Shown here one piece after another: positions 1-64,000 of a DNA stretch of 64,000 nt; positions within the stretch are counted from its first letter, which is position 1, and each line of letters begins with the position of its first letter. The notes under the pieces were generated by a model. The model worked only from the letters and a program-made list of their open reading frames with translations, ran no database searches and was not told where the DNA came from. The DNA lies in assembly GCF_002105155.1 (NCBI RefSeq), contig NW_019028995.1, positions 372,001 through 436,000 of the forward strand. The letters are read 5' to 3'. This stretch comes from Lobosporangium transversale. Taxonomy: Eukaryota. The translations under genes and the position numbers were made by a program.

Positions 1-1565
1 AAAGCAGAGATATTCGTTGGCTCTCAGGTTTCGGCATCAATGGCGGAGATAGGAGTGATGTAGTTGCATGCGCTTATTGCTTGGAGTAAAAGCTATCTAA
101 GCACCCTTTCTTACTGGACGATGCCTTGTTAATGGTGATATTGCGCAGCGCCTTGTGGATGGAGGGAGAGCAGAAGCGAGAGTGGTGGTTTTTGGCGGTC
201 GTTTGGTGTGTGTATGTGCGAATTTGATGGTTGATACCAATCGCCAAATTATATGAATATAGAATTACAGAAGCGAGATTAATACCGACGCGTTTGAGTT
301 TCTTTCCTTGAGATTGTTATAACCATGGGATGATTGCGGAGTGGCCACCAAAATAGTTTGTTTATTTCTTCTGGAGGCTCCATTGGAAAGCGCTTGTGTT
401 TTGAAGTTGCCTAGAAAACAAAAAAAAAACGCCGCGATGCAAAATGTGTTTCTATGCGTGCAAAAACCAAAGAGATGCTTTAGCTGTTTATTCAATAGCC
501 TGGTGCATGTTCATGTACACACGACTGATAGTGATTGATTAACAAAAGGAAACTCTCGTCTCATCCCATGCATGTACCGCCAAATATTTTCGAAACAATA
601 AAAGGCATGTACAGACAACAAAGAAGCACGTCAACTGTTTGATTGCTTGATCAGTATCCTCCAGTTTACTCACGTATAATATTTTTTTCTATTCACTCTT
701 GGCGTGCTTGTACGTCTATTAAGTTTTCTGTCTGGTCGTATAACACTAGGAACCCCCCACGCCAGAAAAAAAATACTTCCCATGGTTGGTGCCAGGTCTG
801 AAAACAATAATAATAATGCACATGCCGTGCATGGAAGATAGGGCCTTGACACTATGACCATTGTTATGCAGACTCACCGAAATCAACTTGTGATCACAAC
901 TGCTACTCATGCTCTGTTGCCAAGGGCTTGAAAAGGGACACAAACCTCTTCTTCCTTGTTCTCATAATCCCTCACATCCTTTCAATACTTTCGCCGTAAA
1001 TGTCCATTACATTTGAATCACACATAGGCACTTCACCATTACATATATCACCTTGGGTATGATACGTTGGTGTGGTTCCCTCCAGTTTCAACAGGCCCAA
1101 CAAACTCTATTAGCAGTGCTTACCAACCCAGATATATCAAAGGAACGCAAGAAGACGAGGAAGCAAACGATGTGAAAAATCAGGTCTCGCCGAGTTGTAC
1201 AGGAAAAGATCAAGTTAGTCAAGCTTCATGGTGCGGTAGAATGAATCAACTCAGATTGCACTGCTTTCAAGTCGAGACTACGGCGGCGAATATTACCATT
1301 GCTATATTACACCAGTCAATAAATAAACGATACAATGGGCTCCCAAGCGGATGCTAGAGTCATGCGAAAGTTTTCATGAGTTTTTTTATTTGCACAAATA
1401 AAGAAGCCAGGATAGTTCCTGGATTTTAAGCCCATTTATAATGGTAAATTTGCCCTTGTTATGGATGAAGGGATAATACTAACGTAGATGGTGGGGATTT
1501 ATGTCTGTTTCGTCCAGCGTTCAGCCGTTCTTTCAGGATCGTCCCGCGCAGCTATCGCTCGACTT

Positions 1566-1598
<33 letters not shown>

Positions 1599-2429
1599 AT
1601 AACAAGGACCCTCAGGGTCATGGGATTTATTTTCTACACTCTATGAACAAAATGCTCCAGAAACTATAGTCAATAAACAGCTATTACTGCACAAACGACA
1701 AGAGCCGCTGTATCCATGATTTCATAAACCCTGACCGCCGTGGTTGGTACTCAAAGTCCACCTTTCCGACGTGGCCTGTTGCGCAACGCGACAAATTATC
1801 CGCTATCCATAGTCATCAAAAACTTCATTCCACCTAGCCGCTCCATCACGTCCAGTTTGGTTTTCCCAAGGTAACTGTCCCGGACTCGGTCATCCGCGAT
1901 CTTGTAGATCTCTTTTACATTCAGCTTCTGTCTTTGTCTGAGGGAAGGGACAAGGAAATCATTGCTACTACGTCTGTGCTCCCCAACACAGTTGCGTCCT
2001 CTAGCGCGTTTGCTCATAGCAGTGATTCCACGAGCCTTTTCCCATTCAACGGTGACTTTACACCGTTTGTTCCAGATTTCTGTACGACCGAATTCCTCTA
2101 TGGCCTTGACGAAGCGCCCTGCCATATATGTAGCTATCCTTGTTGTTGTCTTGAAGCCAACTTTCCAACTCTGAGCAATGGACTTGGGCGTAAGTCAATG
2201 GTAAATGTCCTGCACAGACCAATCTGGTGTGTGCTCTCTCTCTTCCTCATCACCGTCGTTCCTATCACCATGGCGTCGTACTTCTCGCACACCATCGATA
2301 TGCATCTCCAGAGTTTTCCAAATGTAGTCCTCCTCTGCCGCAGTAAAAGTTGGCTCTTTTGTCCTTGGTGGGTCTACACCTCTCTCTGGCCCTTTGTGCT
2401 TGCTCCTGCACTGCTTTCAACGCTTTCCT

Positions 2430-5400
2430 TCATGTCCTCTCCCCTATCACATTCACATTTTGGATTATCTCCTTCCACTTCTCGGCCTGAGTCCCCATCG
2501 TCCTTGGACATCTCCAGATGTGCGATGTGTCTTCATCCTCTGTCCCACACACTCTGCAGTTGCCGTCTTCATAAAAGTCTGGCCTCCAGTGTCTCATATA
2601 TGACTGTGTAGGCAACATTCCATGGAGTTTCTTGATCCTGTGCGCTCGCTTTTGGCAGTCCGCTGGGCTGGTGAAGAGTCCTTTCGGTAGGTTGCTATCA
2701 TGAACAATGTTCATAGTAGCTCGCCAATCAATTTTTGTCCAATCCTTAACATGCTCCTGCGTCCTGTTCTGAGCGATCCACGTGTGATGTGTACGAGTTG
2801 TTGACTGTAACTTAAGGATCTGCCTTAAGTCATCTTCCGCTGGTACACCGTTGAACTTTGCATGGCAGTACATGTCATTATGCTCCGTTATGTTGATATC
2901 CCATAGCTCGCCATAATGTCCATGTTTTGCTGCTTCGTCCGCTTCTTCGTTCCCTCTGTTGCCGGCATGTCCTTTGACCCACTCGACCGTGACTTCCGAT
3001 CCTTGTTGAATAAATGCGTTGTGTATAGCTGCCCACCATACTGCATACGGTGATCTAATACGTTGTCGCAACGTGCTATCCACTCTGCCTCGGACCAATG
3101 CTCGGAATTGAGTCACAACTGCGCTGTTATCAAGTCGGATTGTCATAGGTCTGTTTCGTGGGCTGATAAGTATTCCTGCCAACAAACCAGCTAGCTCTGC
3201 CTTTGTCGAGGATGCGTTGCCTGCTACTCTACCAGATAGCGCAGTGTAAAACTCACCCTCTTGTGTCTGGACTACCACACCAAATGCCATACTTACTCTT
3301 TCAGTGCCAATATCTTTGAGAGATCCATCCGTATAAATGACATTACCCGGCTGGGTATTGTACCGTTCCCTTTGGCGTTGGATTTTCTCCTCGGTATTGG
3401 CACTAATGATAACTCCATTTGTGTCCCTGGCTAGGCCTCTGTTGACTTCAGGGATCACTTTTAGGCACGGTGTCTCGTTGGAATCCAGGTCGACTTTTGC
3501 TCTCCTTAGCAGAGCTTGCTCGCTCAGACCCTCATATCTCCTTGTGTTCTGGGTCCGGCGTCTCCTCGCTTCTTCGCGGGCTCGCATGCGTTCACCATGC
3601 CTTCGCTCTCGGTCCTGGTGGCGTTCTGCTCTTCTGACTATGGCATCTAACTTTGCTCTTTGTCGCCTAAGATTATGTTCTCTGGTTGCTCTGCGCGCCT
3701 CTTTCATAACAGCTTCTCGTCTCTTTTTCCGCTCCTTCTGTTGATCTAGAATCCACTTAATTCCAATTGGTGGCTCAACAGCTTGATTAGCCGGTGATAC
3801 TGTCAAGGTTCTGTTCGCTGCCTCATGCTTTATGAATTGGTTGAGTGCACGAATCGCTTCTCGATCTTCGTCTTCTGTATCCCCGTCTACCGAGCTGACA
3901 TAACTACTGTCGCTGTTGCTGTCATCATCACTGACGTCTAAGAGTGCCAGTTTCCTCCTGTTCCATTCTCTTGCATGCCTACCCACATAATCGTTGTCGA
4001 AGCAAAAGTTTTGAAGTTGGTTGAACCAGAATGGCGAAACTTTAGGCCCTCCGTAACGGGTCCTGAATGCGTGCCATGAGATCATGTCCTCCTTATCATC
4101 CGTAAGTATTTGATCCACAAAGTATACCATACGCTTGGTGAGCGCCTTCCATACGTGTGGTAATTCTCCGTTTAGCCATTTCCATGTCGAGAGAGCGTTG
4201 TGTGGGAGACCAAATTCGGCTGCGATCGATAGGTCGAAAGTAATGTTACGATTCTTCATTTCTTCACAAACATTCGATATAAAGTTGTGGCGATACTTTT
4301 TGACACGATGTGGCTCCAAAGTTGGCGAGACTTCCATCTTATTCCTGTGCTGCAGCATCAGTACTCGTGTCCGACATATCCGTCCCATTACATTGCTGTC
4401 ATTAAGTCGAAGCGCCAGGGTAGATATTTGTTCTTCCGCTTGAGCGTTCGCCAAGTCTTTGATGGCATACAATCTATTGTGGTTCATAATGCTGTTTGGC
4501 GTAGTTGATGGCATACGTGCTTTCCGCTTACACAGTGACATATACTTACCAGTCATCTTCTGTAGGAACGTTGGTGGCAACATTTGGGCCGAAATCCTAT
4601 ACAGCACCTTTGGGATGAGCACATTATTGACAATATACGTTGTCTGCCGATCTGTCAGGGCTTTGGACCGGAGAATGTTACAGGTCGTTTCTATTTCCTG
4701 CTCCACTATTTGCTGTGTTGCTGTTGGATTTCCTGTTGCTGTGACCCAAACACCAAGAATCCGTACCGATTCATTCTTTTCCACTGGTCGGATCTCTTCT
4801 GTAGGTGTCCCAAATTTCAGCGTGCTCCTCCTATCCTGCTTGCTGTTGATACAGATGACCTGCGTTTTCTTGGCGTTCACTTCCACCCCGTTAAGAATGA
4901 AGAATGTCGTTGCAATGTCAAGTATCTCCTGCATATGTGCTTTGGAGTCCGATATCCATGTAGTATCATCCACGAAAGCAAGGCCAGCAACTGATGGTGT
5001 CCCTCTTGGTCCCTCTAGACTATATCCAGTGCTACTGTCTATAATTTCACACAGGAGTGCATCATATGCTATTCTCCATAAAAGCGGACATTCCACTCCA
5101 CCTTGATCCAAACCGCACTCTGGATGATACTCGTCAGTTGGTCCGTATTCAGTAATCACCCTGTTCACTTTGGAAATGGCGATGTTTTCACATAGGCGTA
5201 TGAACTGTTCAGGGACCTGGAGCCGTCTTAGTCCGCGAGAAAGCATCCCATCGGGGGCGCAGTTGACAGAGTCGAAACACCGTTTCATGTCTTGGAACAC
5301 AATCCACTGTTCTTTCTTGAACTCTCTTGCGTCTTCCATTGCCGCTTGCAGGATATGGATTGGATCCTTAGTGGTAGTACCTTTAAGAACAGAGAAGTTT

Positions 5401-7454
5401 GGTCCTCGTAGAATATCGTGCCTGGCCATGATCGCGCTTAACCTATTTGTTATTACTGCAAACATTATTTTCCGTGCGTGCTCCAACAAAGCTATCGGCC
5501 TTACCTCTGCCATGTTTCCTGACCATTCTGGAGCTTTTGGTATGCAATAGAGGAGCCCCGTCTTCCAATCCTTGGGGACGTCTTCTTGCACGATAGTGGC
5601 ACTTATGATTTGGAAGAGGATAAAGAGCCCCTGCGGTCCTTGGTGTTGGATCATTTCGTTCGTAATGCCTGACACACCAGCTGCCTTGTTTTTGGGTGCA
5701 TCCAGGACCACAGCTGAAAACTCATTTCTGCTTGGTGGATCCATCAGACCGTCGTACCATTCACTCTTGATCCACCTCTGAGGGCTATATTGCTTCTGCC
5801 ATCTCGAACCCGGCTCTAGCGGTTTTGACGGCCTACGTCCGTGCCACTTGTCGAACCATGCCCGTACCTTCTCTTTAACTTGCTGTGGCTCTAGAATATT
5901 CACTGTGACACCGCCTTCGTCGTCCTGAATCCGGTCTATTGTCACTTTACCTCCGCCACGTCCCAGCACTTTGTCTATCATTTTCCCTGTTGCCGACTTC
6001 AACTCTCCACAGCGTTTCTCTATCAGGCCATTCATCGTCCTTGTCTTTTCCAGCTTCCTTGTCGCCTGTAAAAATGATATTGACTCTGTCCATCTGTGCT
6101 TTACTCCTCTTACCCAATCTTTCCATACATCGTCGCTATCCTTCGTGTCCGGTATAGTAGTGAGGCCTTCGATCTCCCCTTGTCCTTGCAGCCTCAACCA
6201 CTCAGCATTCTTATTAAATTTTTTCTGCTGCTCTACCAGTGTTGTCCATCTTGCGTCTCTTTGTACTGTTGATAATCCTCTGCGGGTTTGATTTGCCAAT
6301 TTTTTAATTTTAGCGAGATCACGTATGAGGTGGCGGAGACACAATTCTTGTTCTGGCTTCACTCCAGACCGACCAACCACTCTTCCTGGCAAGTTTTCTT
6401 TGGCGCTTTCTATGAGCAGCTTTGAATACCATTTCCATGCAAGGTCAATGTCGATTCTTTGAAGGTCTTCTGGCGTCAAGAGATCCTTTTCATCGTCGTT
6501 CTGGGCTCTCCGTAGGCCCATTGTAGAAGATTCACTGCCGTCTCCAATTCTTATATTCACACCGTTCTCAAAATTCTCCCAATCGTCGTTGCTGGCATCG
6601 CGAAGTAAGAATTTGTAGCCCTTGGGTTTTTTGTAAATGATGTGATGAAGTGGTTGTTGAATAAGGCGGTGCAGTGTCATTTCTAGAGTGACCATTTTGT
6701 GGTCTGACGCCACAATACCATCCAATGATTTGTGTTTGACCCTGAGAAGCCTATCCGTGAATACACTAGATACAAAGATCATGTCTATACGGCTCGTATT
6801 CTGGCAGGTATAGTCTTCACGAAGAGGGTGTTGAGCGCGGAAAACATCATGAAGTGGCTGCGTCTCCATCCATTGAAGTAGTGCCGATTCTGGTCTTATA
6901 CTCGTTGCGTTCTCTCGTCGTCGATCGAGCCGGGGGTTCCTAGTAGCATTGAAATCCCCAAGAATGATTATACCCCTCCCTTCTTCTCTCGCGTCGTTAT
7001 ATTCTTTTTGTATCCATTTAGTAATTACTTCTGCTTCATCTTCCCTTCCGCTTGGTAGGTAGCAGTTAATTACTCTGATTTTAAATCCCCCAGGAAAGTT
7101 GAAATCTCTCGCTTGGCCTCTGCTCCCACAAGATGAAGTTCTCGCAGCGTACTGGAACCAATGCTGAGCGATCAAAAGCCCAACCCCTGTTCCCTGTGTT
7201 GCACCTTCTTTACCACTCACCCACCACATTTTATATTTAGTTTGTTTCAAATTTCTTGCCATTTTACTCCCTCCAACATGCATGTTGGTTTCTTGGAGTG
7301 CTATCATATCTAAATCTTTCATATCACCATATTCACATAACGCTTCTATTTTCCCAGCTTCTAACGCACCCCGTATGTTAAATGATCCAAATTTAATAGC
7401 ATTGCTATTAGATCTAGTACTGTCCTGTCTATTTTGAGTGCTTGCATTACTCAT
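2430..7454 (-). CDS. LINE ORF2: APE endonuclease, reverse transcriptase, RNase H and CCHC knuckle (C-terminally truncated)
   Basis: APE motifs SFNIRG, LQET, LGDFN, SRIDMI, SDH; RT motifs RPIALL, GLDQGGVECP, AFVDD; RNase H motifs YTDGS, KAEL, LDN, WVKGHAGNRGNEEAD; CRVC-x8-H-x3-C. Homologous coding continues past the stop to 1796. Confidence 0.95.
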   Translation of the reverse strand: MSNASTQNRQDSTRSNSNAIKFGSFNIRGALEAGKIEALCEYGDMKDLDMIALQETNMHVGGSKMARNLKQTKYKMWWVSGKEGATQGTGVGLLIAQHWFQYAARTSSCGSRGQARDFNFPGGFKIRVINCYLPSGREDEAEVITKWIQKEYNDAREEGRGIIILGDFNATRNPRLDRRRENATSIRPESALLQWMETQPLHDVFRAQHPLREDYTCQNTSRIDMIFVSSVFTDRLLRVKHKSLDGIVASDHKMVTLEMTLHRLIQQPLHHIIYKKPKGYKFLLRDASNDDWENFENGVNIRIGDGSESSTMGLRRAQNDDEKDLLTPEDLQRIDIDLAWKWYSKLLIESAKENLPGRVVGRSGVKPEQELCLRHLIRDLAKIKKLANQTRRGLSTVQRDARWTTLVEQQKKFNKNAEWLRLQGQGEIEGLTTIPDTKDSDDVWKDWVRGVKHRWTESISFLQATRKLEKTRTMNGLIEKRCGELKSATGKMIDKVLGRGGGKVTIDRIQDDEGGVTVNILEPQQVKEKVRAWFDKWHGRRPSKPLEPGSRWQKQYSPQRWIKSEWYDGLMDPPSRNEFSAVVLDAPKNKAAGVSGITNEMIQHQGPQGLFILFQIISATIVQEDVPKDWKTGLLYCIPKAPEWSGNMAEVRPIALLEHARKIMFAVITNRLSAIMARHDILRGPNFSVLKGTTTKDPIHILQAAMEDAREFKKEQWIVFQDMKRCFDSVNCAPDGMLSRGLRRLQVPEQFIRLCENIAISKVNRVITEYGPTDEYHPECGLDQGGVECPLLWRIAYDALLCEIIDSSTGYSLEGPRGTPSVAGLAFVDDTTWISDSKAHMQEILDIATTFFILNGVEVNAKKTQVICINSKQDRRSTLKFGTPTEEIRPVEKNESVRILGVWVTATGNPTATQQIVEQEIETTCNILRSKALTDRQTTYIVNNVLIPKVLYRISAQMLPPTFLQKMTGKYMSLCKRKARMPSTTPNSIMNHNRLYAIKDLANAQAEEQISTLALRLNDSNVMGRICRTRVLMLQHRNKMEVSPTLEPHRVKKYRHNFISNVCEEMKNRNITFDLSIAAEFGLPHNALSTWKWLNGELPHVWKALTKRMVYFVDQILTDDKEDMISWHAFRTRYGGPKVSPFWFNQLQNFCFDNDYVGRHAREWNRRKLALLDVSDDDSNSDSSYVSSVDGDTEDEDREAIRALNQFIKHEAANRTLTVSPANQAVEPPIGIKWILDQQKERKKRREAVMKEARRATREHNLRRQRAKLDAIVRRAERHQDRERRHGERMRAREEARRRRTQNTRRYEGLSEQALLRRAKVDLDSNETPCLKVIPEVNRGLARDTNGVIISANTEEKIQRQRERYNTQPGNVIYTDGSLKDIGTERVSMAFGVVVQTQEGEFYTALSGRVAGNASSTKAELAGLLAGILISPRNRPMTIRLDNSAVVTQFRALVRGRVDSTLRQRIRSPYAVWWAAIHNAFIQQGSEVTVEWVKGHAGNRGNEEADEAAKHGHYGELWDINITEHNDMYCHAKFNGVPAEDDLRQILKLQSTTRTHHTWIAQNRTQEHVKDWTKIDWRATMNIVHDSNLPKGLFTSPADCQKRAHRIKKLHGMLPTQSYMRHWRPDFYEDGNCRVCGTEDEDTSHIWRCPRTMGTQAEKWKEIIQNVNVIGERT

Positions 7455-9204
7455 TATGGACTAGTGGTTTTGGCGGCAATCCACTTGAGGTTGATTTCTC
7501 TTCTTTTCTACTTTTTTCCTTACTACCTGCTCCGTTTGCTATGAGAGCCATAATCCCTGCTAGGGACTCGTTAGTAGGAGGCATGCCTGGAAAAGCAGCT
7601 GACTTACCTTTGTTTTTGGGCACGTTCCTGTGGAACTCTCCACTCAGTCCTGCTGCCTTCAGGTGCTCGGCTGCGAAGTCCATTCCAAGATGTTGGCTCA
7701 TCATTCCTATTAACATTTGGATTAGTAGACTGTTTTGAGCACGTAGTTGTTGTTGCTCTTCCTGTAGGCGTTCCACTGTATCTACCAGTTGCTGGATTTT
7801 CTTATCGACTGCACCAGTGTTGCTGTTCTTTCCTATGACGTTTGTTTGACCAGAACTTTGGATATTGGTTTTTTCTTCCTGTGCCTTCTGTTGGTTGCTT
7901 TGAGTAACACTTCCACTCTTTCCCGTGGCGGCTTTGGCGTATGAGAGTTGTGGTACAACTTTCAGTGCTCCTCCCTTTTGGTATTCCTTGACAGCTTTGA
8001 TGTGCTGCTTTGTCTCCTGGAGTGCAATGAATACCTCGCATTCCCTCATGATGTGTCCTGGTTTGTGGCATTGTCGGCATCGTTTGTCGTCCTTATCACC
8101 CCAGAAAGTCTCAATGCCCCCGATTTTGACTGGTTTAGTCATAGTTTCCGCCATTGCTTCTGCAGAGGGGAAATACACGAATGCTTCTCGTTGATATTGC
8201 CATTTCTTCCCGTCTTTTGAAAAATAGCGTGGCACTTTGACGAAATTCGCTTGCTTTTCTCCAAGGAGAGGCTCCAAGTCCTTGTCTGTCGTTCCAAAAG
8301 GGAGACCTGAGATTTTTGCGACGTGTGTCAATGTCCACTCGACTCGTTCATTGCCGATTTTGCGGATGCGCGCGAGTTCTTTTCCAATGAAGACGTGCTC
8401 CCGGTTGGCCAATTTGAATTTTGTGACGTCCTCAACATTGTTATAAACTACTGCTGCGGTGATCTTGACTCCCTTGGAGCATGGGCGGGTTGCAATCTTT
8501 TCAATAGTACCGAACTGCAGCATTGCTGACTTGATAAGGAATTCCGGAGTCCTAGGAGCAATACCATAAACCTCCACTGTGCGTTCCAGTTCACGTTCAC
8601 GGGTGTCGGTATTCATTTCAAAAAACAATGGGACTTCGTGTTCATTTCCGTCTTCATCTTTGTGTGTAGCAGTCATTTCCAGGAGCGCTGTCAGGGATGG
8701 TTGATCCTCAACAGCAACACGGAAAGCAGTATATCCATTGACTTTGACCTTGTGTGGTCCTTCTGTGCAATAGATGGCAGCATCCAACAAGACTGTTTCC
8801 AGGTCTTTCTTTTTTTCGGCAACCGTTGTTCCATAAAGGTCCTCGAGGAAGACGCCGGCCGCCTTCAGCCTATCCTTGGTGCGTCTCACTTCCTGCCATT
8901 CTGTGACTCCCACAGTGGCCATTGCGTCATCGTCTTCGTCCATTGCGTCCTGTTCTTGTGTAGCTGCACGCAAGCCATTTGCACCCAGGCTGCGGTTATA
9001 CGAGGGACGGCTCTTAGAGCCCGTTCCCTCGTCAACGCGGCTCCCGCTCGCCTCTATGCCGCTTGCGGGACCGACTTCTTGGTTGTTGGGCTGTCTTTGA
9101 GATCCGATTCCGCTATTTGGAATGCGAGCTCTTTTCGAATGAGGGACATTTCTGTCCAAATTGGGTGGATCATGTTGCTGATTTTTTCCTAATGCAGGTT
9201 CCAT
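7447..9204 (-). CDS. LINE ORF1 (gag-like, RRM-like segments, CCHC zinc knuckle, coiled coil)
   Basis: CRQCHKPGHIMREC knuckle; RRM-like TVEVYGI and AKISGLP; first ATG at 9204 (GTG at 9225); overlaps the ORF2 start by 8 nt. Confidence 0.9.
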   Translation of the reverse strand: MEPALGKNQQHDPPNLDRNVPHSKRARIPNSGIGSQRQPNNQEVGPASGIEASGSRVDEGTGSKSRPSYNRSLGANGLRAATQEQDAMDEDDDAMATVGVTEWQEVRRTKDRLKAAGVFLEDLYGTTVAEKKKDLETVLLDAAIYCTEGPHKVKVNGYTAFRVAVEDQPSLTALLEMTATHKDEDGNEHEVPLFFEMNTDTRERELERTVEVYGIAPRTPEFLIKSAMLQFGTIEKIATRPCSKGVKITAAVVYNNVEDVTKFKLANREHVFIGKELARIRKIGNERVEWTLTHVAKISGLPFGTTDKDLEPLLGEKQANFVKVPRYFSKDGKKWQYQREAFVYFPSAEAMAETMTKPVKIGGIETFWGDKDDKRCRQCHKPGHIMRECEVFIALQETKQHIKAVKEYQKGGALKVVPQLSYAKAATGKSGSVTQSNQQKAQEEKTNIQSSGQTNVIGKNSNTGAVDKKIQQLVDTVERLQEEQQQLRAQNSLLIQMLIGMMSQHLGMDFAAEHLKAAGLSGEFHRNVPKNKGKSAAFPGMPPTNESLAGIMALIANGAGSKEKSRKEEKSTSSGLPPKPLVHNE

Positions 9205-9315
9205 GATGAGTGATGTCGTTGGCACTCTTGTGCGCTAACAGGGGGTGTGGAAGGGGTGTGTATAGAGAGGGAATGTGTAAATGTAGCGTATCCGATGGTG
9301 TACGGAGAAGAGTTT

Positions 9316-9446
9316 TATAAAAACTCAAGCAAATCCCTGACCTGGCACATGTTTGCTTCACTTTATGTGCCTTAACCAGGACTCGAACCCGACCCCTGGG
9401 CTAGACAGGAGGGTGCCCTGACGAGTATACTACTCAGCCATTGGGC
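9316..9446 (-). promoter_or_regulatory. tRNA-derived Pol III promoter head (A box, B box, T5 tract)
   Basis: Minus strand GCCCAA-TGGCTGAGTAG (A box) ... GGTTCGAGTCC (B box) ... TTAAGGCA, then about 45 nt and TTTTT; the same module occurs at 31508-31632 and in part at 39716-39798. Confidence 0.8.
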
Positions 9447-9451
9447 CTGAT

Positions 9452-9526
9452 GTCCTTTGACCCCGTTGCCCTGGTCCATACATGACGTCCTTTGACCCCG
9501 TTGCCCTGGTCCATACATGACGTCCT
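9452..9526 (+). repeat. 35-bp direct tandem duplication
   Basis: gtcctttgaccccgttgccctggtccatacatgac at 9452 and 9487, with a partial third copy at 9522. Confidence 0.9.
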
Positions 9527-9628
9527 CAATCTCACAGAAGCTTTTGGCTACGCCAAGGGTTCACCCATGATCTTTTTTTATTAATCAGCTGACCACTCCA
9601 ATGACGTCCTTGGTTATTGCTGGTTATT

Positions 9629-9701
9629 GCCCTTATGGCTTAGTGGTTATAGCGTCCCACTCGTAATGGGAAGGTCCTCGGTTCAACTCCGAGTTGGGGC
9701 A
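9629..9701 (+). tRNA. tRNA-Thr(CGT)
   Basis: GCCCTTA...TTGGGGC-A acceptor stem, D loop TGGCTTAGTGG, anticodon arm TCCCA-CT CGT AA-TGGGA, T arm CTCGG-TTCAACT-CCGAG, TTTT at 9721. Confidence 0.93.
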
Positions 9702-9724
9702 ACTTAGATCTAGAAATACCTTTT

Positions 9725-10193
9725 GGATTAATCTATTTGACAGCCTAGTTGCTAAATATTATTTGGCAGCCTAGTTGCTAAATATTATTTGGCAGCCCAT
9801 TGCCAAATATAATCAACTTTCAAGACTCTCTTTGGCAGCCCAGTTGCCAAATAACATTCATTATTTACTTGGCAGCCTACCCAGGGCTATTTGGCCTCTA
9901 ACTATTTATTTATTTTTATTTTTATTTTTTTTTTTTCAAGTAGGTCGCTCATACAGTTTTGGAGGTGCCATTTGGAGATCAATGCCTATGAGAGGTTTTC
10001 GCTCGGAGCAAACGCGTCTCACCTACTACCTAGACGTCTTCAATAAACCATTCCCTAACCGTGTACATTGAAGGCTGTTTTGTGAAGATGTCATCGCCGC
10101 TGCCCTTAGTACCTCCGGCGGCATTAGCTGTGCAAGGCAATGTATCCACAGAACGCTGCTTGTTTTACCACTGATGTTATGACCCTGTTTATC

Positions 10194-10226
<33 letters not shown>

Positions 10227-10373
10227 TGTATTTGGCAGCCCAGCTGCCACCCAAGAGTGCGAAGTTAAGTGGCAGCCCCCAGAAGTAGGCTGCCAAATAG
10301 AGGCAAAAATTACTATATTTGGTATGGGCTGCCAAATAATGTTTGGCAACTGGGCTGCCAAATAGATTAATCC
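9725..10373. mobile_element. Non-autonomous Mutator (MULE)-like MITE
   Basis: Terminal inverted repeats GGATTAATCTATTTG(A/G)CAGCC... of about 47 bp or more; 9-bp TSD ATACCTTTT at 9716-9724 and 10374-10382; internal TTTGGCAGCC repeats. Confidence 0.88.
9937..10222 (+). mobile_element. Poly(A)-tailed 3' fragment of a third LINE-like element inside the MITE
   Basis: Ends ATGACCCTGTTTATC-A(n), similar to the family A/B tails; the short frame FWRCHLEINAYERF resembles the ORF2 end SYRQQVELAIMERL. Confidence 0.55.
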
Positions 10374-10572
10374 ATACCTTTTTGTCACCAAGAAGTTGGC
10401 GCTCTTTCTATTTCATTTCCGAAGCGTTAACCATTGTCTTGTGGCGTTTCTTTTACACTACCCACATATTCTTTGGAAAAGAGATTTGTACGGAGTCTTT
10501 ATTTCAGTCTTTAATACCACTACCAGGAAGCCTTCCACGGCACAAGCTCGATACCCAAGCATCAAATATTGA

Positions 10573-10920
10573 CCAGAATATTTATCTTATCAAAGTCGTA
10601 CGTAGCCCAGAATATTTATCTTATCAAAGTCGTACGTAGCCCAGAATATTTATCTTATCAAAGTCGTACGTAGCCCAGAATATTTATCTTATCAAAGTCG
10701 TACGTAGCCCAGAATATTTATCTTATCAAAGTCGTACGTAGCCCAGAATATTTATCTTATCAAAGTCGTACGTAGCCCAGAATATTTATCTTATCAAAGT
10801 CGTACGTAGCCCAGAATATTTATCTTATCAAAGTCGTACGTAGCCCAGAATATTTATCTTATCAAAGTCGTACGTAGCCCAGAATATTTATCTTATCAAA
10901 GTCGTACGTAGCCCAGAATA
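10573..10920. repeat. Perfect 34-bp minisatellite, about 10.2 copies
   Basis: Unit CCAGAATATTTATCTTATCAAAGTCGTACGTAGC repeated head-to-tail with no spacers. Confidence 0.97.
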
Positions 10921-11668
10921 GATGTTGATATTCTTTATGCGATTCTGAGACTAAATAAAGGATTACAAACGATTTATCTATAATTGGAATATACTATGCC
11001 GCTTTACTTTGCACTTTTGTTGGTCGTATTCTTATAGGTTGTGGATGGTTCCCTGATGCTTTCTTTCATTTAGCGCTTGCATACATCTCTAGTGTTCCGT
11101 ACGCTATTAAGCATATAACGATGAGTTCAGTAATTAGGGACCTCTAATGTGTAGTTTGTTTCGGTATATATATAAACGATCATACTCATTGCTACGATGC
11201 ATAGCGCGCCGTACTACTACTCTCTTTCTTTTCTCTTTCTTCTATGTCCTTATCACTGTCCTTCTTTATTAAGAGCTCAAATGCCCTCGGTACTAAATTT
11301 TGTTTACCAAATTCACCAAAATACAATGGGTAGACCTCAGTTTATTTTGTGGGCAGTCTATCCTTTCACCCGTTTGTAACCCGAGAGAACTTATATTCTG
11401 ATAGTTGGTAACAGTTCGCACTCAAAGCCGATCGTGCCACAATTACCTATATCCCTCTATCTAAATAGCTAAAATACTTTAATAGCATAGCCGTGACTTA
11501 TAGTGATGGAAAAGAGGTATAAATACTCTTTTCTGTTGCGTTGATAAAGATCCTTATTTTTGTCTCATTACATTCCAGGCTTACTATCATCGTCTTTAGC
11601 ACGCAGTGTCGCATACTCAGCAGCACATGTAGATGCTCATTGCGTCTAGGGACTAGCTTCATATTGTA

Positions 11669-11943
11669 CAATCACCTGAAAGAAAGTTTGGTCAAAAAAA
11701 TAAAATTTTGAAATGGTTATGAAGAGAAGCACTGTCTTCAATCCTATTTCTTGCCGTTTTCCCTCAGCATGTACTGCCCACAAACCTCAGTGATTATCCA
11801 CATTGGCCTCATTAATAAAAGCCTAAATTTCCATCTTGATTGGTGAAGTATTTTTGTATGTCACAAATGAGCTGTTTGTCAGAGATTTAAAATAAAAAAA
11901 TAATAAATAACCCACTTTGACCAGACTTTATTTCGGGTGACTG
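11669..11943. mobile_element. Tc1/mariner-type MITE
   Basis: Left end CAATCACCTGAAAGAAAGTTTGGTCAAA versus the reverse complement of the right end CAGTCACCCGAAATAAAGTCTGGTCAAA (4 mismatches in 28); TA on both flanks. Confidence 0.75.
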
Positions 11944-12646
11944 TAGAGCGGAATAGAGCGTGAAAAATATTTTGTAGATAGATGGTAAGCAGTAGAAAAG
12001 TAAGTGAGAATAAGATATGGGTCCACACACCACACCCATGGGGTATTTATTCATTTTCTGCTAGAGGGACTTATACCAGGTAACTACGTATCTATCTGTA
12101 GGATGACATAGGTTCGTTCTAAAAATTTCATATCAAAGATTTATCGCGTCTTTGTGTGGCGCGTTATTGCCACTAATTTCTACTGTTAATCTTTTTAGCG
12201 CATTAGTATTTTTCTTAATTTTTTTCTAGCTAGGCCATAATATTGCATACTATGAAATATGCAACAGAGCGCGATAAGTATCGCAGCTCCCACGGCGCTG
12301 CAACTTCCAACAGTAAAATAATTCCAGACTCCCCTCTACTCTAGATTCACCTTCGCTTATTTCCTTCGAAATAAAAAGCTAGAATCATGTAGGATACACG
12401 TTGCCGCTTGTAGATGAAATAAAGATCCCGTACAAATAACTTCATCCTATTCTTTTTAGAAATGCCTTGTTAAAATTCTTTATTATGTCGTTATCGCTAC
12501 ATAATGGACTGCATAAATTTATAAAATTACAGTAATAAAAACACAGTAGAATCATGGTATTATAGTCTTCGATTTCAGTGCGCCTTAGAAGTCTCTGTGC
12601 AACAACAGCAGAAAAAAAAAAAGGTTTAGAAATGAATAACTACTTG

Positions 12647-14416
12647 TCAAGTGTAGAAATCTGTCAGATGTCTGAACAGTGTAGTGTTATTACCTGGAAG
12701 AGGCTCATCTTTTTTTGGCCAAACCTTGTTCCTGTGGCGTAACATTTCCTCCCCCAAAAGAAAACCATATCGATTAAAAAACTCTTCAGGTAACTCCCAA
12801 CTGTGAGGATCGAGTGGGTGGCCATGGCACCTTGCTCCATTGATTAAAACTCTGCATAGATCTTCAACATCAAAACTTTTTTGATGCAAAATCATCTGCG
12901 CCCTTAATCTCGGACATGGAATCAAATCAATTCTGCTGTCATGTGGGAGAGCATAGACCTTGGGATCAATATTGGGATCTACTACAGGTGGTGCCGAAGC
13001 AAGTACCTGGATCTCAAGTTGCAGCCGCTTGCTCGGGATAACATTCTGCTTCAAGCCGTCATCCAGCCCCAGTGTGGGTGTAGCCATGTCAAATTCATTG
13101 CCGTCCTCATCCAAGATCGAGGTTGGATCAGTAGGAGAGCCAGCATCTATTGCAGTAGTGCAGTAAGTGATTGTGGCTTGAGCGGGCGCGATGACGGGAT
13201 CTCTAAGTGGAAGTGGAGGACGACGATGGTGATTGAAATGATCATGAAGTTGTTCCAAAAGAGGAACATCATTCACGATTTCCTGAGGGGTTGCCAAATC
13301 AGTACGGATAATCGATTGAAGAGTGCCAGGAGGGAAAAGGGATGACTGAAGTTCATCAAAAACGGACGCATGTTTTGTATACTCTGTTGCTCTCTTTGCT
13401 AGGTATGTTCCTGCCTCTGTGAAAAATAGTCGTGATGCTACAGGCGGCTCGCAGGTTGTAATAGATCTAACGGACTTCCCGTCGTCAGGTTCTAGCATAC
13501 AAACCAATGACGGTTCGTTACAAAGGATACCATCATTGATGGGGAATAATGTAGCGTTGTCTGGATCCATTGCTTGATCCACAGGTTCATTCATTAAGGT
13601 TGAGGAGACAGTTCTTGTTGATACAGGAGATGAAGAGTAGGAAGAGATATTTTCGAAGGCAGAGTTGGTAGGGGACGTAGTTGGAAGAGTAGCAGAAATG
13701 GTGGATTTGGGACTCGATGGCAAAGAAGTTGGTATAATAGCAGTAGTTGAAGTAGAAGGAGGGGAAACAGAATCAGGAGATACTGGCGCTGTAACCGGAG
13801 CGCTGACAACCTTTTGATGCAATAGCTGCTGCGATTCCTCTGCTAAGACTTGGAGAGGGAGATGGCCATTAGGAAGGAATATCGATGGTGTTGTGGGCAT
13901 TGGTGTCCGTTGCTCCTGGCTCGACGATATTGTGTCTGAAAGCTGTTTCCGCGCATGTCTGTCGTAATGACGACGATAGAACTCAGCCTTGACTTCCTGC
14001 AATATCGCCATATTTCCACCTTTATGTAATGTCGTTTCAAACGAAAAGACAACATGGCGCAGATAGTAGTTCTCGCTTTGAAGCGATTCGACAGTAGTTT
14101 TAAACTGTTGAGTGTCCTGTTGAATCCGCATATTCATTTGAGAGTTCTTTTCTTGAAGGTCTTTAATCATTGCTTCCATTTCCTGAAGATGCCTCTCTTT
14201 ACGGTCACGAAACGCACGCTGAGCGGCTCTATTTTGCTCCTTCCGCACCGCAGGCGATGCAGGATTAGGCTTGCGGCCAGGTTTTCTTCTTACTTTTGCT
14301 GATGGTTCAGATGATGAGGTGTGATTACTACTGGCGGAGTCCGAATATCGAGTCCCAAGTGTTTTGCGACTGTCTGCATCCTCGTCTATTGTAGCATTAT
14401 GTTTAGGGGACTTCAA
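12647..14416 (-). CDS. bZIP transcription factor (AP-1/Yap-type basic region, C-terminal DUF3425-like domain); true start uncertain
   Basis: RKEQNRAAQRAFRDRKE followed by a zipper; C-terminal IDLIPCPRLR...DPHSWELPEEFFNRYGFLL. The ORF opens on TTG, so an upstream exon is possible. Confidence 0.85.
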   Translation of the reverse strand: MKSPKHNATIDEDADSRKTLGTRYSDSASSNHTSSSEPSAKVRRKPGRKPNPASPAVRKEQNRAAQRAFRDRKERHLQEMEAMIKDLQEKNSQMNMRIQQDTQQFKTTVESLQSENYYLRHVVFSFETTLHKGGNMAILQEVKAEFYRRHYDRHARKQLSDTISSSQEQRTPMPTTPSIFLPNGHLPLQVLAEESQQLLHQKVVSAPVTAPVSPDSVSPPSTSTTAIIPTSLPSSPKSTISATLPTTSPTNSAFENISSYSSSPVSTRTVSSTLMNEPVDQAMDPDNATLFPINDGILCNEPSLVCMLEPDDGKSVRSITTCEPPVASRLFFTEAGTYLAKRATEYTKHASVFDELQSSLFPPGTLQSIIRTDLATPQEIVNDVPLLEQLHDHFNHHRRPPLPLRDPVIAPAQATITYCTTAIDAGSPTDPTSILDEDGNEFDMATPTLGLDDGLKQNVIPSKRLQLEIQVLASAPPVVDPNIDPKVYALPHDSRIDLIPCPRLRAQMILHQKSFDVEDLCRVLINGARCHGHPLDPHSWELPEEFFNRYGFLLGEEMLRHRNKVWPKKDEPLPGNNTTLFRHLTDFYT

Positions 14417-16208
14417 TTGTCAATGATTGTAGACTGCAAAATGAAAGGAAAAAATGTTCGCTGTAGTATATATTTCACCTGAAGAATTGACTGTACTAGA
14501 GTACAGCCTTTTGTCCTTGCGATCAAATTGCTGTTGAATGATGCGGAGTTGTGGTAGTGGCCGCATTGTCGAGGTCATTTCTGAGACAAAACAATCGAAC
14601 CGAGCACAAATAAGTAGAAAGTAATATAGTGAGCAATGGAATGGAGCAAATGGAGAGTTGTCCCTCGTCCTGATGCTGGCTCCTTCGGACTAGAACTGGA
14701 GCGTTGACAGACAATAATAATAAATTGAATAATGAAATTCTTATATTAATAGAGAAGACTGATTATCGAATTTTGACCTGATTAACTAAATAAGAGCCAT
14801 GGAAGGAAGTAATTACCATCATGAAATCAATCTGCCGAAAAACAAAAAAAGAGCGTGCGCAACTCAATGTGTCAGTCACGCTGGGCGCATTTCTGGAGGA
14901 TAGCTTTCTTCGCTTGCAATTAAGGGATATTCTCCATGTGGAGTAAAGGTTAGAGAGCCTGTTGTCAATTATCCAATGATATTCGACAACGACAGATTCT
15001 GTCCTTTTTAAAGTATTTGTATACATGAATACATATTTGTTCACAATAAATATACAAATATATATATCTATGTAAAATATAGGTGTTAGAACCCTGTTTT
15101 GCGTATTGGAAATCCATTTACGAGCAAATCAATATGTGCGACATGTATACTTGTTGTTTGCAGCTGGCGGAAAAAACACCACGCGGAAGATGGGGGTACA
15201 GAGGAAGATTCGAATGGCTCTCATTTGTCATTCTTTACGTATATATATAATAATATTAAAAGTGGATAGTAGCCAGCAGGGACCTATGCACAAATGCGTC
15301 CATTACTTTTCAACACAACCACTTCTGGGCAACTATGCTTTGAAATGTGGCTTTTTTGGAATTTCAGACCCAGGCTGGAGAGTCTTGCCAAGTAGGTAAT
15401 GTGAATAATATAGAATATGCTATATGCATCGATGCTCCTCTCTCTTTACTTCTCTTCTCCATACTCCATTCCATCACAAGAAGAAAGTTCCAATAAGCTT
15501 TTTATACCACGCGTTTTTGTCCCTGAACATGTTCTCCTGTAATCCAGCGATCCAAAACTATGCTGAATACATGCATTTGTGTACATGTTATATTTTCGAG
15601 TTAAACAGTTTTATTTTTATAAAATTTCTTACAAAGACAAAAAATAAAATAGTAGATTATAAGTCCATGAGGCTGCTCCAGTAGCCAATCACTTGGCTCA
15701 TCGAAAGAAGTGGAGACTGTTTGTCCTCTTTCCCGTCAAGGTCAAGAAGATGGAGGACAGTTCTGGTCACTCGACCTCTCCTTTGGCTGGCCTGAGTTAG
15801 TACTAAAAAACTCTTTTCCCCAGCCTTCACGCCTCTTTTTTAAATATTTTCTTATGAGGCACATTTTCTTTCTCTTCATCCATCACATCATCCATCATCT
15901 CCTTCCTTTCTTCTTTCTTTCCTTCAGATCAGTTCATTTATTTAAATACTCATTATTTTCCTTCGGTCTCTGTCTAATCCATTTCTTTTGTGCCATCTCC
16001 ACATCACTTTCCCTTCTCTTCCGTACACAAACTTTCCCCTTTCTCCACAACAGACAAACACGTTTTTACACAAAACATTCATAATATAGTCCCACACATT
16101 CAAATACACCAAAATTTTCCCTCTTTCTCTCTCACGCACCCTTTTCTCTATTCCTTTTCTCTCTTGACACCTGAATCAGTTCTCCGCATCCAGCCATAAC
16201 GTGCAACC

Positions 16209-17592
16209 ATGAACATGTTTAATACCGATTCAGGGTTCAGACCGCCATCCCCTTTGAACTTTGCTCCGCCCAGTCATGGCCTCTTTGGCGAGTCTCTTCC
16301 TTATGATGGTAAGTAGCTTATGCTAATGCTCCATAAATGGGTACATTTTCGTGATGTAAACTGTACTAACTTACTTTTTCCCTTCATGCCCACTTCTAGA
16401 TTTTAAACTGTCAAATCAGGATTTTCTCAACCTGCCCGCTTCTCCATCTACATTGACAAGCGACCCATCCATGTCGCTCTTCAACCCTTCTGAACAGCGC
16501 TACTTTTCAGAGTTCCTCGATACCTTGGTCGTCGACCAGGACTTCACTTTTGACCCGAGCTCAATACCTAATCTTCCCAATCTGCCTCTCTTCACCTCCG
16601 AAACCATGCCCAACGGGTTCAATCTTGAAAACAGCAGCAACAGCAGCTCCTCCTTTCTCACCGGAGGCTCTATCTCTTCCTCTTCATCGTCATCATCATC
16701 TCTTGGCTCAACCCAGAGTATGATGAATGCCAGCACTATGGATTTCGAGTTGGTCTCGCCTTCATCCCAATCTAGTTTTAGTGGTTCGCATTCTTTTCCT
16801 TCTCATTTTAGCTATAATGGTGCTGTCGATGGCGTTGAATCCCCAGCTTCACCCGCGTCTCCTTCCTCTTCATCTGCCTATACCAACCCTAGTAAGCGAA
16901 AGCCAACCAAGAGCGCAGAGGCAAGACGGACAGCCTCTATCAACCAAGAATCCAGCAAAATTTCGACACCAATCCAGCAACTTTCAAAACTCTCACTTAA
17001 TAGCAACAGCAATCCTAGTATAATCAATACCAACAATCCAACCAATGGATCTTCCAATCCGAAGAAGAATAAACGGGATGAGGACGAACATCCCGCATCA
17101 TCTACCTCGCCCACCTTGGTCTCTTCACCTTCACGAGCACGACGAGAGTTGGTGGAAAACAGGCGAGAGAGAAACACATCAGTCTCGGATGGATCAGTCT
17201 CAGATACTGTTACGACAATCACAGCTCCGGCTACGGCAAAGCGTAAGCCTTATAAGGAGTTGTTGACAGAGGAGGAGAAACGTGCCAACCATATTGCCTC
17301 CGAGCAGAAGCGTCGAAATACAATTCGTAATGGATTCAAAGATATGACCGACATCATTCCAGATCTCAAGGATGTCAACAGCTCCAAATCAACGATTTTA
17401 TTCAAGGCTGTCGATTTCATCAAGCATTTGGAGCGCCAGAATCGTATGCTGCAAGAGAAGGCCAGCAGACTTGAGATGAGACTTGTGAATCAAAGAAATG
17501 AGACTAATGGTGGAAGTGTCATTGGCTCTGGACTGGATGATCAGCGGTTGCAGGACATCCCTCACATTTATCCGGTCCCATGTAGCCGGTAA
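16209..17592 (+). CDS. bHLH-zipper transcription factor (Ino4/MLX-like), 2 exons
   Basis: Exon 16209-16308, GT-AG intron 16309-16399, in-frame exon 2; KRANHIASEQKRRNTIR...SKSTILFKAVDFIKHL. Confidence 0.88.
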
Positions 17593-17788
17593 AGCTTACA
17601 CGTAGCAAACCAGTAACAGTGAACTTTTCTCTCTCACTCCTCCTTCACCTTTACTTTTTTTTTTAGTGGCTCTATTTTCAGATAGATCACTTGTAGCATT
17701 ATCGCCATGTTTCATTGTAATATAGCCCATATTTGTCAATCAATATCTATTTGATTTCTTTTTCAATCCAATATCCTTTCTTTTTTTT

Positions 17789-17825
<37 letters not shown>

Positions 17826-17944
17826 GAATAAATACCATGGTTTATTGCTATTGTTGTCATTTCTTTTTAGTATAGTACACCGTTTTATATTTACGCTACT
17901 CTATTACGTATTTTTTTTTTTTTTTTGCTAAAAGGTAGTTCAAA

Positions 17945-20141
17945 TCATATAATGGATGAAGACGCCTCGCTACGAGTAGGGATGAAAATATTCAAGGGCA
18001 CCTTGGAGTCACTGGCGTTGTTACTCTCTCTCAGATCTAGCACCCTTTTCGAGGACATTTGAGACGGCACTTGTTTCATGGCCAATGATTTAACCTGGGG
18101 CTGAGATAACTCCTTGGGGCTGATCTTGGCGACATCGGCATAGGTCTTGTCAAGGTCTATGGGATATTCATCCAATAGCTTATTCACGAAGATGTCAATG
18201 TTTCCCAGCACCTCTTCATCCATCTCCGGAAAGTTTTCCAGGTGGTTATCATCTCTGTACAGCGACAGATACGAACTTGTGCCATATCCTTCCATCGAGA
18301 CTAGAGATAGGTCTCCACCAAAATATCGAGCGATCAATCGTGATAGAGGCAGACCATGCCCAGATCGACTCAGAGGAAGGTTCAAGTAGCCTTTGGTCTC
18401 ATCGGCCAATCCGCTCGCGAGTGCGTTAGAATTTGGATCTGTAAGCAACATACCTACTCCCTGTTCATTCCCAAGTCGTTCATTTTCAGCCTTTGGTGTG
18501 ACTGAAGTGGCAAAGTGCATATAGCTCCAGATCTTGTCTAATTGTGACAAGGCTATCCCGCCGCCTTGATCTGTGATCTTGATTGTCACATCCTCACTAC
18601 CGTCAACTAGTGCCAGTGTGATGGGCGGTAGTTTTGAGCTAGTACCAAGACTTGATAGCTTAGACATTCCAAGCGAAATTGGGTTCCCATCCTTGCTCAA
18701 ATGTGTCTCACAAGTTGCTCTCATGGCATTCTTGAGAAGCTCAAAGATGGTTCGATGGAGAAAATCATCCACATAAGTCATGGTGATGTCTGGGTTAAAC
18801 GTCTGGATCAAGACGGATGGCGCCGGTTGTCCATAGTGTACGGAACAAACACGTTGAGCATCCTTGATAGCACGCTGTGAGGTCGAGAGCAGATTCACAC
18901 GCTGCGCTAAGTTTAACTCGTGATCGCGGAGCGCAAGTTGCTCACCTTCGTAAATGAAAAGGAGCCAGTTAATTTACAGTCATGATGTCACATAGGAACT
19001 TGGAATTTTGAATCAGACCCTACAAAAAATAAACAATAAACATATCCTTACCAATTAAAAGTTGAGTACTAAGGTTGATGGAATAAAATCTATCGAAATA
19101 GGCCTGGATATCCCTGTCCATTTGTGGATCAATGAGCAACCTTTTATTATCAGTAGTTGATTGCAGACTAGCTTTAGTCGAGGTAGCGTCATCTCGATAA
19201 TCTGTGAACTGAGCTTGGAGAGACTTCGTAAACTCTTTGAAACCCTGACTGAGAGCCAACATCTTGATTTTGTGTCGATGGCCTAGGTCTCGGAGCAACA
19301 TTGTAAACTCTTTCTCTAGCTGAGGGCTTGATGGCTTCGGCATCTGGACCAAAAGGCTAATAATATCATTTGTGGGTATGTCACCGATGAATTCATATAG
19401 TTCATCAGCAAGTAAAACAGGAGGTGTAAAAGTATGTTAGAGCGGTTTTAGTAAAGCTTAAAGGACTGAACGTGGAAAACTGGATCAGTTACTCCTAATA
19501 GTAATAAAAGATGGTCATTCGGCTGGTATTCCTTGTCCTACTGCTCTGTTGTATGAGATCATCTTTTTTTTCTTCCACTCTGCAGTATCTTTCCCTTCCC
19601 GATCCAATTCTTTTTCTAAAAATTAAGGCAAACAAGTGCATAAAATACATTGAAGGAACAAACCTAATGTCTTCCAAGTAGGACCTGGCGATGTTCTGAA
19701 AGGTCGGCATCTCTGACATATTAGTCCCCAGCAGTTTTGAGTTCAACATGCTGAGGGCATGCGACAGACGGATAGGGAGTTCTCGATGTAAGAACACTGC
19801 AGGGATGACCAACGCGTCTTGATTATTTGACGCGAGGACATGTCTAATGAACAGAACAAGTCATATGAGTATTTGCTTCAAGACAAAAAGTCAGAACAGT
19901 GAGATTCTTTCTTTGTCTTTTTACTTCCTCTCATTACCGTCCAAGTGTGTATATTTGTTTGAGCTTATATCAAACAAAAAAAAAAAAAAAAAAAAAAAAA
20001 GATTGAACAAAATAGATTCGTTAGAAACTAAATGCGTAGGGATATTGTTATACTCAAGGAAGAAGCCCTTACAGACAATCGAGTCGCTTTGAAGCGACAC
20101 AGTTTAATGATAAGAGCAGCCTGAGTTTTATTCATAGGCAT
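17945..20141 (-). CDS. Mitochondrial alpha-ketoacid dehydrogenase kinase (PDK/BCKDK family), multi-exon
   Basis: FLHRELPIRLSH, FELLKNAMRAT (N box), IKITDQGGGI (G1), GLPLSRLIARYFGGDLSLVSMEGYGT; first exon boundaries approximate. Confidence 0.85.
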
Positions 20142-20697
20142 TAAGTTTTTTTTTTTTTTTTTGGATTGTTATAGAAGAGAGAAAGAGAGAGTGTGTGTAA
20201 ATGTAAGTCTGTGTTGTGTCCGTCTAAAGTAGGGCTAAGGAGTGATAAACGCGAATACCATTCGGTGGCGAAGGGTTGGAGGACGAATAAGAGAGAGAGG
20301 AAAAGATAATCATGAACATTGCACGAGAGACAAAGGATTGAGCCAAGCTAGGTTGGAAGAAAAAGAAAAAGGCGATAAAGAGAAGATGCGAAATTTCGGC
20401 CGAAGTAACGAAGCGCCAAATGTAAGCAAGAGAAGATTGAAGTGACTGAGACAGCGGAAGCGAAGGCTACGGAAGAAAGAAAGAAAAATGAATAAAATGT
20501 TTCCAGCCGAATAGAAGGAACCGGAACCAGTGAGACATCTGTGGGGTATCAGGCAACTCTTTACTCTTTTTCAACCAACAGTTAATCAGATTAAGCGTTT
20601 ATAATGATTATACGCGAGTGCGCAGATTTATATATTACAAAAGCGAAGGGGGAAAGTATATACTATTAAAGGAATAATATGGAGACGGTGATTGATT

Positions 20698-21516
20698 TTA
20701 GAAGAGGAATGCAGAAACACCGACTGCAGTTGCCAGGACCAACGTCTTGACAAAAGAGTTAGCGACTATACCGGCATCGCTGTTGAAGCCTTTGCCATGG
20801 TCAGAGTGATCACTGGTGGAAGTGGGTTTAGAAGGTACTGTAGTGGTTCCAGTGCCGTTGCCAGGGTTGGGTGCAACATACTTGAGGTCGCAGAAAGGTG
20901 CAAACTTGGTATTGGAGCACATAGTATTGTAAGAAGGGCACTGCTTCATGTCAGGCATATCGAGGCACAATCCCTTCCATGCCTTAACTTCGTCACAATT
21001 GCTGTAGCCGGATGCTTCAGGCGTGGGGCAAATCTTACAATCGGTCATCATGGGCATCTCCTGACAGATAGAATAAACAGTTCCAGTCACGGTCTTACCA
21101 GAAGGAAGACCGGGGAATGCAGGCTGACCTTTACATGCAGGAATGAGAGAGTTGGCGGCACAAAATATAGAGTAGCTCTTTGAGCAAACAGTACCAGTGA
21201 GAACTGCATCCTCCGTTGGGATGCAGAGCGAGGCCAAGATAGTCATTGGTGCACAATAGGTGGTACTCAGCTTAGAATCAGCTGTGCAGGCAGCGTTGAG
21301 TGAGCATCCAGGCAAGAACGAGTTGATAGCACAGATCTCCTTGATAGCATCCGTAATGGTTGCATTTGGTACAACAAATGTTGAACATACGGCATCAGTG
21401 GGAGTAGCCAAGCAGCCAGAAGGAGCAGTGGCTGGGGGATCGTGAGGATGACCATCATGAGCAGTAGCGGAGGCGACGAAGACTGAGGCAACGGCGAAGA
21501 GCAAAGAGGAGCGCAT
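20698..21516 (-). CDS. Secreted, probably GPI-anchored Cys/Met-rich protein, paralog of the neighbouring Ctr ectodomain
   Basis: Signal peptide ending SATA, mature N-terminus HDGHPH, LPGCSL, ICQEMPMMTDC and LCLDMPDMKQC motifs, Ser/Thr linker, hydrophobic C-terminus. Confidence 0.85.
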   Translation of the reverse strand: MRSSLLFAVASVFVASATAHDGHPHDPPATAPSGCLATPTDAVCSTFVVPNATITDAIKEICAINSFLPGCSLNAACTADSKLSTTYCAPMTILASLCIPTEDAVLTGTVCSKSYSIFCAANSLIPACKGQPAFPGLPSGKTVTGTVYSICQEMPMMTDCKICPTPEASGYSNCDEVKAWKGLCLDMPDMKQCPSYNTMCSNTKFAPFCDLKYVAPNPGNGTGTTTVPSKPTSTSDHSDHGKGFNSDAGIVANSFVKTLVLATAVGVSAFLF

Positions 21517-21645
21517 CTTTCACTTGTTTCGTTTGTTTTGGGTTATGGTTGGTGAGTTGTTGTTAGATCTTGTGCAAAAGAAAGGAAGAGATGAATGAAA
21601 ATAGAGAAAAATGCTGAAGTGGTCATGGAATGGAGGAGGACGACA

Positions 21646-22280
21646 CTTTTATACCGAAATCCTTGGTTTAATATTTGCTCTCAAGATGACAGACATAGAT
21701 GAATGTCAAGGGGTGTTTAATATCTTGATGGATTTGACAGGTGGTGTGGGCTTCTGTTAAAAGTCGCAAAAATGCTCTCATTCTTGGTGTGATAATTTGC
21801 TTTTATTGAATTGGAGTGAGTATATACAACATATGAAAAAAAAAAATGACAGTTGAATGTTTGACATACCGAAGAGGTACTCGTTTTCCTGGGTCCTCAA
21901 TTTTCCTGATGTTCCATTTTGACAAACATCAGCCTGTTTATTTTTGTGGACGCACTCTTTTTGACAGGTGAAACCGGCATGCATCCATCTCTCAGTTGTT
22001 CAACTGTCATTATTTTGACATTTTCTTCTTCTTCCTTTATTCCCCCCTTTCTTTTTTCCTTCACTGCGTTATTCCTGTCTCTTTATTTACATATATTATA
22101 TAATACTCTTTCTATTCCCCCTAGATTTCCCTGTCTTTTTCTATTTTCTTCTTTAATAGTTGTAGTTATTCCTGTTGTTCTCATTGCTTATTCATCTGTA
22201 CATCTCTTTCGTGGCGTTTTTGACATTCAAGATCATTCCACTTTTTTTTTTTTTTTTTTTTTTTTTTTGGCGGTATAAAA
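21646..22280. promoter_or_regulatory. Bidirectional promoter with clustered TTTGACA motifs
   Basis: TATAAAA on the minus strand near 21647-21653 and on the plus strand near 22274; TTTGACA at 21733, 21860, 21918, 21960, 22014 and 22219; TGTCAA at 21704; TTTGCTC at 21674. Confidence 0.65.
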
Positions 22281-22357
22281 CCAAGTCCTTTTCGAATTCT
22301 CTTTGAACCCAAATTCTTGTTCATTTAATTCACTCCCTTTAAAAAGAATAGTAAGGA

Positions 22358-23575
22358 ATGAAAGCCTTATCATTCCTTAGAACCAGCCCCCACTTGGCGT
22401 TGTTGTTTCTTCTTGGAACACTCTCTATTACCCATCATGTCCAGGCACAGAGTGTCGATTGTCTAATTACACCTTCCGATCCTTCTTGCGCTTCCTTTGA
22501 GCTGCCGGAGGCGACAATCAAAGCTGATCTAGATGGCCTCTGCACCCAAATGCCATACATGCCTGGTTGCTCGCTCTATAAATCATGTCAGGCTGCTTCC
22601 AAGGCTGATCAGTGGTGCACACCTTTCTCAGTATTGGCAGACATCTGTGCCTTGGATATGCCTAACATGCGCGACTGTAAGAATTATGTTGCTCTCTGTG
22701 GCGCTGCCGTGAATCAGACCTTGGCCGCTCGGCCTGCTATCTGCAAGAAGGCCCCCATGATCTCGGCGTTCCCGACCACCAAGAATGCCTCAGCTCTCGT
22801 CATTGACATTTGCACAGAGATGGATATGGCCGGTTGTGAGCGATGCCCCAAACCCAAGCCCGATACCTATGCGGCTGATTGTGATACCCTCGGTACTTAT
22901 GCGATCCTGTGCAAGGCCATGCCAGACATGCACCAGTGTGCTGCTTGGAAATCCATGTGTTCCTCTTCTTCTGATACTGCCTCAGTTCTCAACTTCCAGG
23001 ATTCCGAATACTGCGCTGCTGGTGTCGGTAGTCCTGATATGAACCCGCCTGCCATGCGTATGTACTTCCATTTAGGCTTCTCGGATTATGTCTTATTTGA
23101 GAAGTGGGTTCCTCGAAATCAGAGCCAGTACATTGGTACTTGGTTTGCACTCTTCTTCCTCACACTTTTTTTCCAGACTGTTCAGACCTACCATAACTGC
23201 CTCGAGGCCCAATGGGCGGAGGAGTATATAGCCGAAAGTGAAGAAGTTTCAAAGTCGGATTCTTCCATTCCTTTGGCTTCTAGCAAAGGCTCGCGTTCCA
23301 ATCCAATCCTCCTCCAATGGATGCATATCTGGCGCCAACCTTGGACGCTGAAGGAGGCAAAGCAAAACATGTTCCGTGCTGTGCTGACTTTTATCGAAAC
23401 TACACTTGGATATGCACTCATGCTAGTTACTATGACCTTTAATGTGCCTTTGTTCTTTGCCGTCATTCTCAGCCTAACCGTTGGCTCAGTAGTCTTTTCA
23501 AGGCAACGTTCAGTAGTTATGATCAAATCCAACGCCAATGCTGCCAGTGGAACTGGTTGTGCTGGCTGCGGTTAA
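22358..23575 (+). CDS. Ctr-family copper transporter with signal peptide and large Cys/Met-rich extracellular domain
   Basis: MRMYFH...VLFEKW before TM1, YALMLVTMTFN (MxxxM) in TM2, a third TM segment, C-terminal CxxC; ectodomain with C..MPxMxxC repeats. Confidence 0.93.
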   Translation: MKALSFLRTSPHLALLFLLGTLSITHHVQAQSVDCLITPSDPSCASFELPEATIKADLDGLCTQMPYMPGCSLYKSCQAASKADQWCTPFSVLADICALDMPNMRDCKNYVALCGAAVNQTLAARPAICKKAPMISAFPTTKNASALVIDICTEMDMAGCERCPKPKPDTYAADCDTLGTYAILCKAMPDMHQCAAWKSMCSSSSDTASVLNFQDSEYCAAGVGSPDMNPPAMRMYFHLGFSDYVLFEKWVPRNQSQYIGTWFALFFLTLFFQTVQTYHNCLEAQWAEEYIAESEEVSKSDSSIPLASSKGSRSNPILLQWMHIWRQPWTLKEAKQNMFRAVLTFIETTLGYALMLVTMTFNVPLFFAVILSLTVGSVVFSRQRSVVMIKSNANAASGTGCAGCG

Positions 23576-25560
23576 AAGCACATCTTACTTTCTTCGTAAG
23601 CTCCACTATAATCCGAATGTAAATAAATGTCATATTCAATATCAAAATAAAAATAAAGTGCATGTCTTACCTTTCTATATTATGACCTCTGAGTCGGATA
23701 AAACCACCTATTACGCTTTGATTCATACTGTCGGACAAATCAAATACATGTATGCATGCGTCTTATTTTCCAATATGAAGAACGTGAGGGTAGTCCAGAC
23801 TGCCGTACATTTACCACTATCCGTTACCTTGGCGTAGTTCTGGATTGCATGCTAATAGGACATTTACAATAATATACAGTGCATATCAAAATTAGCAAAA
23901 ATTTTACCTTCTTTATTTCCTCCGCTTTTACTGCATGTTCAGAGCGAACTGGATTGGAATAAAGGACTAAACGAACAAAGCTTCATTAAAAAATAAATAA
24001 CGTTCGTAACCGGCCACCACAGTCCCCTGACATGAATTCCATTGAACACATGTGTTGAACTCAAGAGAAGGCTTGGAAAGTATTTTTTCTTTTTTTTTAC
24101 AGCCTTTGACAACAATGACAAAACTGTAAAATATGAATGTATTCGCCAAAATTAACGTAGATGACTCCTTTCTTCTAGCACTAGATACTAAAATGGATCA
24201 ATCATTGATGAAATAAGACACGTGTATAATGAATATATTTGTGTATATCCATCGTATCCATAGTGAACTGACTTATTTTATTTCTTTACAAGGCCATCTC
24301 GCATTTTGTCTTTACTGTTTGAGAAGATATCACGAAGATATCACACGGCCATTGATTAAAACACCCTCTAGATTTTATTAGGGATATATGCAATTGAATA
24401 GTGTCGTTCATCCTATCACGTATGTATATATATATCATGGCATGTTTCCTTCTATCTGTTGTAAGGATTTCCCTGTTTAGCTCTGATAATTCTATTAACT
24501 TTTTAGATAGATGGCCCATTAAACCAAGGGAGATCTGATTAAGCCAGAGAGCAATCTATAAAGAATGTTAAAGTACAATGTCAAGGAAGTCAAATACCTA
24601 TCCCGAGTCAGTAAGCATGTTCGTGTACATGCACATAAAAATATTATACATGTACTTGTACTTGTATGGCGGAAGAATCTTCCAGACAACACAATAGGTT
24701 AATTTTTGACTTACTTTTGACAAACTTTAAAAGAATATTCATGTACCTGTCAAAACGCTGACTCGGGACCGACCGCCCATCAGTACCTTAACCCATACAT
24801 GTACAGGCTTTTTGTGATGTTTTTCTTTTTTCTACTTTCCTTTTGATGAAATGACATCCTTAATGGTAAACCCCGCATCGATTAAAATTTCTTTTTACTG
24901 TATGGTCAGCTGTGTGAAGGAGATCTATTGGTGTTATTGTTCAAGTTATTGATCTGTCTCTTATGGACGTATCGATATGAATTCACTAACGACAGTTATA
25001 AGAGTTGCTCGAACAACAAAATAAAGTATAGGGCCAATTTTGGCAGACAGGGGTAGAGGAAGGAGGAGGACTTTCAGGTACTACCATGGCCGTGTCAATA
25101 GTTTATATTTGTCAAGTTGATAAAGAGAGTTGACAGACTGAGTAAATGTATTATTTAAGGTTTGACAAAGAGACAAATCCTTGTCTCCTTTGAGGTACAC
25201 AATTTTGACGTTGACACAAACAAACAACGTGCCTTCTATTTGTTTTCCGTTGCCCTATACATTCAAAAACAAATACATGTAGCACTTTAGAAACTCTTGT
25301 TGTAGAGCTTGAGCCAATCCAGAAGCAACAAGGCCACTAATATATTTTTCCCAAGGTTATCAGCACTAGATAAGGAATGAAGATGCAAGAATTAGTTACT
25401 ATCGCAAAAAGCATCATCGTCAATAGATTCAGTATAAAATGGTCCCTCTCCCGCTTTCTCTTTCTTTACTGTCGTGCCACATTTTGCTACCACTTCCTCA
25501 GTCATATATCCGTCTTCTATATCTCTTTACTGTAATACATCACATCAGTTTTTTTCAACC

Positions 25561-26205
25561 ATGAAGTTCGTTGCTGTCGCCTCTGCTGCCATCTCAACTA
25601 TCCTCTTCGCCACCCCGTTGGCCGAAGCCCATGTTACTGCCAACCCCTCAGCTGCTGTCTCAGGGTCCTACTTTCAGACTAGTTTTCGTGTCCCTCATGG
25701 TTGTGATGGTAATGCTACAAACCTGGTCATTGTCGAAATCCCCAAGGGTGTTTCCTCAGTTAAGCCCCGCCCTCTCTATCCTTGGAATACTACCATTTCC
25801 ATGGTACCTCTCGATACCCCCATCACCACACCTACGGGCACCATCAATACCACCGTTGGTTCTATTACCTGGTCCAATGGTCTAATCCAAGATAACATGT
25901 ACGAAGATTTCGGATTGCAGTTCAAGTTACCAACTCAGGAAGGCCCTCTCTACTGGAAGGTCTACCAGCATTGCGTCAATAACGAATGGAACAACTGGAC
26001 CAGCGTCCCTGACGCCAACGGAAAGACTGATGGTTTCCCTGCAGCCGTTATTACTCTTTCCAATTCCACAACTACCACTGGCCCTGGAGGTGCTTCCCCT
26101 TCCGCTAGCAGCAAGCCTAGTGCTGCTGTCGCCGCCTTCCAGAGCTTGAACTTCGGCCGCGTCGCTCTTATCAGCTCTGGTGCCTTCTTGGTCGCTCTTA
26201 TTTAA
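25561..26205 (+). CDS. YcnI/DUF1775-family copper-binding protein, secreted with a GPI-like tail
   Basis: Signal peptide ending AEA, mature N-terminus HVT, FRVPHGCDG, IPKGV..VKP...W, ITWSNG, WKVYQHC, NW; Ser/Thr linker and hydrophobic C-terminus; TATAAAA near 25433. Confidence 0.85.
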   Translation: MKFVAVASAAISTILFATPLAEAHVTANPSAAVSGSYFQTSFRVPHGCDGNATNLVIVEIPKGVSSVKPRPLYPWNTTISMVPLDTPITTPTGTINTTVGSITWSNGLIQDNMYEDFGLQFKLPTQEGPLYWKVYQHCVNNEWNNWTSVPDANGKTDGFPAAVITLSNSTTTTGPGGASPSASSKPSAAVAAFQSLNFGRVALISSGAFLVALI

Positions 26206-26559
26206 GAAAAATAAAATAAAAAAAGCCTTACCTATATACCATGCGAAGATAAACAGGCAGCGAGTGGAGAAGAAAGGAAGAGGACGAGAAGGAGAACGCA
26301 TTATACATCCTATCATAGACTATATGGCGCTGCTTCATATACAACGCTTCTATTATCCATAATGCTCACACCTTGAACGTAATACAGTTAATAATAACAA
26401 TGGTAATAATACAAACCTGGTTGCCATTCAAAGTTTGGTACTCATCTGAATGCGATAATATTTATTTTCTCCTTGCGTACCACAATTTATTTATCACATA
26501 TGACACAGAACTGCAGGTCAAGACGGTGAATAGTATAGAAGCCAGAGGAAAAAAATCAA

Positions 26560-26647
26560 AATGAATGCTGCAATAATGATCTTGTATTTACGGAGCAGAC
26601 GAATTGAACGCTGTTCCAATCCGATTTCGTCTCGAAGCCGATTCAGC

Positions 26648-26692
<45 letters not shown>

Positions 26693-29600
26693 GCAGTTAG
26701 TGTCCCTGCATAGAGCAGATAAAGCGAAGCTTCGGAAAAAAAAGAGAGACCTACATTAAAGCGTGCAGCGCCCATGATCTTCGTGCAGAGCACAATTCTC
26801 TCGTTAACATCCTTGAGCTTCGCGTCTACAGTTTCGGCTAACGTCTTGCCAGTGGAAGGTGATGGCCTAAGGGCTAACTGAATCTCTTGATTATCGATCG
26901 CTCGTAGCATAGCGGTCATCAATTTCTAATACACATATTGTACAGTAAAAATGATTATTCATTCATAGTCACGGCATTCAATTATATAAGACTTGCAAAT
27001 GTACTCACTTTAGCACCATCATCCAATTTATTCAACTTATCGAGACACATATCAATCTGCTGTGATACGTTCTGGATATTTGCATAGCTTGCTTGAAGTT
27101 TGCCTTCTTGTTGTGCCAGACGGAGATCAATCATATCAATCAACAAATCCATATCCCTAGTTTTATCGCGAAATAAAGGAGTAAATAAATTTGTGATAAA
27201 AATAAAGTATTGATAAGGGACACTCTACATGTTCCGTCGCATACTCAGAGATGTTTTCGGACTGGTGTTTCTTGGAATCCATAAATGCATCAAAGCCTAT
27301 CCCTCCATGTGGCTTGGATGAATCAATAGTATGGTCGCTCTCCACGTCTAAAGCGTCAAAAAATAGCAGCAATGTAAAAAGGGAATAAGATTAGCAACGC
27401 AACTACATAAATATTTTTCAGCCGCCATTGATTCCTTGAATGCTATTAACCATACCTCCGTGGTCCATGACACTTATGGCAATCCAGTTTATAAATTCGC
27501 ACTTCAGCTTAACGGAAGGGGACTCGAGGCACATAATGTTAGTCCTATCACCATTGAGCATAGAAAATATCGCTGTGGCATCTATGAAATTACAAAAAAA
27601 AGAAAGAAATTATATGTGGTGTCAACAGCTAAGGAATTTTCATGGACACCCATCGCTTGTCGTGTTTTATATTATTAAAAAATACTTACGATTATCATTC
27701 ATAATGGACACATCAACTGCGGTATCGAATTTTTCGTATTCGAGCCCACGGGCAATTTCACCAAGATAGAGCTCCAGGCCAAATGTTGCTTGTCGAAATT
27801 CCTCGCGATATTTTCGCTCCATCTCTTTCCATTTGGCAATTTCGGCTGTCTGTAGCTGTAGCTGTTCCAGTCGCTGCTGCTCCTTAACGCTTGTCCACGA
27901 CCATTTCCTGCTGAGGAGCTGTGCAGAGTACGGTATTGTCTTGGATAAATTATTGTTGTTGTTATTACTTATCTGTCGGACTGAAAATGGTGGCTCATGG
28001 TGTTCTGTAGGATCGCTTCTAGACCGATCAGGTGTTCCTGCAATGCCTCTGAGAAACAAATTACTGCTGCTTATGGGGCTGTACCGCTGATCCAAATACC
28101 CAAGTGCCCGTCCAGAAGATATCCCAACAGGGGAAGCTATGGGACTTTCACTTAGGGTTCCTGAGCTTGTCATGCGCGTCTGATCCCAAGCTAATGCAGA
28201 TTTGACGATCTTTTCTCCTAGATTTTGCTTGTCTCGTTCACTGCCGCTCAGTCGAACAGACTCTTTTGTTGGCTTAGAGAGGGCAGTGCTTAAAATTCCG
28301 GTTTCTAGTTGTTCAGACGTATCATCTTGACCTCCATCATTCGGCCAGAAAGAGGCAATCCGGCTCTGTTCTTGTTCTTCTCTTAATGTTTTTGCTTTTT
28401 TCTCTAATGCACGGTAGGTCACATATGCCTCCCGAAAATATTGTGCACATGCAGGCTCCAATTTCAAGGATAGCTTTTTATATTCGACATTTTTGCCCAG
28501 AACTCGAAATATATAGTATCCTTGGAACTTTGAGTTTTCATAAGATCTGAAAAGAAAAGATTTTGTCCCTATGATGTCCAGGCCATTCGCTCTCGACTGC
28601 TGAGGCATTGATTGAGGCTCGTAATTAGTGAGCGTACCAATAGGTGTACTGTAGATAGAAAATGGTATGACATGTGGTGCCAAAGGGCCTTGTTGTATTT
28701 GAGTATATGGATGATGTTGCTGTTGGTACGTTTGCGATTGGAAACGAGTTTTGGACGCGGATAGCGTTGCAAAGGCATTGACAAAGCTAGTTGGTAATGG
28801 TTCTAATTCCACCAAGAGCAAGTTTGGATCTGGGTTCGCCTGACGTGCTTCCTTTAGTGCAGGCGAAATGAGTGCTTCCAGGCACCAGGTCACCGGTATC
28901 TGATGGCGAACTTCTTCTCCGACAGACCGACTACGATGGCGGTGGTGGAAGCTATGGAGAAACCCATGATGGTGACGGTGACGGCTCGACCGGGATGTTG
29001 ATGAGTCTTCGTCATCTGTAGCAGCTGTCGCGAAAGGAGTAAACATTCCGGTGGCAACAGAGTGAGTTTTTTTTGTGAAGCGCCTCTTACGCCGCCCTGA
29101 ACCCTTCAGCTTGAAGCCTTTGGAAGTCGAGGGTTGATCATCTCCCGAAAGGAAGTCTCCAAATAAGGGGAATGTACTACGAGTTTGTATTGGTTTCATG
29201 ACACCGTTTTGAGTCCCATGCAGATCTCGAGCAGATGGTGCGGTTGAGAGGGGCGCAGTTGAATGCTGATTTGAGAAGCCCACGCTCTTTAATAATAAAC
29301 GTACTGCTTTATTATTTTCGTGCCCTTGCTCTGATCCAGACAAGCTACCGCCTTTACCTTGCGTTACTGGGCCTTGCCCATTGTTGAAGTGAGTTATAAT
29401 GCTGCTGGGGCCGTTTCGTGGTGGGAGTTGTGGTGGGAGACCAGAGTCGGTATACTTTAGTTTCGAGCGTGTAGACAATGAGGCTTTTTTGCTTTCTGGT
29501 GCTGATGGAAATCTATGTGTGATGCCTCCAACATTAGATATGAGATCTGATTCAGGTTCTAGAGGGAAATTCATCAATCATGCTTTCCTTAGCTTATGTT

Positions 29601-30675
29601 TAGGAAGATCTAATTGTTTAAACATAAAACTCCCACTCATACTTGCATATTTCCACAAACCCTTCTCTCAAAACCACATCCATAGATCCATACACCTTTG
29701 TGATTCTTACCAAATGTAGCCTCCGAGTCACTTTCTCCACTTGTGATGAAGGCATTTACTCCACCATTATCACGCGAACTCGATCCTTGTTTTCTTCGAA
29801 GCTTTCTAAACCTGTTTTTGATCCCTTTCTTAGGTGTTTTATTTCCTACTATTTGACCTTTTCGCGTGTTTGTCGTAAACAGGGGTGGGCTGTTATTGAT
29901 ATCTGCAGGTAACTTAGCGAACGGCACTGATGAAATAGACAGGTCGGCTAGAGGTTCCCGCAAAAGATATAGAGCGTGGTGGCGGCATCATGCTCACATT
30001 TGAAAAAGAATGATAAAGAGGTCGCATAAGCTCCGGAGACTGTGATCTCTTCATTTGACTGCCATTATTATTGCCAGAGAGAGCAGGAGGCACAGTAGGA
30101 CTTTCAGATATTGTTCCTGATGCAAAGTTATGTCTCGCGATAGCATCTACAGAGGAAGGTGTAGTAATACCACCTGATGGCGGTGTTGATTGTGCGTGAG
30201 GGCGAATCGTACTTGGTAAGAATGAGGCGCTGCAATAAGGGTGGAATGCACCAGGCGGGACCGAGATGGGCGAACTTAGTAAGCCTCCTGATACCGTATT
30301 CCGCAAGGTTATAGGATCAGTTTTAATCAAAGTTGCAGAGAAAGACCGAGAGAGCTGCCTTTTAGCATGGGGCCGTACTGTATCCGATATTGATGGTTCA
30401 ATGGTTTCTGTAGGTGTAGGCTGGAGCGTAGCTTTAGCTTTAGCTGTTCCAGAATTCTGCTGGACACAACATATACCATCTGGTTGACTGTTGATTGTAT
30501 CCGTTGGATTAGGTAAGTTATTTTTATTAGAAGAAGAAGAAATAGAAGTAGGAGAACGGCCAGCAAGGGAAGTTGTGCAAGAAGACTGTGGTCCAGCTAA
30601 AGGATCGGACATGGTGGTAGTATCAGGCGAAGTGGGGACCCGTGGAGGCCAACCACCTAAGTAGCCATTATGCAT
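26560..30675 (-). pseudogene. Multi-exon gene of unknown function with an apparent frameshift and in-frame stop
   Basis: Chain of minus-strand ORFs joined by GT-AG introns; frame change near the A4 run at 29962-29965; TGA at 29580-29578 lies in frame after splicing 29710-29610. 3' end approximate. Confidence 0.55.
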
Positions 30676-31092
30676 CGCAGTGGAAAGTAGACGAGGATAG
30701 GAGGCAGTACTTGTAATGGAAGATGATGCACAAAGTTACAAGCATGCAACGTAATGGTTGTCTGCACTGGTCTAAGAGCTAAGGTGAGAAATGAGAGACG
30801 AAAGGAAGTGAATGCCAAAAAAAAAAATAGAAATATATATTTAATGTTCTACTTACTGCATATGAGAGAGCTCAATTCAAATGATGTTTCATTATCAAGT
30901 AATGTTATTCGTGCCCTGACAAACAACAGGAACCATACGAGTGACTGCAGATGTAGCAGATATGCCCTATCTATCGATTTGACTTTAGTTGCAATTCAAG
31001 AAAAGAACCATGTTACTCCGTGTCCAGGGTGTCCAGGAATACTTTTTGCTCTCAAAAATAGAGAAAAAAATATCATACCGGATACAGGTATT

Positions 31093-31165
31093 AGCCCAAC
31101 GCGGGGATCGAACCCGCAACCTTCAGATTAGAAGTCTGATGCTCTACCGATTGAGCTAGCCGGGC
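31093..31165 (-). tRNA. tRNA with anticodon TCT (Arg) on a tRNA-Lys-like body
   Basis: GCCCGGCTAGCTCAATCGGTAGAGCA-TCAGA-CT TCT AA-TCTGA-AGGTT-GCGGG-TTCGATC-CCCGC-GTTGGGC-T folds into a full cloverleaf. Confidence 0.92.
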
Positions 31166-31404
31166 AAGGTGTCCTGCGCATAGTTTTGGATCTCCTTAAA
31201 ATCTAATTACCTTGTGTTATCATTATATCCAGTAGTATTGTGTTTGGATATAGTGGCTTCCATACATTAGGTAGTATACTCGTCAGGGCACCAAAACTCT
31301 TCTCCGTACACCATCGGATACGCTACATTTACACATTCCCTCTCTATACACACCCCTTCCACACCCCCTGTTAGCGCACAAGAGTGCCAACGACATCACT
31401 CATC

Positions 31405-33850
31405 ATGGAACCTGCATTAGGAAAAAATCAGCAACATGATCCACCCAATTTGGACAGAAATGTCCCTCATTCGAAAAGAGCTCGCATTCCAAATAGCGGA
31501 ATCGGATTGGCTGAGTAGTATACTCGTCAGGGCACCCCCCTGTCTAGCCCAGGGGCCGGGTTCGAGTCCTGGTTAAGGCACATAAAGTGAAGCAAACATG
31601 TGCCAGGTCAGGGATTTGCTTGAGTTTTTATACTTTCTCTCCGAGACAGCCTAGTGTTCTCCGCTAAGGCTAAGATCGTGGGTGCACTACCCTAAGTCGC
31701 CTGGCTGGCCACATGTCTTAGGTATATATTCCACCCCCCAGCCGAACCAGCGGTACATCTGGCAGCACATCCCCCCATCCACCCACTTGACTAGGACAGC
31801 GATGATCACAAAGTTTGACGGAGTCCAAAATAGAAATTTCAGACCAATTCCGCAAGATTTGGGTCCACATGCCAGTGGATTTGATCTAATAGAAAAAATT
31901 AAAAAAGTCGTCCTTAGCTAGAGTCGGCACGCCAGCCTCCGCAGCTTTTCACGGGCGCAACAGGCCACATCGGAAGGATGGACTTCGAGTACCGATCACG
32001 GTGTACATTGGTAGAGAAAAACATGGATACGAATTGGCTCTTCACAGCCATCCCGTGCGAACTTTGAGAGTTTCGCTTGTTTCATAGTTGAGGGCGATAT
32101 CATTACTTTAGAGCGAGATTATGAAATAAAATTCCTCACCTCTGTGGGTTCTTGTTAACAGGAAAAAAAAAAAAATCCAAATAGCGGAATCGGATCTCAA
32201 AGACAGCCCAACAACCAAGAAGTCGGTCCCGCAAGCGGCATAGAGGCGAGCGGGAGCCGCGTTGACGAGGGAACGGGCTCTAAGAGCCGTCCCTCGTATA
32301 ACCGCAGCCTGGGTGCAAATGGCTTGCGTGCAGCTACACAAGAACAGGACGCAATGGACGAAGACGATGACGCAATGGCCACTGTGGGAGTCACAGAATG
32401 GCAGGAAGTGAGACGCACCAAGGATAGGCTGAAGGCGGCCGGCGTCTTCCTCGAGGACCTTTATGGAACAACGGTTGCCGAAAAAAAGAAAGACCTGGAA
32501 ACAGTCTTGTTGGATGCTGCCATCTATTGCACAGAAGGACCACACAAGGTCAAAGTCAATGGATATACTGCTTTCCGTGTTGCTGTTGAGGATCAACCAT
32601 CCCTGACAGCGCTCCTGGAAATGACTGCTACACACAAAGATGAAGACGGAAATGAACACGAAGTCCCATTGTTTTTTGAAATGAATACCGACACCCGTGA
32701 ACGTGAACTGGAACGCACAGTGGAGGTTTATGGTATTGCTCCTAGGACTCCGGAATTCCTTATCAAGTCAGCAATGCTGCAGTTCGGTACTATTGAAAAG
32801 ATTGCAACCCGCCCATGCTCCAAGGGAGTCAAGATCACCGCAGCAGTAGTTTATAACAATGTTGAGGACGTCACAAAATTCAAATTGGCCAACCGGGAGC
32901 ACGTCTTCATTGGAAAAGAACTCGCGCGCATCCGCAAAATCGGCAATGAACGAGTCGAGTGGACATTGACACACGTCGCAAAAATCTCAGGTCTCCCTTT
33001 TGGAACGACAGACAAGGACTTGGAGCCTCTCCTTGGAGAAAAGCAAGCGAATTTCGTCAAAGTGCCACGCTATTTTTCAAAAGACGGGAAGAAATGGCAA
33101 TATCAACGAGAAGCATTCGTGTATTTCCCCTCTGCAGAAGCAATGGCGGAAACTATGACTAAACCAGTCAAAATCGGGGGCATTGAGACTTTCTGGGGTG
33201 ATAAGGACGACAAACGATGCCGACAATGCCACAAACCAGGACACATCATGAGGGAATGCGAGGTATTCATTGCACTCCAGGAGACAAAGCAGCACATCAA
33301 AGCTGTCAAGGAATACCAAAAGGGAGGAGCACTGAAAGTTGTACCACAACTCTCATACGCCAAAGCCGCCACGGGAAAGAGTGGAAGTGTTACTCAAAGC
33401 AACCAACAGAAGGCACAGGAAGAAAAAACCAATATCCAAAGTTCTGGTCAAACAAACGTCATAGGAAAGAACAGCAACACTGGTGCAGTCGATAAGAAAA
33501 TCCAGCAACTGGTAGATACAGTGGAACGCCTACAGGAAGAGCAACAACAACTACGTGCTCAAAACAGTCTACTAATCCAAATGTTAATAGGAATGATGAG
33601 CCAACATCTTGGAATGGACTTCGCAGCCGAGCACCTGAAGGCAGCAGGACTGAGTGGAGAGTTCCACAGGAACGTGCCCAAAAACAAAGGTAAGTCAGCT
33701 GCTTTTCCAGGCATGCCTCCTACTAACGAGTCCCTAGCAGGGATTATGGCTCTCATAGCAAACGGAGCAGGTAGTAAGGAAAAAAGTAGAAAAGAAGAGA
33801 AATCAACCTCAAGTGGATTGCCGCCAAAACCACTAGTCCATAATGAGTAA
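31405..33850 (+). pseudogene. LINE ORF1 of copy 2, split by a SINE insertion
   Basis: MEPALGKNQ start at 31405; the frame resumes after 32195 and matches copy 1 ORF1. Confidence 0.9.
31508..32175 (+). mobile_element. tRNA-headed SINE / non-autonomous LINE partner (about 670 bp)
   Basis: A and B boxes at the 5' end, LINE-like 3' UTR, poly(A), perfect 20-bp TSD TCCAAATAGCGGAATCGGAT at 31488-31507 and 32176-32195. Confidence 0.93.
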
Positions 33851-36800
33851 TGCAAGCACTCAAAATAGACAGGACAGTACTAGATCTAATAGCAATGCTA
33901 TTAAATTTGGATCATTTAACATACGGGGTGCGTTAGAAGCTGGGAAAATAGAAGCGTTATGTGAATATGGTGATATGAAAGATTTAGATATGATAGCACT
34001 CCAAGAAACCAACATGCATGTTGGAGGGAGTAAAATGGCAAGAAATTTGAAACAAACTAAATATAAAATGTGGTGGGTGAGTGGTAAAGAAGGTGCAACA
34101 CAGGGAACAGGGGTTGGGCTTTTGATCGCTCAGCATTGGTTCCAGTACGCTGCGAGAACTTCATCTTGTGGGAGCAGAGGCCAAGCGAGAGATTTCAACT
34201 TTCCTGGGGGATTTAAAATCAGAGTAATTAACTGCTACCTACCAAGCGGAAGGGAAGATGAAGCAGAAGTAATTACTAAATGGATACAAAAAGAATATAA
34301 CGACGCGAGAGAAGAAGGGAGGGGTATAATCATTCTTGGGGATTTCAATGCTACTAGGAACCCCCGGCTCGATCGACGACGAGAGAACGCAACGAGTATA
34401 AGACCAGAATCGGCACTACTTCAATGGATGGAGACGCAGCCACTTCATGATGTTTTCCGCGCTCAACACCCTCTTCGTGAAGACTATACCTGCCAGAATA
34501 CGAGCCGTATAGACATGATCTTTGTATCTAGTGTATTCACGGATAGGCTTCTCAGGGTCAAACACAAATCATTGGATGGTATTGTGGCGTCAGACCACAA
34601 AATGGTCACTCTAGAAATGACACTGCACCGCCTTATTCAACAACCACTTCATCACATCATTTACAAAAAACCCAAGGGCTACAAATTCTTACTTCGCGAT
34701 GCCAGCAACGACGATTGGGAGAATTTTGAGAACGGTGTGAATATAAGAATTGGAGACGGCAGTGAATCTTCTACAATGGGCCTACGGAGAGCCCAGAACG
34801 ACGATGAAAAGGATCTCTTGACGCCAGAAGACCTTCAAAGAATCGACATTGACCTTGCATGGAAATGGTATTCAAAGCTGCTCATAGAAAGCGCCAAAGA
34901 AAACTTGCCAGGAAGAGTGGTTGGTCGGTCTGGAGTGAAGCCAGAACAAGAATTGTGTCTCCGCCACCTCATACGTGATCTCGCTAAAATTAAAAAATTG
35001 GCAAATCAAACCCGCAGAGGATTATCAACAGTACAAAGAGACGCAAGATGGACAACACTGGTAGAGCAGCAGAAAAAATTTAATAAGAATGCTGAGTGGT
35101 TGAGGCTGCAAGGACAAGGGGAGATCGAAGGCCTCACTACTATACCGGACACGAAGGATAGCGACGATGTATGGAAAGATTGGGTAAGAGGAGTAAAGCA
35201 CAGATGGACAGAGTCAATATCATTTTTACAGGCGACAAGGAAGCTGGAAAAGACAAGGACGATGAATGGCCTGATAGAGAAACGCTGTGGAGAGTTGAAG
35301 TCGGCAACAGGGAAAATGATAGACAAAGTGCTGGGACGTGGCGGAGGTAAAGTGACAATAGACCGGATTCAGGACGACGAAGGCGGTGTCACAGTGAATA
35401 TTCTAGAGCCACAGCAAGTTAAAGAGAAGGTACGGGCATGGTTCGACAAGTGGCACGGACGTAGGCCGTCAAAACCGCTAGAGCCGGGTTCGAGATGGCA
35501 GAAGCAATATAGCCCTCAGAGGTGGATCAAGAGTGAATGGTACGACGGTCTGATGGATCCACCAAGCAGAAATGAGTTTTCAGCTGTGGTCCTGGATGCA
35601 CCCAAAAACAAGGCAGCTGGTGTGTCAGGCATTACGAACGAAATGATCCAACACCAAGGACCGCAGGGGCTCTTTATCCTCTTCCAAATCATAAGTGCCA
35701 CTATCGTGCAAGAAGACGTCCCCAAGGATTGGAAGACGGGGCTCCTCTATTGCATACCAAAAGCTCCAGAATGGTCAGGAAACATGGCAGAGGTAAGGCC
35801 GATAGCTTTGTTGGAGCACGCACGGAAAATAATGTTTGCAGTAATAACAAATAGGTTAAGCGCGATCATGGCCAGGCACGATATTCTACGAGGACCAAAC
35901 TTCTCTGTTCTTAAAGGTACTACCACTAAGGATCCAATCCATATCCTGCAAGCGGCAATGGAAGACGCAAGAGAGTTCAAGAAAGAACAGTGGATTGTGT
36001 TCCAAGACATGAAACGGTGTTTCGACTCTGTCAACTGCGCCCCCGATGGGATGCTTTCTCGCGGACTAAGACGGCTCCAGGTCCCTGAACAGTTCATACG
36101 CCTATGTGAAAACATCGCCATTTCCAAAGTGAACAGGGTGATTACTGAATACGGACCAACTGACGAGTATCATCCAGAGTGCGGTTTGGATCAAGGTGGA
36201 GTGGAATGTCCGCTTTTATGGAGAATAGCATATGATGCACTCCTGTGTGAAATTATAGACAGTAGCACTGGATATAGTCTAGAGGGACCAAGAGGGACAC
36301 CATCAGTTGCTGGCCTTGCTTTCGTGGATGATACTACATGGATATCGGACTCCAAAGCACATATGCAGGAGATACTTGACATTGCAACGACATTCTTCAT
36401 TCTTAACGGGGTGGAAGTGAACGCCAAGAAAACGCAGGTCATCTGTATCAACAGCAAGCAGGATAGGAGGAGCACGCTGAAATTTGGGACACCTACAGAA
36501 GAGATCCGACCAGTGGAAAAGAATGAATCGGTACGGATTCTTGGTGTTTGGGTCACAGCAACAGGAAATCCAACAGCAACACAGCAAATAGTGGAGCAGG
36601 AAATAGAAACGACCTGTAACATTCTCCGGTCCAAAGCCCTGACAGATCGGCAGACAACGTATATTGTCAATAATGTGCTCATCCCAAAGGTGCTGTATAG
36701 GATTTCGGCCCAAATGTTGCCACCAACGTTCCTACAGAAGATGACTGGTAAGTATATGTCACTGTGTAAGCGGAAAGCACGTATGCCATCAACTACGCCA

Positions 36801-38867
36801 AACAGCATTATGAACCACAATAGATTGTATGCCATCAAAGACTTGGCGAACGCTCAAGCGGAAGAACAAATATCTACCCTGGCGCTTCGACTTAATGACA
36901 GCAATGTAATGGGACGGATATGTCGGACACGAGTACTGATGCTGCAGCACAGGAATAAGATGGAAGTCTCGCCAACTTTGGAGCCACATCGTGTCAAAAA
37001 GTATCGCCACAACTTTATATCGAATGTTTGTGAAGAAATGAAGAATCGTAACATTACTTTCGACCTATCGATCGCAGCCGAATTTGGTCTCCCACACAAC
37101 GCTCTCTCGACATGGAAATGGCTAAACGGAGAATTACCACACGTATGGAAGGCGCTCACCAAGCGTATGGTATACTTTGTGGATCAAATACTTACGGATG
37201 ATAAGGAGGACATGATCTCATGGCACGCATTCAGGACCCGTTACGGAGGGCCTAAAGTTTCGCCATTCTGGTTCAACCAACTTCAAAACTTTTGCTTCGA
37301 CAACGATTATGTGGGTAGGCATGCAAGAGAATGGAACAGGAGGAAACTGGCACTTTTAGACGTCAGTGATGATGACAGCAACAGCGACAGTAGTTATGTC
37401 AGCTCGGTAGACGGGGATACAGAAGACGAAGATCGAGAAGCGATTCGTGCACTCAACCAATTCATAAAGCATGAGGCAGCGAACAGAACCTTGACAGTAT
37501 CACCGGCTAATCAAGCTGTTGAGCCACCAATTGGAATTAAGTGGATTCTAGATCAACAGAAGGAGCGGAAAAAGAGACGAGAAGCTGTTATGAAAGAGGC
37601 GCGCAGAGCAACCAGAGAACATAATCTTAGGCGACAAAGAGCAAAGTTAGATGCCATAGTCAGAAGAGCAGAACGCCACCAGGACCGAGAGCGAAGGCAT
37701 GGTGAACGCATGCGAGCCCGCGAAGAAGCGAGGAGACGCCGGACCCAGAACACAAGGAGATATGAGGGTCTGAGCGAGCAAGCTCTGCTAAGGAGAGCAA
37801 AAGTCGACCTGGATTCCAACGAGACACCGTGCCTAAAAGTGATCCCTGAAGTCAACAGAGGCCTAGCCAGGGACACAAATGGAGTTATCATTAGTGCCAA
37901 TACCGAGGAGAAAATCCAACGCCAAAGGGAACGGTACAATACCCAGCCGGGTAATGTCATTTATACGGATGGATCTCTCAAAGATATTGGCACTGAAAGA
38001 GTAAGTATGGCATTTGGTGTGGTAGTCCAGACACAAGAGGGTGAGTTTTACACTGCGCTATCTGGTAGAGTAGCAGGCAACGCATCCTCGACAAAGGCAG
38101 AGCTAGCTGGTTTGTTGGCAGGAATACTTATCAGCCCACGAAACAGACCTATGACAATCCGACTTGATAACAGCGCAGTTGTGACTCAATTCCGAGCATT
38201 GGTCCGAGGCAGAGTGGATAGCACGTTGCGACAACGTATTAGATCACCGTATGCAGTATGGTGGGCAGCTATACACAACGCATTTATTCAACAAGGATCG
38301 GAAGTCACGGTCGAGTGGGTCAAAGGACATGCCGGCAACAGAGGGAACGAAGAAGCGGACGAAGCAGCAAAACATGGACATTATGGCGAGCTATGGGATA
38401 TCAACATAACGGAGCATAATGACATGTACTGCCATGCAAAGTTCAACGGTGTACCAGCGGAAGATGACTTAAGGCAGATCCTTAAGTTACAGTCAACAAC
38501 TCGTACACATCACACGTGGATCGCTCAGAACAGGACGCAGGAGCATGTTAAGGATTGGACAAAAATTGATTGGCGAGCTACTATGAACATTGTTCATGAT
38601 AGCAACCTACCGAAAGGACTCTTCACCAGCCCAGCGGACTGCCAAAAGCGAGCGCACAGGATCAAGAAACTCCATGGAATGTTGCCTACACAGTCATATA
38701 TGAGACACTGGAGGCCAGACTTTTATGAAGACGGCAACTGCAGAGTGTGTGGGACAGAGGATGAAGACACATCGCACATCTGGAGATGTCCAAGGACGAT
38801 GGGGACTCAGGCCGAGAAGTGGAAGGAGATAATCCAAAATGTGAATGTGATAGGGGAGAGGACATGA
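33843..38867 (+). CDS. LINE ORF2 of copy 2 (APE-RT-RNase H-CCHC)
   Basis: Translation matches 2430..7454, with the same premature TGA. Confidence 0.95.
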   Translation: MSNASTQNRQDSTRSNSNAIKFGSFNIRGALEAGKIEALCEYGDMKDLDMIALQETNMHVGGSKMARNLKQTKYKMWWVSGKEGATQGTGVGLLIAQHWFQYAARTSSCGSRGQARDFNFPGGFKIRVINCYLPSGREDEAEVITKWIQKEYNDAREEGRGIIILGDFNATRNPRLDRRRENATSIRPESALLQWMETQPLHDVFRAQHPLREDYTCQNTSRIDMIFVSSVFTDRLLRVKHKSLDGIVASDHKMVTLEMTLHRLIQQPLHHIIYKKPKGYKFLLRDASNDDWENFENGVNIRIGDGSESSTMGLRRAQNDDEKDLLTPEDLQRIDIDLAWKWYSKLLIESAKENLPGRVVGRSGVKPEQELCLRHLIRDLAKIKKLANQTRRGLSTVQRDARWTTLVEQQKKFNKNAEWLRLQGQGEIEGLTTIPDTKDSDDVWKDWVRGVKHRWTESISFLQATRKLEKTRTMNGLIEKRCGELKSATGKMIDKVLGRGGGKVTIDRIQDDEGGVTVNILEPQQVKEKVRAWFDKWHGRRPSKPLEPGSRWQKQYSPQRWIKSEWYDGLMDPPSRNEFSAVVLDAPKNKAAGVSGITNEMIQHQGPQGLFILFQIISATIVQEDVPKDWKTGLLYCIPKAPEWSGNMAEVRPIALLEHARKIMFAVITNRLSAIMARHDILRGPNFSVLKGTTTKDPIHILQAAMEDAREFKKEQWIVFQDMKRCFDSVNCAPDGMLSRGLRRLQVPEQFIRLCENIAISKVNRVITEYGPTDEYHPECGLDQGGVECPLLWRIAYDALLCEIIDSSTGYSLEGPRGTPSVAGLAFVDDTTWISDSKAHMQEILDIATTFFILNGVEVNAKKTQVICINSKQDRRSTLKFGTPTEEIRPVEKNESVRILGVWVTATGNPTATQQIVEQEIETTCNILRSKALTDRQTTYIVNNVLIPKVLYRISAQMLPPTFLQKMTGKYMSLCKRKARMPSTTPNSIMNHNRLYAIKDLANAQAEEQISTLALRLNDSNVMGRICRTRVLMLQHRNKMEVSPTLEPHRVKKYRHNFISNVCEEMKNRNITFDLSIAAEFGLPHNALSTWKWLNGELPHVWKALTKRMVYFVDQILTDDKEDMISWHAFRTRYGGPKVSPFWFNQLQNFCFDNDYVGRHAREWNRRKLALLDVSDDDSNSDSSYVSSVDGDTEDEDREAIRALNQFIKHEAANRTLTVSPANQAVEPPIGIKWILDQQKERKKRREAVMKEARRATREHNLRRQRAKLDAIVRRAERHQDRERRHGERMRAREEARRRRTQNTRRYEGLSEQALLRRAKVDLDSNETPCLKVIPEVNRGLARDTNGVIISANTEEKIQRQRERYNTQPGNVIYTDGSLKDIGTERVSMAFGVVVQTQEGEFYTALSGRVAGNASSTKAELAGLLAGILISPRNRPMTIRLDNSAVVTQFRALVRGRVDSTLRQRIRSPYAVWWAAIHNAFIQQGSEVTVEWVKGHAGNRGNEEADEAAKHGHYGELWDINITEHNDMYCHAKFNGVPAEDDLRQILKLQSTTRTHHTWIAQNRTQEHVKDWTKIDWRATMNIVHDSNLPKGLFTSPADCQKRAHRIKKLHGMLPTQSYMRHWRPDFYEDGNCRVCGTEDEDTSHIWRCPRTMGTQAEKWKEIIQNVNVIGERT

Positions 38868-39715
38868 AGGAAAGCGTTGAAAGCAGTGCAGGAGCAAGCA
38901 CAAAGGGCCAGAGAGAGGTGTAGACCCACCAAGGACAAAAGAGCCAACTTTTACTGCGGCAGAGGAGGACTACATTTGGAAAACTCTGGAGATGCATATC
39001 GATGGTGTGCGAGAAGTACGACGCCATGGTGATAGGAACGACGGTGATGAGGAAGAGAGAGAGCACACACCAGATTGGTCTGTGCAGGACATTTACCATT
39101 GACTTACGCCCAAGTCCATTGCTCAGAGTTGGAAAGTTGGCTTCAAGACAACAACAAGGATAGCTACATATATGGCAGGGCGCTTCGTCAAGGCCATAGA
39201 GGAATTCGGTCGTACAGAAATCTGGAACAAACGGTGTAAAGTCACCGTTGAATGGGAAAAGGCTCGTGGAATCACTGCTATGAGCAAACGCGCTAGAGGA
39301 CGCAACTGTGTTGGGGAGCACAGACGTAGTAGCAATGATTTCCTTGTCCCTTCCCTCAGACAAAGACAGAAGCTGAATGTAAAAGAGATCTACAAGATCG
39401 CGGATGACCGAGTCCGGGACAGTTACCTTGGGAAAACCAAACTGGACGTGATGGAGCGGCTAGGTGGAATGAAGTTTTTGATGACTATGGATAGCGGATA
39501 ATTTGTCGCGTTGCGCAACAGGCCACGTCGGAAAGGTGGACTTTGAGTACCAACCACGGCGGTCAGGGTTTATGAAATCATGGATACAGCGGCTCTTGTC
39601 GTTTGTGCAGTAATAGCTGTTTATTGACTATAGTTTCTGGAGCATTTTGTTCATAGAGTGTAGAAAATAAATCCCATGACCCTGAGGGTCCTTGTTATCA
39701 AAAAAAAAAAAAAAA

Positions 39716-39798
39716 GTATACTCGTCAGGGCACATATATACTCGTCAGGGCACCCCCCTGTCTAGCCCAGGGGCCGGGTTCGAGTCCTGGTTAAGGCA
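39716..39798 (+). mobile_element. tRNA-like head of the outer SINE (target of LINE A copy 2)
   Basis: GTATACTCGTCAGGGCAC-ATA-TATACTCGTCAGGGCACCCCCC...GGTTCGAGTCCTGGTTAAGGCA; its 5' stub lies at 31271-31291. Confidence 0.8.
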
Positions 39799-42646
39799 TC
39801 TCCAGCATGGTCCCACAATGTTCAAAATGCCCTTCATGAGTCCCTTTACACACACAACTTTATCGAAGTATGGTGTAGAGACAAAAAGAACATTCTTCAG
39901 AGACTAGACGAAGAGGAAGAGAGAGATTTAAGGGAGCTCCAACAGCTAAATGAGGCTGAAAACAATGAGAGAGCAGATGAACTACTCACAGAAGACAATA
40001 TGTTGGAGGAGCAGCCCACTGAGGATGATGAGGATGATGACGTTGGATATATAAGTTACCTCAGTGACGTGGAAGAAGACCCCAGAGAGCCACTTGATCC
40101 CCTAAGTGTAGAACAGCGGGAGGAAAGAGAAAGAAGAGCACAGTGTTACATACAAGAGGGTATGCAGGAGTATGAAGGATACACTGAGTCTGATCGCGAA
40201 CTCCAAAAAGAATACTTGCGAGAAAATTTTGAAAAAAGAGAGCGTTTGAGAGAAAAAGAGCGCGAAGCTAACGAGAGGCATAGGCTGTGGAAAGATCCTC
40301 AAGGAAGGAAAATGTTTCAATTTCGCGACCGTTTGGAAAGAGGGAAGAGGGAGCAATGGTTGCTAAGAAAAATAGAGCAAGAGAGGAAAAAAGAAGAGGC
40401 GGAGAGAAGGAGAGTGTGGCGACGTGAACAGTGGGTGCAAGCCAAGCAAGAAGCCGCACACTCGAAGGCTATCGAAAGAGCTCGCCGTCAAGAACGCCTA
40501 CGGTTACAGGCTAGGTTTCAAAGGCTCGATGAACAAGGAAGAAGAGAACAGCGACGGCGAGCGGCTTTCAACCGAGCAAGACGTAGAGCACAAGAGCGAA
40601 ACAAGATACGTGGACGCCATGAACTCGATGAACAAGCTCTCGATAGGAGGCTCAGGACGAAAGCGCAAGAAGAGATGGACTCCTCAAGAACAAGGAATAA
40701 TAAAATCCCAGAGGGTCATCATTGGTGGTTTGGCTCCTCTGAGTGCCTAGGTGTAGAGATCCCACAGGTTGACATGGACAATATACTGCGTCAAAGAGAG
40801 AAACTATCAACGATGAGTCAGCTAACACTTTACTCCGATGGGTCCCTTGAAGAGGCAGGAAGAAGGGCGGCGCGGATGGCTTTCGGAGTGGTGGCTCAGA
40901 TAGGCCCAGAAAGCTTCTCAAATGTAGTTTCAGGTAGAGTCGATGGGTATGCTTCATCCACCAAGGCAGAGCTAGTAGGACTGTACGCAGCCATCCTAGT
41001 CAGTCCCCGTAACGTTCCAACGACTGTCTACATAGACAACATGGCGGTAGTGGTTCAGTTCAAGGACCTTGCTCAAAAGCGAGAAGCAAGCACTGAACGG
41101 CAGCGATTGCGATCCAAGTACGCAGTGTGGTGGGCAGCCATTTCGAGAGCGCTCTTTAAGCAGGGCGGGAAGGTAACTGTGAAATGGATCAAGGGCCATG
41201 CTGGGAATAGAGGCAATATAAGGGCAGACCAAGCCGCCAAAGATGCTCATTTTAGCGAAATGTGGACAATCAAAGGACTGGAACACAACGATCTGCGCTG
41301 TCACGCTATTTTCGAGAACGAGGTGGTGGAGGATGGTCTTAGACACCTGCTAAAGCTCCAATCAGCAGTGAGAACACATTACTTGTGGGCGTCTCAGAAC
41401 AGAGTCAGGAATTATATTGCAGACTGGCGAGAAGTAGAATGGAAAGCAAGCCTGCATATTCTTCACGATGGCAACACGCCTAGAGGCCTCTTCACCAGCC
41501 CAGCAGATTGTCACAAGAGAGCGCACAGAATAAAAAAGGTCCATGGTATGCTTTCTACACTCACTTATATGAGGCAGTGGCGACCGGACCTGTATGAGAC
41601 TGACATCTGCAGGGTGTGTGAACAGGAGCAGGAGGACATAGAACACCTCTGGCGATGTCCCATGACACTGGACGAGCAATTGAAAGGTTGGAAGCAGGCC
41701 ATAGAACTCATCACGAAGGATGGCAAAAGAGCATTAGTGAAGGAGAAGAAGCTCTGGGAAGACAAACAAGGGAAAACACAGGAGCCAAACCTGAATAAAG
41801 GAGGTCCCTCGTTTACACCTGTAGCCGACAACGTGATTTGGGGCTCTTTGGAAGCGATGTTCAAGGGCGTCAGAGAGATCCGACATGCAAGCACTCTGTT
41901 TGGTGAGGAAGACGTGGATATGGGACGGAGGAACGAGGGTGAGGATGCCCACTGGACTGTCCAAGACTTGTACCACGGTTTGGTGCCGAAGGAACTGATA
42001 CAAAAATGGAAGACGATCTTCAGAACCACAGCATCGATCTCAAGGTACATTGTTTGCCGCTTTGTCAAGTCAATCGCGGAACTCGGCAGGACTGAAATCT
42101 GGAACAGACGCTGCAAAGTCACCGTCAACTGGGAAAGAGACAATGGTATCACCTCTGCGAGCAAACGCGCCAGGGGACGCAACTGTGTTGGGAGGCACAG
42201 ACGTAGCAGAGGTGAATTCTTTGGCTCTCACCAGGGACAACGACGAACAGCAGATGTGAAGGCGATCAGGACTGAGGCAGACCGGCGAGTGGCGGCAAGC
42301 TACCGGCAGCAGGTGGAATTGGCGATTATGGAGCGCCTGGAAAGCTGTAAATTTTTGATGATTGAGGACAGCGGCTAAAGGATGACCTTCGCGCACAACA
42401 GGCCAAGTAGGGAGTAGAACCGTGCCACAGGTCCTCTGGGACCAAGGAAGTCTACTCAATGCTGACGTGGTTTATGAACAGGATGTAGTACTGTGGCAGT
42501 ATGACGATGCGGCTTCGGTCGATTATTGGATACCGCTTTATTTGCGACCCCAGTAATGGGGCAACCCATTTATAGAGCTAACATCTAAATAAATCCTACA
42601 TGACCTCGTGGGTCCTTGTTATCAAAAAAAAAAAAAAAAAAAAAAA
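39799..42646 (+). mobile_element. 5'-truncated LINE family B (RNase H, CCHC, intact C-terminus, 3' UTR, poly(A))
   Basis: Frame open from 39799 (SPAWSHNVQN aligns to family A SPFWFNQLQN) to the stop at 42378; YSDGS, KAEL, IDN, WIKGHAGNRGN; tail GACCTCGTGGGTCCTTGTTATC-A(n). Confidence 0.92.
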
Positions 42647-43155
42647 TTCTCCGCTAAGGCTAAGATCGTGGGTGCACTACCCTAAGTCGCCTGGCTGGCC
42701 ACACGTCTTAGGTATATATTCCACCCCCCAGCCGAACCAGCGGTACATCTGGCAGCACATCCCCCCATCCACCCACTTGACTAGGACAGCGATGATCACA
42801 AAGTTTGACGGAGTCCAAAGTAGAAATTTCAGACCAATCCCGCAAGATTTGGGTCCACATGCCAGTGGATTTGATCGAATAGAAAAAAATTAAAAGTCGT
42901 CCTTAGCTAGAGTCGGCACGCCAGCCTCCGCGGCTTTTCACGGGCGCAACAGGCCACATCGGAAGGATGGACTTTGAGTACCGATCACGGTGTACATTGG
43001 TAGAGAAATCATGGATACGAATTGGCTCTTCACAGCCATACCGTGCGAACTTTGAGAGTTTCGCTTGTTTCATAGTTGAGGGCGATATCATTAATTTAGA
43101 GCGAGATTATGAATAAAATTCCTCACCTCTGTGGGTTCTTGTTAACACGAAAAAA
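42647..43155 (+). mobile_element. Body and tail of a second SINE copy
   Basis: Nearly identical to 31657-32175; ends GGGTTCTTGTTAACACG followed by an A-rich tail. Confidence 0.92.
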
Positions 43156-45682
43156 TAAATAAATAAATTAATATAATAAACGCCCTGTGCACTCTTTTTA
43201 CAGTAATGCCAAGGGTACTGCAGTCAGATGGCACCATGTCAAGAAGCTGCATGGTATACTACCTACCCCCAATGTCATGTAAGCTAGACAACTCCTTCTT
43301 TATCCAGATCGAGTTTGCTGTGTCTGTGCGGCTGTAGACCTTGGTGAGACCCACAGTAACATTTGGGAGGAGGCTCTGTCACGCATAGACCGCTGGGGCC
43401 ATGAAGCCACTACCGAATACAAGAAGGGCCACAAGAACATGAATCTGAGATAGGCCAGCCCAGATCGGGACGTAGATTTACAAGGATTCCCATCCATCAG
43501 TGGGGTGCGTGCGATTTTAAGCACAGACTGTTACGTACCGAGGTTTGGGAGTACACCTCAGGGGCCCTTCCATTTTTATTCATAAGGTCAGAGCATTGTA
43601 TAGCGGTCATGGCGGGACCTTAATAAAAAGCCCCCACTTGGCAACAATAATAAAAACAACTTCTTGATCTCCTTGAGTCAATGTTTCAGAAAATACTTCA
43701 TTTTTAAGGAAGTAGATAAGTTTAAGAGAAAGCAATATTTCCGAAAACATCAGCACATATATACATCCATCCAGCTTTTTCGGGCTATGACTCTTCCTCA
43801 GTTGAAAAGGCTGTCATCACTCAGGACAATCACTCTCGAGAGCAGGATTTAATTCTTAGATCCGATAATTCCTCAGAATCCAATGCTCTCACTCAGAGGG
43901 AGCTCACAGTCCACGACAGCTAGGTCAGTGTTGCATATTTCACAGTACACGGGTTACATAAAAATTAATATGTGTTTCATATACAAAATAATACACAAAT
44001 GACTGTATATCATAAAAACTCGCGCGGTACGAGCATAGAAGGGACGTGGTGATTATACACGTTTGCACCATGGCTACTCTATGTATGGTGCCCGTAGACA
44101 AACTTGTAGTTACATTTAGATACGATTTTGAATAAATAGCCCATGGATGTGATGTGTGTTCCCACATCTGATTCTCACTTACTTTTGTTCTGATTACTAC
44201 CTGTCTGTCTATAATTTTTCAGTCAGCATGAAAATCAAGCTGTCGCTGATGAAAATCCTGATTTGCGGGATAGAGTACAGGAAGTGCATAGGCTCATGGC
44301 CTTGATTGATATTTAAGGCCAGGGCTGTGACGGATTTTCGAGGATGTAGACATGGAGTTAGATCAAGATGATTTAGTTGTGGTACTAAGGAACAATGAAG
44401 TAAGACTGAAGACACTTCTTTCAGTCAGGCTGTTGCTTGCATCCAGGTATCACAAGGTAAGCAACATAATCAGGAGTGTCAACATAGACTTCAACCTCAA
44501 ATTCAATATGCTGACGAGGCTCTAGGGCAAGAAACAGGAAATTTGGGACAGTTTGGAGACTGATATCGTTTCACTAGTGGCAGAGACCAAGTACATGAAG
44601 CGTGATCTGGCCCTTCAGGACGGTGGTTCTAGACCAATTGGCCCACTTGAACCATCAGCGGTATCAAGGCCGTATGGACACGAGTTTTCACGTTAAGTGG
44701 AGTAGTTCTGAGTAAAGAATGCCTTTTAGTCTACCAGCATTTCAAGTTGTAGTATACTCCACTTGACTCAAAACCCAAAGAAGTAGACTATAGCCAGATC
44801 AGTGGCTCGAAATTCAAGGACCCTGCGGGAGGAAATGATGAAAGACTTGGCAAGGAAAGTCAGGTGCTTTCTTAAAACCTTCCAATCTTTTTATCGACGC
44901 AGCCTTTCAGGAATCCTCTTCCATAAGGTGGCCTGGATATACATATATGCTTATATCTTTAAGCAAGGTAGACAGGACAATGCTGAATTACGAAGAGTGA
45001 ATCCAAAAGTTCCCTCAATCTGAAATGACTTGGGATCGTGTCAAGGATTGTGATTACAGGATTCTAGAGTTTGACAAAATCCAACCCGATCTTATGATCG
45101 AGTAACTAGAGGTACGTCTCAAGAGCGGAGAGGCCATCCCTGGCTTCGCGGCACGGGTTTTACCGTTGATAGAGTCACCAGGCCGCATAGCATATTGCTT
45201 GTCAGATGTTGATTATCAGGCCATTAAATCTAAATACAAGTCCTTCCGGAACGTAGGTTCCATCATGAGATATTTGGAGTACCTCCAGTTGCTTCTAGGC
45301 GCGTGGCCAGGTGCAAAAATCAACCATAGTCTGAGAATAATCAAGAGGTCCGGTGGCGAACCTGCTGCCGACAAGATGTTTCAGCATGGAAAGATGGAAC
45401 AAGTCGAGAGACGAAGTTCTAAAAACAAGTGTGCTCACGTACATGGCTTAAGAGGCGATGACGGCAGCAAGAAGCAAAAGCTGTCATTCAAGCCATATAC
45501 TTATACCAAACTTTGTAAAGAGATACAGAAAAAACATGATCCTCGCCAATGCTGGTACAAAAAGATGGATGAAAAGGAGGATGTCTCGAAGAGCCGACCC
45601 AATCCAGGCAATGGTAACTTCAAAGTCATGAGTGAGGTAAATAGCTTCAACAAAACAGTTGGGGCTTTCTCTCGCATTATAG

Positions 45683-48037
45683 ATGACACTCATTTTAGCT
45701 GATTTTAGTGACAATAAAGACGAAAGTATGTTATTTTCAAAATATTCTTCATTTTCCAACCTTAATGGTAACGATGTGTATGCATCCAAAGGCCCTACAA
45801 AGGGTGACAATCGCATAGCCTTTCCTATTTATATCATGGGGCAACCATGTACAACCCTGCCAGATCAGGGTACTACTATATCTCTTATCGCATTAGATGT
45901 AGCAGGCAATTTCAATATTATATATGATGAATTGTCTAATTCGCCATGATCAGAAAGGGCATGGACACTGCAAGTGTCATTACGTGTGACAAAGTGGTTA
46001 TCATGTAATTGAGGATCAGCTATATATCATGGACATAGAGTACTACGATTTCATCATTGACATGAATCTTTTTAGCCGATTTAGTTTTGCTGTTACCGGA
46101 ATAGCTCAACCCCAAGCGATTTTAGGAGATTTTCCTTAGGTTCCAAATGATGAGAAATCCACTGTGATTTCTAAAGAAACATCACAATGGGCAATAGATG
46201 AATTTCTTAGATGCAATTGAGCCATGTCTCCAGGCAAATGCCTATGTCGACCCAATCTCATATTGTACAAACCTGGCTGTGTTATCTCAACCATTTCATG
46301 CACAGATTGAAGCCGGCAAAGCAGTGCAGAAATGGCGGGATCCAGGGGTTAATATACTTGATCCAAAGGATAATTCGTACAATAGCTCTCTTACGATGGC
46401 AGCTAGAAGGGATCTAGAAGGCAATATCATAAAGTATAGAGTATGTCTTGATCTAAAGACACTGAATAGGTAACTAATGGGTACTGACAACTTTCTTCTA
46501 CCTTTAGTCATTGAGGTTCAACAAAAGATAGCTGGTCATAAATACTTTTCTGCCATTGATCTTTCTCAGGCGTATCACCACATGCCTGTAGCTAAGCAGA
46601 GTCAGCCACTCACAGCTTTTACATACAATGACAAGCAATACCCTTAAACCTCTCACCAGCATCTCCCAGAGAGGATTGTCTCAACTATTAGTGATCATTA
46701 TTGTGGAGTCTATGTAGATGATATTATTATTTTCTCAAGAATAATAGATGAGCATCCTGTGCATGTCAAGATCATTTTAAGCAGACTGACCGAAGCAAAG
46801 CTCATCATTGATTGAGAAAAGAGTAAGTTCCTGAGTACAGAAGTGACGTTATTGAGTTTTTGTCTAATGAACATGGTAGGAGCGTCAACACAGAAAAAAT
46901 AGCCAATGTGCGAACATGGGTATATTCTAAAATAAGATGATTCAACGATATCTTGGTCCCTTCAATTATTTTAGAGAGTACATTCCTCTCTATAGCACTG
47001 TCACTGCCCCTCTCAATTAGCTGCGTAATGCAGGAGATACATTCAAGCTAAATGATCTACATAGAAGAAGCTTCGATGCAATAAGGAATCTCATTGCCAC
47101 CGCACCAGTATTATCATTTCCGGACTTCAAGGCACCATTCTATGTCGCAACAGATGCTCCTAATGCGGGCATTGATGCAGTTCTCTATCAGTTATCGATG
47201 GGGCGACAATTTCGCGTTAGTGCTGATAGACGCTTGTACAAGATTCGTCATCCTAGAGGCACTACCGAATGAGGAGCCCAGTACTGTTGCTGTACGACTG
47301 TTCTAATTATTTTACATGATTGGTTTCCCCAAGATCATCCATAGCGACAACGGCACTGAATTTATCAATGGTCTTTCCAAGCTCATGAATGAAAAGCTGA
47401 AGGTAGGTCACAAACTATCCACTCCATACCATCCCAGGTCAAATGATGTAGCAGAACGGCTTGTTCAAGCCCTCAAGGATAATAATATCCAGAAACAGCT
47501 TGAAGGTCACGATGAAGCGTGGGACAAATATCAGCCCATAATTCAACTTCAATTAGATGTCAAGGCCGCCAGTTTACATGGGTTTACTCCATTCTCCTTA
47601 TTTCATGGCAGATCCTTTGCGGGTTTTCGTCTGCTGAGTCTCATCCTTTGTCTGACGAGGAGCTTAATGAGCGATTGGATTATTTAACCAATTTGGTTTA
47701 TCCAGACATAGCTGAAAAGAGTGCAGACACACAACGTAAGATGATCTCTAAATTTAATCACACCCACCGATTTCCCTCTAGGGTCATTTGCTGTGACGAG
47801 GGATCCATCACGGAAGGCAAGCTTGCACCTAAATATCATGAACTATACAAAGTCATGGCCAGAGCAGAGAGCGGTAGCTATACTTTATTAGATGCCACTA
47901 ATAGTCAGCTATTACGCAACTATGCCCCTGAGCAACTCAAATTAGTCACACAGGCACTTGATGCTTCAAGTGATGAGTCCTTTGAAGTCGAATCTATCAT
48001 CGGGTCACAACTTCACACCAAGGGGAGTGAAAATTAG
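45683..48037 (+). mobile_element. Degenerate Ty3/gypsy LTR-retrotransposon pol (protease, RT, partial RNase H, integrase, start of chromodomain)
   Basis: Fragments YRVCLDLKTLN, FSAIDLSQAYH, VYVDDIIIFS, DFKAPFYVATDA, GFPKIIHSDNGTEF, STPYHPRSND, GKLAPKY, FEVESII, broken by stops and frameshifts; gag remains probably lie upstream (about 44.4-45.6 kb); LTRs not identified. Confidence 0.88.
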
Positions 48038-48231
48038 GAGTAAATGAATTCCATACTTAAAATATAAAAAGGATAGGAATTAGAGTCCTTAATTCCACTA
48101 TTGTGACTACCAGCTTGAAAATATATACAAACAAAGCTTTTTTTTTTTTTTTAACTACCTACATTCAGTTCATTTACTTTTCATTTTCTTTCTTACTCTC
48201 ATACTTCCTACTTTCATTTAATATACAATCC

Positions 48232-51065
48232 ATGGCTGTTGCTGAGAAACGAGTGCGTGGTTCACGTGGAAAGAAAAACAAAGGAGATAAGGATAAAGGC
48301 AAACCCAAGTATGAAGCCGAGTCAAATGATAATAAAAAGTTTCAGCGCGCACATCAAACTACCTACGATCGCAACGTGAAGGATGCTGAAAACAATGGCG
48401 GATCGATTCGTCCTGACCGTAAAGAACAGATCGACGCTGCTGCCATCTTTGGTTTCATTGATCCGGACGTTCAACAGTACTTTAAGGGCGTTGAGCAAAC
48501 CATAGACGAACTCAATTTTGAGACTGCACAGGGTAAATACATGAATAATTACTTTTCCATATTTTCTGTTGATTGAGAGACATTTGAAACTTTGCATTTA
48601 CCGACATTTTTGACTACTTGATGCCTATTATTCCTTTATATCATTGCAACACAGAGCAACAGCTTTTCTTGGAAAATGTATACACAGAAGTGCAAGGGAA
48701 GGAATTAGTCCTTGCGACCGACCATTCCTGCTCTTTGGTTCTTGAGAAATTATTAAGAGCATCAAACGACTTTCAACTTCGTGTGTTTTTCGACAAGTTT
48801 AATGGAAAGTATGTCTTTCAGACAAGAGAATCATGTACTACAGACGAATGTTTCAATTGACAGCATAGTGACCAACACCTACACTATTTACACTATAGCT
48901 TTTTGAAACTATTTACACACCGGTTCGCATCTCATGTTTGCCAGACACTAATCACATTGTGTGCAGATGCGGTTGAGAGAGAAGTCAAAAGCAATGATAT
49001 CAAATCTAAGGAAGAACACGAAGTGCCTCAGGAAGATGGCGTCTTGCTCAGCGCACAAGATATGATCTTAAATATGTGCACTCAGACTCAAGAAGAATTT
49101 ACTTCCTTGATTTCTGATCCGTTTGCCTCCCATATCATTCGTGTTATTCTTCATGTGCTTTCAGGACGTACTGTTGGTGACGATGGCACTGGAAAGGGCA
49201 ATATCAGGAGTAAGAAATCTGCAAAGTATAACGATGCTAACAATAGCAAGACTAATAATATGGGCGTGTTCCGGCCTACTCGTCTTGTCCCACCTTCGTT
49301 CAAGGAAATGTTACGTACTATTACTTCGACTATGATGAATGGGCTCAGCGATTCGGTTGTTCGCTCCCTTGCTGTCCATCAGGTGGCTAACCCTGTGTTA
49401 CAGCTGCTATTGGAGGTCCTCGCTAAAGACAATGAGATGGCAAAGGATCAGCTTGTAGACAAGTTGCTAATAGATATCACTCACGAAGAGGAATCTGGGC
49501 ACAAAAATGACGATCGTGATGCCTATGTTGAAACTTTGCTTAGAGACCAAGTCGGATCCCATCTGCTGGAGAAGATCGTACAAGTCGCTTCACCAACGTT
49601 GTTCCAAAAATTCTATATATTATACTTTCGCGGTCGTTTAGTTAAGCTCTCTTTTCATCCTATAGCCAACTATGTAATTCAGCAGCTCTTCGTTCATGCT
49701 AAGACGTCGATTCAGCTAGAGATGATGGTCGAGGAGGTACTGCCAGAGTTCGAAAGCTTTTTGAAATATGGTCGTCCAGGCGTCATTCGAGCAGTTGTTG
49801 AGGCGTGTAAAAACGTGGGTGCGTGCCATAAGGAGGTGATCAAGGGGCTCTGCACTGCCTTTCATACCAACACACCAGTGGAGCGTAAAGAATTTATCCA
49901 TGTAGTCCTGCATATGGAGACTTATGAGGCACTGATGGAGCGTCGGAAACAACAGGAGTCGATCAAGCCTAAGTTCCATCCCCAAGGCGCCGTTGTTTTA
50001 CAGCTCCTACTCCAGTACCCAGAGGAACATAGCAAAATTGTAGTTGATAGCTATTTTGCTCAAAAGGACGACTTGATGTATGCATGGACCATGGATCCCG
50101 TAGGCTCGCACGTCATTGAGGCGTTCCTGACGTCACCTACATTGAATCTCAAAATCAAAAGAAAGATTTTGAAGTCATTCTTGGGTAAATACCATTCTAT
50201 GGCTTTGGATCGGTATGGTGGCCATACAGTTGACAAATGCTGGGCAGTTTCAGACATAGATATGAAAGAGAAGATTGCCACCGAGTTGCTGGAGCACGAG
50301 CTAGAACTATCGCAGAGCTTTCATGGGAAATTCATCCTTCGCAACTGCAAGATCGACCAGTTCAAGCGCAAGAAGGAGGAGTGGTTGGAACGAGAGAAGG
50401 GTATTGAACGCAAAAGGGATATGTTCAAGGATATCCTCGGAGATGCTGTGTTGGCGACTGTTCAGGGTAAGCAAACTGCTGCGGGCAGTTCAACTGCAGA
50501 GCTTCCTGCACCTAATCCAAAGATGGCGGATCTTGGTTTCGGAGGCGGCATTGCTGGGGTCAAGACTGTAACTGAGAAGAAGAAAAAGAAATCTAAGAAG
50601 AGTTCTGAAGACCCCAATAAGGTAATATGTCACATTGCATTGTCGCCATCTTTTTTTTTTTTTTTTTTTTTTTAAAAAAAAAATATTAAGTAATTTCCCA
50701 CCAATTTATAGTTACTAATTGAGGATGATGAAGAGAATCCGCTAAAGGAGAAGTACAAGTCGGATGAAATTGACAAGTTGTTCAAGAAACGATTGCATAA
50801 CGAGAATGCCGCCAAAAAGAGTAAAGACGACAATCAAGATACTGATATGATCACAATATCCGAGAATGAAGAGACAAAGTCGGAAGATGAAGAAGTGGAG
50901 GCTCCAAAAAAGAAGAAGAAGGTGTCTAAGGATCTCGGGTCAGTTTTGGATGCCATCGATGCAACCAAAAAGAAGAAATCCAAGAAATCCAAGTCTGACG
51001 ATGGTGGGCGTAAAAAGAATAGCAAGCAAGACAAGGACAGCAAGAAGCGCAAGTTCATGTCCTGA
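48232..51065 (+). CDS. NOP9: Nucleolar protein 9 (Pumilio-repeat 18S rRNA maturation factor), 4 exons
   Basis: FGFIDPDVQQYF, GKELVLATDHSCSLVLEKL, HRFASHVCQTL, DPFASHIIR, DQVGSHLLE, HPIANYVIQ, DPVGSHVIE repeats; Lys-rich tail; GT-AG introns. Confidence 0.92.
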
Positions 51066-52139
51066 GGAGGTTCAACCTTATTAATATTTCCCCCTTCTAT
51101 ATCGTGTAATATTTAGCATTCCTGAACCAAAGTAATATATACAAAAAAATGGAAATATCTCAATGTAGACATTTCTCGGATATTTATGTAGTATTGTCGT
51201 TATAATAACTAGAAGTTGTAGACCTTTGTAATAAAATGCAGAGAGCTGTTCATGACAATTTTTCTTTGATATCCTCTGAAGTAGATGTCTCATGTTCTTT
51301 TGACACAGTAATTGCTGTCTTCTCTCTGCTAGGCAGCCATTTGATGGGGTTCCTGTTGAGATATGGCCAGGCAGGAATCACGAGCTACAAAATGAAATGA
51401 TTAAAGTTTAACATCTAAAAGGTTTATGGAGTTTCAAAGCTTGTGTATTTGCATCGTCTCCTACCAAAGCGGTCAGAATCACGCCCGCAGAAAAAATGTA
51501 CAGCGACACGCGAATATCCTGAAGCAAAATACCGACTATGAACCCGATTGCCTAATTAGTGGTGTGGAGGATATTTTATTCTTATTAAAGAGGGACCGAA
51601 AAAGCTAATGGTATCGTGTTAGCGATTTCCAGTCTCTTTTAGTCTTCCGTATTAGACTTACACCAAATGCTGAGATGACACCCTGGGTGATTTGTTCCGC
51701 AAGGTTTTGACCTTGAAAATCCTTTTTTTAAAAAAAAGTTTTGTTAATAGATTACGAGGACAAACCAATAAAATAACAAAAAATAATAAAAAATAAGACA
51801 TAAAATGGTTCTTTATTATAAAAAAATGGAAAGATCTTTCTTTAGCTTTTTTAATGACATACAATATGATATTCGATCATGGTAATGGAAGAAGTGTAGG
51901 GAATGAAGTGATGACCTGAAGCAACATGAACATGAGTACAGATACAACTCAAATTCCGCTAAAATTACGTTTCTAATTGCCGGCTTTATATCCTAACTAA
52001 TCGTAATTTTAGCTACTGTTGTGCTATTCGAATATCATTTCACGCTGTTCCTTTCGCACCCGCCTGGCATCCATTCTCTTGCTCATTACCAGCTCACTTA
52101 CTCGCTCACTTACTCGCTCACTTGCTCTCTCGCCAACAT

Positions 52140-52200
52140 ACACATTCACTCATTCACTCATTCACTCATTCACTCATTCACTCATTCACTCATTCACTTG
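52140..52200. repeat. (TCAT/TCAC)n-type microsatellite followed by a CT-rich tract
   Basis: cattcactcattcactcatt... upstream of the kinesin gene. Confidence 0.85.
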
Positions 52201-52483
52201 CTCTTTATTAAGCTTGCATTCGGCTCTGTCTTTTTTTTTTTATTCTTTTTTTTTTTTCTCCATTCTCTTTGCATCTTTCTCTCCTTCTTTCTCTCACTCT
52301 CACTCTCTCTTCTCTATCTCTTCTCTCTCTCTCTTTCTCTTTCTCTTCCCTTCTCTGTCTCTCTTTTACTTTGTGCTTTACGCTGGTTTTCTTATAGACT
52401 ACTTTTTTTTTTTTTTTTAATATTACCTCAAACGTCCTATCTGTTTATTCTCCATTACTCTCCGTTTAAGCTCAAACTTAGTC

Positions 52484-56477
<3,994 letters not shown>

Positions 56478-58976
56478 GTTTAATGCAGGTAATATGCAAG
56501 GCAAAATGGTTTTGTATTACCAAATCATAAATCCTATAAAACAATAAAACGTAATAAAAATTGACCATTTGAATACAAGAAGGTTTTGAAGCATATGCCT
56601 TAAACCGTTAAGTGGGCAGATTTACTTGTGTAGGTAGGAGGATTCATTTTCATCAAGCCCACCAGATAAGCAGCGTAGAAAACCGCCGGTTATTGGCTTC
56701 TGACTGCCTTGTACAACGCCACTGATGCTCTAATGCATAGTAACACTGCCAGTATTCGACCTATTCAATACCTTTTTTTTTTTTTTTTTTTTTTTTTAGA
56801 TGGATGCGTTCGCATTTCCAAGTAAAATCAGCAAAATCACTATATCAGTGATAACAGAACGATGTACAGCATCCATCTTTCACTTGCCCCCACTTCTCTG
56901 CGCATCTACTAATCTTCATCTTCTCGCTTCCGTCTCCTGTAAATAAACATAGAAGCAAGTGCTTCCTTTTTCAACTTTTTTTTTTTTTTTTTTTTATTTT
57001 TTTTTATTTTTAATTACAGCATGGGCTTATCAGGATTTTTTAAAAGACTCTCCGATTGAGACCTTCCGCAAGCGCTATGGACACCCAGTGAAGAAGAAAT
57101 GAGATTCCATGGACTGCGGCAAACGACATAAACAAAACACGTGGTTGCACCTGAGGATGCAGTGGATTATATGAAAAAAAAAGGGAGTGGCACTTGGACA
57201 ATCCGCTCTGTTGTGTGTCGTATCTACCAGGGCTTGAGAGTATCTATGCTCTTATTCGAGGCAACAACGGGTAGCTGTTTGAGGGACTTGGGCCGTTGCT
57301 CACAACCTGCAGGCGCGACAGGATCAGATGCGTGCAATGGGTATTCAGAGGCCCTCATGCAGAAAGTCATTATCACGGACAATTCGCCTACGCTAATACC
57401 GCAACGCCCATACGGTTTCTATCACACCAACGAAACTCGTTCTCAGTTATTGAAGAAATGAAGCCTTGTAAATGCAGAAACCCATCCTCCTAACGTTTCC
57501 TGCTACTCTTTGTAATGAGCGACAACGACCATAGTAGCAATATTCGAGGCGGTGCTCTCACTAGAAACCGTGAGACTATTCGCAAAGCCCTCTAGTTATA
57601 TCAAGGCTACGCTAGAGGGCTATCGGCATCGTATGCAAAGTACAATGTATCGGACAAGGTCTTGAGGCTCGTTCTTGCTCTGCGAATGAGTTGCTTTCTG
57701 AGATTTGTAGTCAAAGAGCTCAAAAAGGTTTTTTACCATTGTTGCCAGGTAGCAGTGTTTATTAAGGCCGCTATCACCGTCGCACAACGTTCCGACCTTA
57801 CGAATAAAAATGGAGGTGCTCCTGAAGTGCACTCCTAAGCCTCGGTATATACTTCGCATGTAGTGAGATAACTGCGATAAAAACGCTCATTTCAAATTCC
57901 ACGTTTGAGTTATTCATTATAGGTATTGATGATGCTAAAGCCTGTTGCCACAGCGCGGCGATAAGTAAGCGCAAGAATCGTGGCAGCTAGTATACTGAGC
58001 GATCACAACTATGAATGTGTACACGATGATAACCAAATAGCCATCTTTGATATCTAAACAGAGGGCGGAGCCGCTCGCGATATCCCACGGGGGTAAAAAC
58101 GAATAGGTTCTAGCAGCTTGTAACAGAAGAGAGATGCTCTATGGCCACGAGAGAGCTGATGCTACACAAAATCATCGCTGAACCATCGCATTGCCGCCAT
58201 TACCCCACCAAAGAGTGTACCGAAAAGAAAACGCGCTAAAAAGAAGGCTGCCAGGGCCAATTAGAAAGAACCGGACCATATAAGGATGAAACTCGAGTAG
58301 AAGAACAGAAGAAGCGTCCAAAGGTAATCTTAAGGAGGCCATAGGAGCTGATCAGCAATTCAAAGCCGCGCATCCCGCCGATAGCATCGGTAAGGAGTGC
58401 CCTGTACATATGTAATCTCAAATGCAACTCAAAGAGTTCAAGCCCATTGCAGCAACCAGGTTGTGAAGGGCTTCCTCAGTAGTGCCTGAAAGCACCCAAG
58501 GCAGCAGTGGCCGAAGACATTGGCCTTCCCCTCACAAGTTATAAGTGAGACAAAAATGGCTTTCATATTCTCGACGTGCTACAGTGCCCATTCTTCAACT
58601 AATGAGTTTTTGTTAATAATTGACCATCCTTACACGCTACATTATACTGCGGCTTTCCTCATATAGTTGAACTTTTACAGCACCTATGAAGCACCTCGTC
58701 AATCCTGTAGAAAACAATCCTGATGTTTATGGCACAGTCATGGCTAGACTTGAAGAAGCTATTGTGGTAGAGAAAGGCAATGATATCCAGTGGTATGATA
58801 ACCAGGGTGCTAATGGCAAATCGAGCGGCTCGAATTTTAATTGGTTTCCTCAATTACAGTAATATTGTTAATTAAACCCTTTATATTTGAAAGGACAATC
58901 CTGTGGCGTGTTTTTTGGTAAAAGGTTTTGATTCCTGGTTTGGTAGCAACCAAGAAAACGGAATCTACGCATTGCC

Positions 58977-60501
58977 ATGGACACACACAGCTCGACTACT
59001 GGGCCAGGACTCAACACTTCATCTAGCTCATCATTCCAGCATGAGGGCGTGCATGGCTCTTCTGGTCTTCAACGAAGATCAAAGCCGACATCCTATTTTG
59101 CACACCAGTATAACCAGCACACTTTGTCATATGTGCAGAATCCTAGCTTGAACTTGGTTTCTAATCGATCCACAGCCTTTGTCCAATGGGATGACTCGGA
59201 GTTCCCTAACTCTATGGAGGCCGCTAGGTAAAGAAAATTGTAGCTAGCTTCTACTGCTGACATTTTGGGGGCATATCCGGACGGTGTTCTAAAATAACAT
59301 CAGAACATCCATGGATTCATTTGATCCGCGCAGATATCCAGTCAGCAAAAGAGCCTTAATATCCATTATTATTTCGTATCAAATATCTCTTCGATAGTAT
59401 GAAACGGACAGCATCATATAGTAGCTTCTTATCTAAAAAACCAGGTCCTATGTTTAAATCCACATTTCAGCACACGCGGGCATTGAGTGGACAGATTCAG
59501 TAAGTGCTCTTTTGTCATCCAATGCTCCCTTTATTTATCAGAGCATCACAGCTGACTGTTTTAATATATTATACCGATATTGTAAAGACCACCTGATGTG
59601 TATTCTGCCCCACCAGATGATTCACTGCCAACAACTCTTACGAAGACTCCAACGTATGAGTATTATGGATTTGTATTATACTTAGTTTCCGCAATTACCT
59701 ATGGTAATAAGTGATCTCGTGATATTGATATGTTAGATATGGTAGTTTGAGGCATTCATTAATTGACACGGGTCTCCACTTCTCGAGCTCCCTATATCAT
59801 TATTTCTAAGATTTCTTATTTCTTTTTGTCATTGCTGTCATTGTGTTATAGCAATGTATTTGGGTTGGGCATACTTGCCAAAAGAAGTCTTAGATTCAAT
59901 GGGTATAACATATTACCCCAGCAAGTAGGTTACATAGGAGTTTCTGTCTAAAGTGAAAAAATCGATACTCAATCATGTCAGTAGGTGCATACTGCTCACT
60001 AACATTTTTGAGCTACCGCTAGGTATTGGTCATTAGCACTTCCCATTTGGTTGTTTGTACTGATTATATATCTTTACATAGCCTTCTTTGCGATCAACCT
60101 ATACAATACAGCGCCATTTGATTCATTTAATACTATCACAGGTGCGTAGGTTTTCTAATGATCAGTTTTGATCTGTATTTTTTTTTTTTTTATTAATTAT
60201 TGGTATTTGCAAAATATTCTTATTATTGCTACTCTACTATATAAATACGCATATTCCTTTAGATGAACATGCAAATCAATTCCAGACCATGAACGCTGCG
60301 TCCTCGTTGACTGACGATTTTGTGCCAGATTTAATGGATATACCTATTGGAATGGTTAATGCATGCCTATACCAACACATCGAGGGTATCTCGGATGAAG
60401 AGGAGGATGGTGAAGCGGATGATGTCGACGAATGTGAATATGAAGAGTCCTACTTTGATGATACAAACTTAAGTGACTGGGATGATCCTTCCGAGATGTG
60501 A
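58977..60501 (+). CDS. GPI19: GPI-GlcNAc transferase subunit P (PIG-P), 5 exons
   Basis: Spliced translation PTYEYYGFVLYLVSAITY / MYLGWAYLPKEVLDSMGITYYPS / YWSLALPIWLF...NTAPFDSFNTIT / DEHA...LMDIPIGMVNACLY; first exon less certain. Confidence 0.88.
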
Positions 60502-61385
60502 ACCATTCTTAGTTACAAAGCGCTTATCACGTGAGTCGTGGGAATTTTACACCTGATCTTTTTTTTTTTTTTGATCATTCCATTCATTCAATTGTAATTT
60601 ATTTCCCTTCTCCATATCTTTTTACTTTATTCCATAATTATGCCCACCTTAAAGCATGTCCAGAAGGTTTGGTAAGCATAAAAACTAGGAGTTTTTCTAA
60701 AAAATAGACAAATAGGTAACATCTAGATTGGTATAAATATATTATACTGAATAATAACCAATACTTAATTTCAGGACCAATTTTCTGAAAAAAGAGGGCT
60801 TCGAAGCCCACACGCTTTCTAGCGTAAGTCTCATGCTTCAGCAAAAAAAGAATGAAACAAAGCCCCCTTGGTAATGGTTTATTTAGTAGTTGGCATGTAA
60901 GCCTGATTCTTATGTGAGTAACATGTTTGGTTTTAATTTGGTGATGATCCTTGTAGCTCAGATTGATCTCCGCATCGAAAGGGACCTGTGTAGCAGAGCT
61001 CAACGTTGCTTCTCAACACCTGGTAAGAGACACATAAAAGTTTTTCATCTATTCAAAGGGGTTTACTCATTGGCCATTGCACTTCTCAATCTTTAGAACC
61101 GACTCGGTGGTTGTCACGGCGGTCTCCTCAGCACCATCGTTGATGTGGGGGGTTCACTAGCCATTGCTGCAAGTGATATGCACGCTACCGGTATTTCTAC
61201 AGGTGTGATATCCTGTTTTGTGGTTAAAATGAAACGCGGTAGCATGCTTGGAAATAATGCTTAATGACTAACAAATGCTTGGGTTCCAATGTAGATCTCA
61301 ATGTTTCATTCGTTTCCGGTGCCAAGCTTGGGGATACTTTGTCCATTGTAAATTGACGTATCGCCATGCTTGTTGATATTTGTCC

Positions 61386-61417
<32 letters not shown>

Positions 61418-61662
61418 TTCACACATACATATATTATATTTAATCGATTTTATAGATTTCTCGATGTCACAAAGTTGGAGGTTCTCTTGCGTACACAGAT
61501 GTAGAGATCACAGTGGATGAAAAGGTTATTGCCCTTGGTCGCCACACCAAGTTCGTGCGAATCGCCCATAAAGCCAATGCGCAGAAGAAAATGGATGGCG
61601 AGGAATGAGAATATTAAAAACGCTCTGGGACCAGAGTGTTTTGGAGTCCAATATGATCCATT

Positions 61663-62042
61663 TTATGTTCGCATTTCCTGTTCAACATTGGGGGTTCCCT
61701 GCACTGCCTCCATGTTGATCACAAGAAGCTTTCGTACCGTCAGATCATAAATGATTTCCTCAACCTTCTTGATATCATACTAAATAGAATTGTAGTAAAG
61801 CATTAGATATATTTATAGATGTTAAAATAAAATAAGAAAATCTCTCAATTAAAGTCGTGATACAAACCTTGATACCATCAAATCGCTTACGAAGCGAGTC
61901 GTTTTTCAAGTTCAGCAACTGGAATCCGCTGTAAAGCTCCTTTAGAAATTTCCCGATACGTATTGGACGAGTAAAATCACCGGCTGTTACAGCGTTCACC
62001 GCTAAACGAGACTACAGCCAGAAACTGTATACGATTAGCCAA

Positions 62043-62076
<34 letters not shown>

Positions 62077-62872
62077 GATCATATGTTTATTACAGTTGAA
62101 TCTCATAAACATACAAGCTCATTTGTAAGCGAGACAATACCATGGAGGAATTCTTCGATCGAAATTTCAAATCTGGAAATGTCGTTATTGAGATCAACTT
62201 TGACTGTCAAGGCGCGATCATGATAAGCACATAGGGGTAATTAATAAATGCTTATTGTACTATGATGAAAATATGAGAGAAGGATAGTAATTGGTTGCGC
62301 CTGATAACACTCTCATCTTGTTAGGACTTACCACCAAAAAATCCTTCAAGCTCTTCAACCGTGATCAGGCGCTCATGCTCCAGGTACATCGTCAATGTGG
62401 CAAGGAAGCAAGCTTGTTGCATTGGTCCTGACCACAAGCTGTTGTATTTGTAATATTGGTTGACAGGAACTATCTTGGCGACTTCCTGAATATGAGTCTG
62501 GATGTCTCCAAAATGAATACGGGCTTGCGCACATAGAGCTGGAACTATGGAAAAAAATGAATCAAGCTGTTGTTACTAAACGGGGCAGACTTATGCATAG
62601 ACTTCTCCTAAAGTAATATCTGGCTGCTACCTTGCTCTCTGGGACTAGAGTGAACCCTGTTCAGAACAGCTGTAATGTTCCTGTTAGTCCTGTCTAGTTC
62701 GCGAACTGCTGTACGGATGTTATCCTTAGTAGCCTATATTTTATGCGCGTTCGTATGAGACGAATGTAATTTCTTTTCACATTTTGTCATAAACGGATCG
62801 TGTTCTTACAGCTTCTGCCTCCATGGAGGTCTGGATTGCATCGAAAAATCTAAGATCCACCACGTCCGACAT
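61663..62872 (-). CDS. TSN: Translin, multi-exon
   Basis: NAVTAGDFTRP, GFQLLNLKNDSLRKRFDGIK, YDIKKVEEIIYDL, QYYKYNSLW; start MSDVVDLRFF at 62872. Confidence 0.92.
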
Positions 62873-63179
62873 TCTTCGTTTCTGAGAGAAAAGAAGAAGA
62901 GACCTGTCGAAATCGGACAACATTAAACATTCAGTGACTGTTCAAATTAGACTATGTGCAATTCTTTTCAATGGAAGAAGCCATTCATTCGTAGGGCAGC
63001 TCATACATCTCATTCTTGTTCTCATGTTTAGCGGATACAGCGCTTGGTTTTCACCTGAGCTTGCTTCATACAGAAGTACTTGGAGTAAAGGCACAGCAAG
63101 ATAAAGAACTATTGTAGTTTCTAAAGTTACTTAAGTTATTGCTGCGTCTGGACTGATAGGTATTCGAATTTCGATTTCT

Positions 63180-64000
63180 TACAGAAAATAATGGTGGCGA
63201 AGAAAAGGAGCTGGCAGAAGCCGATATTGCTTTCATGAATGATCGGTCGCTCTCCAACTCAGATAGGTATGTGCTGTAATAGTTCATATATATCATAAAC
63301 GTTCATACTCCTGCTCATACCATTAAACCACATTCTGATATGTTTTTCTGGGTTACTCTTCAGAGTCAAGCCAACAATGAAAATCCTTCGGCCAGACTGG
63401 ATAGAAGGTATATAGTAGAAATAAGACGACTTCATTAGCAGCGGAGGGGACCTTTAACCTAACCATCAGATGTCCCCGCGCCACTATACTTCATAGATTC
63501 TGTTAAAGGCAGGAGACGCTTATCTCTAACGCGTTATAAACAAACTTTTCCTGCACTTGAACGTTGGGGTATGTGAAGTGTGTTCACTACGTGGTAGCGC
63601 GCCTATGCTTTACTTACTACATAGCAAACATTTGGCTCAGCACTTTTGCTTTGTAGACTCAGCAACTTTTAGTAGAAATTTGGCTGTAGGAATTGATGCC
63701 TTCAAAAGCTCCAAGGTACTATCGCTGACATCACCTTCCAAGCATCTCCATCAGCCAGAGGAAGGGATTGCAGACTTGCCAATTACCTCGTTGGAGCATT
63801 CATTTAGGCCATCCACACTCAAGGATACGCAGCTCTCTATGCCTGAATCGAGAGAGAGTCAGGAAATGGAGCAGACACAGACACTCAGTTTACTATCGAA
63901 GCAAAGTCAAATGGAGCGTGAAAATGCTTCTCCGCTTAGTGATTATGATAGATTTGGGCCCTCGGAGGGAGGTCACTTGGATAGATGGCAGACACGATCA
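63180..64000 (+). CDS. Possible 5' part of an unknown spliced gene running off the window
   Basis: Short open stretches separated by GT-AG-like introns (near 63268-63363 and 63408-63656); no recognisable domain. Confidence 0.25.

Follow-up and report, generated by a model that had tools for sequence, protein, structure and literature searches.

The TRE5-A, TRE5-B and TRE5-C retrotransposons of Dictyostelium discoideum insert 40-54 bp upstream of tRNA genes (PMC5911963, Table 1), and contact with TFIIIB has been demonstrated for TRE5-A (PMC5911963, PMC5391098). The TRE5 mechanism involves binding of TFIIIB by ORF1p and a requirement for the B box of the tRNA gene. In a 2018 review, the table of retrotransposons next to tRNA genes holds non-LTR entries from dictyostelid amoebae only, and its fungal entries are all LTR elements (PMC5911963). 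Here, a 64-kb stretch of DNA from a Mortierellaceae fungus (the window) was analyzed, in which a LINE and its partner SINE probably represent a tRNA-targeted fungal lineage, inserted head-to-head some 105-340 bp in front of tRNA genes and most likely guided there by a Pol III tether. No description of such a lineage was found in the literature searched.

Two tRNA genes were identified in the window by ARAGORN at default thresholds and by Rfam: tRNA-Thr(CGT) at 9629-9701 on the plus strand (RF00005, 64.6 bits) and tRNA-Arg(TCT) at 31165-31093 on the minus strand (RF00005, 70.2 bits). When introns were allowed and the threshold was relaxed, ARAGORN made 14 calls across the window; the introns of most were implausible, and none of the calls was a credible additional tRNA. 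The central observation of the earlier note, that the family lies immediately upstream of both genes with the 5' ends of element and tRNA gene turned towards each other, was borne out (2/2), the spacer from tRNA +1 to the element measuring 182 bp at tRNA-Thr (9446 vs 9629) and 105 bp at tRNA-Arg (31271 vs 31165). DNA profiles of the 5' UTR, 3' tail and SINE matched only these two tRNA-flanking clusters within the 64 kb (E < 0.1), ORF profiles added a single decayed piece at 43172 (LINE3), and the remaining ~27 kb of non-ORF host DNA contained zero copies. Two matches to the ORF2 profile at 52121-52516 and 50748-51044 (E 0.007 and 0.03) fell on a charged stretch of low complexity in the profile and were discounted. 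The probability of the arrangement by chance was 0.008-0.013 for one event and 6e-5 to 1.6e-4 for two founder events, values that concern this one 64-kb stretch alone and a 350-bp window picked post hoc, after the data had been seen.

At tRNA-Thr, a LINE/SINE element had been placed at 9446. A head-to-head element does begin there, but it is a SINE head (9316..9446, minus strand; tRNA-like, with an A box at 9440 and a B box at 9389), and the conserved 5' end of the LINE joined to it lies at 9316, ~310 bp from the tRNA gene. The head shares 98.4% identity over 125 bp with the head of SINE D at the tRNA-Arg locus, and high-depth contigs terminate at its edge (9446). The adjoining LINE1 copy 1 is full length (1568..9316, minus strand), carries poly(A) at 1568-1597, and differs from LINE1 copy A at tRNA-Arg by 1 mismatch in 7755 aligned bases. 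It lacks a target-site duplication (TSD), the longest word common to both flanks being 4-5 nt; no SINE body was found past its poly(A), and the head-LINE junction is not among the contigs listed. For these three reasons, the flanks may have been mis-joined at this locus. One contig crosses the junction between head and flank but reaches just 25 letters into the head, and thus does not count as bridging under a 31-letter rule. Between the SINE head and tRNA-Thr, TRF identified a 35-bp tandem duplication of 2.3 copies (9448..9526, unstranded), which is covered by a contig at ~2x single-copy depth in run X1 and may be a scar left by an insertion that was aborted. A MITE-like element adjoins tRNA-Thr. 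Downstream of this gene, a few terminal bases of a poly(A)-tailed stretch (9937-10222) resemble the LINE tail; the stretch was excluded from the family because shuffles equaled its score 31/300 times and that of its body 9-97/100 times.

Four co-oriented insertions had been proposed at tRNA-Arg; their common orientation and their distances (105-342 bp after subtracting later insertions) held, but the count is five. These insertions, all on the plus strand and of differing age, comprise two SINEs, a full-length LINE, a member of a second LINE subfamily and a decayed member of a third. The stack opens with the 5' end of the SINE C head (31271..31291), which lacks its first 13 nt and is interrupted by full-length LINE1 copy A (31293..39715), whose start coincides with the onset of 5' UTR homology to four relatives. 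Copy A is flanked by an 18-bp TSD (31274-31291 and 39716-39733) and has a reconstructed distance to tRNA-Arg of 108-126 bp. SINE D (31508..32175) is inserted 215 bp into copy A with a 20-bp TSD (31488-31507 and 32176-32195), corresponding to a reconstructed distance of 322-342 bp. The remainder of the SINE C head (39716..39798) contains a 17-nt direct duplication with copies 3 nt apart, a possible abortive insertion, and is followed by LINE2 (39799..42646), a 5'-truncated element of the second subfamily that extends from RNase H to the C-terminus and shares about 50% amino acid identity with LINE1. The insertion of LINE2 into SINE C removed 76 bp of the target and lies at a reconstructed 171-191 bp (5' junction) or 247-267 bp (3' junction) from tRNA-Arg. 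The body and tail of SINE C (42647..43171; 96.7% identity to SINE D) are abutted by LINE3 (43172..43459), a co-oriented ORF2 piece with in-frame stops from the third, more distant subfamily (36% identity to P0030, E 3e-15; HMM E 4e-15). The nested copies are all co-oriented with the SINE heads and never head-to-head with them. Members of three LINE subfamilies and of a SINE have repeatedly inserted at this one gene in a common orientation. In runs X1, X2 and X4, contigs match the tRNA-Arg/flank/LINE junction over 31139-31323 with 0 differences; the runs come from three studies of which one may be the window's own source, and 27 letters of this cover fall inside the tRNA gene; the SINE D/copy A junction is not among the contigs listed.

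The anatomy of both elements is established. LINE1 has two ORFs: ORF1 (7447..9234 in copy 1, minus strand, as a stop-to-stop frame) encodes three RRM-like domains, a CCHC knuckle and a coiled coil, and ORF2 (2430..7460, minus strand) encodes an APE endonuclease, RT, RNase H and CCHC. Pfam was run on the identical copy-A protein (RNase_H, E 1.6e-11), and the CCHC was read from the translation. PDB matches of the LINE included human L1 ORF2p (E 3e-19) and R2 (6e-17) and do not fix its clade, the RNase H domain alone matched the PDB at E 0.014 or worse, and the ESM Atlas returned generic RT clusters only. No dictyostelid name occurred among 28 RT matches. The RT tree, a quick version, holds 41 of 43 rows (P0034 and P0036 were left out as short) and contains no TRE, NLTR or L1 reference.

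The partner element is a tRNA-derived SINE with a LINE-derived tail, as indicated by a head carrying A and B boxes (A+B box scan), a tail with 77-79% identity to the LINE 3' UTR over 87-88 nt, poly(A), a TSD and many copies. No tRNA was called in its head by Rfam or default ARAGORN, head folds were no better than shuffles (z -1.6, 0.2 and -1.2), and none of the RNA runs searched contained the searched stretch. The reading that the LINE owns the tRNA-like 5' head was rejected because homology to four relatives starts at 31293 in copy A and at 9316 in copy 1. Contig depth, which is not itself a copy number, suggested roughly 4 LINE1 and 27-39 SINE copies. For almost all of these copies the flanks lie outside the contigs listed (51 and 16 loose ends in two contig sets), where absence is no evidence. 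In a further contig (X1, X2 and X4), a tRNA-like 5' piece is connected with a SINE head in this geometry (from 31165 to 31508, with a shorter side of 21); the tRNA side of this joint appears to be only ~26 nt, judging from summed depths and the loose end at 31140, and the loose letters beyond do not extend as tRNA. One LINE1 junction with a 71-nt flank of unrecognised nature (X2 and X4) counts against tRNA targeting.

A metagenome scan reduced 207 pattern matches to four related loci (L001-L004), of which L004 alone has sufficient flanking sequence without another element ahead of the LINE. In L004, a tRNA-Cys gene (Rfam 54.5 bits, E 2e-9) lies on the opposite strand 153 bp ahead of the LINE 5' motif, head-to-head and with no SINE in the spacer. 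Its ORF1 shares 38% identity with the window ORF1 and 94% with a Mortierella alpina protein. For a genome assumed to have 100-400 tRNA genes and 20 Mb of intergenic sequence, the chance of such a placement is 0.0009-0.0035 per locus and at most ~0.014 for the four loci inspected. No tRNA was seen at L002 and L003, where only 59 and 124 nt precede the LINE motif, or at L001, a SINE-LINE tandem in which the SINE stands in front with ~25 nt beyond. Scans for ORF1 and ORF2 in viral_contigs and genome_contigs, and for the 5' UTR pattern in viral_contigs, gave no matches. Opposite-orientation, upstream placement was found at 3/3 loci where a tRNA gene was seen, so that the arrangement is documented for three tRNA genes from two genera, and all seven placed insertions face the tRNA gene (one at tRNA-Thr, five at tRNA-Arg and one in L004). 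The fixed-orientation targeting put forward in the earlier note is thus supported by both window loci and a locus of another genus, a basis of three loci.

Targeting is not the only process that could leave such a pattern. The elements could have inserted broadly and survived mainly where DNA is tolerant and free of genes, for instance in tRNA flanks or inside dead elements; the stack would then be a safe-haven pile after one chance founder. The breadth of the distances (105-342 bp), the few loci sampled and the position of three of the five tRNA-Arg insertions (LINE2, copy A and SINE D) inside earlier elements are all compatible with such passive accumulation, and the MITE-like element beside tRNA-Thr implies that this region tolerates insertions. 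Tolerance, however, predicts neither the single orientation (7/7) nor the restriction to the upstream side and the concentration of insertions within the first 340 bp of a stack 11 kb long, and ~27 kb of other non-ORF host DNA contains no copy; we consider this explanation unlikely. A LINE that inserts in or beside 5' ends belonging to its own family (heads of SINEs and the LINE 5' UTR) would owe its proximity to tRNA genes to a few founders. Copy A and LINE2 do lie within a SINE head and SINE D within the LINE 5' region, the LINE at tRNA-Thr is joined to a SINE head, and L001 is a SINE-LINE tandem, but the insertion points within heads differ and share no motif, the spacer in L004 is SINE-free, and founders at 3/3 tRNA loci would still need explaining, which leaves self-targeting decidedly improbable.

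No shared target motif emerged when the 3' junctions of the insertions were compared. Direction by poly(A), as for Zorro3, would place insertions within poly(A) tracts and so leave poly(A) on either side; both TSDs (18 and 20 bp) are instead of mixed sequence, and 17 of the 21 poly(A) tracts of at least 13 nt in the window carry no family tail. The sole hint is a low-depth contig (X5) in which poly(A) immediately precedes the LINE start, an arrangement also compatible with a stack. An assembly artefact joining repeats to tRNA genes would draw on the near-identical 7.7-kb copies, which can be mis-joined, and on the lack of a TSD at tRNA-Thr; against it, the tRNA-Arg junction is matched by contigs of three studies, and L004 belongs to another assembly and another genus. 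We give poly(A)- or motif-directed insertion and artefact, taken together, very little credence.

Under the preferred reading, targeting to tRNA genes, the LINE ribonucleoprotein is most likely tethered to the Pol III complex on a tRNA gene and would nick upstream DNA in fixed orientation. The cue would be protein-bound Pol III machinery, with TFIIIB suggested by analogy with TRE5-A, and the pattern would be made by insertion, not by later selection. Nicking on upstream chromatin, as for Ty1, may account for the broad window. The SINE is likely mobilised by the LINE, and may gain the same preference by borrowing LINE enzymes through its LINE-like tail. Every new insertion near the tRNA gene would displace older copies outward and so build a stack. 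Only three tRNA loci are clean, and nested copies may be non-independent events; the 105-342 bp spread, looser than that of any non-LTR element upstream of tRNA genes in Table 1 of PMC5911963, also counts against targeting. On balance, we lean towards an old, Mortierellaceae-wide clade that acquired tRNA targeting independently of Dictyostelium, with a new geometry of fixed orientation and a broad 100-340 bp window, and that hands this targeting on to a tRNA-derived SINE, which would make it the first such fungal LINE lineage to be described.

If true, such targeting by a fungal LINE would allow a test of whether Pol III tethering arose more than once in LINEs, the alternative being that tethering is old and characterises a lineage with RNase H that is shared with NLTR-A and NLTR-B. 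It would also offer a second geometry in which to study how the nick distance is set by a tether, and a SINE homing to the kind of gene from which it originated. In Mortierella alpina, an industrial lipid fungus where relatives occur, the element may serve as a self-targeting safe-harbour insertion tool.

Dewa of zebrafish is a Tx1-type LINE. It is likewise target-specific and tRNA-gene-associated, but is confined to a tRNA-Leu spacer (PMC3706591), whereas three different tRNA genes with unrelated spacers are used here. Zorro3 of Candida albicans is also a fungal L1-superfamily LINE with a target preference, which is directed to poly(A) tracts (PMC7175516), unlike the TSDs described above. Ty1, Ty2 and Ty4 of Saccharomyces cerevisiae share the fungal host and a broad window upstream of Pol III genes, but are LTR elements with an integrase and a ~1 kb window, and are not target-primed (PMC5911963, Table 1). 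Closest in domain content are NLTR-A of Dictyostelium purpureum and NLTR-B of Polysphondylium pallidum, APE-RT-RNase H elements upstream of tRNA genes; their windows of 2-6 bp and 39-64 bp both differ from the distances here, and NLTR-B has three ORFs (PMC5006619). As described in PMC5911963 and PMC5391098, TRE5 resembles the present LINE, likewise a non-LTR element, in its two ORFs, its APE and RT domains and its oligo(A) tail, in lying upstream of several tRNA types in opposite orientation, and in a site apparently set by position and not by sequence. The two differ in window (40-54 bp for TRE5 in PMC5911963, Table 1, versus 105-342 bp here and 153 bp in L004) and in ORF2, which is APE-RT-zinc finger without RNase H in TRE5 and includes RNase H here (PMC5911963, PMC5391098). 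Unlike TRE5, the present LINE has a fungal host and shares its sites with a tRNA-derived SINE, and its putative use of TFIIIB is drawn by analogy. The element is not assigned to TRE5, despite a similar way of working, because its insertions fall outside the 40-64 bp windows of TRE5 and NLTR-B.

Two tRNA genes were called in the window by both ARAGORN and Rfam, tRNA-Thr(CGT) at 9629-9701 on the plus strand and tRNA-Arg(TCT) at 31165-31093 on the minus strand. Self-comparison of the window identified two near-identical 7.7-kb LINE copies on opposite strands (1 mismatch in 7755 aligned bases), each starting a short way upstream of one of the tRNA genes and running away from it. An earlier note had claimed that this LINE/SINE family faces tRNA genes with its 5' end at fixed orientation, and the spacings it proposed were borne out when remeasured (182 bases for tRNA-Thr, 105 bases for tRNA-Arg). 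The tRNA-flanking arrangement is a real feature. Across the 64-kb window, matches to DNA profiles of the 5' UTR, tail and SINE at E below 0.1 were confined to the two tRNA-flanking clusters. Apart from the two tRNA genes, only the SINE heads (i.e., the tRNA-like 5' parts) contained A and B box pairs, and no insertion head-to-head with a SINE head was seen. Two further dispersed repeats (43536-43692/57695-57847 and 11976-12053/44129-44206; 76% and 83% alike) gave no LINE protein match.

At tRNA-Arg, the co-orientation and distance range (about 100-340 bp) described in the earlier note hold, although the stack comprises five insertions, all in the same orientation, rather than four. Moving outward from the gene, the start of a SINE head (SINE C, 31271) is followed by a full-length LINE1 (copy A, 18-bp target-site duplication) with a second SINE inside it (SINE D, 20-bp target-site duplication), the remainder of the SINE C head carrying a 17-nt duplication, a 5'-truncated copy of a second subfamily (LINE2) whose insertion deleted 76 bp of target DNA, the SINE C body and, outermost, a decayed piece of a third subfamily (LINE3, 43172-43459). 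From nesting and decay, we infer that LINE3 most simply came first, then SINE C, LINE2, copy A and SINE D; nesting does not tell which of LINE2 and copy A was the earlier. After subtraction of later insertions, junctions lie 105, 108-126, 171-267 and 322-342 bp from tRNA-Arg; the LINE3 start would lie at ~105 bp, provided that no target DNA was lost. The junction region (31139-31323) showed no differences in contigs from three studies, one of which is possibly the window's own source. At each locus, a short direct duplication adjoins the insertion sites (35 bp at 9448-9526; 17 bp with a 3-nt spacer at 39717-39753), possibly as a scar of abortive target-primed events. In sequencing run X7, the LINE 5' stretch at 31366-31464 differed from the window by G>A changes only, resembling a bisulfite library; all 18 Gs were converted, including those in CpG, so that 5mC on this strand was not evident in this single contig.

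The tRNA-Thr locus consists of a SINE head (9446-9316) fused to a full LINE1. Homology with four relatives begins at the motif at 9316, which places the LINE's own 5' end there. Neither a target-site duplication nor a SINE body beyond the LINE poly(A) was found here. This structure could reflect a template-switch chimera, a large target deletion, inter-copy recombination or an assembly mis-join, between which the contigs listed for this locus do not decide; whichever origin applies, tRNA-Thr is faced by a family 5' end at 182 bp. Located 22 bp downstream of tRNA-Thr is a MITE-like element (9724-10374) with 48-bp terminal inverted repeats (92%) and internal 26-nt repeats, for which high contig depth suggests many copies. 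Within it, the stretch at 9905-10222 has a T-run at its left edge and 29 nt of poly(A) at its right, and its last few bases resemble the LINE tail, a similarity that was not significant; should it belong to the family, it would form a co-oriented exception downstream of tRNA-Thr. A perfect 34-bp tandem array (10.2 copies) follows at 10573-10920.

A single metagenome scan with the ORF1 alignment identified four loci with relatives of the LINE. In one of these (L004), a tRNA-Cys(GCA) clipped at the edge of the contig lies on the opposite strand, 153 bp upstream of the LINE 5' motif (Rfam, 54.5 bits; not called by default ARAGORN). The L004 ORF1 is 38% identical to that of the window and 94% identical to a protein of Mortierella alpina. 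L004 was the only one of the four with a tRNA and the sole locus with a sufficiently long free flank: L002 and L003 had no tRNA within the 59 and 124 nt of upstream sequence present, and L001 is a SINE-LINE tandem with ~25 nt of sequence outside its SINE head. Under assumed tRNA counts, the chance of the L004 arrangement is 0.0009-0.0035 per locus. In L001, the SINE (25-911) has a different tRNA-like head with body stretches common to the window SINE, pointing to head exchange on a conserved SINE core. Between SINE poly(A) and LINE start (912-930), the spacer repeats 19 nt of the same LINE's 3' end in inverted orientation, suggestive of template jumping at this 5' junction. One extra contig, from sequencing runs of the window organism itself, links a tRNA-like 5' piece, seemingly ~26 nt, with a SINE head arranged in the same way, hinting at a further tRNA-SINE case. 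Contig depths suggest ~4 LINE1 and 27-39 SINE copies, with flanks unseen for most.

All 17 ORF1 matches were close relatives, led by Lobosporangium transversale proteins (94-95%), and the 10 with a named organism were all from Mortierellaceae. The predicted ORF1 structure, built on a 14-sequence alignment (mean pLDDT 60.7), contains three RRM-like domains, a CCHC knuckle and a coiled coil, and its top structural matches were multi-RRM proteins. ORF2 encodes APE, RT and RNase H domains with a CCHC motif close to its end. Identity to named RT relatives fell from 66% in Entomortierella to 26-33% in Geosiphon and 26% in an oomycete, and the 28 RT matches included no dictyostelid. A quick RT tree (41 rows) placed LINE1 and L004 within one 10-row clade (support 97), and its sister clade (P0027-P0030, P0043) includes the sequence that the decayed LINE3 piece matched best. 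In both LINE1 copies, ORF2 stops at 1676 aa, right after the CCHC motif (38865-39500, 1799-2432); the close relative P0021 extends to 1887 aa, and LINE2 homology continues past the stop in another frame. Both copies may lack a working C-terminus. At 9004, four runs carry A at full depth versus G in the window, reflecting a LINE-copy variant or a consensus error.

The observed basis for targeting is the geometry, its repetition across subfamilies and ages, and the absence of a target motif, none being evident since the bases 3' of poly(A) differ at each insertion. We consider it likely that LINE insertion upstream of tRNA genes is target-primed and Pol III-guided, with the SINE borrowing both machinery and target. 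On the model of TRE5-A, the Pol III complex sitting on the tRNA gene would steer insertion; the TRE5-A ORF1 protein binds TFIIIB subunits, and TRE5-A targeting is lost upon B box mutation (PMC5911963, PMC5391098). Given its A and B boxes and its LINE-like tail, the SINE likely uses LINE enzymes and, through them, would acquire the same target.

For two founder events, the chance of lying near tRNA genes was 6e-5 to 1.6e-4 (calculated post hoc). Passive accumulation of insertions beside tRNA genes is an unlikely alternative. Self-targeting, to which the nested stack might be attributed, is quite improbable. Least credible is poly(A) targeting or an artefact: among the 21 poly(A) tracts in the window that reach at least 13 nt, the family tail is present at four and absent from 17.

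No description of a tRNA-targeted fungal LINE, or of this family, was found in the literature searched (excluding subscription journals, supplements and Repbase), so an earlier description is possible. TRE5 and NLTR-B work in a similar mode, but their distance windows are not matched here and the TRE5 ORF2 layout differs; the LINE was therefore placed in neither family. NLTR-A/B share its APE-RT-RNase H layout (PMC5006619). That the distance range is broader and lies further out suggests that Pol III-guided insertion acts through a longer tether or that upstream chromatin is nicked; the range comes nearer to the roughly 1-kb one of Ty1 (PMC5911963).

Follow-up and report, generated by a model that had tools for sequence, protein, structure and literature searches.

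The analysed stretch of DNA (64 kb, hereafter the window) has a fungal gene content, including DUF3425-bZIP, Ctr, and NOP9-type genes, and harbors two nests of retroelements (Table 1). The evidence presented here comes from this window, from contigs of 4 public runs (X1, X2, X3, and X5), and from 4 metagenome loci (L001 to L004). Contigs from the runs lose rare forms, and their depth is a rough hint that does not equal copy number; X5 is possibly RNA, and neither expression nor read-through was inferred from it. Positions within the SINE and its head are numbered from 9446 on the minus strand (+1).

Table 1. Retroelements, their parts and duplications, and tRNA genes in the window.
Feature	Position	Strand	Remarks
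LINE A copy 1 (A1), full length	1569..9316	−	112-nt 5′UTR, ORF1, ORF2, 3′UTR, poly(A); no TSD of at least 5 nt found
LINE A1 ORF2	7460–2430	−	APE endonuclease, RT, RNase H, CCHC
LINE A1 ORF1	ATG 9204 to 7447	−	weak RRM, one CCHC knuckle
5′ 131 nt of SINE (head)	9316..9446	−	ends where LINE A1 starts
T5	9323–9319	−	+124
B box	9389–9379	−	+58
A box	9440–9430	−	+7
tRNA-like part of head	9446–9368	−	ends GGCA at +79
35-bp tandem duplication in flank	9448..9526	.	between SINE head and tRNA-Thr
tRNA-Thr(CGT)	9629..9701	+	head-to-head with nest 1; SINE start at 183 bp, LINE A1 start at 313 bp
tRNA-Arg(TCT)	31093..31165	−	head-to-head with nest 2; T8 tract after; first element at 106 bp
Older SINE, first piece (+14 to +35), 5′-truncated copy	31271..31292	+	contains left TSD of LINE A2
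LINE A copy 2 (A2), full length	31293..39715	+	31293–31507 plus 32176–39715; SINE1 interrupts
LINE A2 TSD, 19 bp	31273–31291/39715–39733	+	A2 inserted inside a head
SINE1 TSD, 20 bp	31488–31507/32176–32195	+	encloses head plus body
SINE1	31508..32175	+	head (from +7), ~320-nt body, ~210-nt tail, poly(A); 20-bp TSD
Right A2 TSD, 16-bp duplication (39738–39753), rest of older head to +79	39715..39798	+
LINE B, 5′-truncated	39799..42646	+	RNase H, CCHC; poly(A); no TSD
Older SINE remainder (+156 onward)	42647..43175	+	97% identical to SINE1; decayed A-rich tail

LINE A shows the features of L1-group LINEs, namely an ORF1 with weak matches to an RRM (E 0.008) and a CCHC knuckle (E 0.21), an ORF2 with APE, RT, and CCHC domains, a poly(A) tail, and, in A2, a TSD. 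An ORF2 search gave 355 unnamed matches at E ≤ 1e-30. In a separate comparison with solved proteins, human L1 ORF2p was the best match (E 3e-19), with R2 at 6e-17. Relatives of ORF1 comprise 17 matches, 11 of which carry a species name; every named one belongs to the Mortierellaceae, the nearest being 95% identical and labelled Lobosporangium transversale. No ORF1 relatives were found among the candidate stretches from viral (0/18) and prokaryote (0/50) contigs. In the 4 metagenome loci, ORF1 is 38–47% identical to that of LINE A. The LINE 5′UTR (about 110 nt) is 81–84% identical in L001–L003 and alignable in L004 despite the lack of a blastn match, and 3 of the 4 loci keep the same 5′ terminus, with L002 diverging there.

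The module directly upstream of A1 recurs in SINE1, with 2 substitutions over 125 nt (9440–9316 on the minus strand against 31508–31632 on the plus strand), just as the initial annotation had described. A third, partial head (39737–39798, 62 nt, 3′ end GGCA) has the truncated LINE B directly next to it. Four B-box matches were found in the window, corresponding to the three heads and tRNA-Thr, compared to 0.18 expected, and none of 100 shuffles reached this number. The A box has one mismatch to the consensus. Both boxes stand at tRNA-like spacing, as in SINE2 elements, and 3 of 14 ARAGORN calls at a relaxed threshold finish at the 3′ ends of heads. The designation of the head as tRNA-like is retained because of these boxes and calls; it does not extend to a significant fold (no better than chance, z −0.69 to −1.74) or to a match with the Rfam tRNA model, and no ribozyme or other Rfam family matched the head either. 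Such an absence of fold and Rfam match is expected for a decayed tRNA-derived head. The likeness between head and tRNA-Thr is weak (11/300 shuffles as good), and a search for the head pattern in metagenome contigs gave 0 matches. High-depth head contigs in X1 and X2 stop at 9446, in agreement with the 5′ end assigned initially.

Several lines of evidence identify the SINE as the owner of the head. With a SINE length of about 670 nt, the 131-nt module corresponds to its 5′ fifth, and beyond 9316, head contigs continue into the SINE body in all 4 runs. The 20-bp TSD of SINE1, which sits within ORF1 of A2, surrounds head and body, and the head therefore moved as part of the SINE. Furthermore, the SINE tail matches the LINE A 3′UTR (score 104, 0/300 shuffles as good). 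That the SINE retroposes as a unit is evident from its TSD, its poly(A) and LINE-like tail, its presence in three copies within the window, and the high-depth contigs. Single-contig depths of head, LINE A, and flank were 264, 39, and 9.8 in X1 (about 27:4:1, a rough hint) and 289, 46, and about 11.6 in X2, suggesting that about 25–27 heads exist for every 4 copies of LINE A, as far as depth, which is no copy number, can indicate. A bipartite SINE with a body opening with the LINE 5′UTR was considered and rejected (34/300 shuffles as good). We are thus highly confident that the module is primarily a SINE head and not a standing part of the LINE. The claim that the LINE carries the same Pol III head as its SINE was not borne out, since the head belongs to the SINE and LINE A begins at a conserved 5′ end of its own.

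The SINE of L001 extends these findings to a relative. It shares the post-tRNA motif and the body with the window SINE (scores 42 and 72; 0/300 shuffles each), its tail matches L001's own LINE (0/300 shuffles), and the two heads align only around the B box. The copy-1 junction, at +131 and 2–3 nt beyond T5, falls within the SINE motif conserved in L001. Where the window SINE has T5, the L001 SINE has T3, so that the supposed terminator of the head is not conserved. Moreover, the L001 SINE contains no run of T4 or longer in 871 nt (2.6 expected, P 0.037); in SINE1, T-run depletion is not significant. A Pol III-terminated RNA ending at T5 would not reach the copy-1 junction. With the junction past T5, the motif running into the SINE body, and T3 in the related SINE, the proposal that the head is a discrete small RNA terminated by its T5 found no support.

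Nest 2 probably consists of an older SINE interrupted by both LINEs; SINE1 in turn interrupts A2. The start of A2 is the very base at which the head stops in copy 1, confirming an earlier observation, and A2 differs from A1 by 1 position in 7540 nt. The partial head at 39737–39798 is the right half of the head interrupted by A2. LINE B is 47% identical to LINE A over the best 445-aa block; the SINE pieces flanking it are collinear, with 76 SINE bases missing around it, and no TSD of at least 6 nt encloses the nest. Head and LINE B are directly joined at GGCA, as had been stated, and the exactness claimed for this junction is ambiguous: because the six bases at the head's end encode K-A in the LINE B frame where homologues have K-x (a K stands before S-P-x-W in LINE A, in L001, and in 3/3 other aligned proteins, one of them gapped), the junction may include up to 6 nt of microhomology. 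Most simply, the older SINE received LINE B (76 nt lost, no TSD), followed by A2 and finally SINE1.

Four types of LINE A 5′ junction were found, of which copy 1's adjoins the head end and the other three do not. In X2 and X3 contigs, the LINE A 5′ end lies next to non-head sequence, and in X5 it has a different non-head neighbour. Three runs (X1, X2, and X3) contain the A2-type junction in the form of a 22-nt joint; it is absent from the separate listing of LINE A 5′ junction contigs, in which the locus-2 flank has no cover. LINE A depth in X2 and X3 is about 4 times that of a single copy, and only two 5′ junction contigs were seen (depths of 11.1 + 12.2 of 46 and 171.6 + 136.5 of 519). Thus, up to two LINE A copies in these runs could have a 5′ junction that was not seen and could be head-bearing. 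No contig bridging the head end to LINE A is listed in X1, X2, X3, or X5, and essentially no depth is left for such a bridge in X1, X2, or X5 (residuals of −0.1, −0.1, and 0.0, respectively), with X3 not accounted for; because contigs lose rare forms and some records are filtered out, this counts neither way. Among L001–L004, no sequence upstream of the LINE 5′ end is conserved, and an abutting tRNA-like head was found in 0/4.

Some further observations concern these 5′ ends. The X2/X3 and X5 neighbours of the LINE A 5′ end (31294–31296) have a 10-nt motif in common at different breakpoints, possibly reflecting independent insertions at one hot spot. This motif has no exact match in the window (5 one-mismatch matches, 4.4 expected) and is absent from L001–L004. 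On its opposite strand, the X5 neighbour also contains a B-box-like word. A segment of the 5′UTR (9222–9259 and 31350–31387) is common to a further LINE family represented by contigs in all four runs; in X5, this family has the same start point, and the non-head sequence before it ends in TTTAT, like the head end.

The window contains just two tRNA genes, and each has one of the nests upstream of it, with all elements pointing away from the tRNA. The distance is below 350 bp for 2/2 nests, and such zones, which were defined post hoc, make up 1.6% of the non-element DNA. In L003, which comes from another species, a tRNA gene with a GCA anticodon (Rfam, 54.5 bits) lies 154 bp upstream in the same head-to-head arrangement, so that the case for targeting comprises three loci, i.e., the two window nests and L003. 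Element–tRNA distances are 106, 128, 154, 183, 313, and 343 bp. No tRNA was detected in the about 16–125 nt present upstream of the elements in L001, L002, and L004. Given that the bases beyond the poly(A) tails vary between sites, we infer targeting by position rather than by sequence, and the positional cue may be the tRNA gene itself or else the B box within the SINE. It is likely that this LINE–SINE family inserts repeatedly just upstream of tRNA genes. Of the three roles initially envisaged for the head (promoter cassette, discrete small RNA, or preferred target), the last fits best, with the refinement that the shared niche is likely the region upstream of tRNA genes and that SINEs are its residents.

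The surroundings of the nests contain additional repeats. Just downstream of tRNA-Thr, a MITE-like element with terminal inverted repeats (9725–10374) reaches high depth in X1–X3 and contains an insert with a poly(A) tail that extends to 10222 and whose last bases resemble the LINE 3′ end; in an X5 contig, the start of this element is joined to the head flank at 9451. Tandem duplications lie beside both nests (9448–9526, 35 bp; 39718–39753, 16 bp with a 4-nt spacer) and are perhaps scars of aborted insertions; an X1 contig covers the first of them at about twice single-copy depth. Elsewhere in the window, we noted a perfect tandem array with a 68-bp period and about five copies (10573–10920), a 44-bp palindromic T-run next to an A-run (26648–26691), and an inverted dispersed repeat of 157 bp with 76% identity (43536–43692 and 57695–57847).

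We consider it reasonably probable that the junction between the 131-nt module and A1 is a one-off scar, formed when a LINE inserted into a SINE resident upstream of tRNA-Thr and the rest of that SINE was deleted. In such a scenario, LINE proteins would be attracted, without a sequence consensus, to the DNA lying about 100–350 bp 5′ of Pol III genes, and new LINE copies would land in or next to SINEs inserted earlier. The endonuclease would cut on the downstream side of the SINE; once complete, the cDNA would be joined on the upstream side, at SINE +131, via the 1-nt microhomology found at the head/LINE A1 junction. About 540 nt of the SINE (the presumed deleted body) would thereby be lost together with the right TSD of the SINE. 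Insertion of LINE B would have followed the same course, with its 76-bp SINE loss. Transcription of the SINE would likely be by Pol III, with T5 acting as a leaky terminator, and the SINE would likely move by means of its LINE-like tail; the LINE would likely be transcribed from its own 5′UTR. Insertion of a LINE into a SINE is demonstrated for A2 by its 19-bp TSD, and target-site deletions without TSDs have been described for L1 (PMC10760644).

An alternative that we regard as rather unlikely, albeit the strongest of those considered, is a one-step chimera: RT would have copied the whole LINE RNA, jumped to a SINE RNA at +131, and copied on to its 5′ end. The shared orientation of both parts, the intact SINE 5′ end, and the 1-nt microhomology are in line with such a jump, and precedents are given by the fungal MINE elements of Magnaporthe (PMC2104539) and by Alu/L1 chimeras (PMC13174262). 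Moreover, a whole SINE immediately precedes a full LINE in L001, and the two are separated by 19 nt (L001:912–930) that match the LINE's own 3′UTR (8686) in inverted orientation, an arrangement that looks like a template jump. This inverted piece lies between the SINE poly(A) and the LINE 5′ end, and the LINE 3′ end is briefly duplicated. However, whereas the cited chimeras are flanked by TSDs and this family generated TSDs of 19–20 bp twice, no TSD encloses the head and A1, and the copy-1 junction lies past T5, inside the SINE, rather than at an RNA end. Nest 2 could be explained by a double jump, but the SINE pieces around LINE B are collinear and a single insertion suffices, compared to two jumps.

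Considerably less probable than a chimera is an origin of the A1 junction as an assembly artifact or through a deletion that later fused a SINE to a LINE next to it. While the junction occurs in no record other than the assembly, lacks a TSD, and is spanned by a 7-bp inverted repeat, A1 and A2 were resolved with distinct flanks and one differing base, and in an X5 contig the head is followed by the same 5 bases of flank (9447–9451), a weak hint that a head occupies locus 1 in another isolate. Least probable of all is that a LINE subfamily propagates with the head as its functional Pol III promoter cassette, as one of the initial proposals held: the A and B boxes of the head are intact and stand upstream of an intact LINE, and the 5′ junctions of up to two LINE A copies in X2/X3 were not seen, but 3/4 junction types and 4/4 relatives lack an abutting head, A2 moved without a head despite being nearly identical to A1, and a Pol III transcript from the head giving a 7.7-kb LINE RNA appears unlikely because the LINE A sense strand carries a T6 (8625) and three T5 (8224, 6074, and 1822), its T runs not being depleted. 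The T run needed to stop Pol III is T4 in human, compared with T5 in S. pombe and T6 in S. cerevisiae (PMC5356446), and the threshold in this fungus may differ.

The elements and nests described here resemble several known systems in part. TRE5 of Dictyostelium and NLTR-B of Polysphondylium are APE-RT LINEs that are likewise found upstream of tRNA genes, TRE5 is inserted opposite to the tRNA orientation, like the nests described here, and NLTR-A/B contain RNase H, as does LINE A (PMC5911963, PMC5006619). However, TRE5 and NLTR-B use narrow windows of 40–54 bp and 39–64 bp upstream, respectively, compared to 106–343 bp here; furthermore, the elements described here reside in a fungal host, combine RNase H with a CCHC finger, and share their niche with a tRNA-type SINE, so that the comparison is one of position and orientation. 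The SINE resembles SINE2 elements, which have an A/B-box head, an unrelated body, a tail derived from a LINE 3′UTR, poly(A), and a TSD (PMC5786205), but it is long (about 670–900 nt), not bipartite, and its body is conserved in two Mortierellaceae-type SINEs. Alu/L1, U6/L1, and Magnaporthe MINE (WEIRD–MGL) chimeras also carry an RNA-derived sense piece 5′ of the LINE; as described, most of them have a complete 5′ part, many have a truncated LINE, and both parts lie within TSDs (PMC2104539, PMC13174262), whereas copy 1 combines 131 of about 670 SINE nt with a full-length LINE and lacks a TSD. L1 target-site deletions, finally, share with A1 a poly(A)-tailed insertion, the missing TSD, and the loss of target sequence, but were described for 5′-truncated L1 at endonuclease consensus sites (PMC10760644), whereas A1 is full length with no evident site consensus.

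Fungal tRNA-type SINEs are known in Aspergillus (PMC5063351), SINEs with a target bias have been reported in crocodilians (PMC4494074), and the table of Pol III-targeted non-LTR elements in a 2018 review comprises social amoebae only (PMC5911963). In the literature covered, which was judged mostly by titles and included few subscription journals, we found neither a SINE from Mortierella nor a fungal LINE targeted to tRNA genes, nor any autonomous LINE driven by Pol III. The SINE family, which accompanies an RNase H-bearing LINE family in Mortierellaceae, apparently has not been described before. As a speculation that we consider doubtful, the LINE might home on Pol III promoters, with the A/B boxes of SINEs making fresh landing sites and giving rise to self-seeding nests in Mortierellaceae; head–LINE fusions would then be regular by-products, and one such fusion may have multiplied, either giving a Pol III-primed LINE subfamily or seeding new SINEs.

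Taken together, this LINE/SINE pair of the Mortierellaceae appears to favour the region upstream of tRNA genes. If confirmed, this would mean that LINE targeting of tRNA genes arose independently, and in culturable fungi. The presence of two near-identical, intact LINE A copies suggests recent activity, which would make both the targeting and the formation of 5′ junctions directly testable.

Follow-up and report, generated by a model that had tools for sequence, protein, structure and literature searches.

Ctr importers carry Cu(I) and YcnI-type sites bind Cu(II). Proteins that join a CTRA domain to the Ctr domain (CTRA-CTR) import copper, and both the CTRA domain itself and stand-alone CTRA proteins beside CTRA-CTR proteins have already been described (10.1101/2023.10.19.563170). 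Stand-alone and Ctr-fused forms both occur in early-diverging fungi, the stand-alone forms having arisen independently (10.1101/2023.10.19.563170). In Chlamydomonas, the copper-regulated CTR3 is induced by copper deficiency, although ctr3 mutants show no phenotype and CTR3 confers no known advantage (10.1101/2023.10.19.563170). The main text of that study mentions neither Mortierella nor GPI, gene neighbours or DUF1775. In Bacillus subtilis, YcnI exchanges Cu(II) with the ectodomain of the importer and requires a membrane anchor; in vitro, copper transfer is favoured from the CopC domain of YcnJ to YcnI, and loss of ycnI has a mild effect, seen as a lower yield at copper limitation (PMC12362106). 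YcnI members that keep only the His and Trp ligands may differ in function or ligand set (PMC8424229). Finally, in Cryptococcus, the GPI-anchored protein Cbi1/Bim1 interacts with Ctr1 (PMC9258870), and the role of Bim1 has been described as unclear (PMC9258870, PMC10952591). Here we analysed a 64,000-nt stretch of the Lobosporangium transversale genome (the window), in which a stand-alone CTRA gene, a CTRA-CTR gene and a DUF1775/YcnI gene lie side by side.

Organization and transcripts of the cluster

The cluster consists of three uninterrupted ORFs: the stand-alone CTRA gene (20698..21516, minus strand, 272 aa), the CTRA-CTR copper transporter gene (22358..23575, plus strand, 405 aa) and the DUF1775/YcnI gene (25561..26205, plus strand, 214 aa). 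It is flanked by a gene encoding a kinase-like HATPase and by a gene without family assignment. Transcript evidence came from the contigs of a single public run (X1), probably of RNA and unsuited to ranking expression. No exon joint fell inside the three ORFs, while the gene to the left contained three introns and the region on the right five. Thus, the coding parts are intronless amid an intron-rich region, as the original prediction had noted. An alternative database model (P0106, 225 aa) splices away the tail of the 272-aa protein; the unspliced form is supported by a contig that spans the gene unbroken (20203-21556) and by another NCBI record, also 272 aa long. The locus is not entirely devoid of introns, since a spliced RNA piece (23920..25555, plus strand, GT..AG intron at 24420-24506) lies upstream of the YcnI gene. 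This RNA terminates 6 bases short of the YcnI start codon and holds 33 upstream ATGs, the longest frame being 52 codons, and it may be either a long leader or a non-coding RNA. The sole Rfam match lay outside the cluster and was a poly(T)/poly(A) artefact.

The Ctr transporter and the stand-alone CTRA protein

The 405-aa protein matched the Ctr family PF04145 over residues 235-380 (E=2.5e-29, 103 bits against a cut-off of 25.3). It carries a predicted signal peptide, an ectodomain with four Cys-Met motifs (62, 97, 152, 185), an MRM motif at 233 and a C-terminal CxxC. The MxxxM motif of TM2 (MLVTM, residues 355-359, window 23420-23434) is present in all 29 Mortierellaceae-type Ctr rows, and the terminal CxxC in 28 of them; in TM3, the window protein has SxxxG at 372 where the other 28 rows have GxxxG. 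The match to the CTR1 structure 6M97 was weak. A 531-aa Ctr of Dictyostelium citrinum was 42% identical (E=1e-106), and further matches came from chytrid, Basidiobolus and Conidiobolus proteins. All 8 ectodomain Met positions are common to the window protein and its CTRA-CTR relatives, in a comparison that left out C. reinhardtii CTR1-3. Judged by these sequence features, the 405-aa protein belongs to the CTRA-CTR subfamily and is predicted to import Cu(I).

The 272-aa protein matched no Pfam family but resembled the Ctr ectodomain (34% over 197 aa, E=7e-28). After a predicted signal peptide (1-19), the mature protein would begin at His20 (H-x-G-..H), followed by an 18-Cys helical domain (34-210) that keeps only the last two of the four Cys-Met motifs (151, 184), a Ser/Thr/Pro linker with DHSDH (236) and an uncharged hydrophobic C-terminus, predicted to be a GPI signal. 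His20 is kept in 23 of 24 aligned stand-alone CTRA rows and the hydrophobic tail in 29 of 30. The protein thus has a CTRA domain without the Ctr membrane domain and, by its signal-peptide pattern, is secreted; having one CTRA domain and a hydrophobic C-terminal tail, it is CTR3-like rather than a CTR3 orthologue.

The gene had been described as a copy of the ectodomain of its neighbour. The homology stands, but two of the motifs are absent, the N-terminal His is additional, and the stand-alone CTRA proteins with which it clusters in the tree come from chytrids and other early fungi. A recent copy of the neighbouring ectodomain is therefore disfavoured by the tree and the Met pattern, even though local duplication survived the AU test (p=0.44). 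Among 93 relatives scanned, CTRA was fused to DOMON/cytochrome domains in 3, and no CTRA-DUF1775 fusion was found. A fold search of 48,161 chains with the CTRA model gave nothing at Z >= 5 (best 2.6), no PDB sequence matched, and an Atlas look-up with the 272-aa protein returned nothing above leads scoring under 0.9. As modelled, CTRA has no solved relative in the chains searched, from which a new fold does not follow.

A YcnI protein of probable bacterial origin

The 214-aa protein matched DUF1775 (PF07987) over residues 24-166 (E=7.5e-35, 121 bits against 25). Its model (pLDDT 81) adopts the YcnI beta-sandwich fold, and the best Foldseek matches were 3ESM and YcnI 7ME6/7MEK (E 2-4e-9; TM by target 0.80-0.86, with 0.86 for 7MEK). 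Weak PDB sequence matches to unrelated proteins (E 0.02-0.5) were taken as chance. Behind a predicted signal peptide (1-23), the mature protein would start at His24 (window 25630-25632); it also contains His46-Gly47-Cys48, Cys138 and Trp146, and a Ser/Thr/Gly linker leads to an uncharged hydrophobic C-terminus, again a predicted GPI signal. In the alignment with B. subtilis YcnI, His24 falls on His27 and Trp146 on Trp137, and both residues are invariant in 39 aligned rows. The N-terminal His, HGC, QxC and Trp were each found in 36 of 38 YcnI rows, and the uncharged hydrophobic tail in all 38. The position of the B. subtilis ligand Glu50 is taken by Gly47, with His46 just before it. Hence, the YcnI-type His brace originally proposed keeps its His and Trp, two of the three ligands of the Cu(II)-binding bacterial protein whose fold it shares, but lacks the Glu. 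From its residues, we assign the protein to a bacterial His-Gly-Cys subtype that fits the His+Trp-only group (PMC8424229). We found no published demonstration of copper binding by any YcnI of this type; in bacteria, 5 of 8 such loci scanned lie beside CopC, CopD, PCuAC or SCO genes. The family assignments of the original prediction thus held in HMM searches, with PF04145 and PF07987 both above cut-off, and the signal peptides and GPI-type tails that it proposed fit the sequence pattern and hydropathy from which all such calls here were made.

In the tree, 17 fungal YcnI rows form one clade (100) among bacterial rows of the His-Gly-Cys type, on a long stem and with only a tentative sister group (SH-aLRT 83). 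All 15 matches outside Mortierellaceae look bacterial; they are 15 distant relatives from a family whose bacterial members number more than 10,000, and other eukaryotes are thinly sampled. Atlas look-alikes were 98-100% bacterial, and viral contigs contained no YcnI relative. A published table of horizontal transfers and its supplements, which cover Lobosporangium and Mortierella proteins, hold no DUF1775 entry (PMC11291939), and we found no published report of a eukaryotic YcnI. The phylogeny suggests that the gene is probably bacterial in origin.

Conservation of the cluster and of its intergenic DNA

Conservation of linkage in relatives, a test set by the original prediction, was assessed from gene identifiers and from two metagenome loci (L001 and L002), both of which end short of the YcnI gene. 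By hand tally, the three genes carry consecutive identifiers in 19 of the 26 Mortierellaceae assemblies in which all three are visible. One gene has a distant identifier in 6 of the 26, which are fragmented, although the genes may truly be apart, and the last assembly is assigned to neither class. In Actinomortierella wolfii the trio is adjacent in an altered order (BGW42_008080/81/82), and in L001 the divergent CTRA/Ctr pair was confirmed at the DNA level. The cluster has the kinase gene as its neighbour in L001 too; since neighbouring genes are also syntenic, the linkage may partly be inertia. We found no publication describing the three-gene cluster, in agreement with the earlier remark that the arrangement is not known to have been described in fungi.

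The divergent promoter region common to the CTRA and Ctr genes (21517..22357) contains six TTTGACA sites (21733, 21860, 21918, 21960, 22014 and 22219), against 0.39 in shuffles, and none of 1000 shuffles reached six. Some of these sites occupy matching positions in L001. The Ctr-YcnI intergenic region (23576..25560) holds four more (24105, 24716, 24748-24754 on the minus strand, and 25161), while the other non-coding gaps of the window contain 4 in 25,134 bp. The motif was chosen from the window and the two relatives were examined afterwards; there, TTTGACA was independently the top 7-mer (16 seen, 0.84 expected). This enrichment of both intergenic regions in the window and two relatives, that is, in three species, suggests that one regulator may act on all three genes. 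To our knowledge, TTTGACA differs from the yeast Mac1 element. The Mac1-type element, TTTGC[TG]C[AG], showed no enrichment, with 7 copies in the window, of which 1 lies in 20001-22000. The Ctr-YcnI region also contains a conserved inverted pair, CCCGAGTCA (24602-24610) and TGACTCGGG (24759-24767). Although the predicted folding of the pair is strong (z -4.9), compensatory changes are absent from the arms in the three species, and an RNA stem is therefore not favoured over paired protein-binding sites.

Functional interpretation

Acquisition of copper, as first proposed, was kept as the likely role of the cluster on the basis of the Ctr family, the motifs and the conserved linkage. On balance, the sequence evidence leans towards a conserved Mortierellaceae cluster that works as one copper-scavenging unit, in which two predicted GPI helpers feed the Ctr importer. 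A regulator responding to copper starvation would bind TTTGACA and switch on all three genes. In YcnI, the N-terminal His would bind Cu(II), His46 would stand in for the absent Glu, and Cys48 and Cys138 would form a disulfide. In the stand-alone CTRA, the His-rich N-terminus would hold Cu(II) and the methionines Cu(I), while the cysteines would have a structural role. Cu(II) would be reduced by a reductase or reductant encoded outside the cluster, and Cu(I) would then reach the Ctr pore by way of the Met motifs. The pairing of a Cu(II)-type YcnI site with a Cu(I)-carrying Ctr, with no reductase in the cluster, counts against such a hand-off. The absent Glu ligand, the ctr3 mutants without phenotype (10.1101/2023.10.19.563170), the mild effect of ycnI loss and the preferred in vitro direction from importer domain to YcnI (PMC12362106) also weigh against this reading. 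The YcnI gene would have been acquired from a bacterium before the radiation of the family and would then have gained its GPI tail, and its product would do in this family what Bim1/Cbi1 does in Cryptococcus. Both helpers are probably accessory and not essential.

The same genes could instead form a co-regulated copper module whose surface proteins buffer or store wall copper, dampen uptake or supply copper to secreted enzymes, and do not feed the Ctr. The more ready transfer from the CopC domain to YcnI in vitro (PMC12362106) would suit such a role, as would the wall-related functions of Cbi1 that are separate from Ctr1 (PMC9258870), the complete ectodomain owned by the window Ctr and the Cu(II)/Cu(I) mismatch between YcnI-type sites and Ctr. 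We nevertheless judge it rather unlikely: ycnI loss reduces yield under copper limitation (PMC12362106), CTR3 is induced by copper deficiency (10.1101/2023.10.19.563170), and the common promoter motif couples the helpers to an importer, not to a detoxification gene.

We give little credence to the view that the Ctr alone matters and its neighbours are dispensable passengers of general gene-order conservation. The putative metal ligands of both helpers are kept across the family, the trio stays together despite the change of order in Actinomortierella, and TTTGACA is concentrated in the intergenic DNA of the cluster in three species; these observations are set against the ctr3 mutants without phenotype (10.1101/2023.10.19.563170) and the flanking kinase gene that is syntenic in L001 as well. 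Equally improbable, in our estimate, is that the His-Gly-Cys YcnI or the His-led CTRA serves another metal or a redox function, such as reducing Cu(II) for the Ctr. The YcnI ligand set is unlike that of B. subtilis, His+Trp-only members may use other ligands or serve another function (PMC8424229), the DOMON/cytochrome fusions (3/93 relatives) tie CTRA to electron transfer, and the cluster has no reductase of its own. However, the bacterial His-Gly-Cys members sit amid genes for copper chaperones and importers, and transport-linked His-brace variants are without convincing redox activity (PMC10952591).

Returning to the scavenging unit, a more specific version, which we advance tentatively and regard as somewhat doubtful, is that a Mortierellaceae ancestor captured the bacterial protein, GPI-anchored it and placed it in a TTTGACA regulon, creating a relay at the cell surface in which Cu(II) becomes Cu(I) on the way from YcnI through CTRA to Ctr. 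Copper would pass from a new bis-His, disulfide-braced YcnI site to a His/Met CTRA and then to the Ctr; if so, eukaryotes would have their first YcnI system, and the task of Bim1 in Dikarya would have found an independent answer. The cluster bears on how Ctr importers obtain extracellular copper and on the function of stand-alone CTRA, and the compact intronless trio offers a test set for Ctr supply, for the role of CTRA and for His+Trp-only YcnI. TTTGACA is a candidate copper-response element, and we found none described for this fungal group. In this cluster, a metal-binding protein from bacteria was also likely recruited to serve a eukaryotic transporter. Every part has a precedent and the surprise is therefore only moderate; it comes from how the parts are combined and clustered, and from the presence of a YcnI in a eukaryote.

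Comparison with known systems

As in Chlamydomonas (CTR1/CTR2 with CTR3) and in Dictyostelium P80, the locus encodes a Ctr with a Cys/Met-rich ectodomain together with a protein of that domain. Unlike Chlamydomonas CTR3, a soluble periplasmic protein with three CTRA domains, the window protein has one domain and a predicted GPI tail; compared with the CTR3 family, it has an N-terminal His, half the Met motifs and linkage to Ctr and YcnI genes.

With ycnKJI of B. subtilis the cluster shares a DUF1775 protein with N-terminal His, Trp and a C-terminal membrane anchor (predicted here), encoded next to a copper importer. However, the importer is a Ctr, unrelated to CopD, without CopC domain and without YcnK; the genes are divergent and do not make up a single operon, His-Gly-Cys replaces the Glu, and the host is eukaryotic. 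The idea of a eukaryotic counterpart of that operon could thus not be sustained, given a Ctr in place of CopD, divergent genes, no repressor and the fungal precedent of a GPI helper (PMC9258870). From these likenesses, the cluster is best described as an analogue of the ycn operon, without common descent.

Closer to home, Cbi1/Bim1 (X325) of Cryptococcus neoformans is likewise a GPI protein (predicted here) with an N-terminal His copper site (putative here). Bim1 is co-regulated with Ctr1 and is its proposed supplier; we liken the window helpers to it and infer their co-regulation. In contrast to the LPMO-like Bim1, the helper is here a DUF1775 protein, a second helper is present and the genes are clustered. 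Neither helper matches a Pfam family of the LPMO-like Bim1 domain, and the 214-aa model matches YcnI. By analogy, the window helpers likely work as Bim1/X325 proteins do while falling outside that family.

Results

Three uninterrupted ORFs make up the cluster: P0001, a 272-aa stand-alone form of CTRA, the Cys/Met-rich ectodomain of Ctr copper transporters (20698-21516, minus strand), P0002, a 405-aa CTRA-CTR transporter (22358-23575, plus strand), and P0003, a 214-aa YcnI protein (25561-26205, plus strand). Pfam searches assigned P0002 to Ctr (PF04145, E=2.5e-29) and P0003 to DUF1775 (PF07987, E=7.5e-35), in agreement with the original prediction, and matched no family to P0001, which aligned to the P0002 ectodomain (34% over 197 aa, E=7e-28). 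The three genes had also been proposed to be intronless within intron-bearing surroundings; indeed, contigs from one run, probably RNA, carried CT..AC introns on both sides of the cluster and none inside the ORFs. Over its first 78%, P0001 agrees exactly with a database protein labelled Lobosporangium transversale, a fungus of the Mortierellaceae; that database model splices away the tail of P0001. We favour the unspliced form, since a contig from one run, probably RNA, is unbroken across the gene (20203-21556) and a second NCBI record of the protein has 272 aa. Two LINE-type retrotransposon copies encoding endonuclease, reverse transcriptase and RNase H (1582-9121, minus strand; 32176-39715, plus strand) lie in inverted orientation on either side of the 23-kb segment containing the cluster and share 99.987% identity over 7,540 bp. 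A third RNase H frame (39766-42375) follows the second copy, and a perfect tandem repeat of 34-bp period and about ten copies occupies 10573-10920.

Linkage was tallied by hand from identifiers in the 26 Mortierellaceae assemblies with ids for all three genes; assemblies with just two visible ids, mostly adjacent and in a few cases not, were left out. As expected for a conserved cluster, the ids were consecutive in 19 of the 26 (EDD11, two of Gamsiella, BGX27, BGX28, BGZ76, BGZ58, BGZ83, BGW42, EC991, BGW39, BG003, BG005, BGZ93, BGZ81, BGZ82, CPC16, BGZ59 and KFH72682-4), covering Mortierella, Gamsiella, Entomortierella, Dissophora, Gryganskiella, Linnemannia, Podila and Actinomortierella. Six showed two consecutive genes and the third elsewhere, mostly on contigs of a few kb (BGW38, BGZ74, CPB97, BGZ52, BGZ92, and KAI9231730/1 with KAI9230989), and in GBAus27b all three genes lie on a same-length contig with ids that are not comparable. 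The genes generally run YcnI, Ctr, CTRA, whereas in A. wolfii they run YcnI, CTRA, Ctr. The divergent CTRA-Ctr pair was seen at the DNA level in L001, a metagenome locus of a relative. Part of the linkage may be background synteny, because the flanking kinase gene is also present in L001. This intron-containing HATPase_c gene (17945-19965, minus strand), syntenic in L001, presumably resembles mitochondrial dehydrogenase kinases.

P0002 starts with a signal peptide, contains four Cys-Met motifs, has its MxxxM at residues 355-359 and carries CxxC at the terminus. Among 29 Mortierellaceae-type Ctr rows, MxxxM is found in all, and GxxxG (SxxxG in P0002) and the terminal CxxC in 28 each. Full-length relatives were found in chytrids, Basidiobolus, Conidiobolus and dictyostelids, and P0002 belongs to the described CTRA-CTR subfamily (10.1101/2023.10.19.563170).

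P0001 had been taken for a copy of the P0002 ectodomain, but it is no simple one: its first two Cys-Met motifs have lost their four methionines and kept their cysteines, which suggests that the cysteines form structural disulfides and the methionines act as ligands. His is the first residue of the mature chain in 23 of the 24 stand-alone rows aligned, usually as H-x-G followed by further His. The linker of most rows includes DHSxH, and an uncharged hydrophobic tail closes 29 of 30 rows, all but the mis-spliced database model. Close orthologues with names are all from Mortierellaceae. Tailed stand-alone forms also occur in Quaeritorhiza, Polychytrium, Hyaloraphidium, Calcarisporiella and Conidiobolus, several of the non-Mortierellaceae proteins sharing the half-loss of Met. 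The stand-alone clade of the Mortierellaceae grouped with these other stand-alone forms in a tree of 67 rows (SH-aLRT 87), separate from the neighbouring Ctr ectodomain; an AU test did not reject joining it to that ectodomain (p=0.44). The P0001 structure model is all-helical over 34-210, and no solved structure matched it with a Z of 5 or more. Of 93 relatives scanned, 3 have CTRA joined to DOMON/cytochrome domains, suggesting that copper reduction may be built in in other lineages. Such fusions include P0145 (CTRA-DOMON-CTRA-Ctr in a single chain), P0181 and P0192. Another protein, P0200 (401 aa), has a signal peptide, an N-terminal His domain, CTRA and a hydrophobic tail. The His domain, which matched nothing in Pfam, presumably resembles Bim1/X325, making P0200 a possible His-brace-CTRA fusion.

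P0003 matches Bacillus subtilis YcnI and 3ESM by both structure model and sequence. The B. subtilis site consists of His27, Glu50 and Trp137; about 60% of members have all three residues and most others, mainly proteobacterial, keep only His and Trp (PMC8424229). The proposed YcnI-type His brace stands in part: P0003 keeps His24 and Trp146, but has Gly47 at the Glu position. It also has His46, a candidate second His ligand, and a putative Cys48-Cys138 disulfide; the two cysteines appear as a pair in 34 of the 39 rows aligned and, in the five Glu-type rows, are both absent or unpaired. N-terminal His, HGC, QxC and Trp are each present in 36 of 38 family rows, and the five rows missing a feature look like broken models. 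A second Lobosporangium YcnI model, P0057, comes from another scaffold (163 kb). It is identical to P0003 at both ends, but the stretch covering the N-terminal His is shifted and the sequence has a gap further in; it is either a recent duplicate or an assembly artefact.

The P0003 search returned 53 matches, 38 Mortierellaceae-type and 15 that look bacterial (31-44%). In a 71-row tree using 17 of the 38 fungal rows (L041 and a duplicate locus omitted), these 17 formed a single, long-stemmed starred clade among bacterial His-Gly-Cys rows, with no sister group resolved. Transfer of the gene from bacteria is likely, and its absence from other eukaryotes is tentative. Term searches of the text and two supplements of PMC11291939, whose HGT table covers Lobosporangium and Mortierella proteins, turned up no DUF1775. 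When 8 of the 24 bacterial His-Gly-Cys loci in the tree were scanned, five adjoined CopC, CopD, PCuAC or SCO genes and three had TonB receptors alongside.

TTTGACA was the top 7-mer of the two intergenic regions, with 10 copies in 2.8 kb versus 8 in the remaining 58.5 kb (4 in 25,134 bp of remaining non-coding gaps). Against 1000 dinucleotide shuffles per region, the divergent region had 6 (0.39 in shuffles; 0/1000 reached 6) and the Ctr-YcnI region 4 (0.62; 4/1000 reached 4). Two regions of L001 had 4 and 5 (0.10 and 0.34; 0/1000 reached either), and L002, a second such locus, had 7 (0.41; 0/1000). The word was again top in L001 and L002 alone (16 versus 0.84), several sites were positionally aligned between the window and L001, and four control stretches had none. 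TTTGACA may be a copper element. An inverted pair, CCCGAGTCA ... TGACTCGGG, with internal AA(T/C)CTTCCA (24602-24767; about 6235-6362 in L001 and about 2306-2528 in L002), shares a TGAC core with TTTGACA and is kept in three species within otherwise unalignable DNA. A spliced RNA piece (23920-25555) extends across the TTTGACA sites as far as the start of YcnI. It contains 33 upstream ATGs, none of its frames exceeds 52 codons, and it may be either a long leader with a repressive effect or non-coding RNA. In two Linnemannia elongata assemblies, a single gene model falls between the Ctr and YcnI ids.

Discussion

The cluster is very probably a copper module, most likely one for copper starvation. 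YcnI and the His-led CTRA protein would hold copper at the cell surface, a reductase or reductant that the cluster does not encode would reduce it, and Met motifs would hand Cu(I) to the Ctr pore; we lean towards this feeding of the importer by its helpers. Every component is already known, as is the helper-plus-Ctr design; the combination, the family-wide cluster, a eukaryotic YcnI and the TTTGACA motif appear undescribed. A literature search, mostly of papers free of subscription, returned none on fungal DUF1775 or this three-gene cluster; of 10 publications naming DUF1775, versions included, the 7 listed concern bacteria or are His-brace reviews, a term search of PMC12537917 gave nothing on fungal YcnI, GPI or Ctr, and UniRef labels single cluster proteins as YcnI-domain or copper transport proteins.

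The proposed mechanism has precedents. In B. subtilis, YcnI swaps Cu(II) by contact with the CopC domain of the importer, transfer favouring YcnI as acceptor; it requires its anchor, and its loss has a mild effect (PMC12362106). In Chlamydomonas, CTR1 and CTR2 are copper importers and CTR3 is a secreted, copper-deficiency-induced CTRA-only protein whose loss gives no phenotype, such proteins having more than one origin (10.1101/2023.10.19.563170). The Cryptococcus protein Cbi1/Bim1 is GPI-anchored; it uses a His brace to bind copper, and Ctr1 is an interaction partner (PMC9258870; PMC10952591).

Follow-up and report, generated by a model that had tools for sequence, protein, structure and literature searches.

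We propose that three genes of the Mortierellaceae, encoding a copper transporter with a Cys-rich CTRA ectodomain (CTRA-Ctr), a stand-alone CTRA protein and a YcnI/DUF1775 protein, probably constitute one co-regulated module at the cell surface that gathers scarce copper. The observations behind this proposal, made in a 64,000-nucleotide stretch of Lobosporangium transversale DNA (the window) and among the relatives of its genes, are homology, domain make-up, a conserved neighbourhood, a shared upstream motif, and evidence from a single run that the locus is transcribed.

The gene for the free CTRA protein (20698..21516, minus strand) is an open reading frame of 272 amino acids, and its product (P0001) is laid out as a signal peptide, a His-rich start, the CTRA domain, a Ser/Thr/His stalk and a GPI-type tail. 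The predicted signal peptide (residues 1-19) and the predicted mature start, His20-Asp-Gly-His-Pro-His, are encoded at 21442..21516 (minus strand), with the cleavage site inferred from a pattern in the relatives, Ala followed across the cut by His-x-Gly, that is present in 24 of the 25 relatives with the usual start. The CTRA domain itself (C35-C209, 18 Cys; 20890..21414, minus strand), delimited by alignment and AlphaFold, is modelled as all-helical, with pLDDT values of 95-98 across residues 41-210; the mean pLDDT is 82 for each of the two AlphaFold models, P0001 and the transporter (P0002). It is followed (20698..20889, minus strand) by a Ser/Thr/Pro stalk containing DHSDH (residues 210-245), a small-residue site at N246-S247-D248 and a hydrophobic tail, which is read as a predicted GPI-type signal; the His pair of the stalk recurs in 21 of 29 relatives. 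Both P0001 and the YcnI protein (P0003) fit the GPI pattern of an N-terminal signal, a Ser/Thr stalk, a small-residue site and an uncharged hydrophobic C-terminal tail, and from this pattern, called by hydropathy and tail tallies, both are predicted to be GPI-anchored at the cell surface. In Pfam, P0001 matches no family.

The best database match to P0001 is a 100% identical record from L. transversale, a 225-aa NCBI model without the tail. However, one contig of X1, an RNA-like run that we took as RNA and that has spliced joints in the neighbouring kinase gene, spans 20203-21556 without a gap, that is, unspliced across the P0001 gene, and a hydrophobic tail ends 28 of the 28 other database matches. 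Given the gap-free contig and these tails, the 272-aa reading stands, and the anchor missing from the public gene model is thereby restored. X1 did not show the splice of the 225-aa model, which may nevertheless occur, since its acceptor lies at a skipped repeat and two joints were dropped. The X1 bin at 21938-22254 was uncovered and was not counted as evidence.

Head-to-head with this gene, with 841 bp between the two ATGs, lies the CTRA-CTR copper transporter gene (22358..23575, plus strand), an open reading frame of 405 amino acids. Its product, P0002, matches the Ctr family of Pfam (PF04145, E 2.5e-29, above the curated cut-off) over residues 235-380 and has three membrane helices in its model; by its domains it is a one-domain CTRA-CTR protein, a transporter of the Ctr/SLC31 family. 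The CTRA ectodomain (C35-C219; 22460..23014, plus strand) carries four Cys-Met motifs. The pore domain (23060..23497, plus strand, from Pfam and alignment) contains the MxxxM of TM2 (M355-M359, at 23420-23434), which is invariant in 41 sequences, while its TM3 has SxxxG (S372-x3-G376) instead of the usual GxxxG (Gly in at least 90% of relatives), and a C-terminal CxxC follows.

The sequence-only reading had aligned the free protein Cys for Cys with the Ctr ectodomain, and this alignment holds: in a set of 112 aligned sequences all 18 Cys of P0001 share their columns with the 18 Cys of the P0002 ectodomain, and BLASTP between the two gives 66 identical residues in 197 (34%, E 7e-28). The five motif pairs that it quoted and the His clusters HDGHPH and DHSDH are likewise all found in the translations. 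Structure prediction of both domains yields the same helix series (51-64, 69-79, 90-98, 101-113, 126-130, 140-153, 176-186 and 194-203 in P0001; 51-64, 69-80, 89-100, 105-114, 127-131, 141-154, 177-187 and 192-201 in P0002), a likeness judged from the series of helices rather than from superposed coordinates. The free protein is not a plain copy of the ectodomain, since half of the Met sites are lost. P0001 retains Met pairs only in Cys-Met motifs 3 (C151-C160) and 4 (C184-C193), and the same is true of the 29 Mortierellaceae-type free proteins, in all of which only the last two motifs are present as against four in the Ctr.

Searches with the CTRA model of P0001 gave no structural match, with 0 hits in the PDB by Foldseek at E<=0.001 and none at Z>=5 among 48,161 chains by VIA-align (best Z 3.6), a result that does not in itself show a new fold. 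Comparison of P0001 with LPMO-like His-brace proteins gave an all-helical model, no Pfam match and no PDB match. An identity of P0001 as a CFEM protein was considered and dropped, the Atlas hits all being below 0.9 (recognition 1968) and Pfam giving no CFEM match.

Neither the CTRA domain nor the notion of a free partner is new, as follows from the homology to the published CTR3- and P80-type family. Strenkert et al. (bioRxiv 10.1101/2023.10.19.563170) gave the name CTRA to the Cys-rich region of Chlamydomonas CTR1, CTR2 and CTR3 and of Dictyostelium P80, and according to their preprint green algae, Amoebozoa and early-diverging fungi have CTRA proteins both fused to CTR and standing alone, the latter form with several independent origins. 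The authors expect the CTRA Cys to bind copper, and copper binding by CTR3 is a prediction there; by the same account CTR3 is neither stably held at the membrane nor stably bound to CTR1/2, and ctr3 mutants of Chlamydomonas have no copper phenotype. P0001 shows homology to the CTR1/CTR2/CTR3-type Cys-rich regions and has conserved extracellular Cys with MxxM/MxM motifs, the features of this family. With a profile of P0001 plus 25 relatives, 471 proteins were recovered at E<=0.001, and the best 150 of these include pore-less three-domain proteins from Chlamydomonas incerta (E 4e-25) and Edaphochlamys (E 6e-40), so the likeness to CTR3 remarked on earlier reflects real homology. BLASTP with P0001 gives E 1e-16 and E 7e-23 to these two proteins, respectively, and E 1e-20 to a two-domain Ctr of Dictyostelium citrinum, to which P0002 is 42% identical. 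From organism and architecture we infer that the algal proteins are CTR3 orthologues and that the D. citrinum Ctr is P80.

What appears to be new is that the free form is a GPI-type subclass lacking two of the four Cys-Met motifs, found also in chytrids, Calcarisporiella and Conidiobolus. When 222 proteins were sorted, 137 had a Ctr pore, 61 were pore-less with a hydrophobic tail, and 24 had neither (some are fragments). Thirty of the 61 tail-bearing proteins are outside the Mortierellaceae type; 22 of these were looked up, and the organism was given for 14, namely chytrids (Quaeritorhiza twice, Polychytrium, Spizellomyces, Gaertneriomyces twice, Rhizophlyctis, Synchytrium, Borealophlyctis and Hyaloraphidium), Calcarisporiella, Conidiobolus and two green algae. 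In an IQ-TREE analysis of 38 of the 222 domains, picked after a FastTree result, five Mortierellaceae free proteins and ten other fungal tail-bearing proteins stand apart from all 19 Ctr-fused rows (support 95/96); removing the motif 1-2 columns and applying a mixture model gave 93/92 and took the long Conidiobolus row out of the group. The Met of motifs 1 and 2 are absent in 15 of 15 rows of this free GPI-type class, and the Conidiobolus protein has lost all motif Met. A further four tail-bearing rows (Hyaloraphidium, a Quaeritorhiza protein with four motifs, and the two algae) are placed on the Ctr side and appear to have arisen separately.

These trees also bear on the earlier view that the ectodomain had been duplicated head-to-head with the transporter. 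The head-to-head arrangement is correct, but a local copy is not what the trees favour; they favour an old paralogue that was kept or brought beside the Ctr. The preference is not decisive, given that a tree in which the free and fused domains of Mortierellaceae are constrained to group loses 22 log units and, with a p-AU of 0.149, is not rejected.

The third gene (25561..26205, plus strand) encodes a YcnI/DUF1775 protein of 214 amino acids (P0003; Pfam DUF1775, E 7.5e-35), and its presence makes a three-gene cluster of what had been described as a two-gene unit. P0003 has a signal peptide, a predicted His1 (H24), a PHGC motif, W146, a Ser/Thr stalk and a GPI-type tail. H24 and W146 are invariant in 23 YcnI sequences and align with the copper site of Bacillus subtilis YcnI (7me6), and the His1 and Trp pair is conserved in about 95% of the YcnI family (10.1101/2021.06.11.448128). 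The Glu of the mono-histidine brace (Glu50 of B. subtilis) is absent in P0003, where His46-Gly47 align with it; a YcnI subtype with His and Trp and without Glu is described, mostly in proteobacteria (10.1101/2021.06.11.448128). By Atlas structure comparison P0003 scores TM 0.71-0.84 to a bacterial YcnI cluster, and it belongs to a eukaryote-only cluster of 92, mostly Mucoromycota. A P0003 search of limited reach returned named matches from Mortierellaceae followed by much weaker ones that were bacterial-type or unnamed, and in a YcnI tree the Mortierellaceae copies form one clade (99/99) without a resolved bacterial sister. Transfer of YcnI from bacteria is the likely origin. YcnI relatives are fused in some bacteria to a PF04314 domain, which we take to be a copper chaperone. 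In B. subtilis, growth at low copper requires both the copper site and the membrane anchor of YcnI, and Cu(II) is exchanged between YcnI and the CopC domain of the importer YcnJ (10.1101/2025.05.23.655588).

The three genes have stayed neighbours across the family. Linkage was counted from the locus tags shown among the database matches of P0001, P0002 and P0003, and such tags give no orientation. The free and Ctr tags are adjacent in 11 of the 12 assemblies showing both, the one miss being a partial gene on a 2.2-kb contig; the Ctr and YcnI tags lie within two of each other in 13 of 16, with the misses on contigs of 0.6-18 kb; and the trio is consecutive in seven of the eight Mortierellaceae assemblies where all three were seen. 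Where only the free and YcnI tags were shown, they were two apart in two assemblies, four apart on the same contig in one, and unlinked in three. The order in Actinomortierella wolfii is YcnI, free, Ctr, and the trio has therefore stayed together through rearrangement. The one related locus with DNA, from a second species (L001), shows the pair in this head-to-head orientation too; its sequence stops 1.6 kb beyond the Ctr without reaching a YcnI gene. Among the neighbours, seven open reading frames scanned with Pfam included no reductase and no cuproenzyme.

The head-to-head spacer (21517..22357) is likely a shared bidirectional promoter, and it contains seven copies of TTGACA (at 21704, 21734, 21861, 21919, 21961, 22015 and 22220) where 0.90 would be expected (0/1000 shuffles). 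The spacer upstream of YcnI (23576..25560), where a spliced X1 contig covers 23920-25555 with a GT..AG intron at 24420-24506, contains nine (24106-25211) where 1.87 would be expected (0/1000 shuffles). These statistics are after the fact for the window, because TTTGACA had already ranked first among the 7-mers of the head-to-head spacer. The two L001 spacers do not align with those of the window by blastn, and they hold five copies in the head-to-head spacer (0.39 expected) and seven in the second (1.37 expected), each at 0/1000 shuffles. TTGACA is enriched in four of four cluster spacers and in none of eight control stretches (lowest 49/300), evidence that covers two genomes only. The TGACA core presumably resembles TALE-homeodomain and WRKY-like sites. 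TTGACA does not match the Mac1-type element (TTTGC[TG]C[AG]), which was tried and rejected, none of its seven sites in the window lying in either spacer, and the copper element TTTGCTC occurs once in the spacers, at 21674. The cluster points to an uncharacterised regulatory element. Searches of the openly accessible literature turned up no account of such a cluster, of YcnI in fungi or of the motif; these proteins may be listed in subscription journals or in the supplementary material of the CTRA preprint. The TTGACA clusters, the YcnI gene and the loss of the motif 1-2 Met had all been overlooked in the sequence-only reading.

In the module that we propose, the TTGACA repeats would mediate induction of the whole trio when copper is low, and the two accessory proteins, secreted and GPI-anchored on their stalks, would raise the local copper level at the Ctr. 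Cu(II) would be bound by YcnI at its His1/Trp site and by the free CTRA protein at its His-rich start and stalk, and then be reduced to Cu(I) by a reductase encoded elsewhere. Cu(I) would be held by Met pairs on a helical scaffold stapled by disulfides, with its 18 conserved Cys outside the cell. The free protein, having only half as many Met sites, would then hand Cu(I) over to the ectodomain of the Ctr with its four motifs, from which it would reach the Met rings (MxM and MxxxM) of the pore. That the invariant Cys of the CTRA domain, secreted and helical, come in an even number points to disulfides rather than metal ligands.

A role of the free protein in copper capture is supported by its context: both of its neighbours carry copper domains, the linkage is conserved and the motif is shared, and there is precedent in Cryptococcus Cbi1/Bim1-Ctr1 and in the low-copper role of B. 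subtilis YcnI. The proposal is weakened by the ctr3 null without a phenotype and the lack of a stable hold of CTR3 at the membrane, by the loss of four motif Met from the free protein, whose binding could be weaker or changed, by the missing Glu ligand of P0003, the SxxxG of P0002 and the absence of a reductase from the seven open reading frames, and by the finding that deletion of an analogous Aspergillus trio left iron-limited growth unimpaired.

Other uses of the same parts were considered. The free protein might be a surface buffer or store that protects the cell or wall and releases copper later, with no direct hand-off to the Ctr. Its His-rich flexible segments would suit buffering, as would the report that CTR3 is not stably bound to CTR1/2 (10.1101/2023.10.19.563170), and Cbi1 is described as having wall roles independent of Ctr1, its mutant resisting toxic copper (PMC9258870); however, a spacer and motif in common with the importer fit induction in scarcity rather than excess, and we regard this reading as unlikely. 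The chances are slighter that the free protein has changed its ligand or become a structural wall protein that sits beside the Ctr only through the shared promoter. Although the loss of the motif 1-2 Met throughout the class, and of all motif Met in its Conidiobolus member, is what such a change would leave, and although weak Atlas leads point to other Cys-rich GPI proteins, CFEM among them (0.82, below the bar), all 29 Mortierellaceae-type proteins retain motifs 3 and 4, 24 of 25 retain His20, and Pfam gives no CFEM match.

It seems more improbable still that the accessory proteins deliver their copper not to the channel but to cuproenzymes that are secreted or lie at the surface, such as multicopper oxidases. 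The bacterial YcnI-PF04314 fusions would be in keeping with this, on our assumption of a chaperone role. So would the in vitro behaviour of the B. subtilis proteins, where copper passed more readily from YcnJ to YcnI than the reverse (10.1101/2025.05.23.655588). On the other hand, no cuproenzyme was found among the neighbours scanned, and nearly all assemblies show linkage to the Ctr.

With capture for the Ctr as the preferred reading, a wider picture can be drawn, which we offer tentatively and consider possible but doubtful. Here the Mortierellaceae would have a copper regulon of three origins, comprising an old fungal GPI-type CTRA receptor, the CTRA-Ctr and a bacterial YcnI refitted with a GPI signal, under a TTGACA-binding copper sensor unlike Mac1/Cuf1, with copper moving from Cu(II) His sites to Cu(I) Met sites in a fold without a solved relative. 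The proposed module itself would mean that early-diverging fungi solved surface copper capture with parts other than the Bim1-Ctr of Dikarya, apparently including a bacterial domain. CTR3 of Chlamydomonas is the only stand-alone CTRA protein whose function has been tested so far, without a mutant phenotype, and the cluster provides a family-wide, three-part case with point predictions at M154, M157, M187 and M190 and His20 of the free protein, His24 and Trp146 of YcnI, and the seven TTGACA copies.

By sequence, P0001 has the same domain as Chlamydomonas CTR3 and as Dictyostelium P80 and its soluble paralogue. CTR3, however, is soluble and secreted, with three domains and no membrane anchor, whereas P0001 has a single domain that keeps half of the Met motifs, its ends are rich in His, and it closes with a conserved GPI-type hydrophobic tail; the terms "GPI", "Mortierella" and "Mucoro" have 0 occurrences in the main text of 10.1101/2023.10.19.563170. 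Cryptococcus neoformans Cbi1/Bim1, a GPI-anchored copper protein induced with and acting through Ctr1 (PMC9258870), is alike in pairing a GPI-type protein with a Ctr, but Bim1 is an LPMO-like His-brace protein, while P0001 is an all-helical Cys/Met domain that matches no Pfam family. In Aspergillus fumigatus, three adjacent co-induced genes (Afu6g02800-02820) encode a GPI protein, a Ctr and a metalloreductase, and their deletion did not impair growth on iron-limited media (PMC2481287); there too three adjacent genes surround a Ctr and one encodes a GPI protein, but the partners here are CTRA and YcnI capture proteins and no reductase was seen, which makes this a parallel solution and not the same cluster. 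Finally, B. subtilis ycnKJI likewise places a membrane-tethered DUF1775 protein with an N-terminal His and a conserved Trp beside a copper importer, and differs in that the Mortierellaceae protein has a GPI-type tether, a eukaryotic Ctr rather than CopD as its neighbour, and the Glu replaced, as in the PHGC subtype.

The spacer between the CTRA-CTR copper transporter gene (Ctr) and the DUF1775 gene (YcnI) is largely covered by a spliced contig from an RNA-like run, which extends over 1.6 kb from 23920 to 25555 (+), across the TTGACA sites and as far as the YcnI start. The intron removed in this contig lies at 24420-24506 (+) and is bounded by GT..AG. After splicing the contig carries 33 upstream ATGs, and no ATG-started frame in it exceeds 52 aa; it may represent a long non-coding RNA or an upstream transcript with a repressive role. 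The same spacer holds four copies of TACATGTA, at 24579-25290, and a search of the whole window returned none outside the spacer, making this word a possible second element of the spacer.

A second YcnI record (P0086), nearly identical to that of the window, is found on a different contig of the same species. Relative to the window protein its N-terminus is altered and its middle is absent, and it could stem from a recent duplication or from duplication in the assembly, or be a broken copy.

On the other side of Ctr, at 19921-20887, the NCBI model of the free CTRA gene (BCR41DRAFT_54260; 225 aa) has the stalk and tail of the protein spliced out, and is probably a wrong gene model. Downstream of the free gene is an intron-containing HATPase_c kinase gene (17945-19860, -), whose syntenic counterpart occupies 5000-6834 of L001, the related locus from a second species.

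Elsewhere in the window, 2430-9234, 32159-38867 and 39766-42378 comprise two element copies and a related third ORF. The two copies are apparently identical and in opposite orientation, with an ORF1 of ~595 aa and an ORF2 of 1676 aa, and the element is putatively non-LTR retrotransposon-like.

Among CTRA proteins of other organisms, P0257 and P0211 are GPI-type proteins of ~400 aa with an additional domain, the source record of the Synchytrium member of this pair being named DOMON domain-containing. One contig of Volvox africanus carries both a gene for a stand-alone CTRA protein, Vafri_3459, and, at a distance of three locus tags, one for a CTRA-Ctr protein, Vafri_3456 (P0142, P0216), and thus linkage of the free and fused forms of CTRA is seen in algae too.

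Follow-up and report, generated by a model that had tools for sequence, protein, structure and literature searches.

Three genes that are predicted to take up copper lie side by side in the window, by which we mean the whole 64-kb stretch of Lobosporangium transversale DNA that was analysed and to which all positions refer:

20698 to 21516, minus strand: the leftward gene, for a Cys/Met-rich secreted protein whose ends are His-rich and whose tail is hydrophobic
22358 to 23575, plus strand: Ctr copper transporter with a Cys-rich ectodomain (PF04145, E 2.5e-29)
25561 to 26205, plus strand: DUF1775/YcnI-like secreted protein (PF07987, E 7.5e-35)

The prediction draws on the copper-handling hallmarks of the trio together with the Pfam and structure matches of its Ctr and DUF1775 members. 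The Ctr reading frame matches the Ctr1 structure 6m97 (E 1e-8), and all 29 close matches retain its MxM, MxxxM and G/SxxxG motifs. The YcnI-like protein matches structures 7me6 and 7mek; in the alignment it carries His24 directly after a signal-like peptide and a conserved Trp146, so that two residues of the Bacillus copper site, the N-terminal His and the Trp, are kept, with PHGC replacing the Bacillus Glu. The leftward protein has no Pfam match, and its predicted fold (mean pLDDT 73) has neither a PDB match at E 0.001 nor an Atlas match. It is paralogous to the ectodomain of Ctr, with which it shares 34% identity over residues 35-225 of the transporter (E 7e-28), is predicted by inspection to carry a GPI-like anchor, and is identical over 78% of its length to a public protein labelled Lobosporangium transversale.

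The nearest relatives of the cluster proteins belong to Mortierellaceae, and across this group the trio is clustered, as judged from locus tags that were read by eye and counted only for genomes with the relevant tags visible. Ctr and YcnI lie at most two tags apart in 13 of the 16 genomes with both tags visible. The leftward gene is the direct neighbour of Ctr in 11 of 12 genomes, and the whole trio carries consecutive tags in 7 of 8, one Actinomortierella having an altered order. In a tree from which 4 of 53 matches were omitted as fragments or an alternative gene model, a long branch with full support separates the fungal YcnI proteins from 15 distant matches, the named ones among which are bacterial. 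We infer a bacterial origin of the fungal YcnI gene.

The leftward and Ctr genes diverge from a spacer of 841 bp between their start codons (21517-22357), and a second spacer of 1985 bp (23576-25560) precedes the YcnI-like gene. The features of these two promoter regions are as follows:

21647 to 21654, minus strand: putative TATA-like box GTATAAAA of the leftward gene
21674 to 21680, plus strand: Mac1-type core TTTGCTC, near the TATA-like box
21704 to 21709, minus strand: TTGACA site, about 50 bp upstream of the leftward TATA-like box
21733 to 22225, plus strand: six TTTGACA sites of the divergent promoter, at 21733, 21860, 21918, 21960, 22014 and 22219
21847 (plus strand) and 22005 (minus strand): ATGACAG variants in the divergent promoter
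21860 to 21888, plus strand: block TTTGACA-N9-GGTACTC-N-TTTTC, in register with positions 3852-3880 of the orthologous locus L001
22273 to 22280, plus strand: putative TATA-like box GTATAAAA of the Ctr gene
24105 to 24111, plus strand: distal TTTGACAAC site upstream of the YcnI-like gene
24579 to 24767, both strands: conserved module in the spacer before the YcnI-like gene, with TGTCAA (24579), TGACTCGGG on the minus strand (24602-24610), CTTCCA (24679), TTTGACA on the plus (24716) and minus (24748) strands, and TGACTCGGG on the plus strand (24759)
25093 to 25216: proximal cluster of TTGACA at 25093 (minus strand), 25110 (minus strand), 25130, 25162 and 25211, with GGTAC at 25194
25432 to 25439, plus strand: putative TATA-like box GTATAAAA of the YcnI-like gene

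A preceding sequence-only reading of this DNA had listed 16 motif sites and the TTTGCTC at 21674, and all of them lie exactly where it placed them. Measured against dinucleotide shuffles (1000 per region), the divergent spacer contains 6 TTTGACA where 0.39 are expected and 7 TTGACA where 0.91 are expected, with 0 of 1000 shuffles as high in either case; the rough estimate of that reading had been well under one 7-mer per 840 bp. The second spacer contains 4 TTTGACA (0.63 expected) and 9 TTGACA (1.94 expected), again with 0 of 1000 shuffles as high, the TTTGACA count being reached in 11 of 3000 shuffles when slightly different bounds are used. No 7-mer of the divergent spacer ranks above TTTGACA, and none of 200 shuffles yielded an equally strong best word, a comparison that allows for the choice of the word; in the second spacer it is outranked by ACATGTA, present in 8 copies. 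The background controls consist of the single 64-kb window and one flank. The remaining 61 kb of the window contain 8 TTTGACA, and every other 841-bp window has at most one. The TTGACA 6-mer is less distinctive, as another 1985-bp window, near 16221, holds 7 copies as compared to the 9 found here.

Might such an accumulation arise without any regulatory role, through chance, composition, local duplication or the -35 boxes of a gene transferred from bacteria? TTTGACA was chosen post hoc, and TTGACA, which equals the sigma-70 -35 hexamer, has as many as 69 sites in the window. However, no repeat unit that carries the sites was found, so that tandem duplication was rejected as their source, and a bacterial sigma-70 promoter was rejected as well, since a -10-like hexamer (at most one mismatch) follows TTGACA at 15-19 bp at 1 site only in six regions. 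Moreover, TTTGACA sites fill the Ctr promoter too, and the word emerges independently as the top word in two distant species, as described below. We therefore regard a non-regulatory origin as very improbable. An Rfam scan of 19000-27000 gave 0 matches.

Orthologous loci were obtained from one metagenome scan, which yielded 3 loci from 36 candidate stretches; the genome collection (0 of 20) and the viral collection (0 of 22) added no further ones. The first, L001 (Ctr identity 79%), spans the kinase gene, the leftward gene, the entire divergent spacer, Ctr and 1.6 kb beyond; the second, L002 (Ctr identity 72%), spans 299 bp upstream, Ctr and 1.4 kb beyond. The third, L003 (34% identity, 369 bp upstream, GC-rich), is too distant and was excluded from all counts. 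The contigs of L001 and L002 end before the YcnI gene, and the orthology of their downstream stretches rests on position, locus-tag synteny and the order of the elements. TTTGACA occurs 4 times in the divergent spacer of L001 (0.10 expected), 5 times downstream in L001 (0.35 expected) and 7 times downstream in L002 (0.43 expected), with 0 of 1000 shuffles as high in each; the 299-bp divergent promoter piece of L002 has 0 TTTGACA and 1 TTGACA. Pooled over the three held-out regions TTTGACA is the top 7-mer (16 as compared to 0.84 expected) and TTTGACAG the top 8-mer (10 as compared to 0.22 expected). Conservation in orthologous promoters, which the sequence-only reading had proposed as a check, is thus borne out in two metagenome loci. 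ACATGTA has 0 copies in both orthologues, which indicates that this replication discriminates between words. The control region to the left of the leftward gene contains 0 TTTGACA in both species; as a control it is imperfect, as it includes a short piece of conserved sequence (22 of 24 positions match) that is probably an exon of a kinase.

At the fourfold-degenerate sites of Ctr, identity to the two orthologues stands at 49 of 148 and 49 of 134, which is close to saturation, and the spacers contain no 24-bp block that aligns better than shuffles. Global alignments of the spacers are mostly uninformative, and the block at 21860-21888, taken on its own, matches at 17 of 24 positions, which is no better than shuffles. 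Retention of the motif is therefore not a matter of passive inheritance. The pattern is that of a phylogenetic footprint, enrichment in orthologous non-coding DNA despite neutral saturation. Since the enrichment is replicated in two saturated orthologous loci, we consider it very probable that TTTGACA(G) is a functional element, and the element is likely to be under selection.

The downstream module shows a shared order as well. As in the window, L001 has TGACTCGGG on the minus strand, CTTCCA, TTTGACA on the plus and the minus strand, and TGACTCGGG on the plus strand, and the downstream spacer of L002 contains both TGACTCGGG copies and CTTCCA, so that a conserved inverted TGACTCGGG pair lies upstream of the YcnI-like gene. 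TGACTCGG is found twice in each downstream spacer where 0.02-0.06 copies are expected. The proximal pattern of at least two plus-strand TTGACA sites followed by GGTAC recurs in L001 and L002, and the 9-mer of the distal TTTGACAAC site lies 338-530 bp past the Ctr stop codon in all three species. The region is also crossed by a spliced contig of run X5, a run whose assignment as RNA is an automated guess:

23920 to 25555, plus strand: X5 contig across the YcnI upstream region, which skips a GT..AG intron at 24420-24506

This contig contains 33 ATGs and its longest ORF encodes 52 aa, so that the regulatory region of YcnI may be traversed by a transcript that is non-coding or undecoded. Run X5 has zero cover over 21813-22325, which carries no evidential weight. 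Among the matches listed, runs X3, X4 and X5 show no base differences from the window; run X7 differs from it by C>T and G>A changes.

Which protein family would read such sites? Over five spacers TTGAC is followed by A in 37 of 51 cases, as compared to 53 of 149 elsewhere in the window, TTGACA is followed by G in 18 of 37 cases, and it is preceded by T in 26 of 37. The site thus has a TGACA core with T preferred on its 5' and G on its 3' side, which fits a TALE/KN homeodomain site. The preference for A, rather than C or T, after TTGAC excludes the W-box, and W-box TTGACY is accordingly unenriched in the six-region pool (10 as compared to 9.8 expected). The top held-out 8-mer is the same as CTGTCAAA, which we take to be the consensus of yeast Tos8. 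The homeodomain protein TGIF1 binds TGACA, with minor-groove contacts that lengthen the site (PMC6158717), and DAP-seq in the Mucoromycote Rhizopus microsporus assigned to four homeobox-KN factors 8-bp motifs that are closest to yeast Tos8 (-log10P 4.6, 2.7, 5.7 and 4.8; PMC12638772). Yeast cup9 mutants, which lack a homeodomain factor, are copper-sensitive (PMC13224613, citing Knight 1994); the enrichment table of the Rhizopus survey, in the portion drawn on here, has no copper term (PMC12638772). Our preferred reading, to which we assign a probability of roughly 45%, is that the TTTGACA(G) sites form a homotypic cluster that would be read by a TALE/KN homeodomain protein co-regulating the predicted copper-uptake trio.

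Another family could also read the TGAC core, be it bZIP proteins at half-sites together with the TGACTCGGG pair, a fungal WRKY protein or some other domain. The second conserved word, TGACTCGGG, likewise contains TGAC, and Mortierella verticillata is reported to have WRKY genes (PMC4350883). However, quite apart from the unenriched W-box, the supplement of PMC12638772 gives WRKY counts of 0, 0 and 1 in three Mortierellaceae, and no palindromic bZIP site recurs among the shared words, which makes this explanation improbable. In the pool, the words for sigma-70, Ace1, S. pombe CuSE, A. fumigatus Mac1, GATA, Aft and CCAAT are unenriched as well.

In Dikarya, the copper-response element of Mac1/Cuf1 follows the consensus TTTGC(T/G)C(A/G). 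TTTGACA departs from it, even though it lies, as such an element should, upstream of predicted copper-uptake genes; among the conserved words at this conserved trio of predicted copper-uptake genes it is the dominant one, and it has the T-run and G-core build of copper-fist sites. It might therefore be a copper-response element read by a copper-starvation factor of the Mac1/Cuf1 type whose specificity had shifted from TTT-GCTC to TTT-GACA. In other fungi, copper-fist factors are the readers of repeated sites in promoters for copper uptake (PMC5812535), which favours this explanation a priori. Copper-fist factors are counted in M. alpina (2), M. elongata (2) and P. epigama (1) in the supplement of PMC12638772. 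In the same survey Rhizopus Copf1, which by eye has a Mac1/Cuf1-like Cys-His motif, failed the DAP-seq filter, and Copf3 gave a 19-bp motif with yeast Cup9 as its best match (-log10P 2.48). The Copf3 signal, however, is poor (27 peaks, FRIP 6.3 and 1.5), and the Copf3 match is weak, given that bZIP motifs also reach scores of 2.3-2.6 against Cup9; the reported Copf3 targets concern ribosome biogenesis (PMC12638772).

Moreover, separate canonical Mac1 cores are still present in all three divergent promoters, each near a TATA box: at 21674 in the window, at 3633 in L001, where it forms a palindrome, and at 108 in L002. The TTTGCTC at 21674, which we take to be a canonical Mac1-type core, is without the final purine of the consensus. 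Over six regions 5 such cores are found where 1.39 are expected (7 of 500 shuffles; 13 motifs were tried), two of the five belonging to one palindrome, and the three downstream spacers contain them at 1 locus. We thus consider a copper-fist protein with shifted specificity an unlikely reader of TTTGACA, though one to be kept well in sight. The sequence-only reading had proposed that TTTGACA, which it saw as similar to the Mac1 element yet distinct from it, is the site of a lineage-specific copper-sensing factor that co-regulates all three genes. What stands of this is that the motif is non-random, is kept in two distant Mortierellaceae and flanks the trio; the word itself, however, is that of a known TALE homeodomain site rather than a Mac1 variant.

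Dense, orientation-mixed and conserved sites surround the three TATA-like boxes of the conserved trio. Given the non-random motif, its retention in the orthologues and its position around the trio, shared regulation of the three genes is likely. The trio proteins would trap copper at the surface of the cell and carry it inside, and the many copies between and before the TATA boxes would provide strong joint control of the divergent pair and of the YcnI-like gene. Under the preferred reading a TALE/KN factor would co-regulate all three genes from these many sites; the copper signal might then enter at the single canonical core by the TATA box, through a Mac1/Cuf1 orthologue to which the homeodomain protein would be a partner or a repressor, or alternatively through the homeodomain factor, the TGACA reader, itself. 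The odds that the element is copper-responsive are about even. We tentatively suggest, while leaning slightly against it, that copper uptake in Mortierellaceae is under a TGACA-reading switch unlike the Mac1 element of yeasts and moulds, either a rewired copper-fist protein or a copper-controlled TALE protein, which has also been wired onto the likely bacterial YcnI gene, and to which the long spliced upstream transcript would add a second layer of control.

Taken together, on the evidence of sequence the cis-element is real and conserved, it is located at an apparently undescribed predicted copper-uptake cluster, and the type of site is already known. Among the literature matches listed, there is no paper on this element or cluster, nor one that studies how promoters respond to copper in Mortierellaceae or Mucorales; the DAP-seq survey of the related Rhizopus gave no site for its Mac1-like factor (PMC12638772). 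The locus offers a conserved, dense and easily mutated element which opens copper regulation before Dikarya to testing, and it makes testable whether TALE homeodomains take part in it. If true, control of a TALE homeodomain protein by copper would explain mechanistically how yeast Cup9 comes to have a copper phenotype. In addition, the divergent spacer may serve as a metal-tunable bidirectional promoter for industrial Mortierella.

The cluster may be compared with several known systems. In the Mac1/Cuf1 system of Dikarya, repeated short T-led sites likewise lie upstream of a Ctr gene, and each divergent promoter examined here also has one canonical core; the repeated word differs in carrying GACA instead of GCTC. 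In the ycnKJI operon of Bacillus, too, a surface-anchored DUF1775 protein is encoded beside a copper importer (bioRxiv 10.1101/2021.06.11.448128 and 10.1101/2025.05.23.655588). Different from that operon, however, the present cluster is eukaryotic and has three separate promoters, Ctr replaces CopCD, and the YcnI-like protein is of a PHGC subtype without the Glu50 ligand.

The GTAC copper element read by CRR1/SPL7 in algae and plants invites comparison as well, because GGTAC adjoins TTTGACA here in conserved positions, and GTAC cores have been noted in the CTR promoters of Rhizophagus (PMC6531763). GTAC is mildly enriched (52 as compared to 31.5 expected, both strands counted; 5 of 500 shuffles), and GGTAC shows no enrichment over the window background. 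The present system differs from that of CRR1/SPL7 in that SBP-box counts are 0 in the last columns of the supplementary table of PMC5415576, where zygomycetes and chytrids stand, as far as the excerpted table goes. Among the literature matches listed, no TALE-site cluster is described at a copper-uptake locus. The closest likeness is to the TALE sites themselves: TGACA(G) of TGIF1/Meis, the sites of yeast Tos8/Cup9 and those of Rhizopus HOX_KN1-4 share with the element described here the TGACA core, the T-rich 5' flank and the 3' G; the sites occur here in both orientations, and KN factors with Tos8-like motifs are present in a sister lineage (PMC12638772).

The spacer between the Ctr gene and the YcnI-like gene (23576-25560) contains a second conserved word, TGACTCGGG, which forms an inverted pair with a spacing of 120-210 bp in all three species, that is, in the window and in L001 and L002, the orthologous metagenome loci of two distant Mortierellaceae.

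Pairs of TGACTCGGG
Window, 24602-24610 and 24759-24767, inverted
L001, 6233 and 6353, inverted
L002, 2305 and 2518, inverted

The word ACATGTA is found in eight copies in this spacer as compared to seven in the remaining window, and none is present in the orthologous spacer of either L001 or L002; its repetition is species-specific. A short remnant at 24005-24080 reads PPQSPDMNSIEH, which is similar to a Tc1/mariner transposase motif, and it matches a high-depth repeat in DNA runs. The region upstream of the YcnI-like gene is spanned as a whole by a spliced contig (23920-25555, intron 24420-24506) from X5, a sequencing run whose RNA nature is a tool's guess. This contig has 33 ATGs, none of which opens a long ORF, and it is possibly a promoter-overlapping transcript, either non-coding or undecoded.

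Elsewhere in the window, eight TTGACA/TGTCAA sites at 16164-18193 surround a bHLH gene and the 3' part of a kinase gene; most of them lack the extra T of TTTGACA. The window also carries a LINE-type element, whose two copies encode endonuclease, reverse transcriptase and RNase H.

LINE-type elements
2430-9204, minus strand, copy
32354-38867, plus strand, copy
40000-42378, partial relative

The long ORFs of the two copies are 99.98% identical, and the pair was therefore copied recently.

The DUF1775/YcnI gene (25561-26205) has no introns, and close matches to its protein are confined to Mortierellaceae, the remaining ones being distant and, where named, bacterial. The gene is likely to have been acquired horizontally. 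Compared with its uninterrupted ORF, the public protein model P0056 lacks His24 and an internal stretch; similarly, P0105, the public model of the leftward gene, has an altered C-terminus relative to the uninterrupted ORF 20698-21516. Family alignments support both uninterrupted ORFs over these models.

The leftward protein (20698-21516), which is kept across Mortierellaceae and matched no Pfam family and no PDB fold, is a free-standing copy of the Cys/Met-rich ectodomain of Ctr with His-rich ends. The same ectodomain is also borne by the Ctr proteins of chytrids and Dictyostelium.
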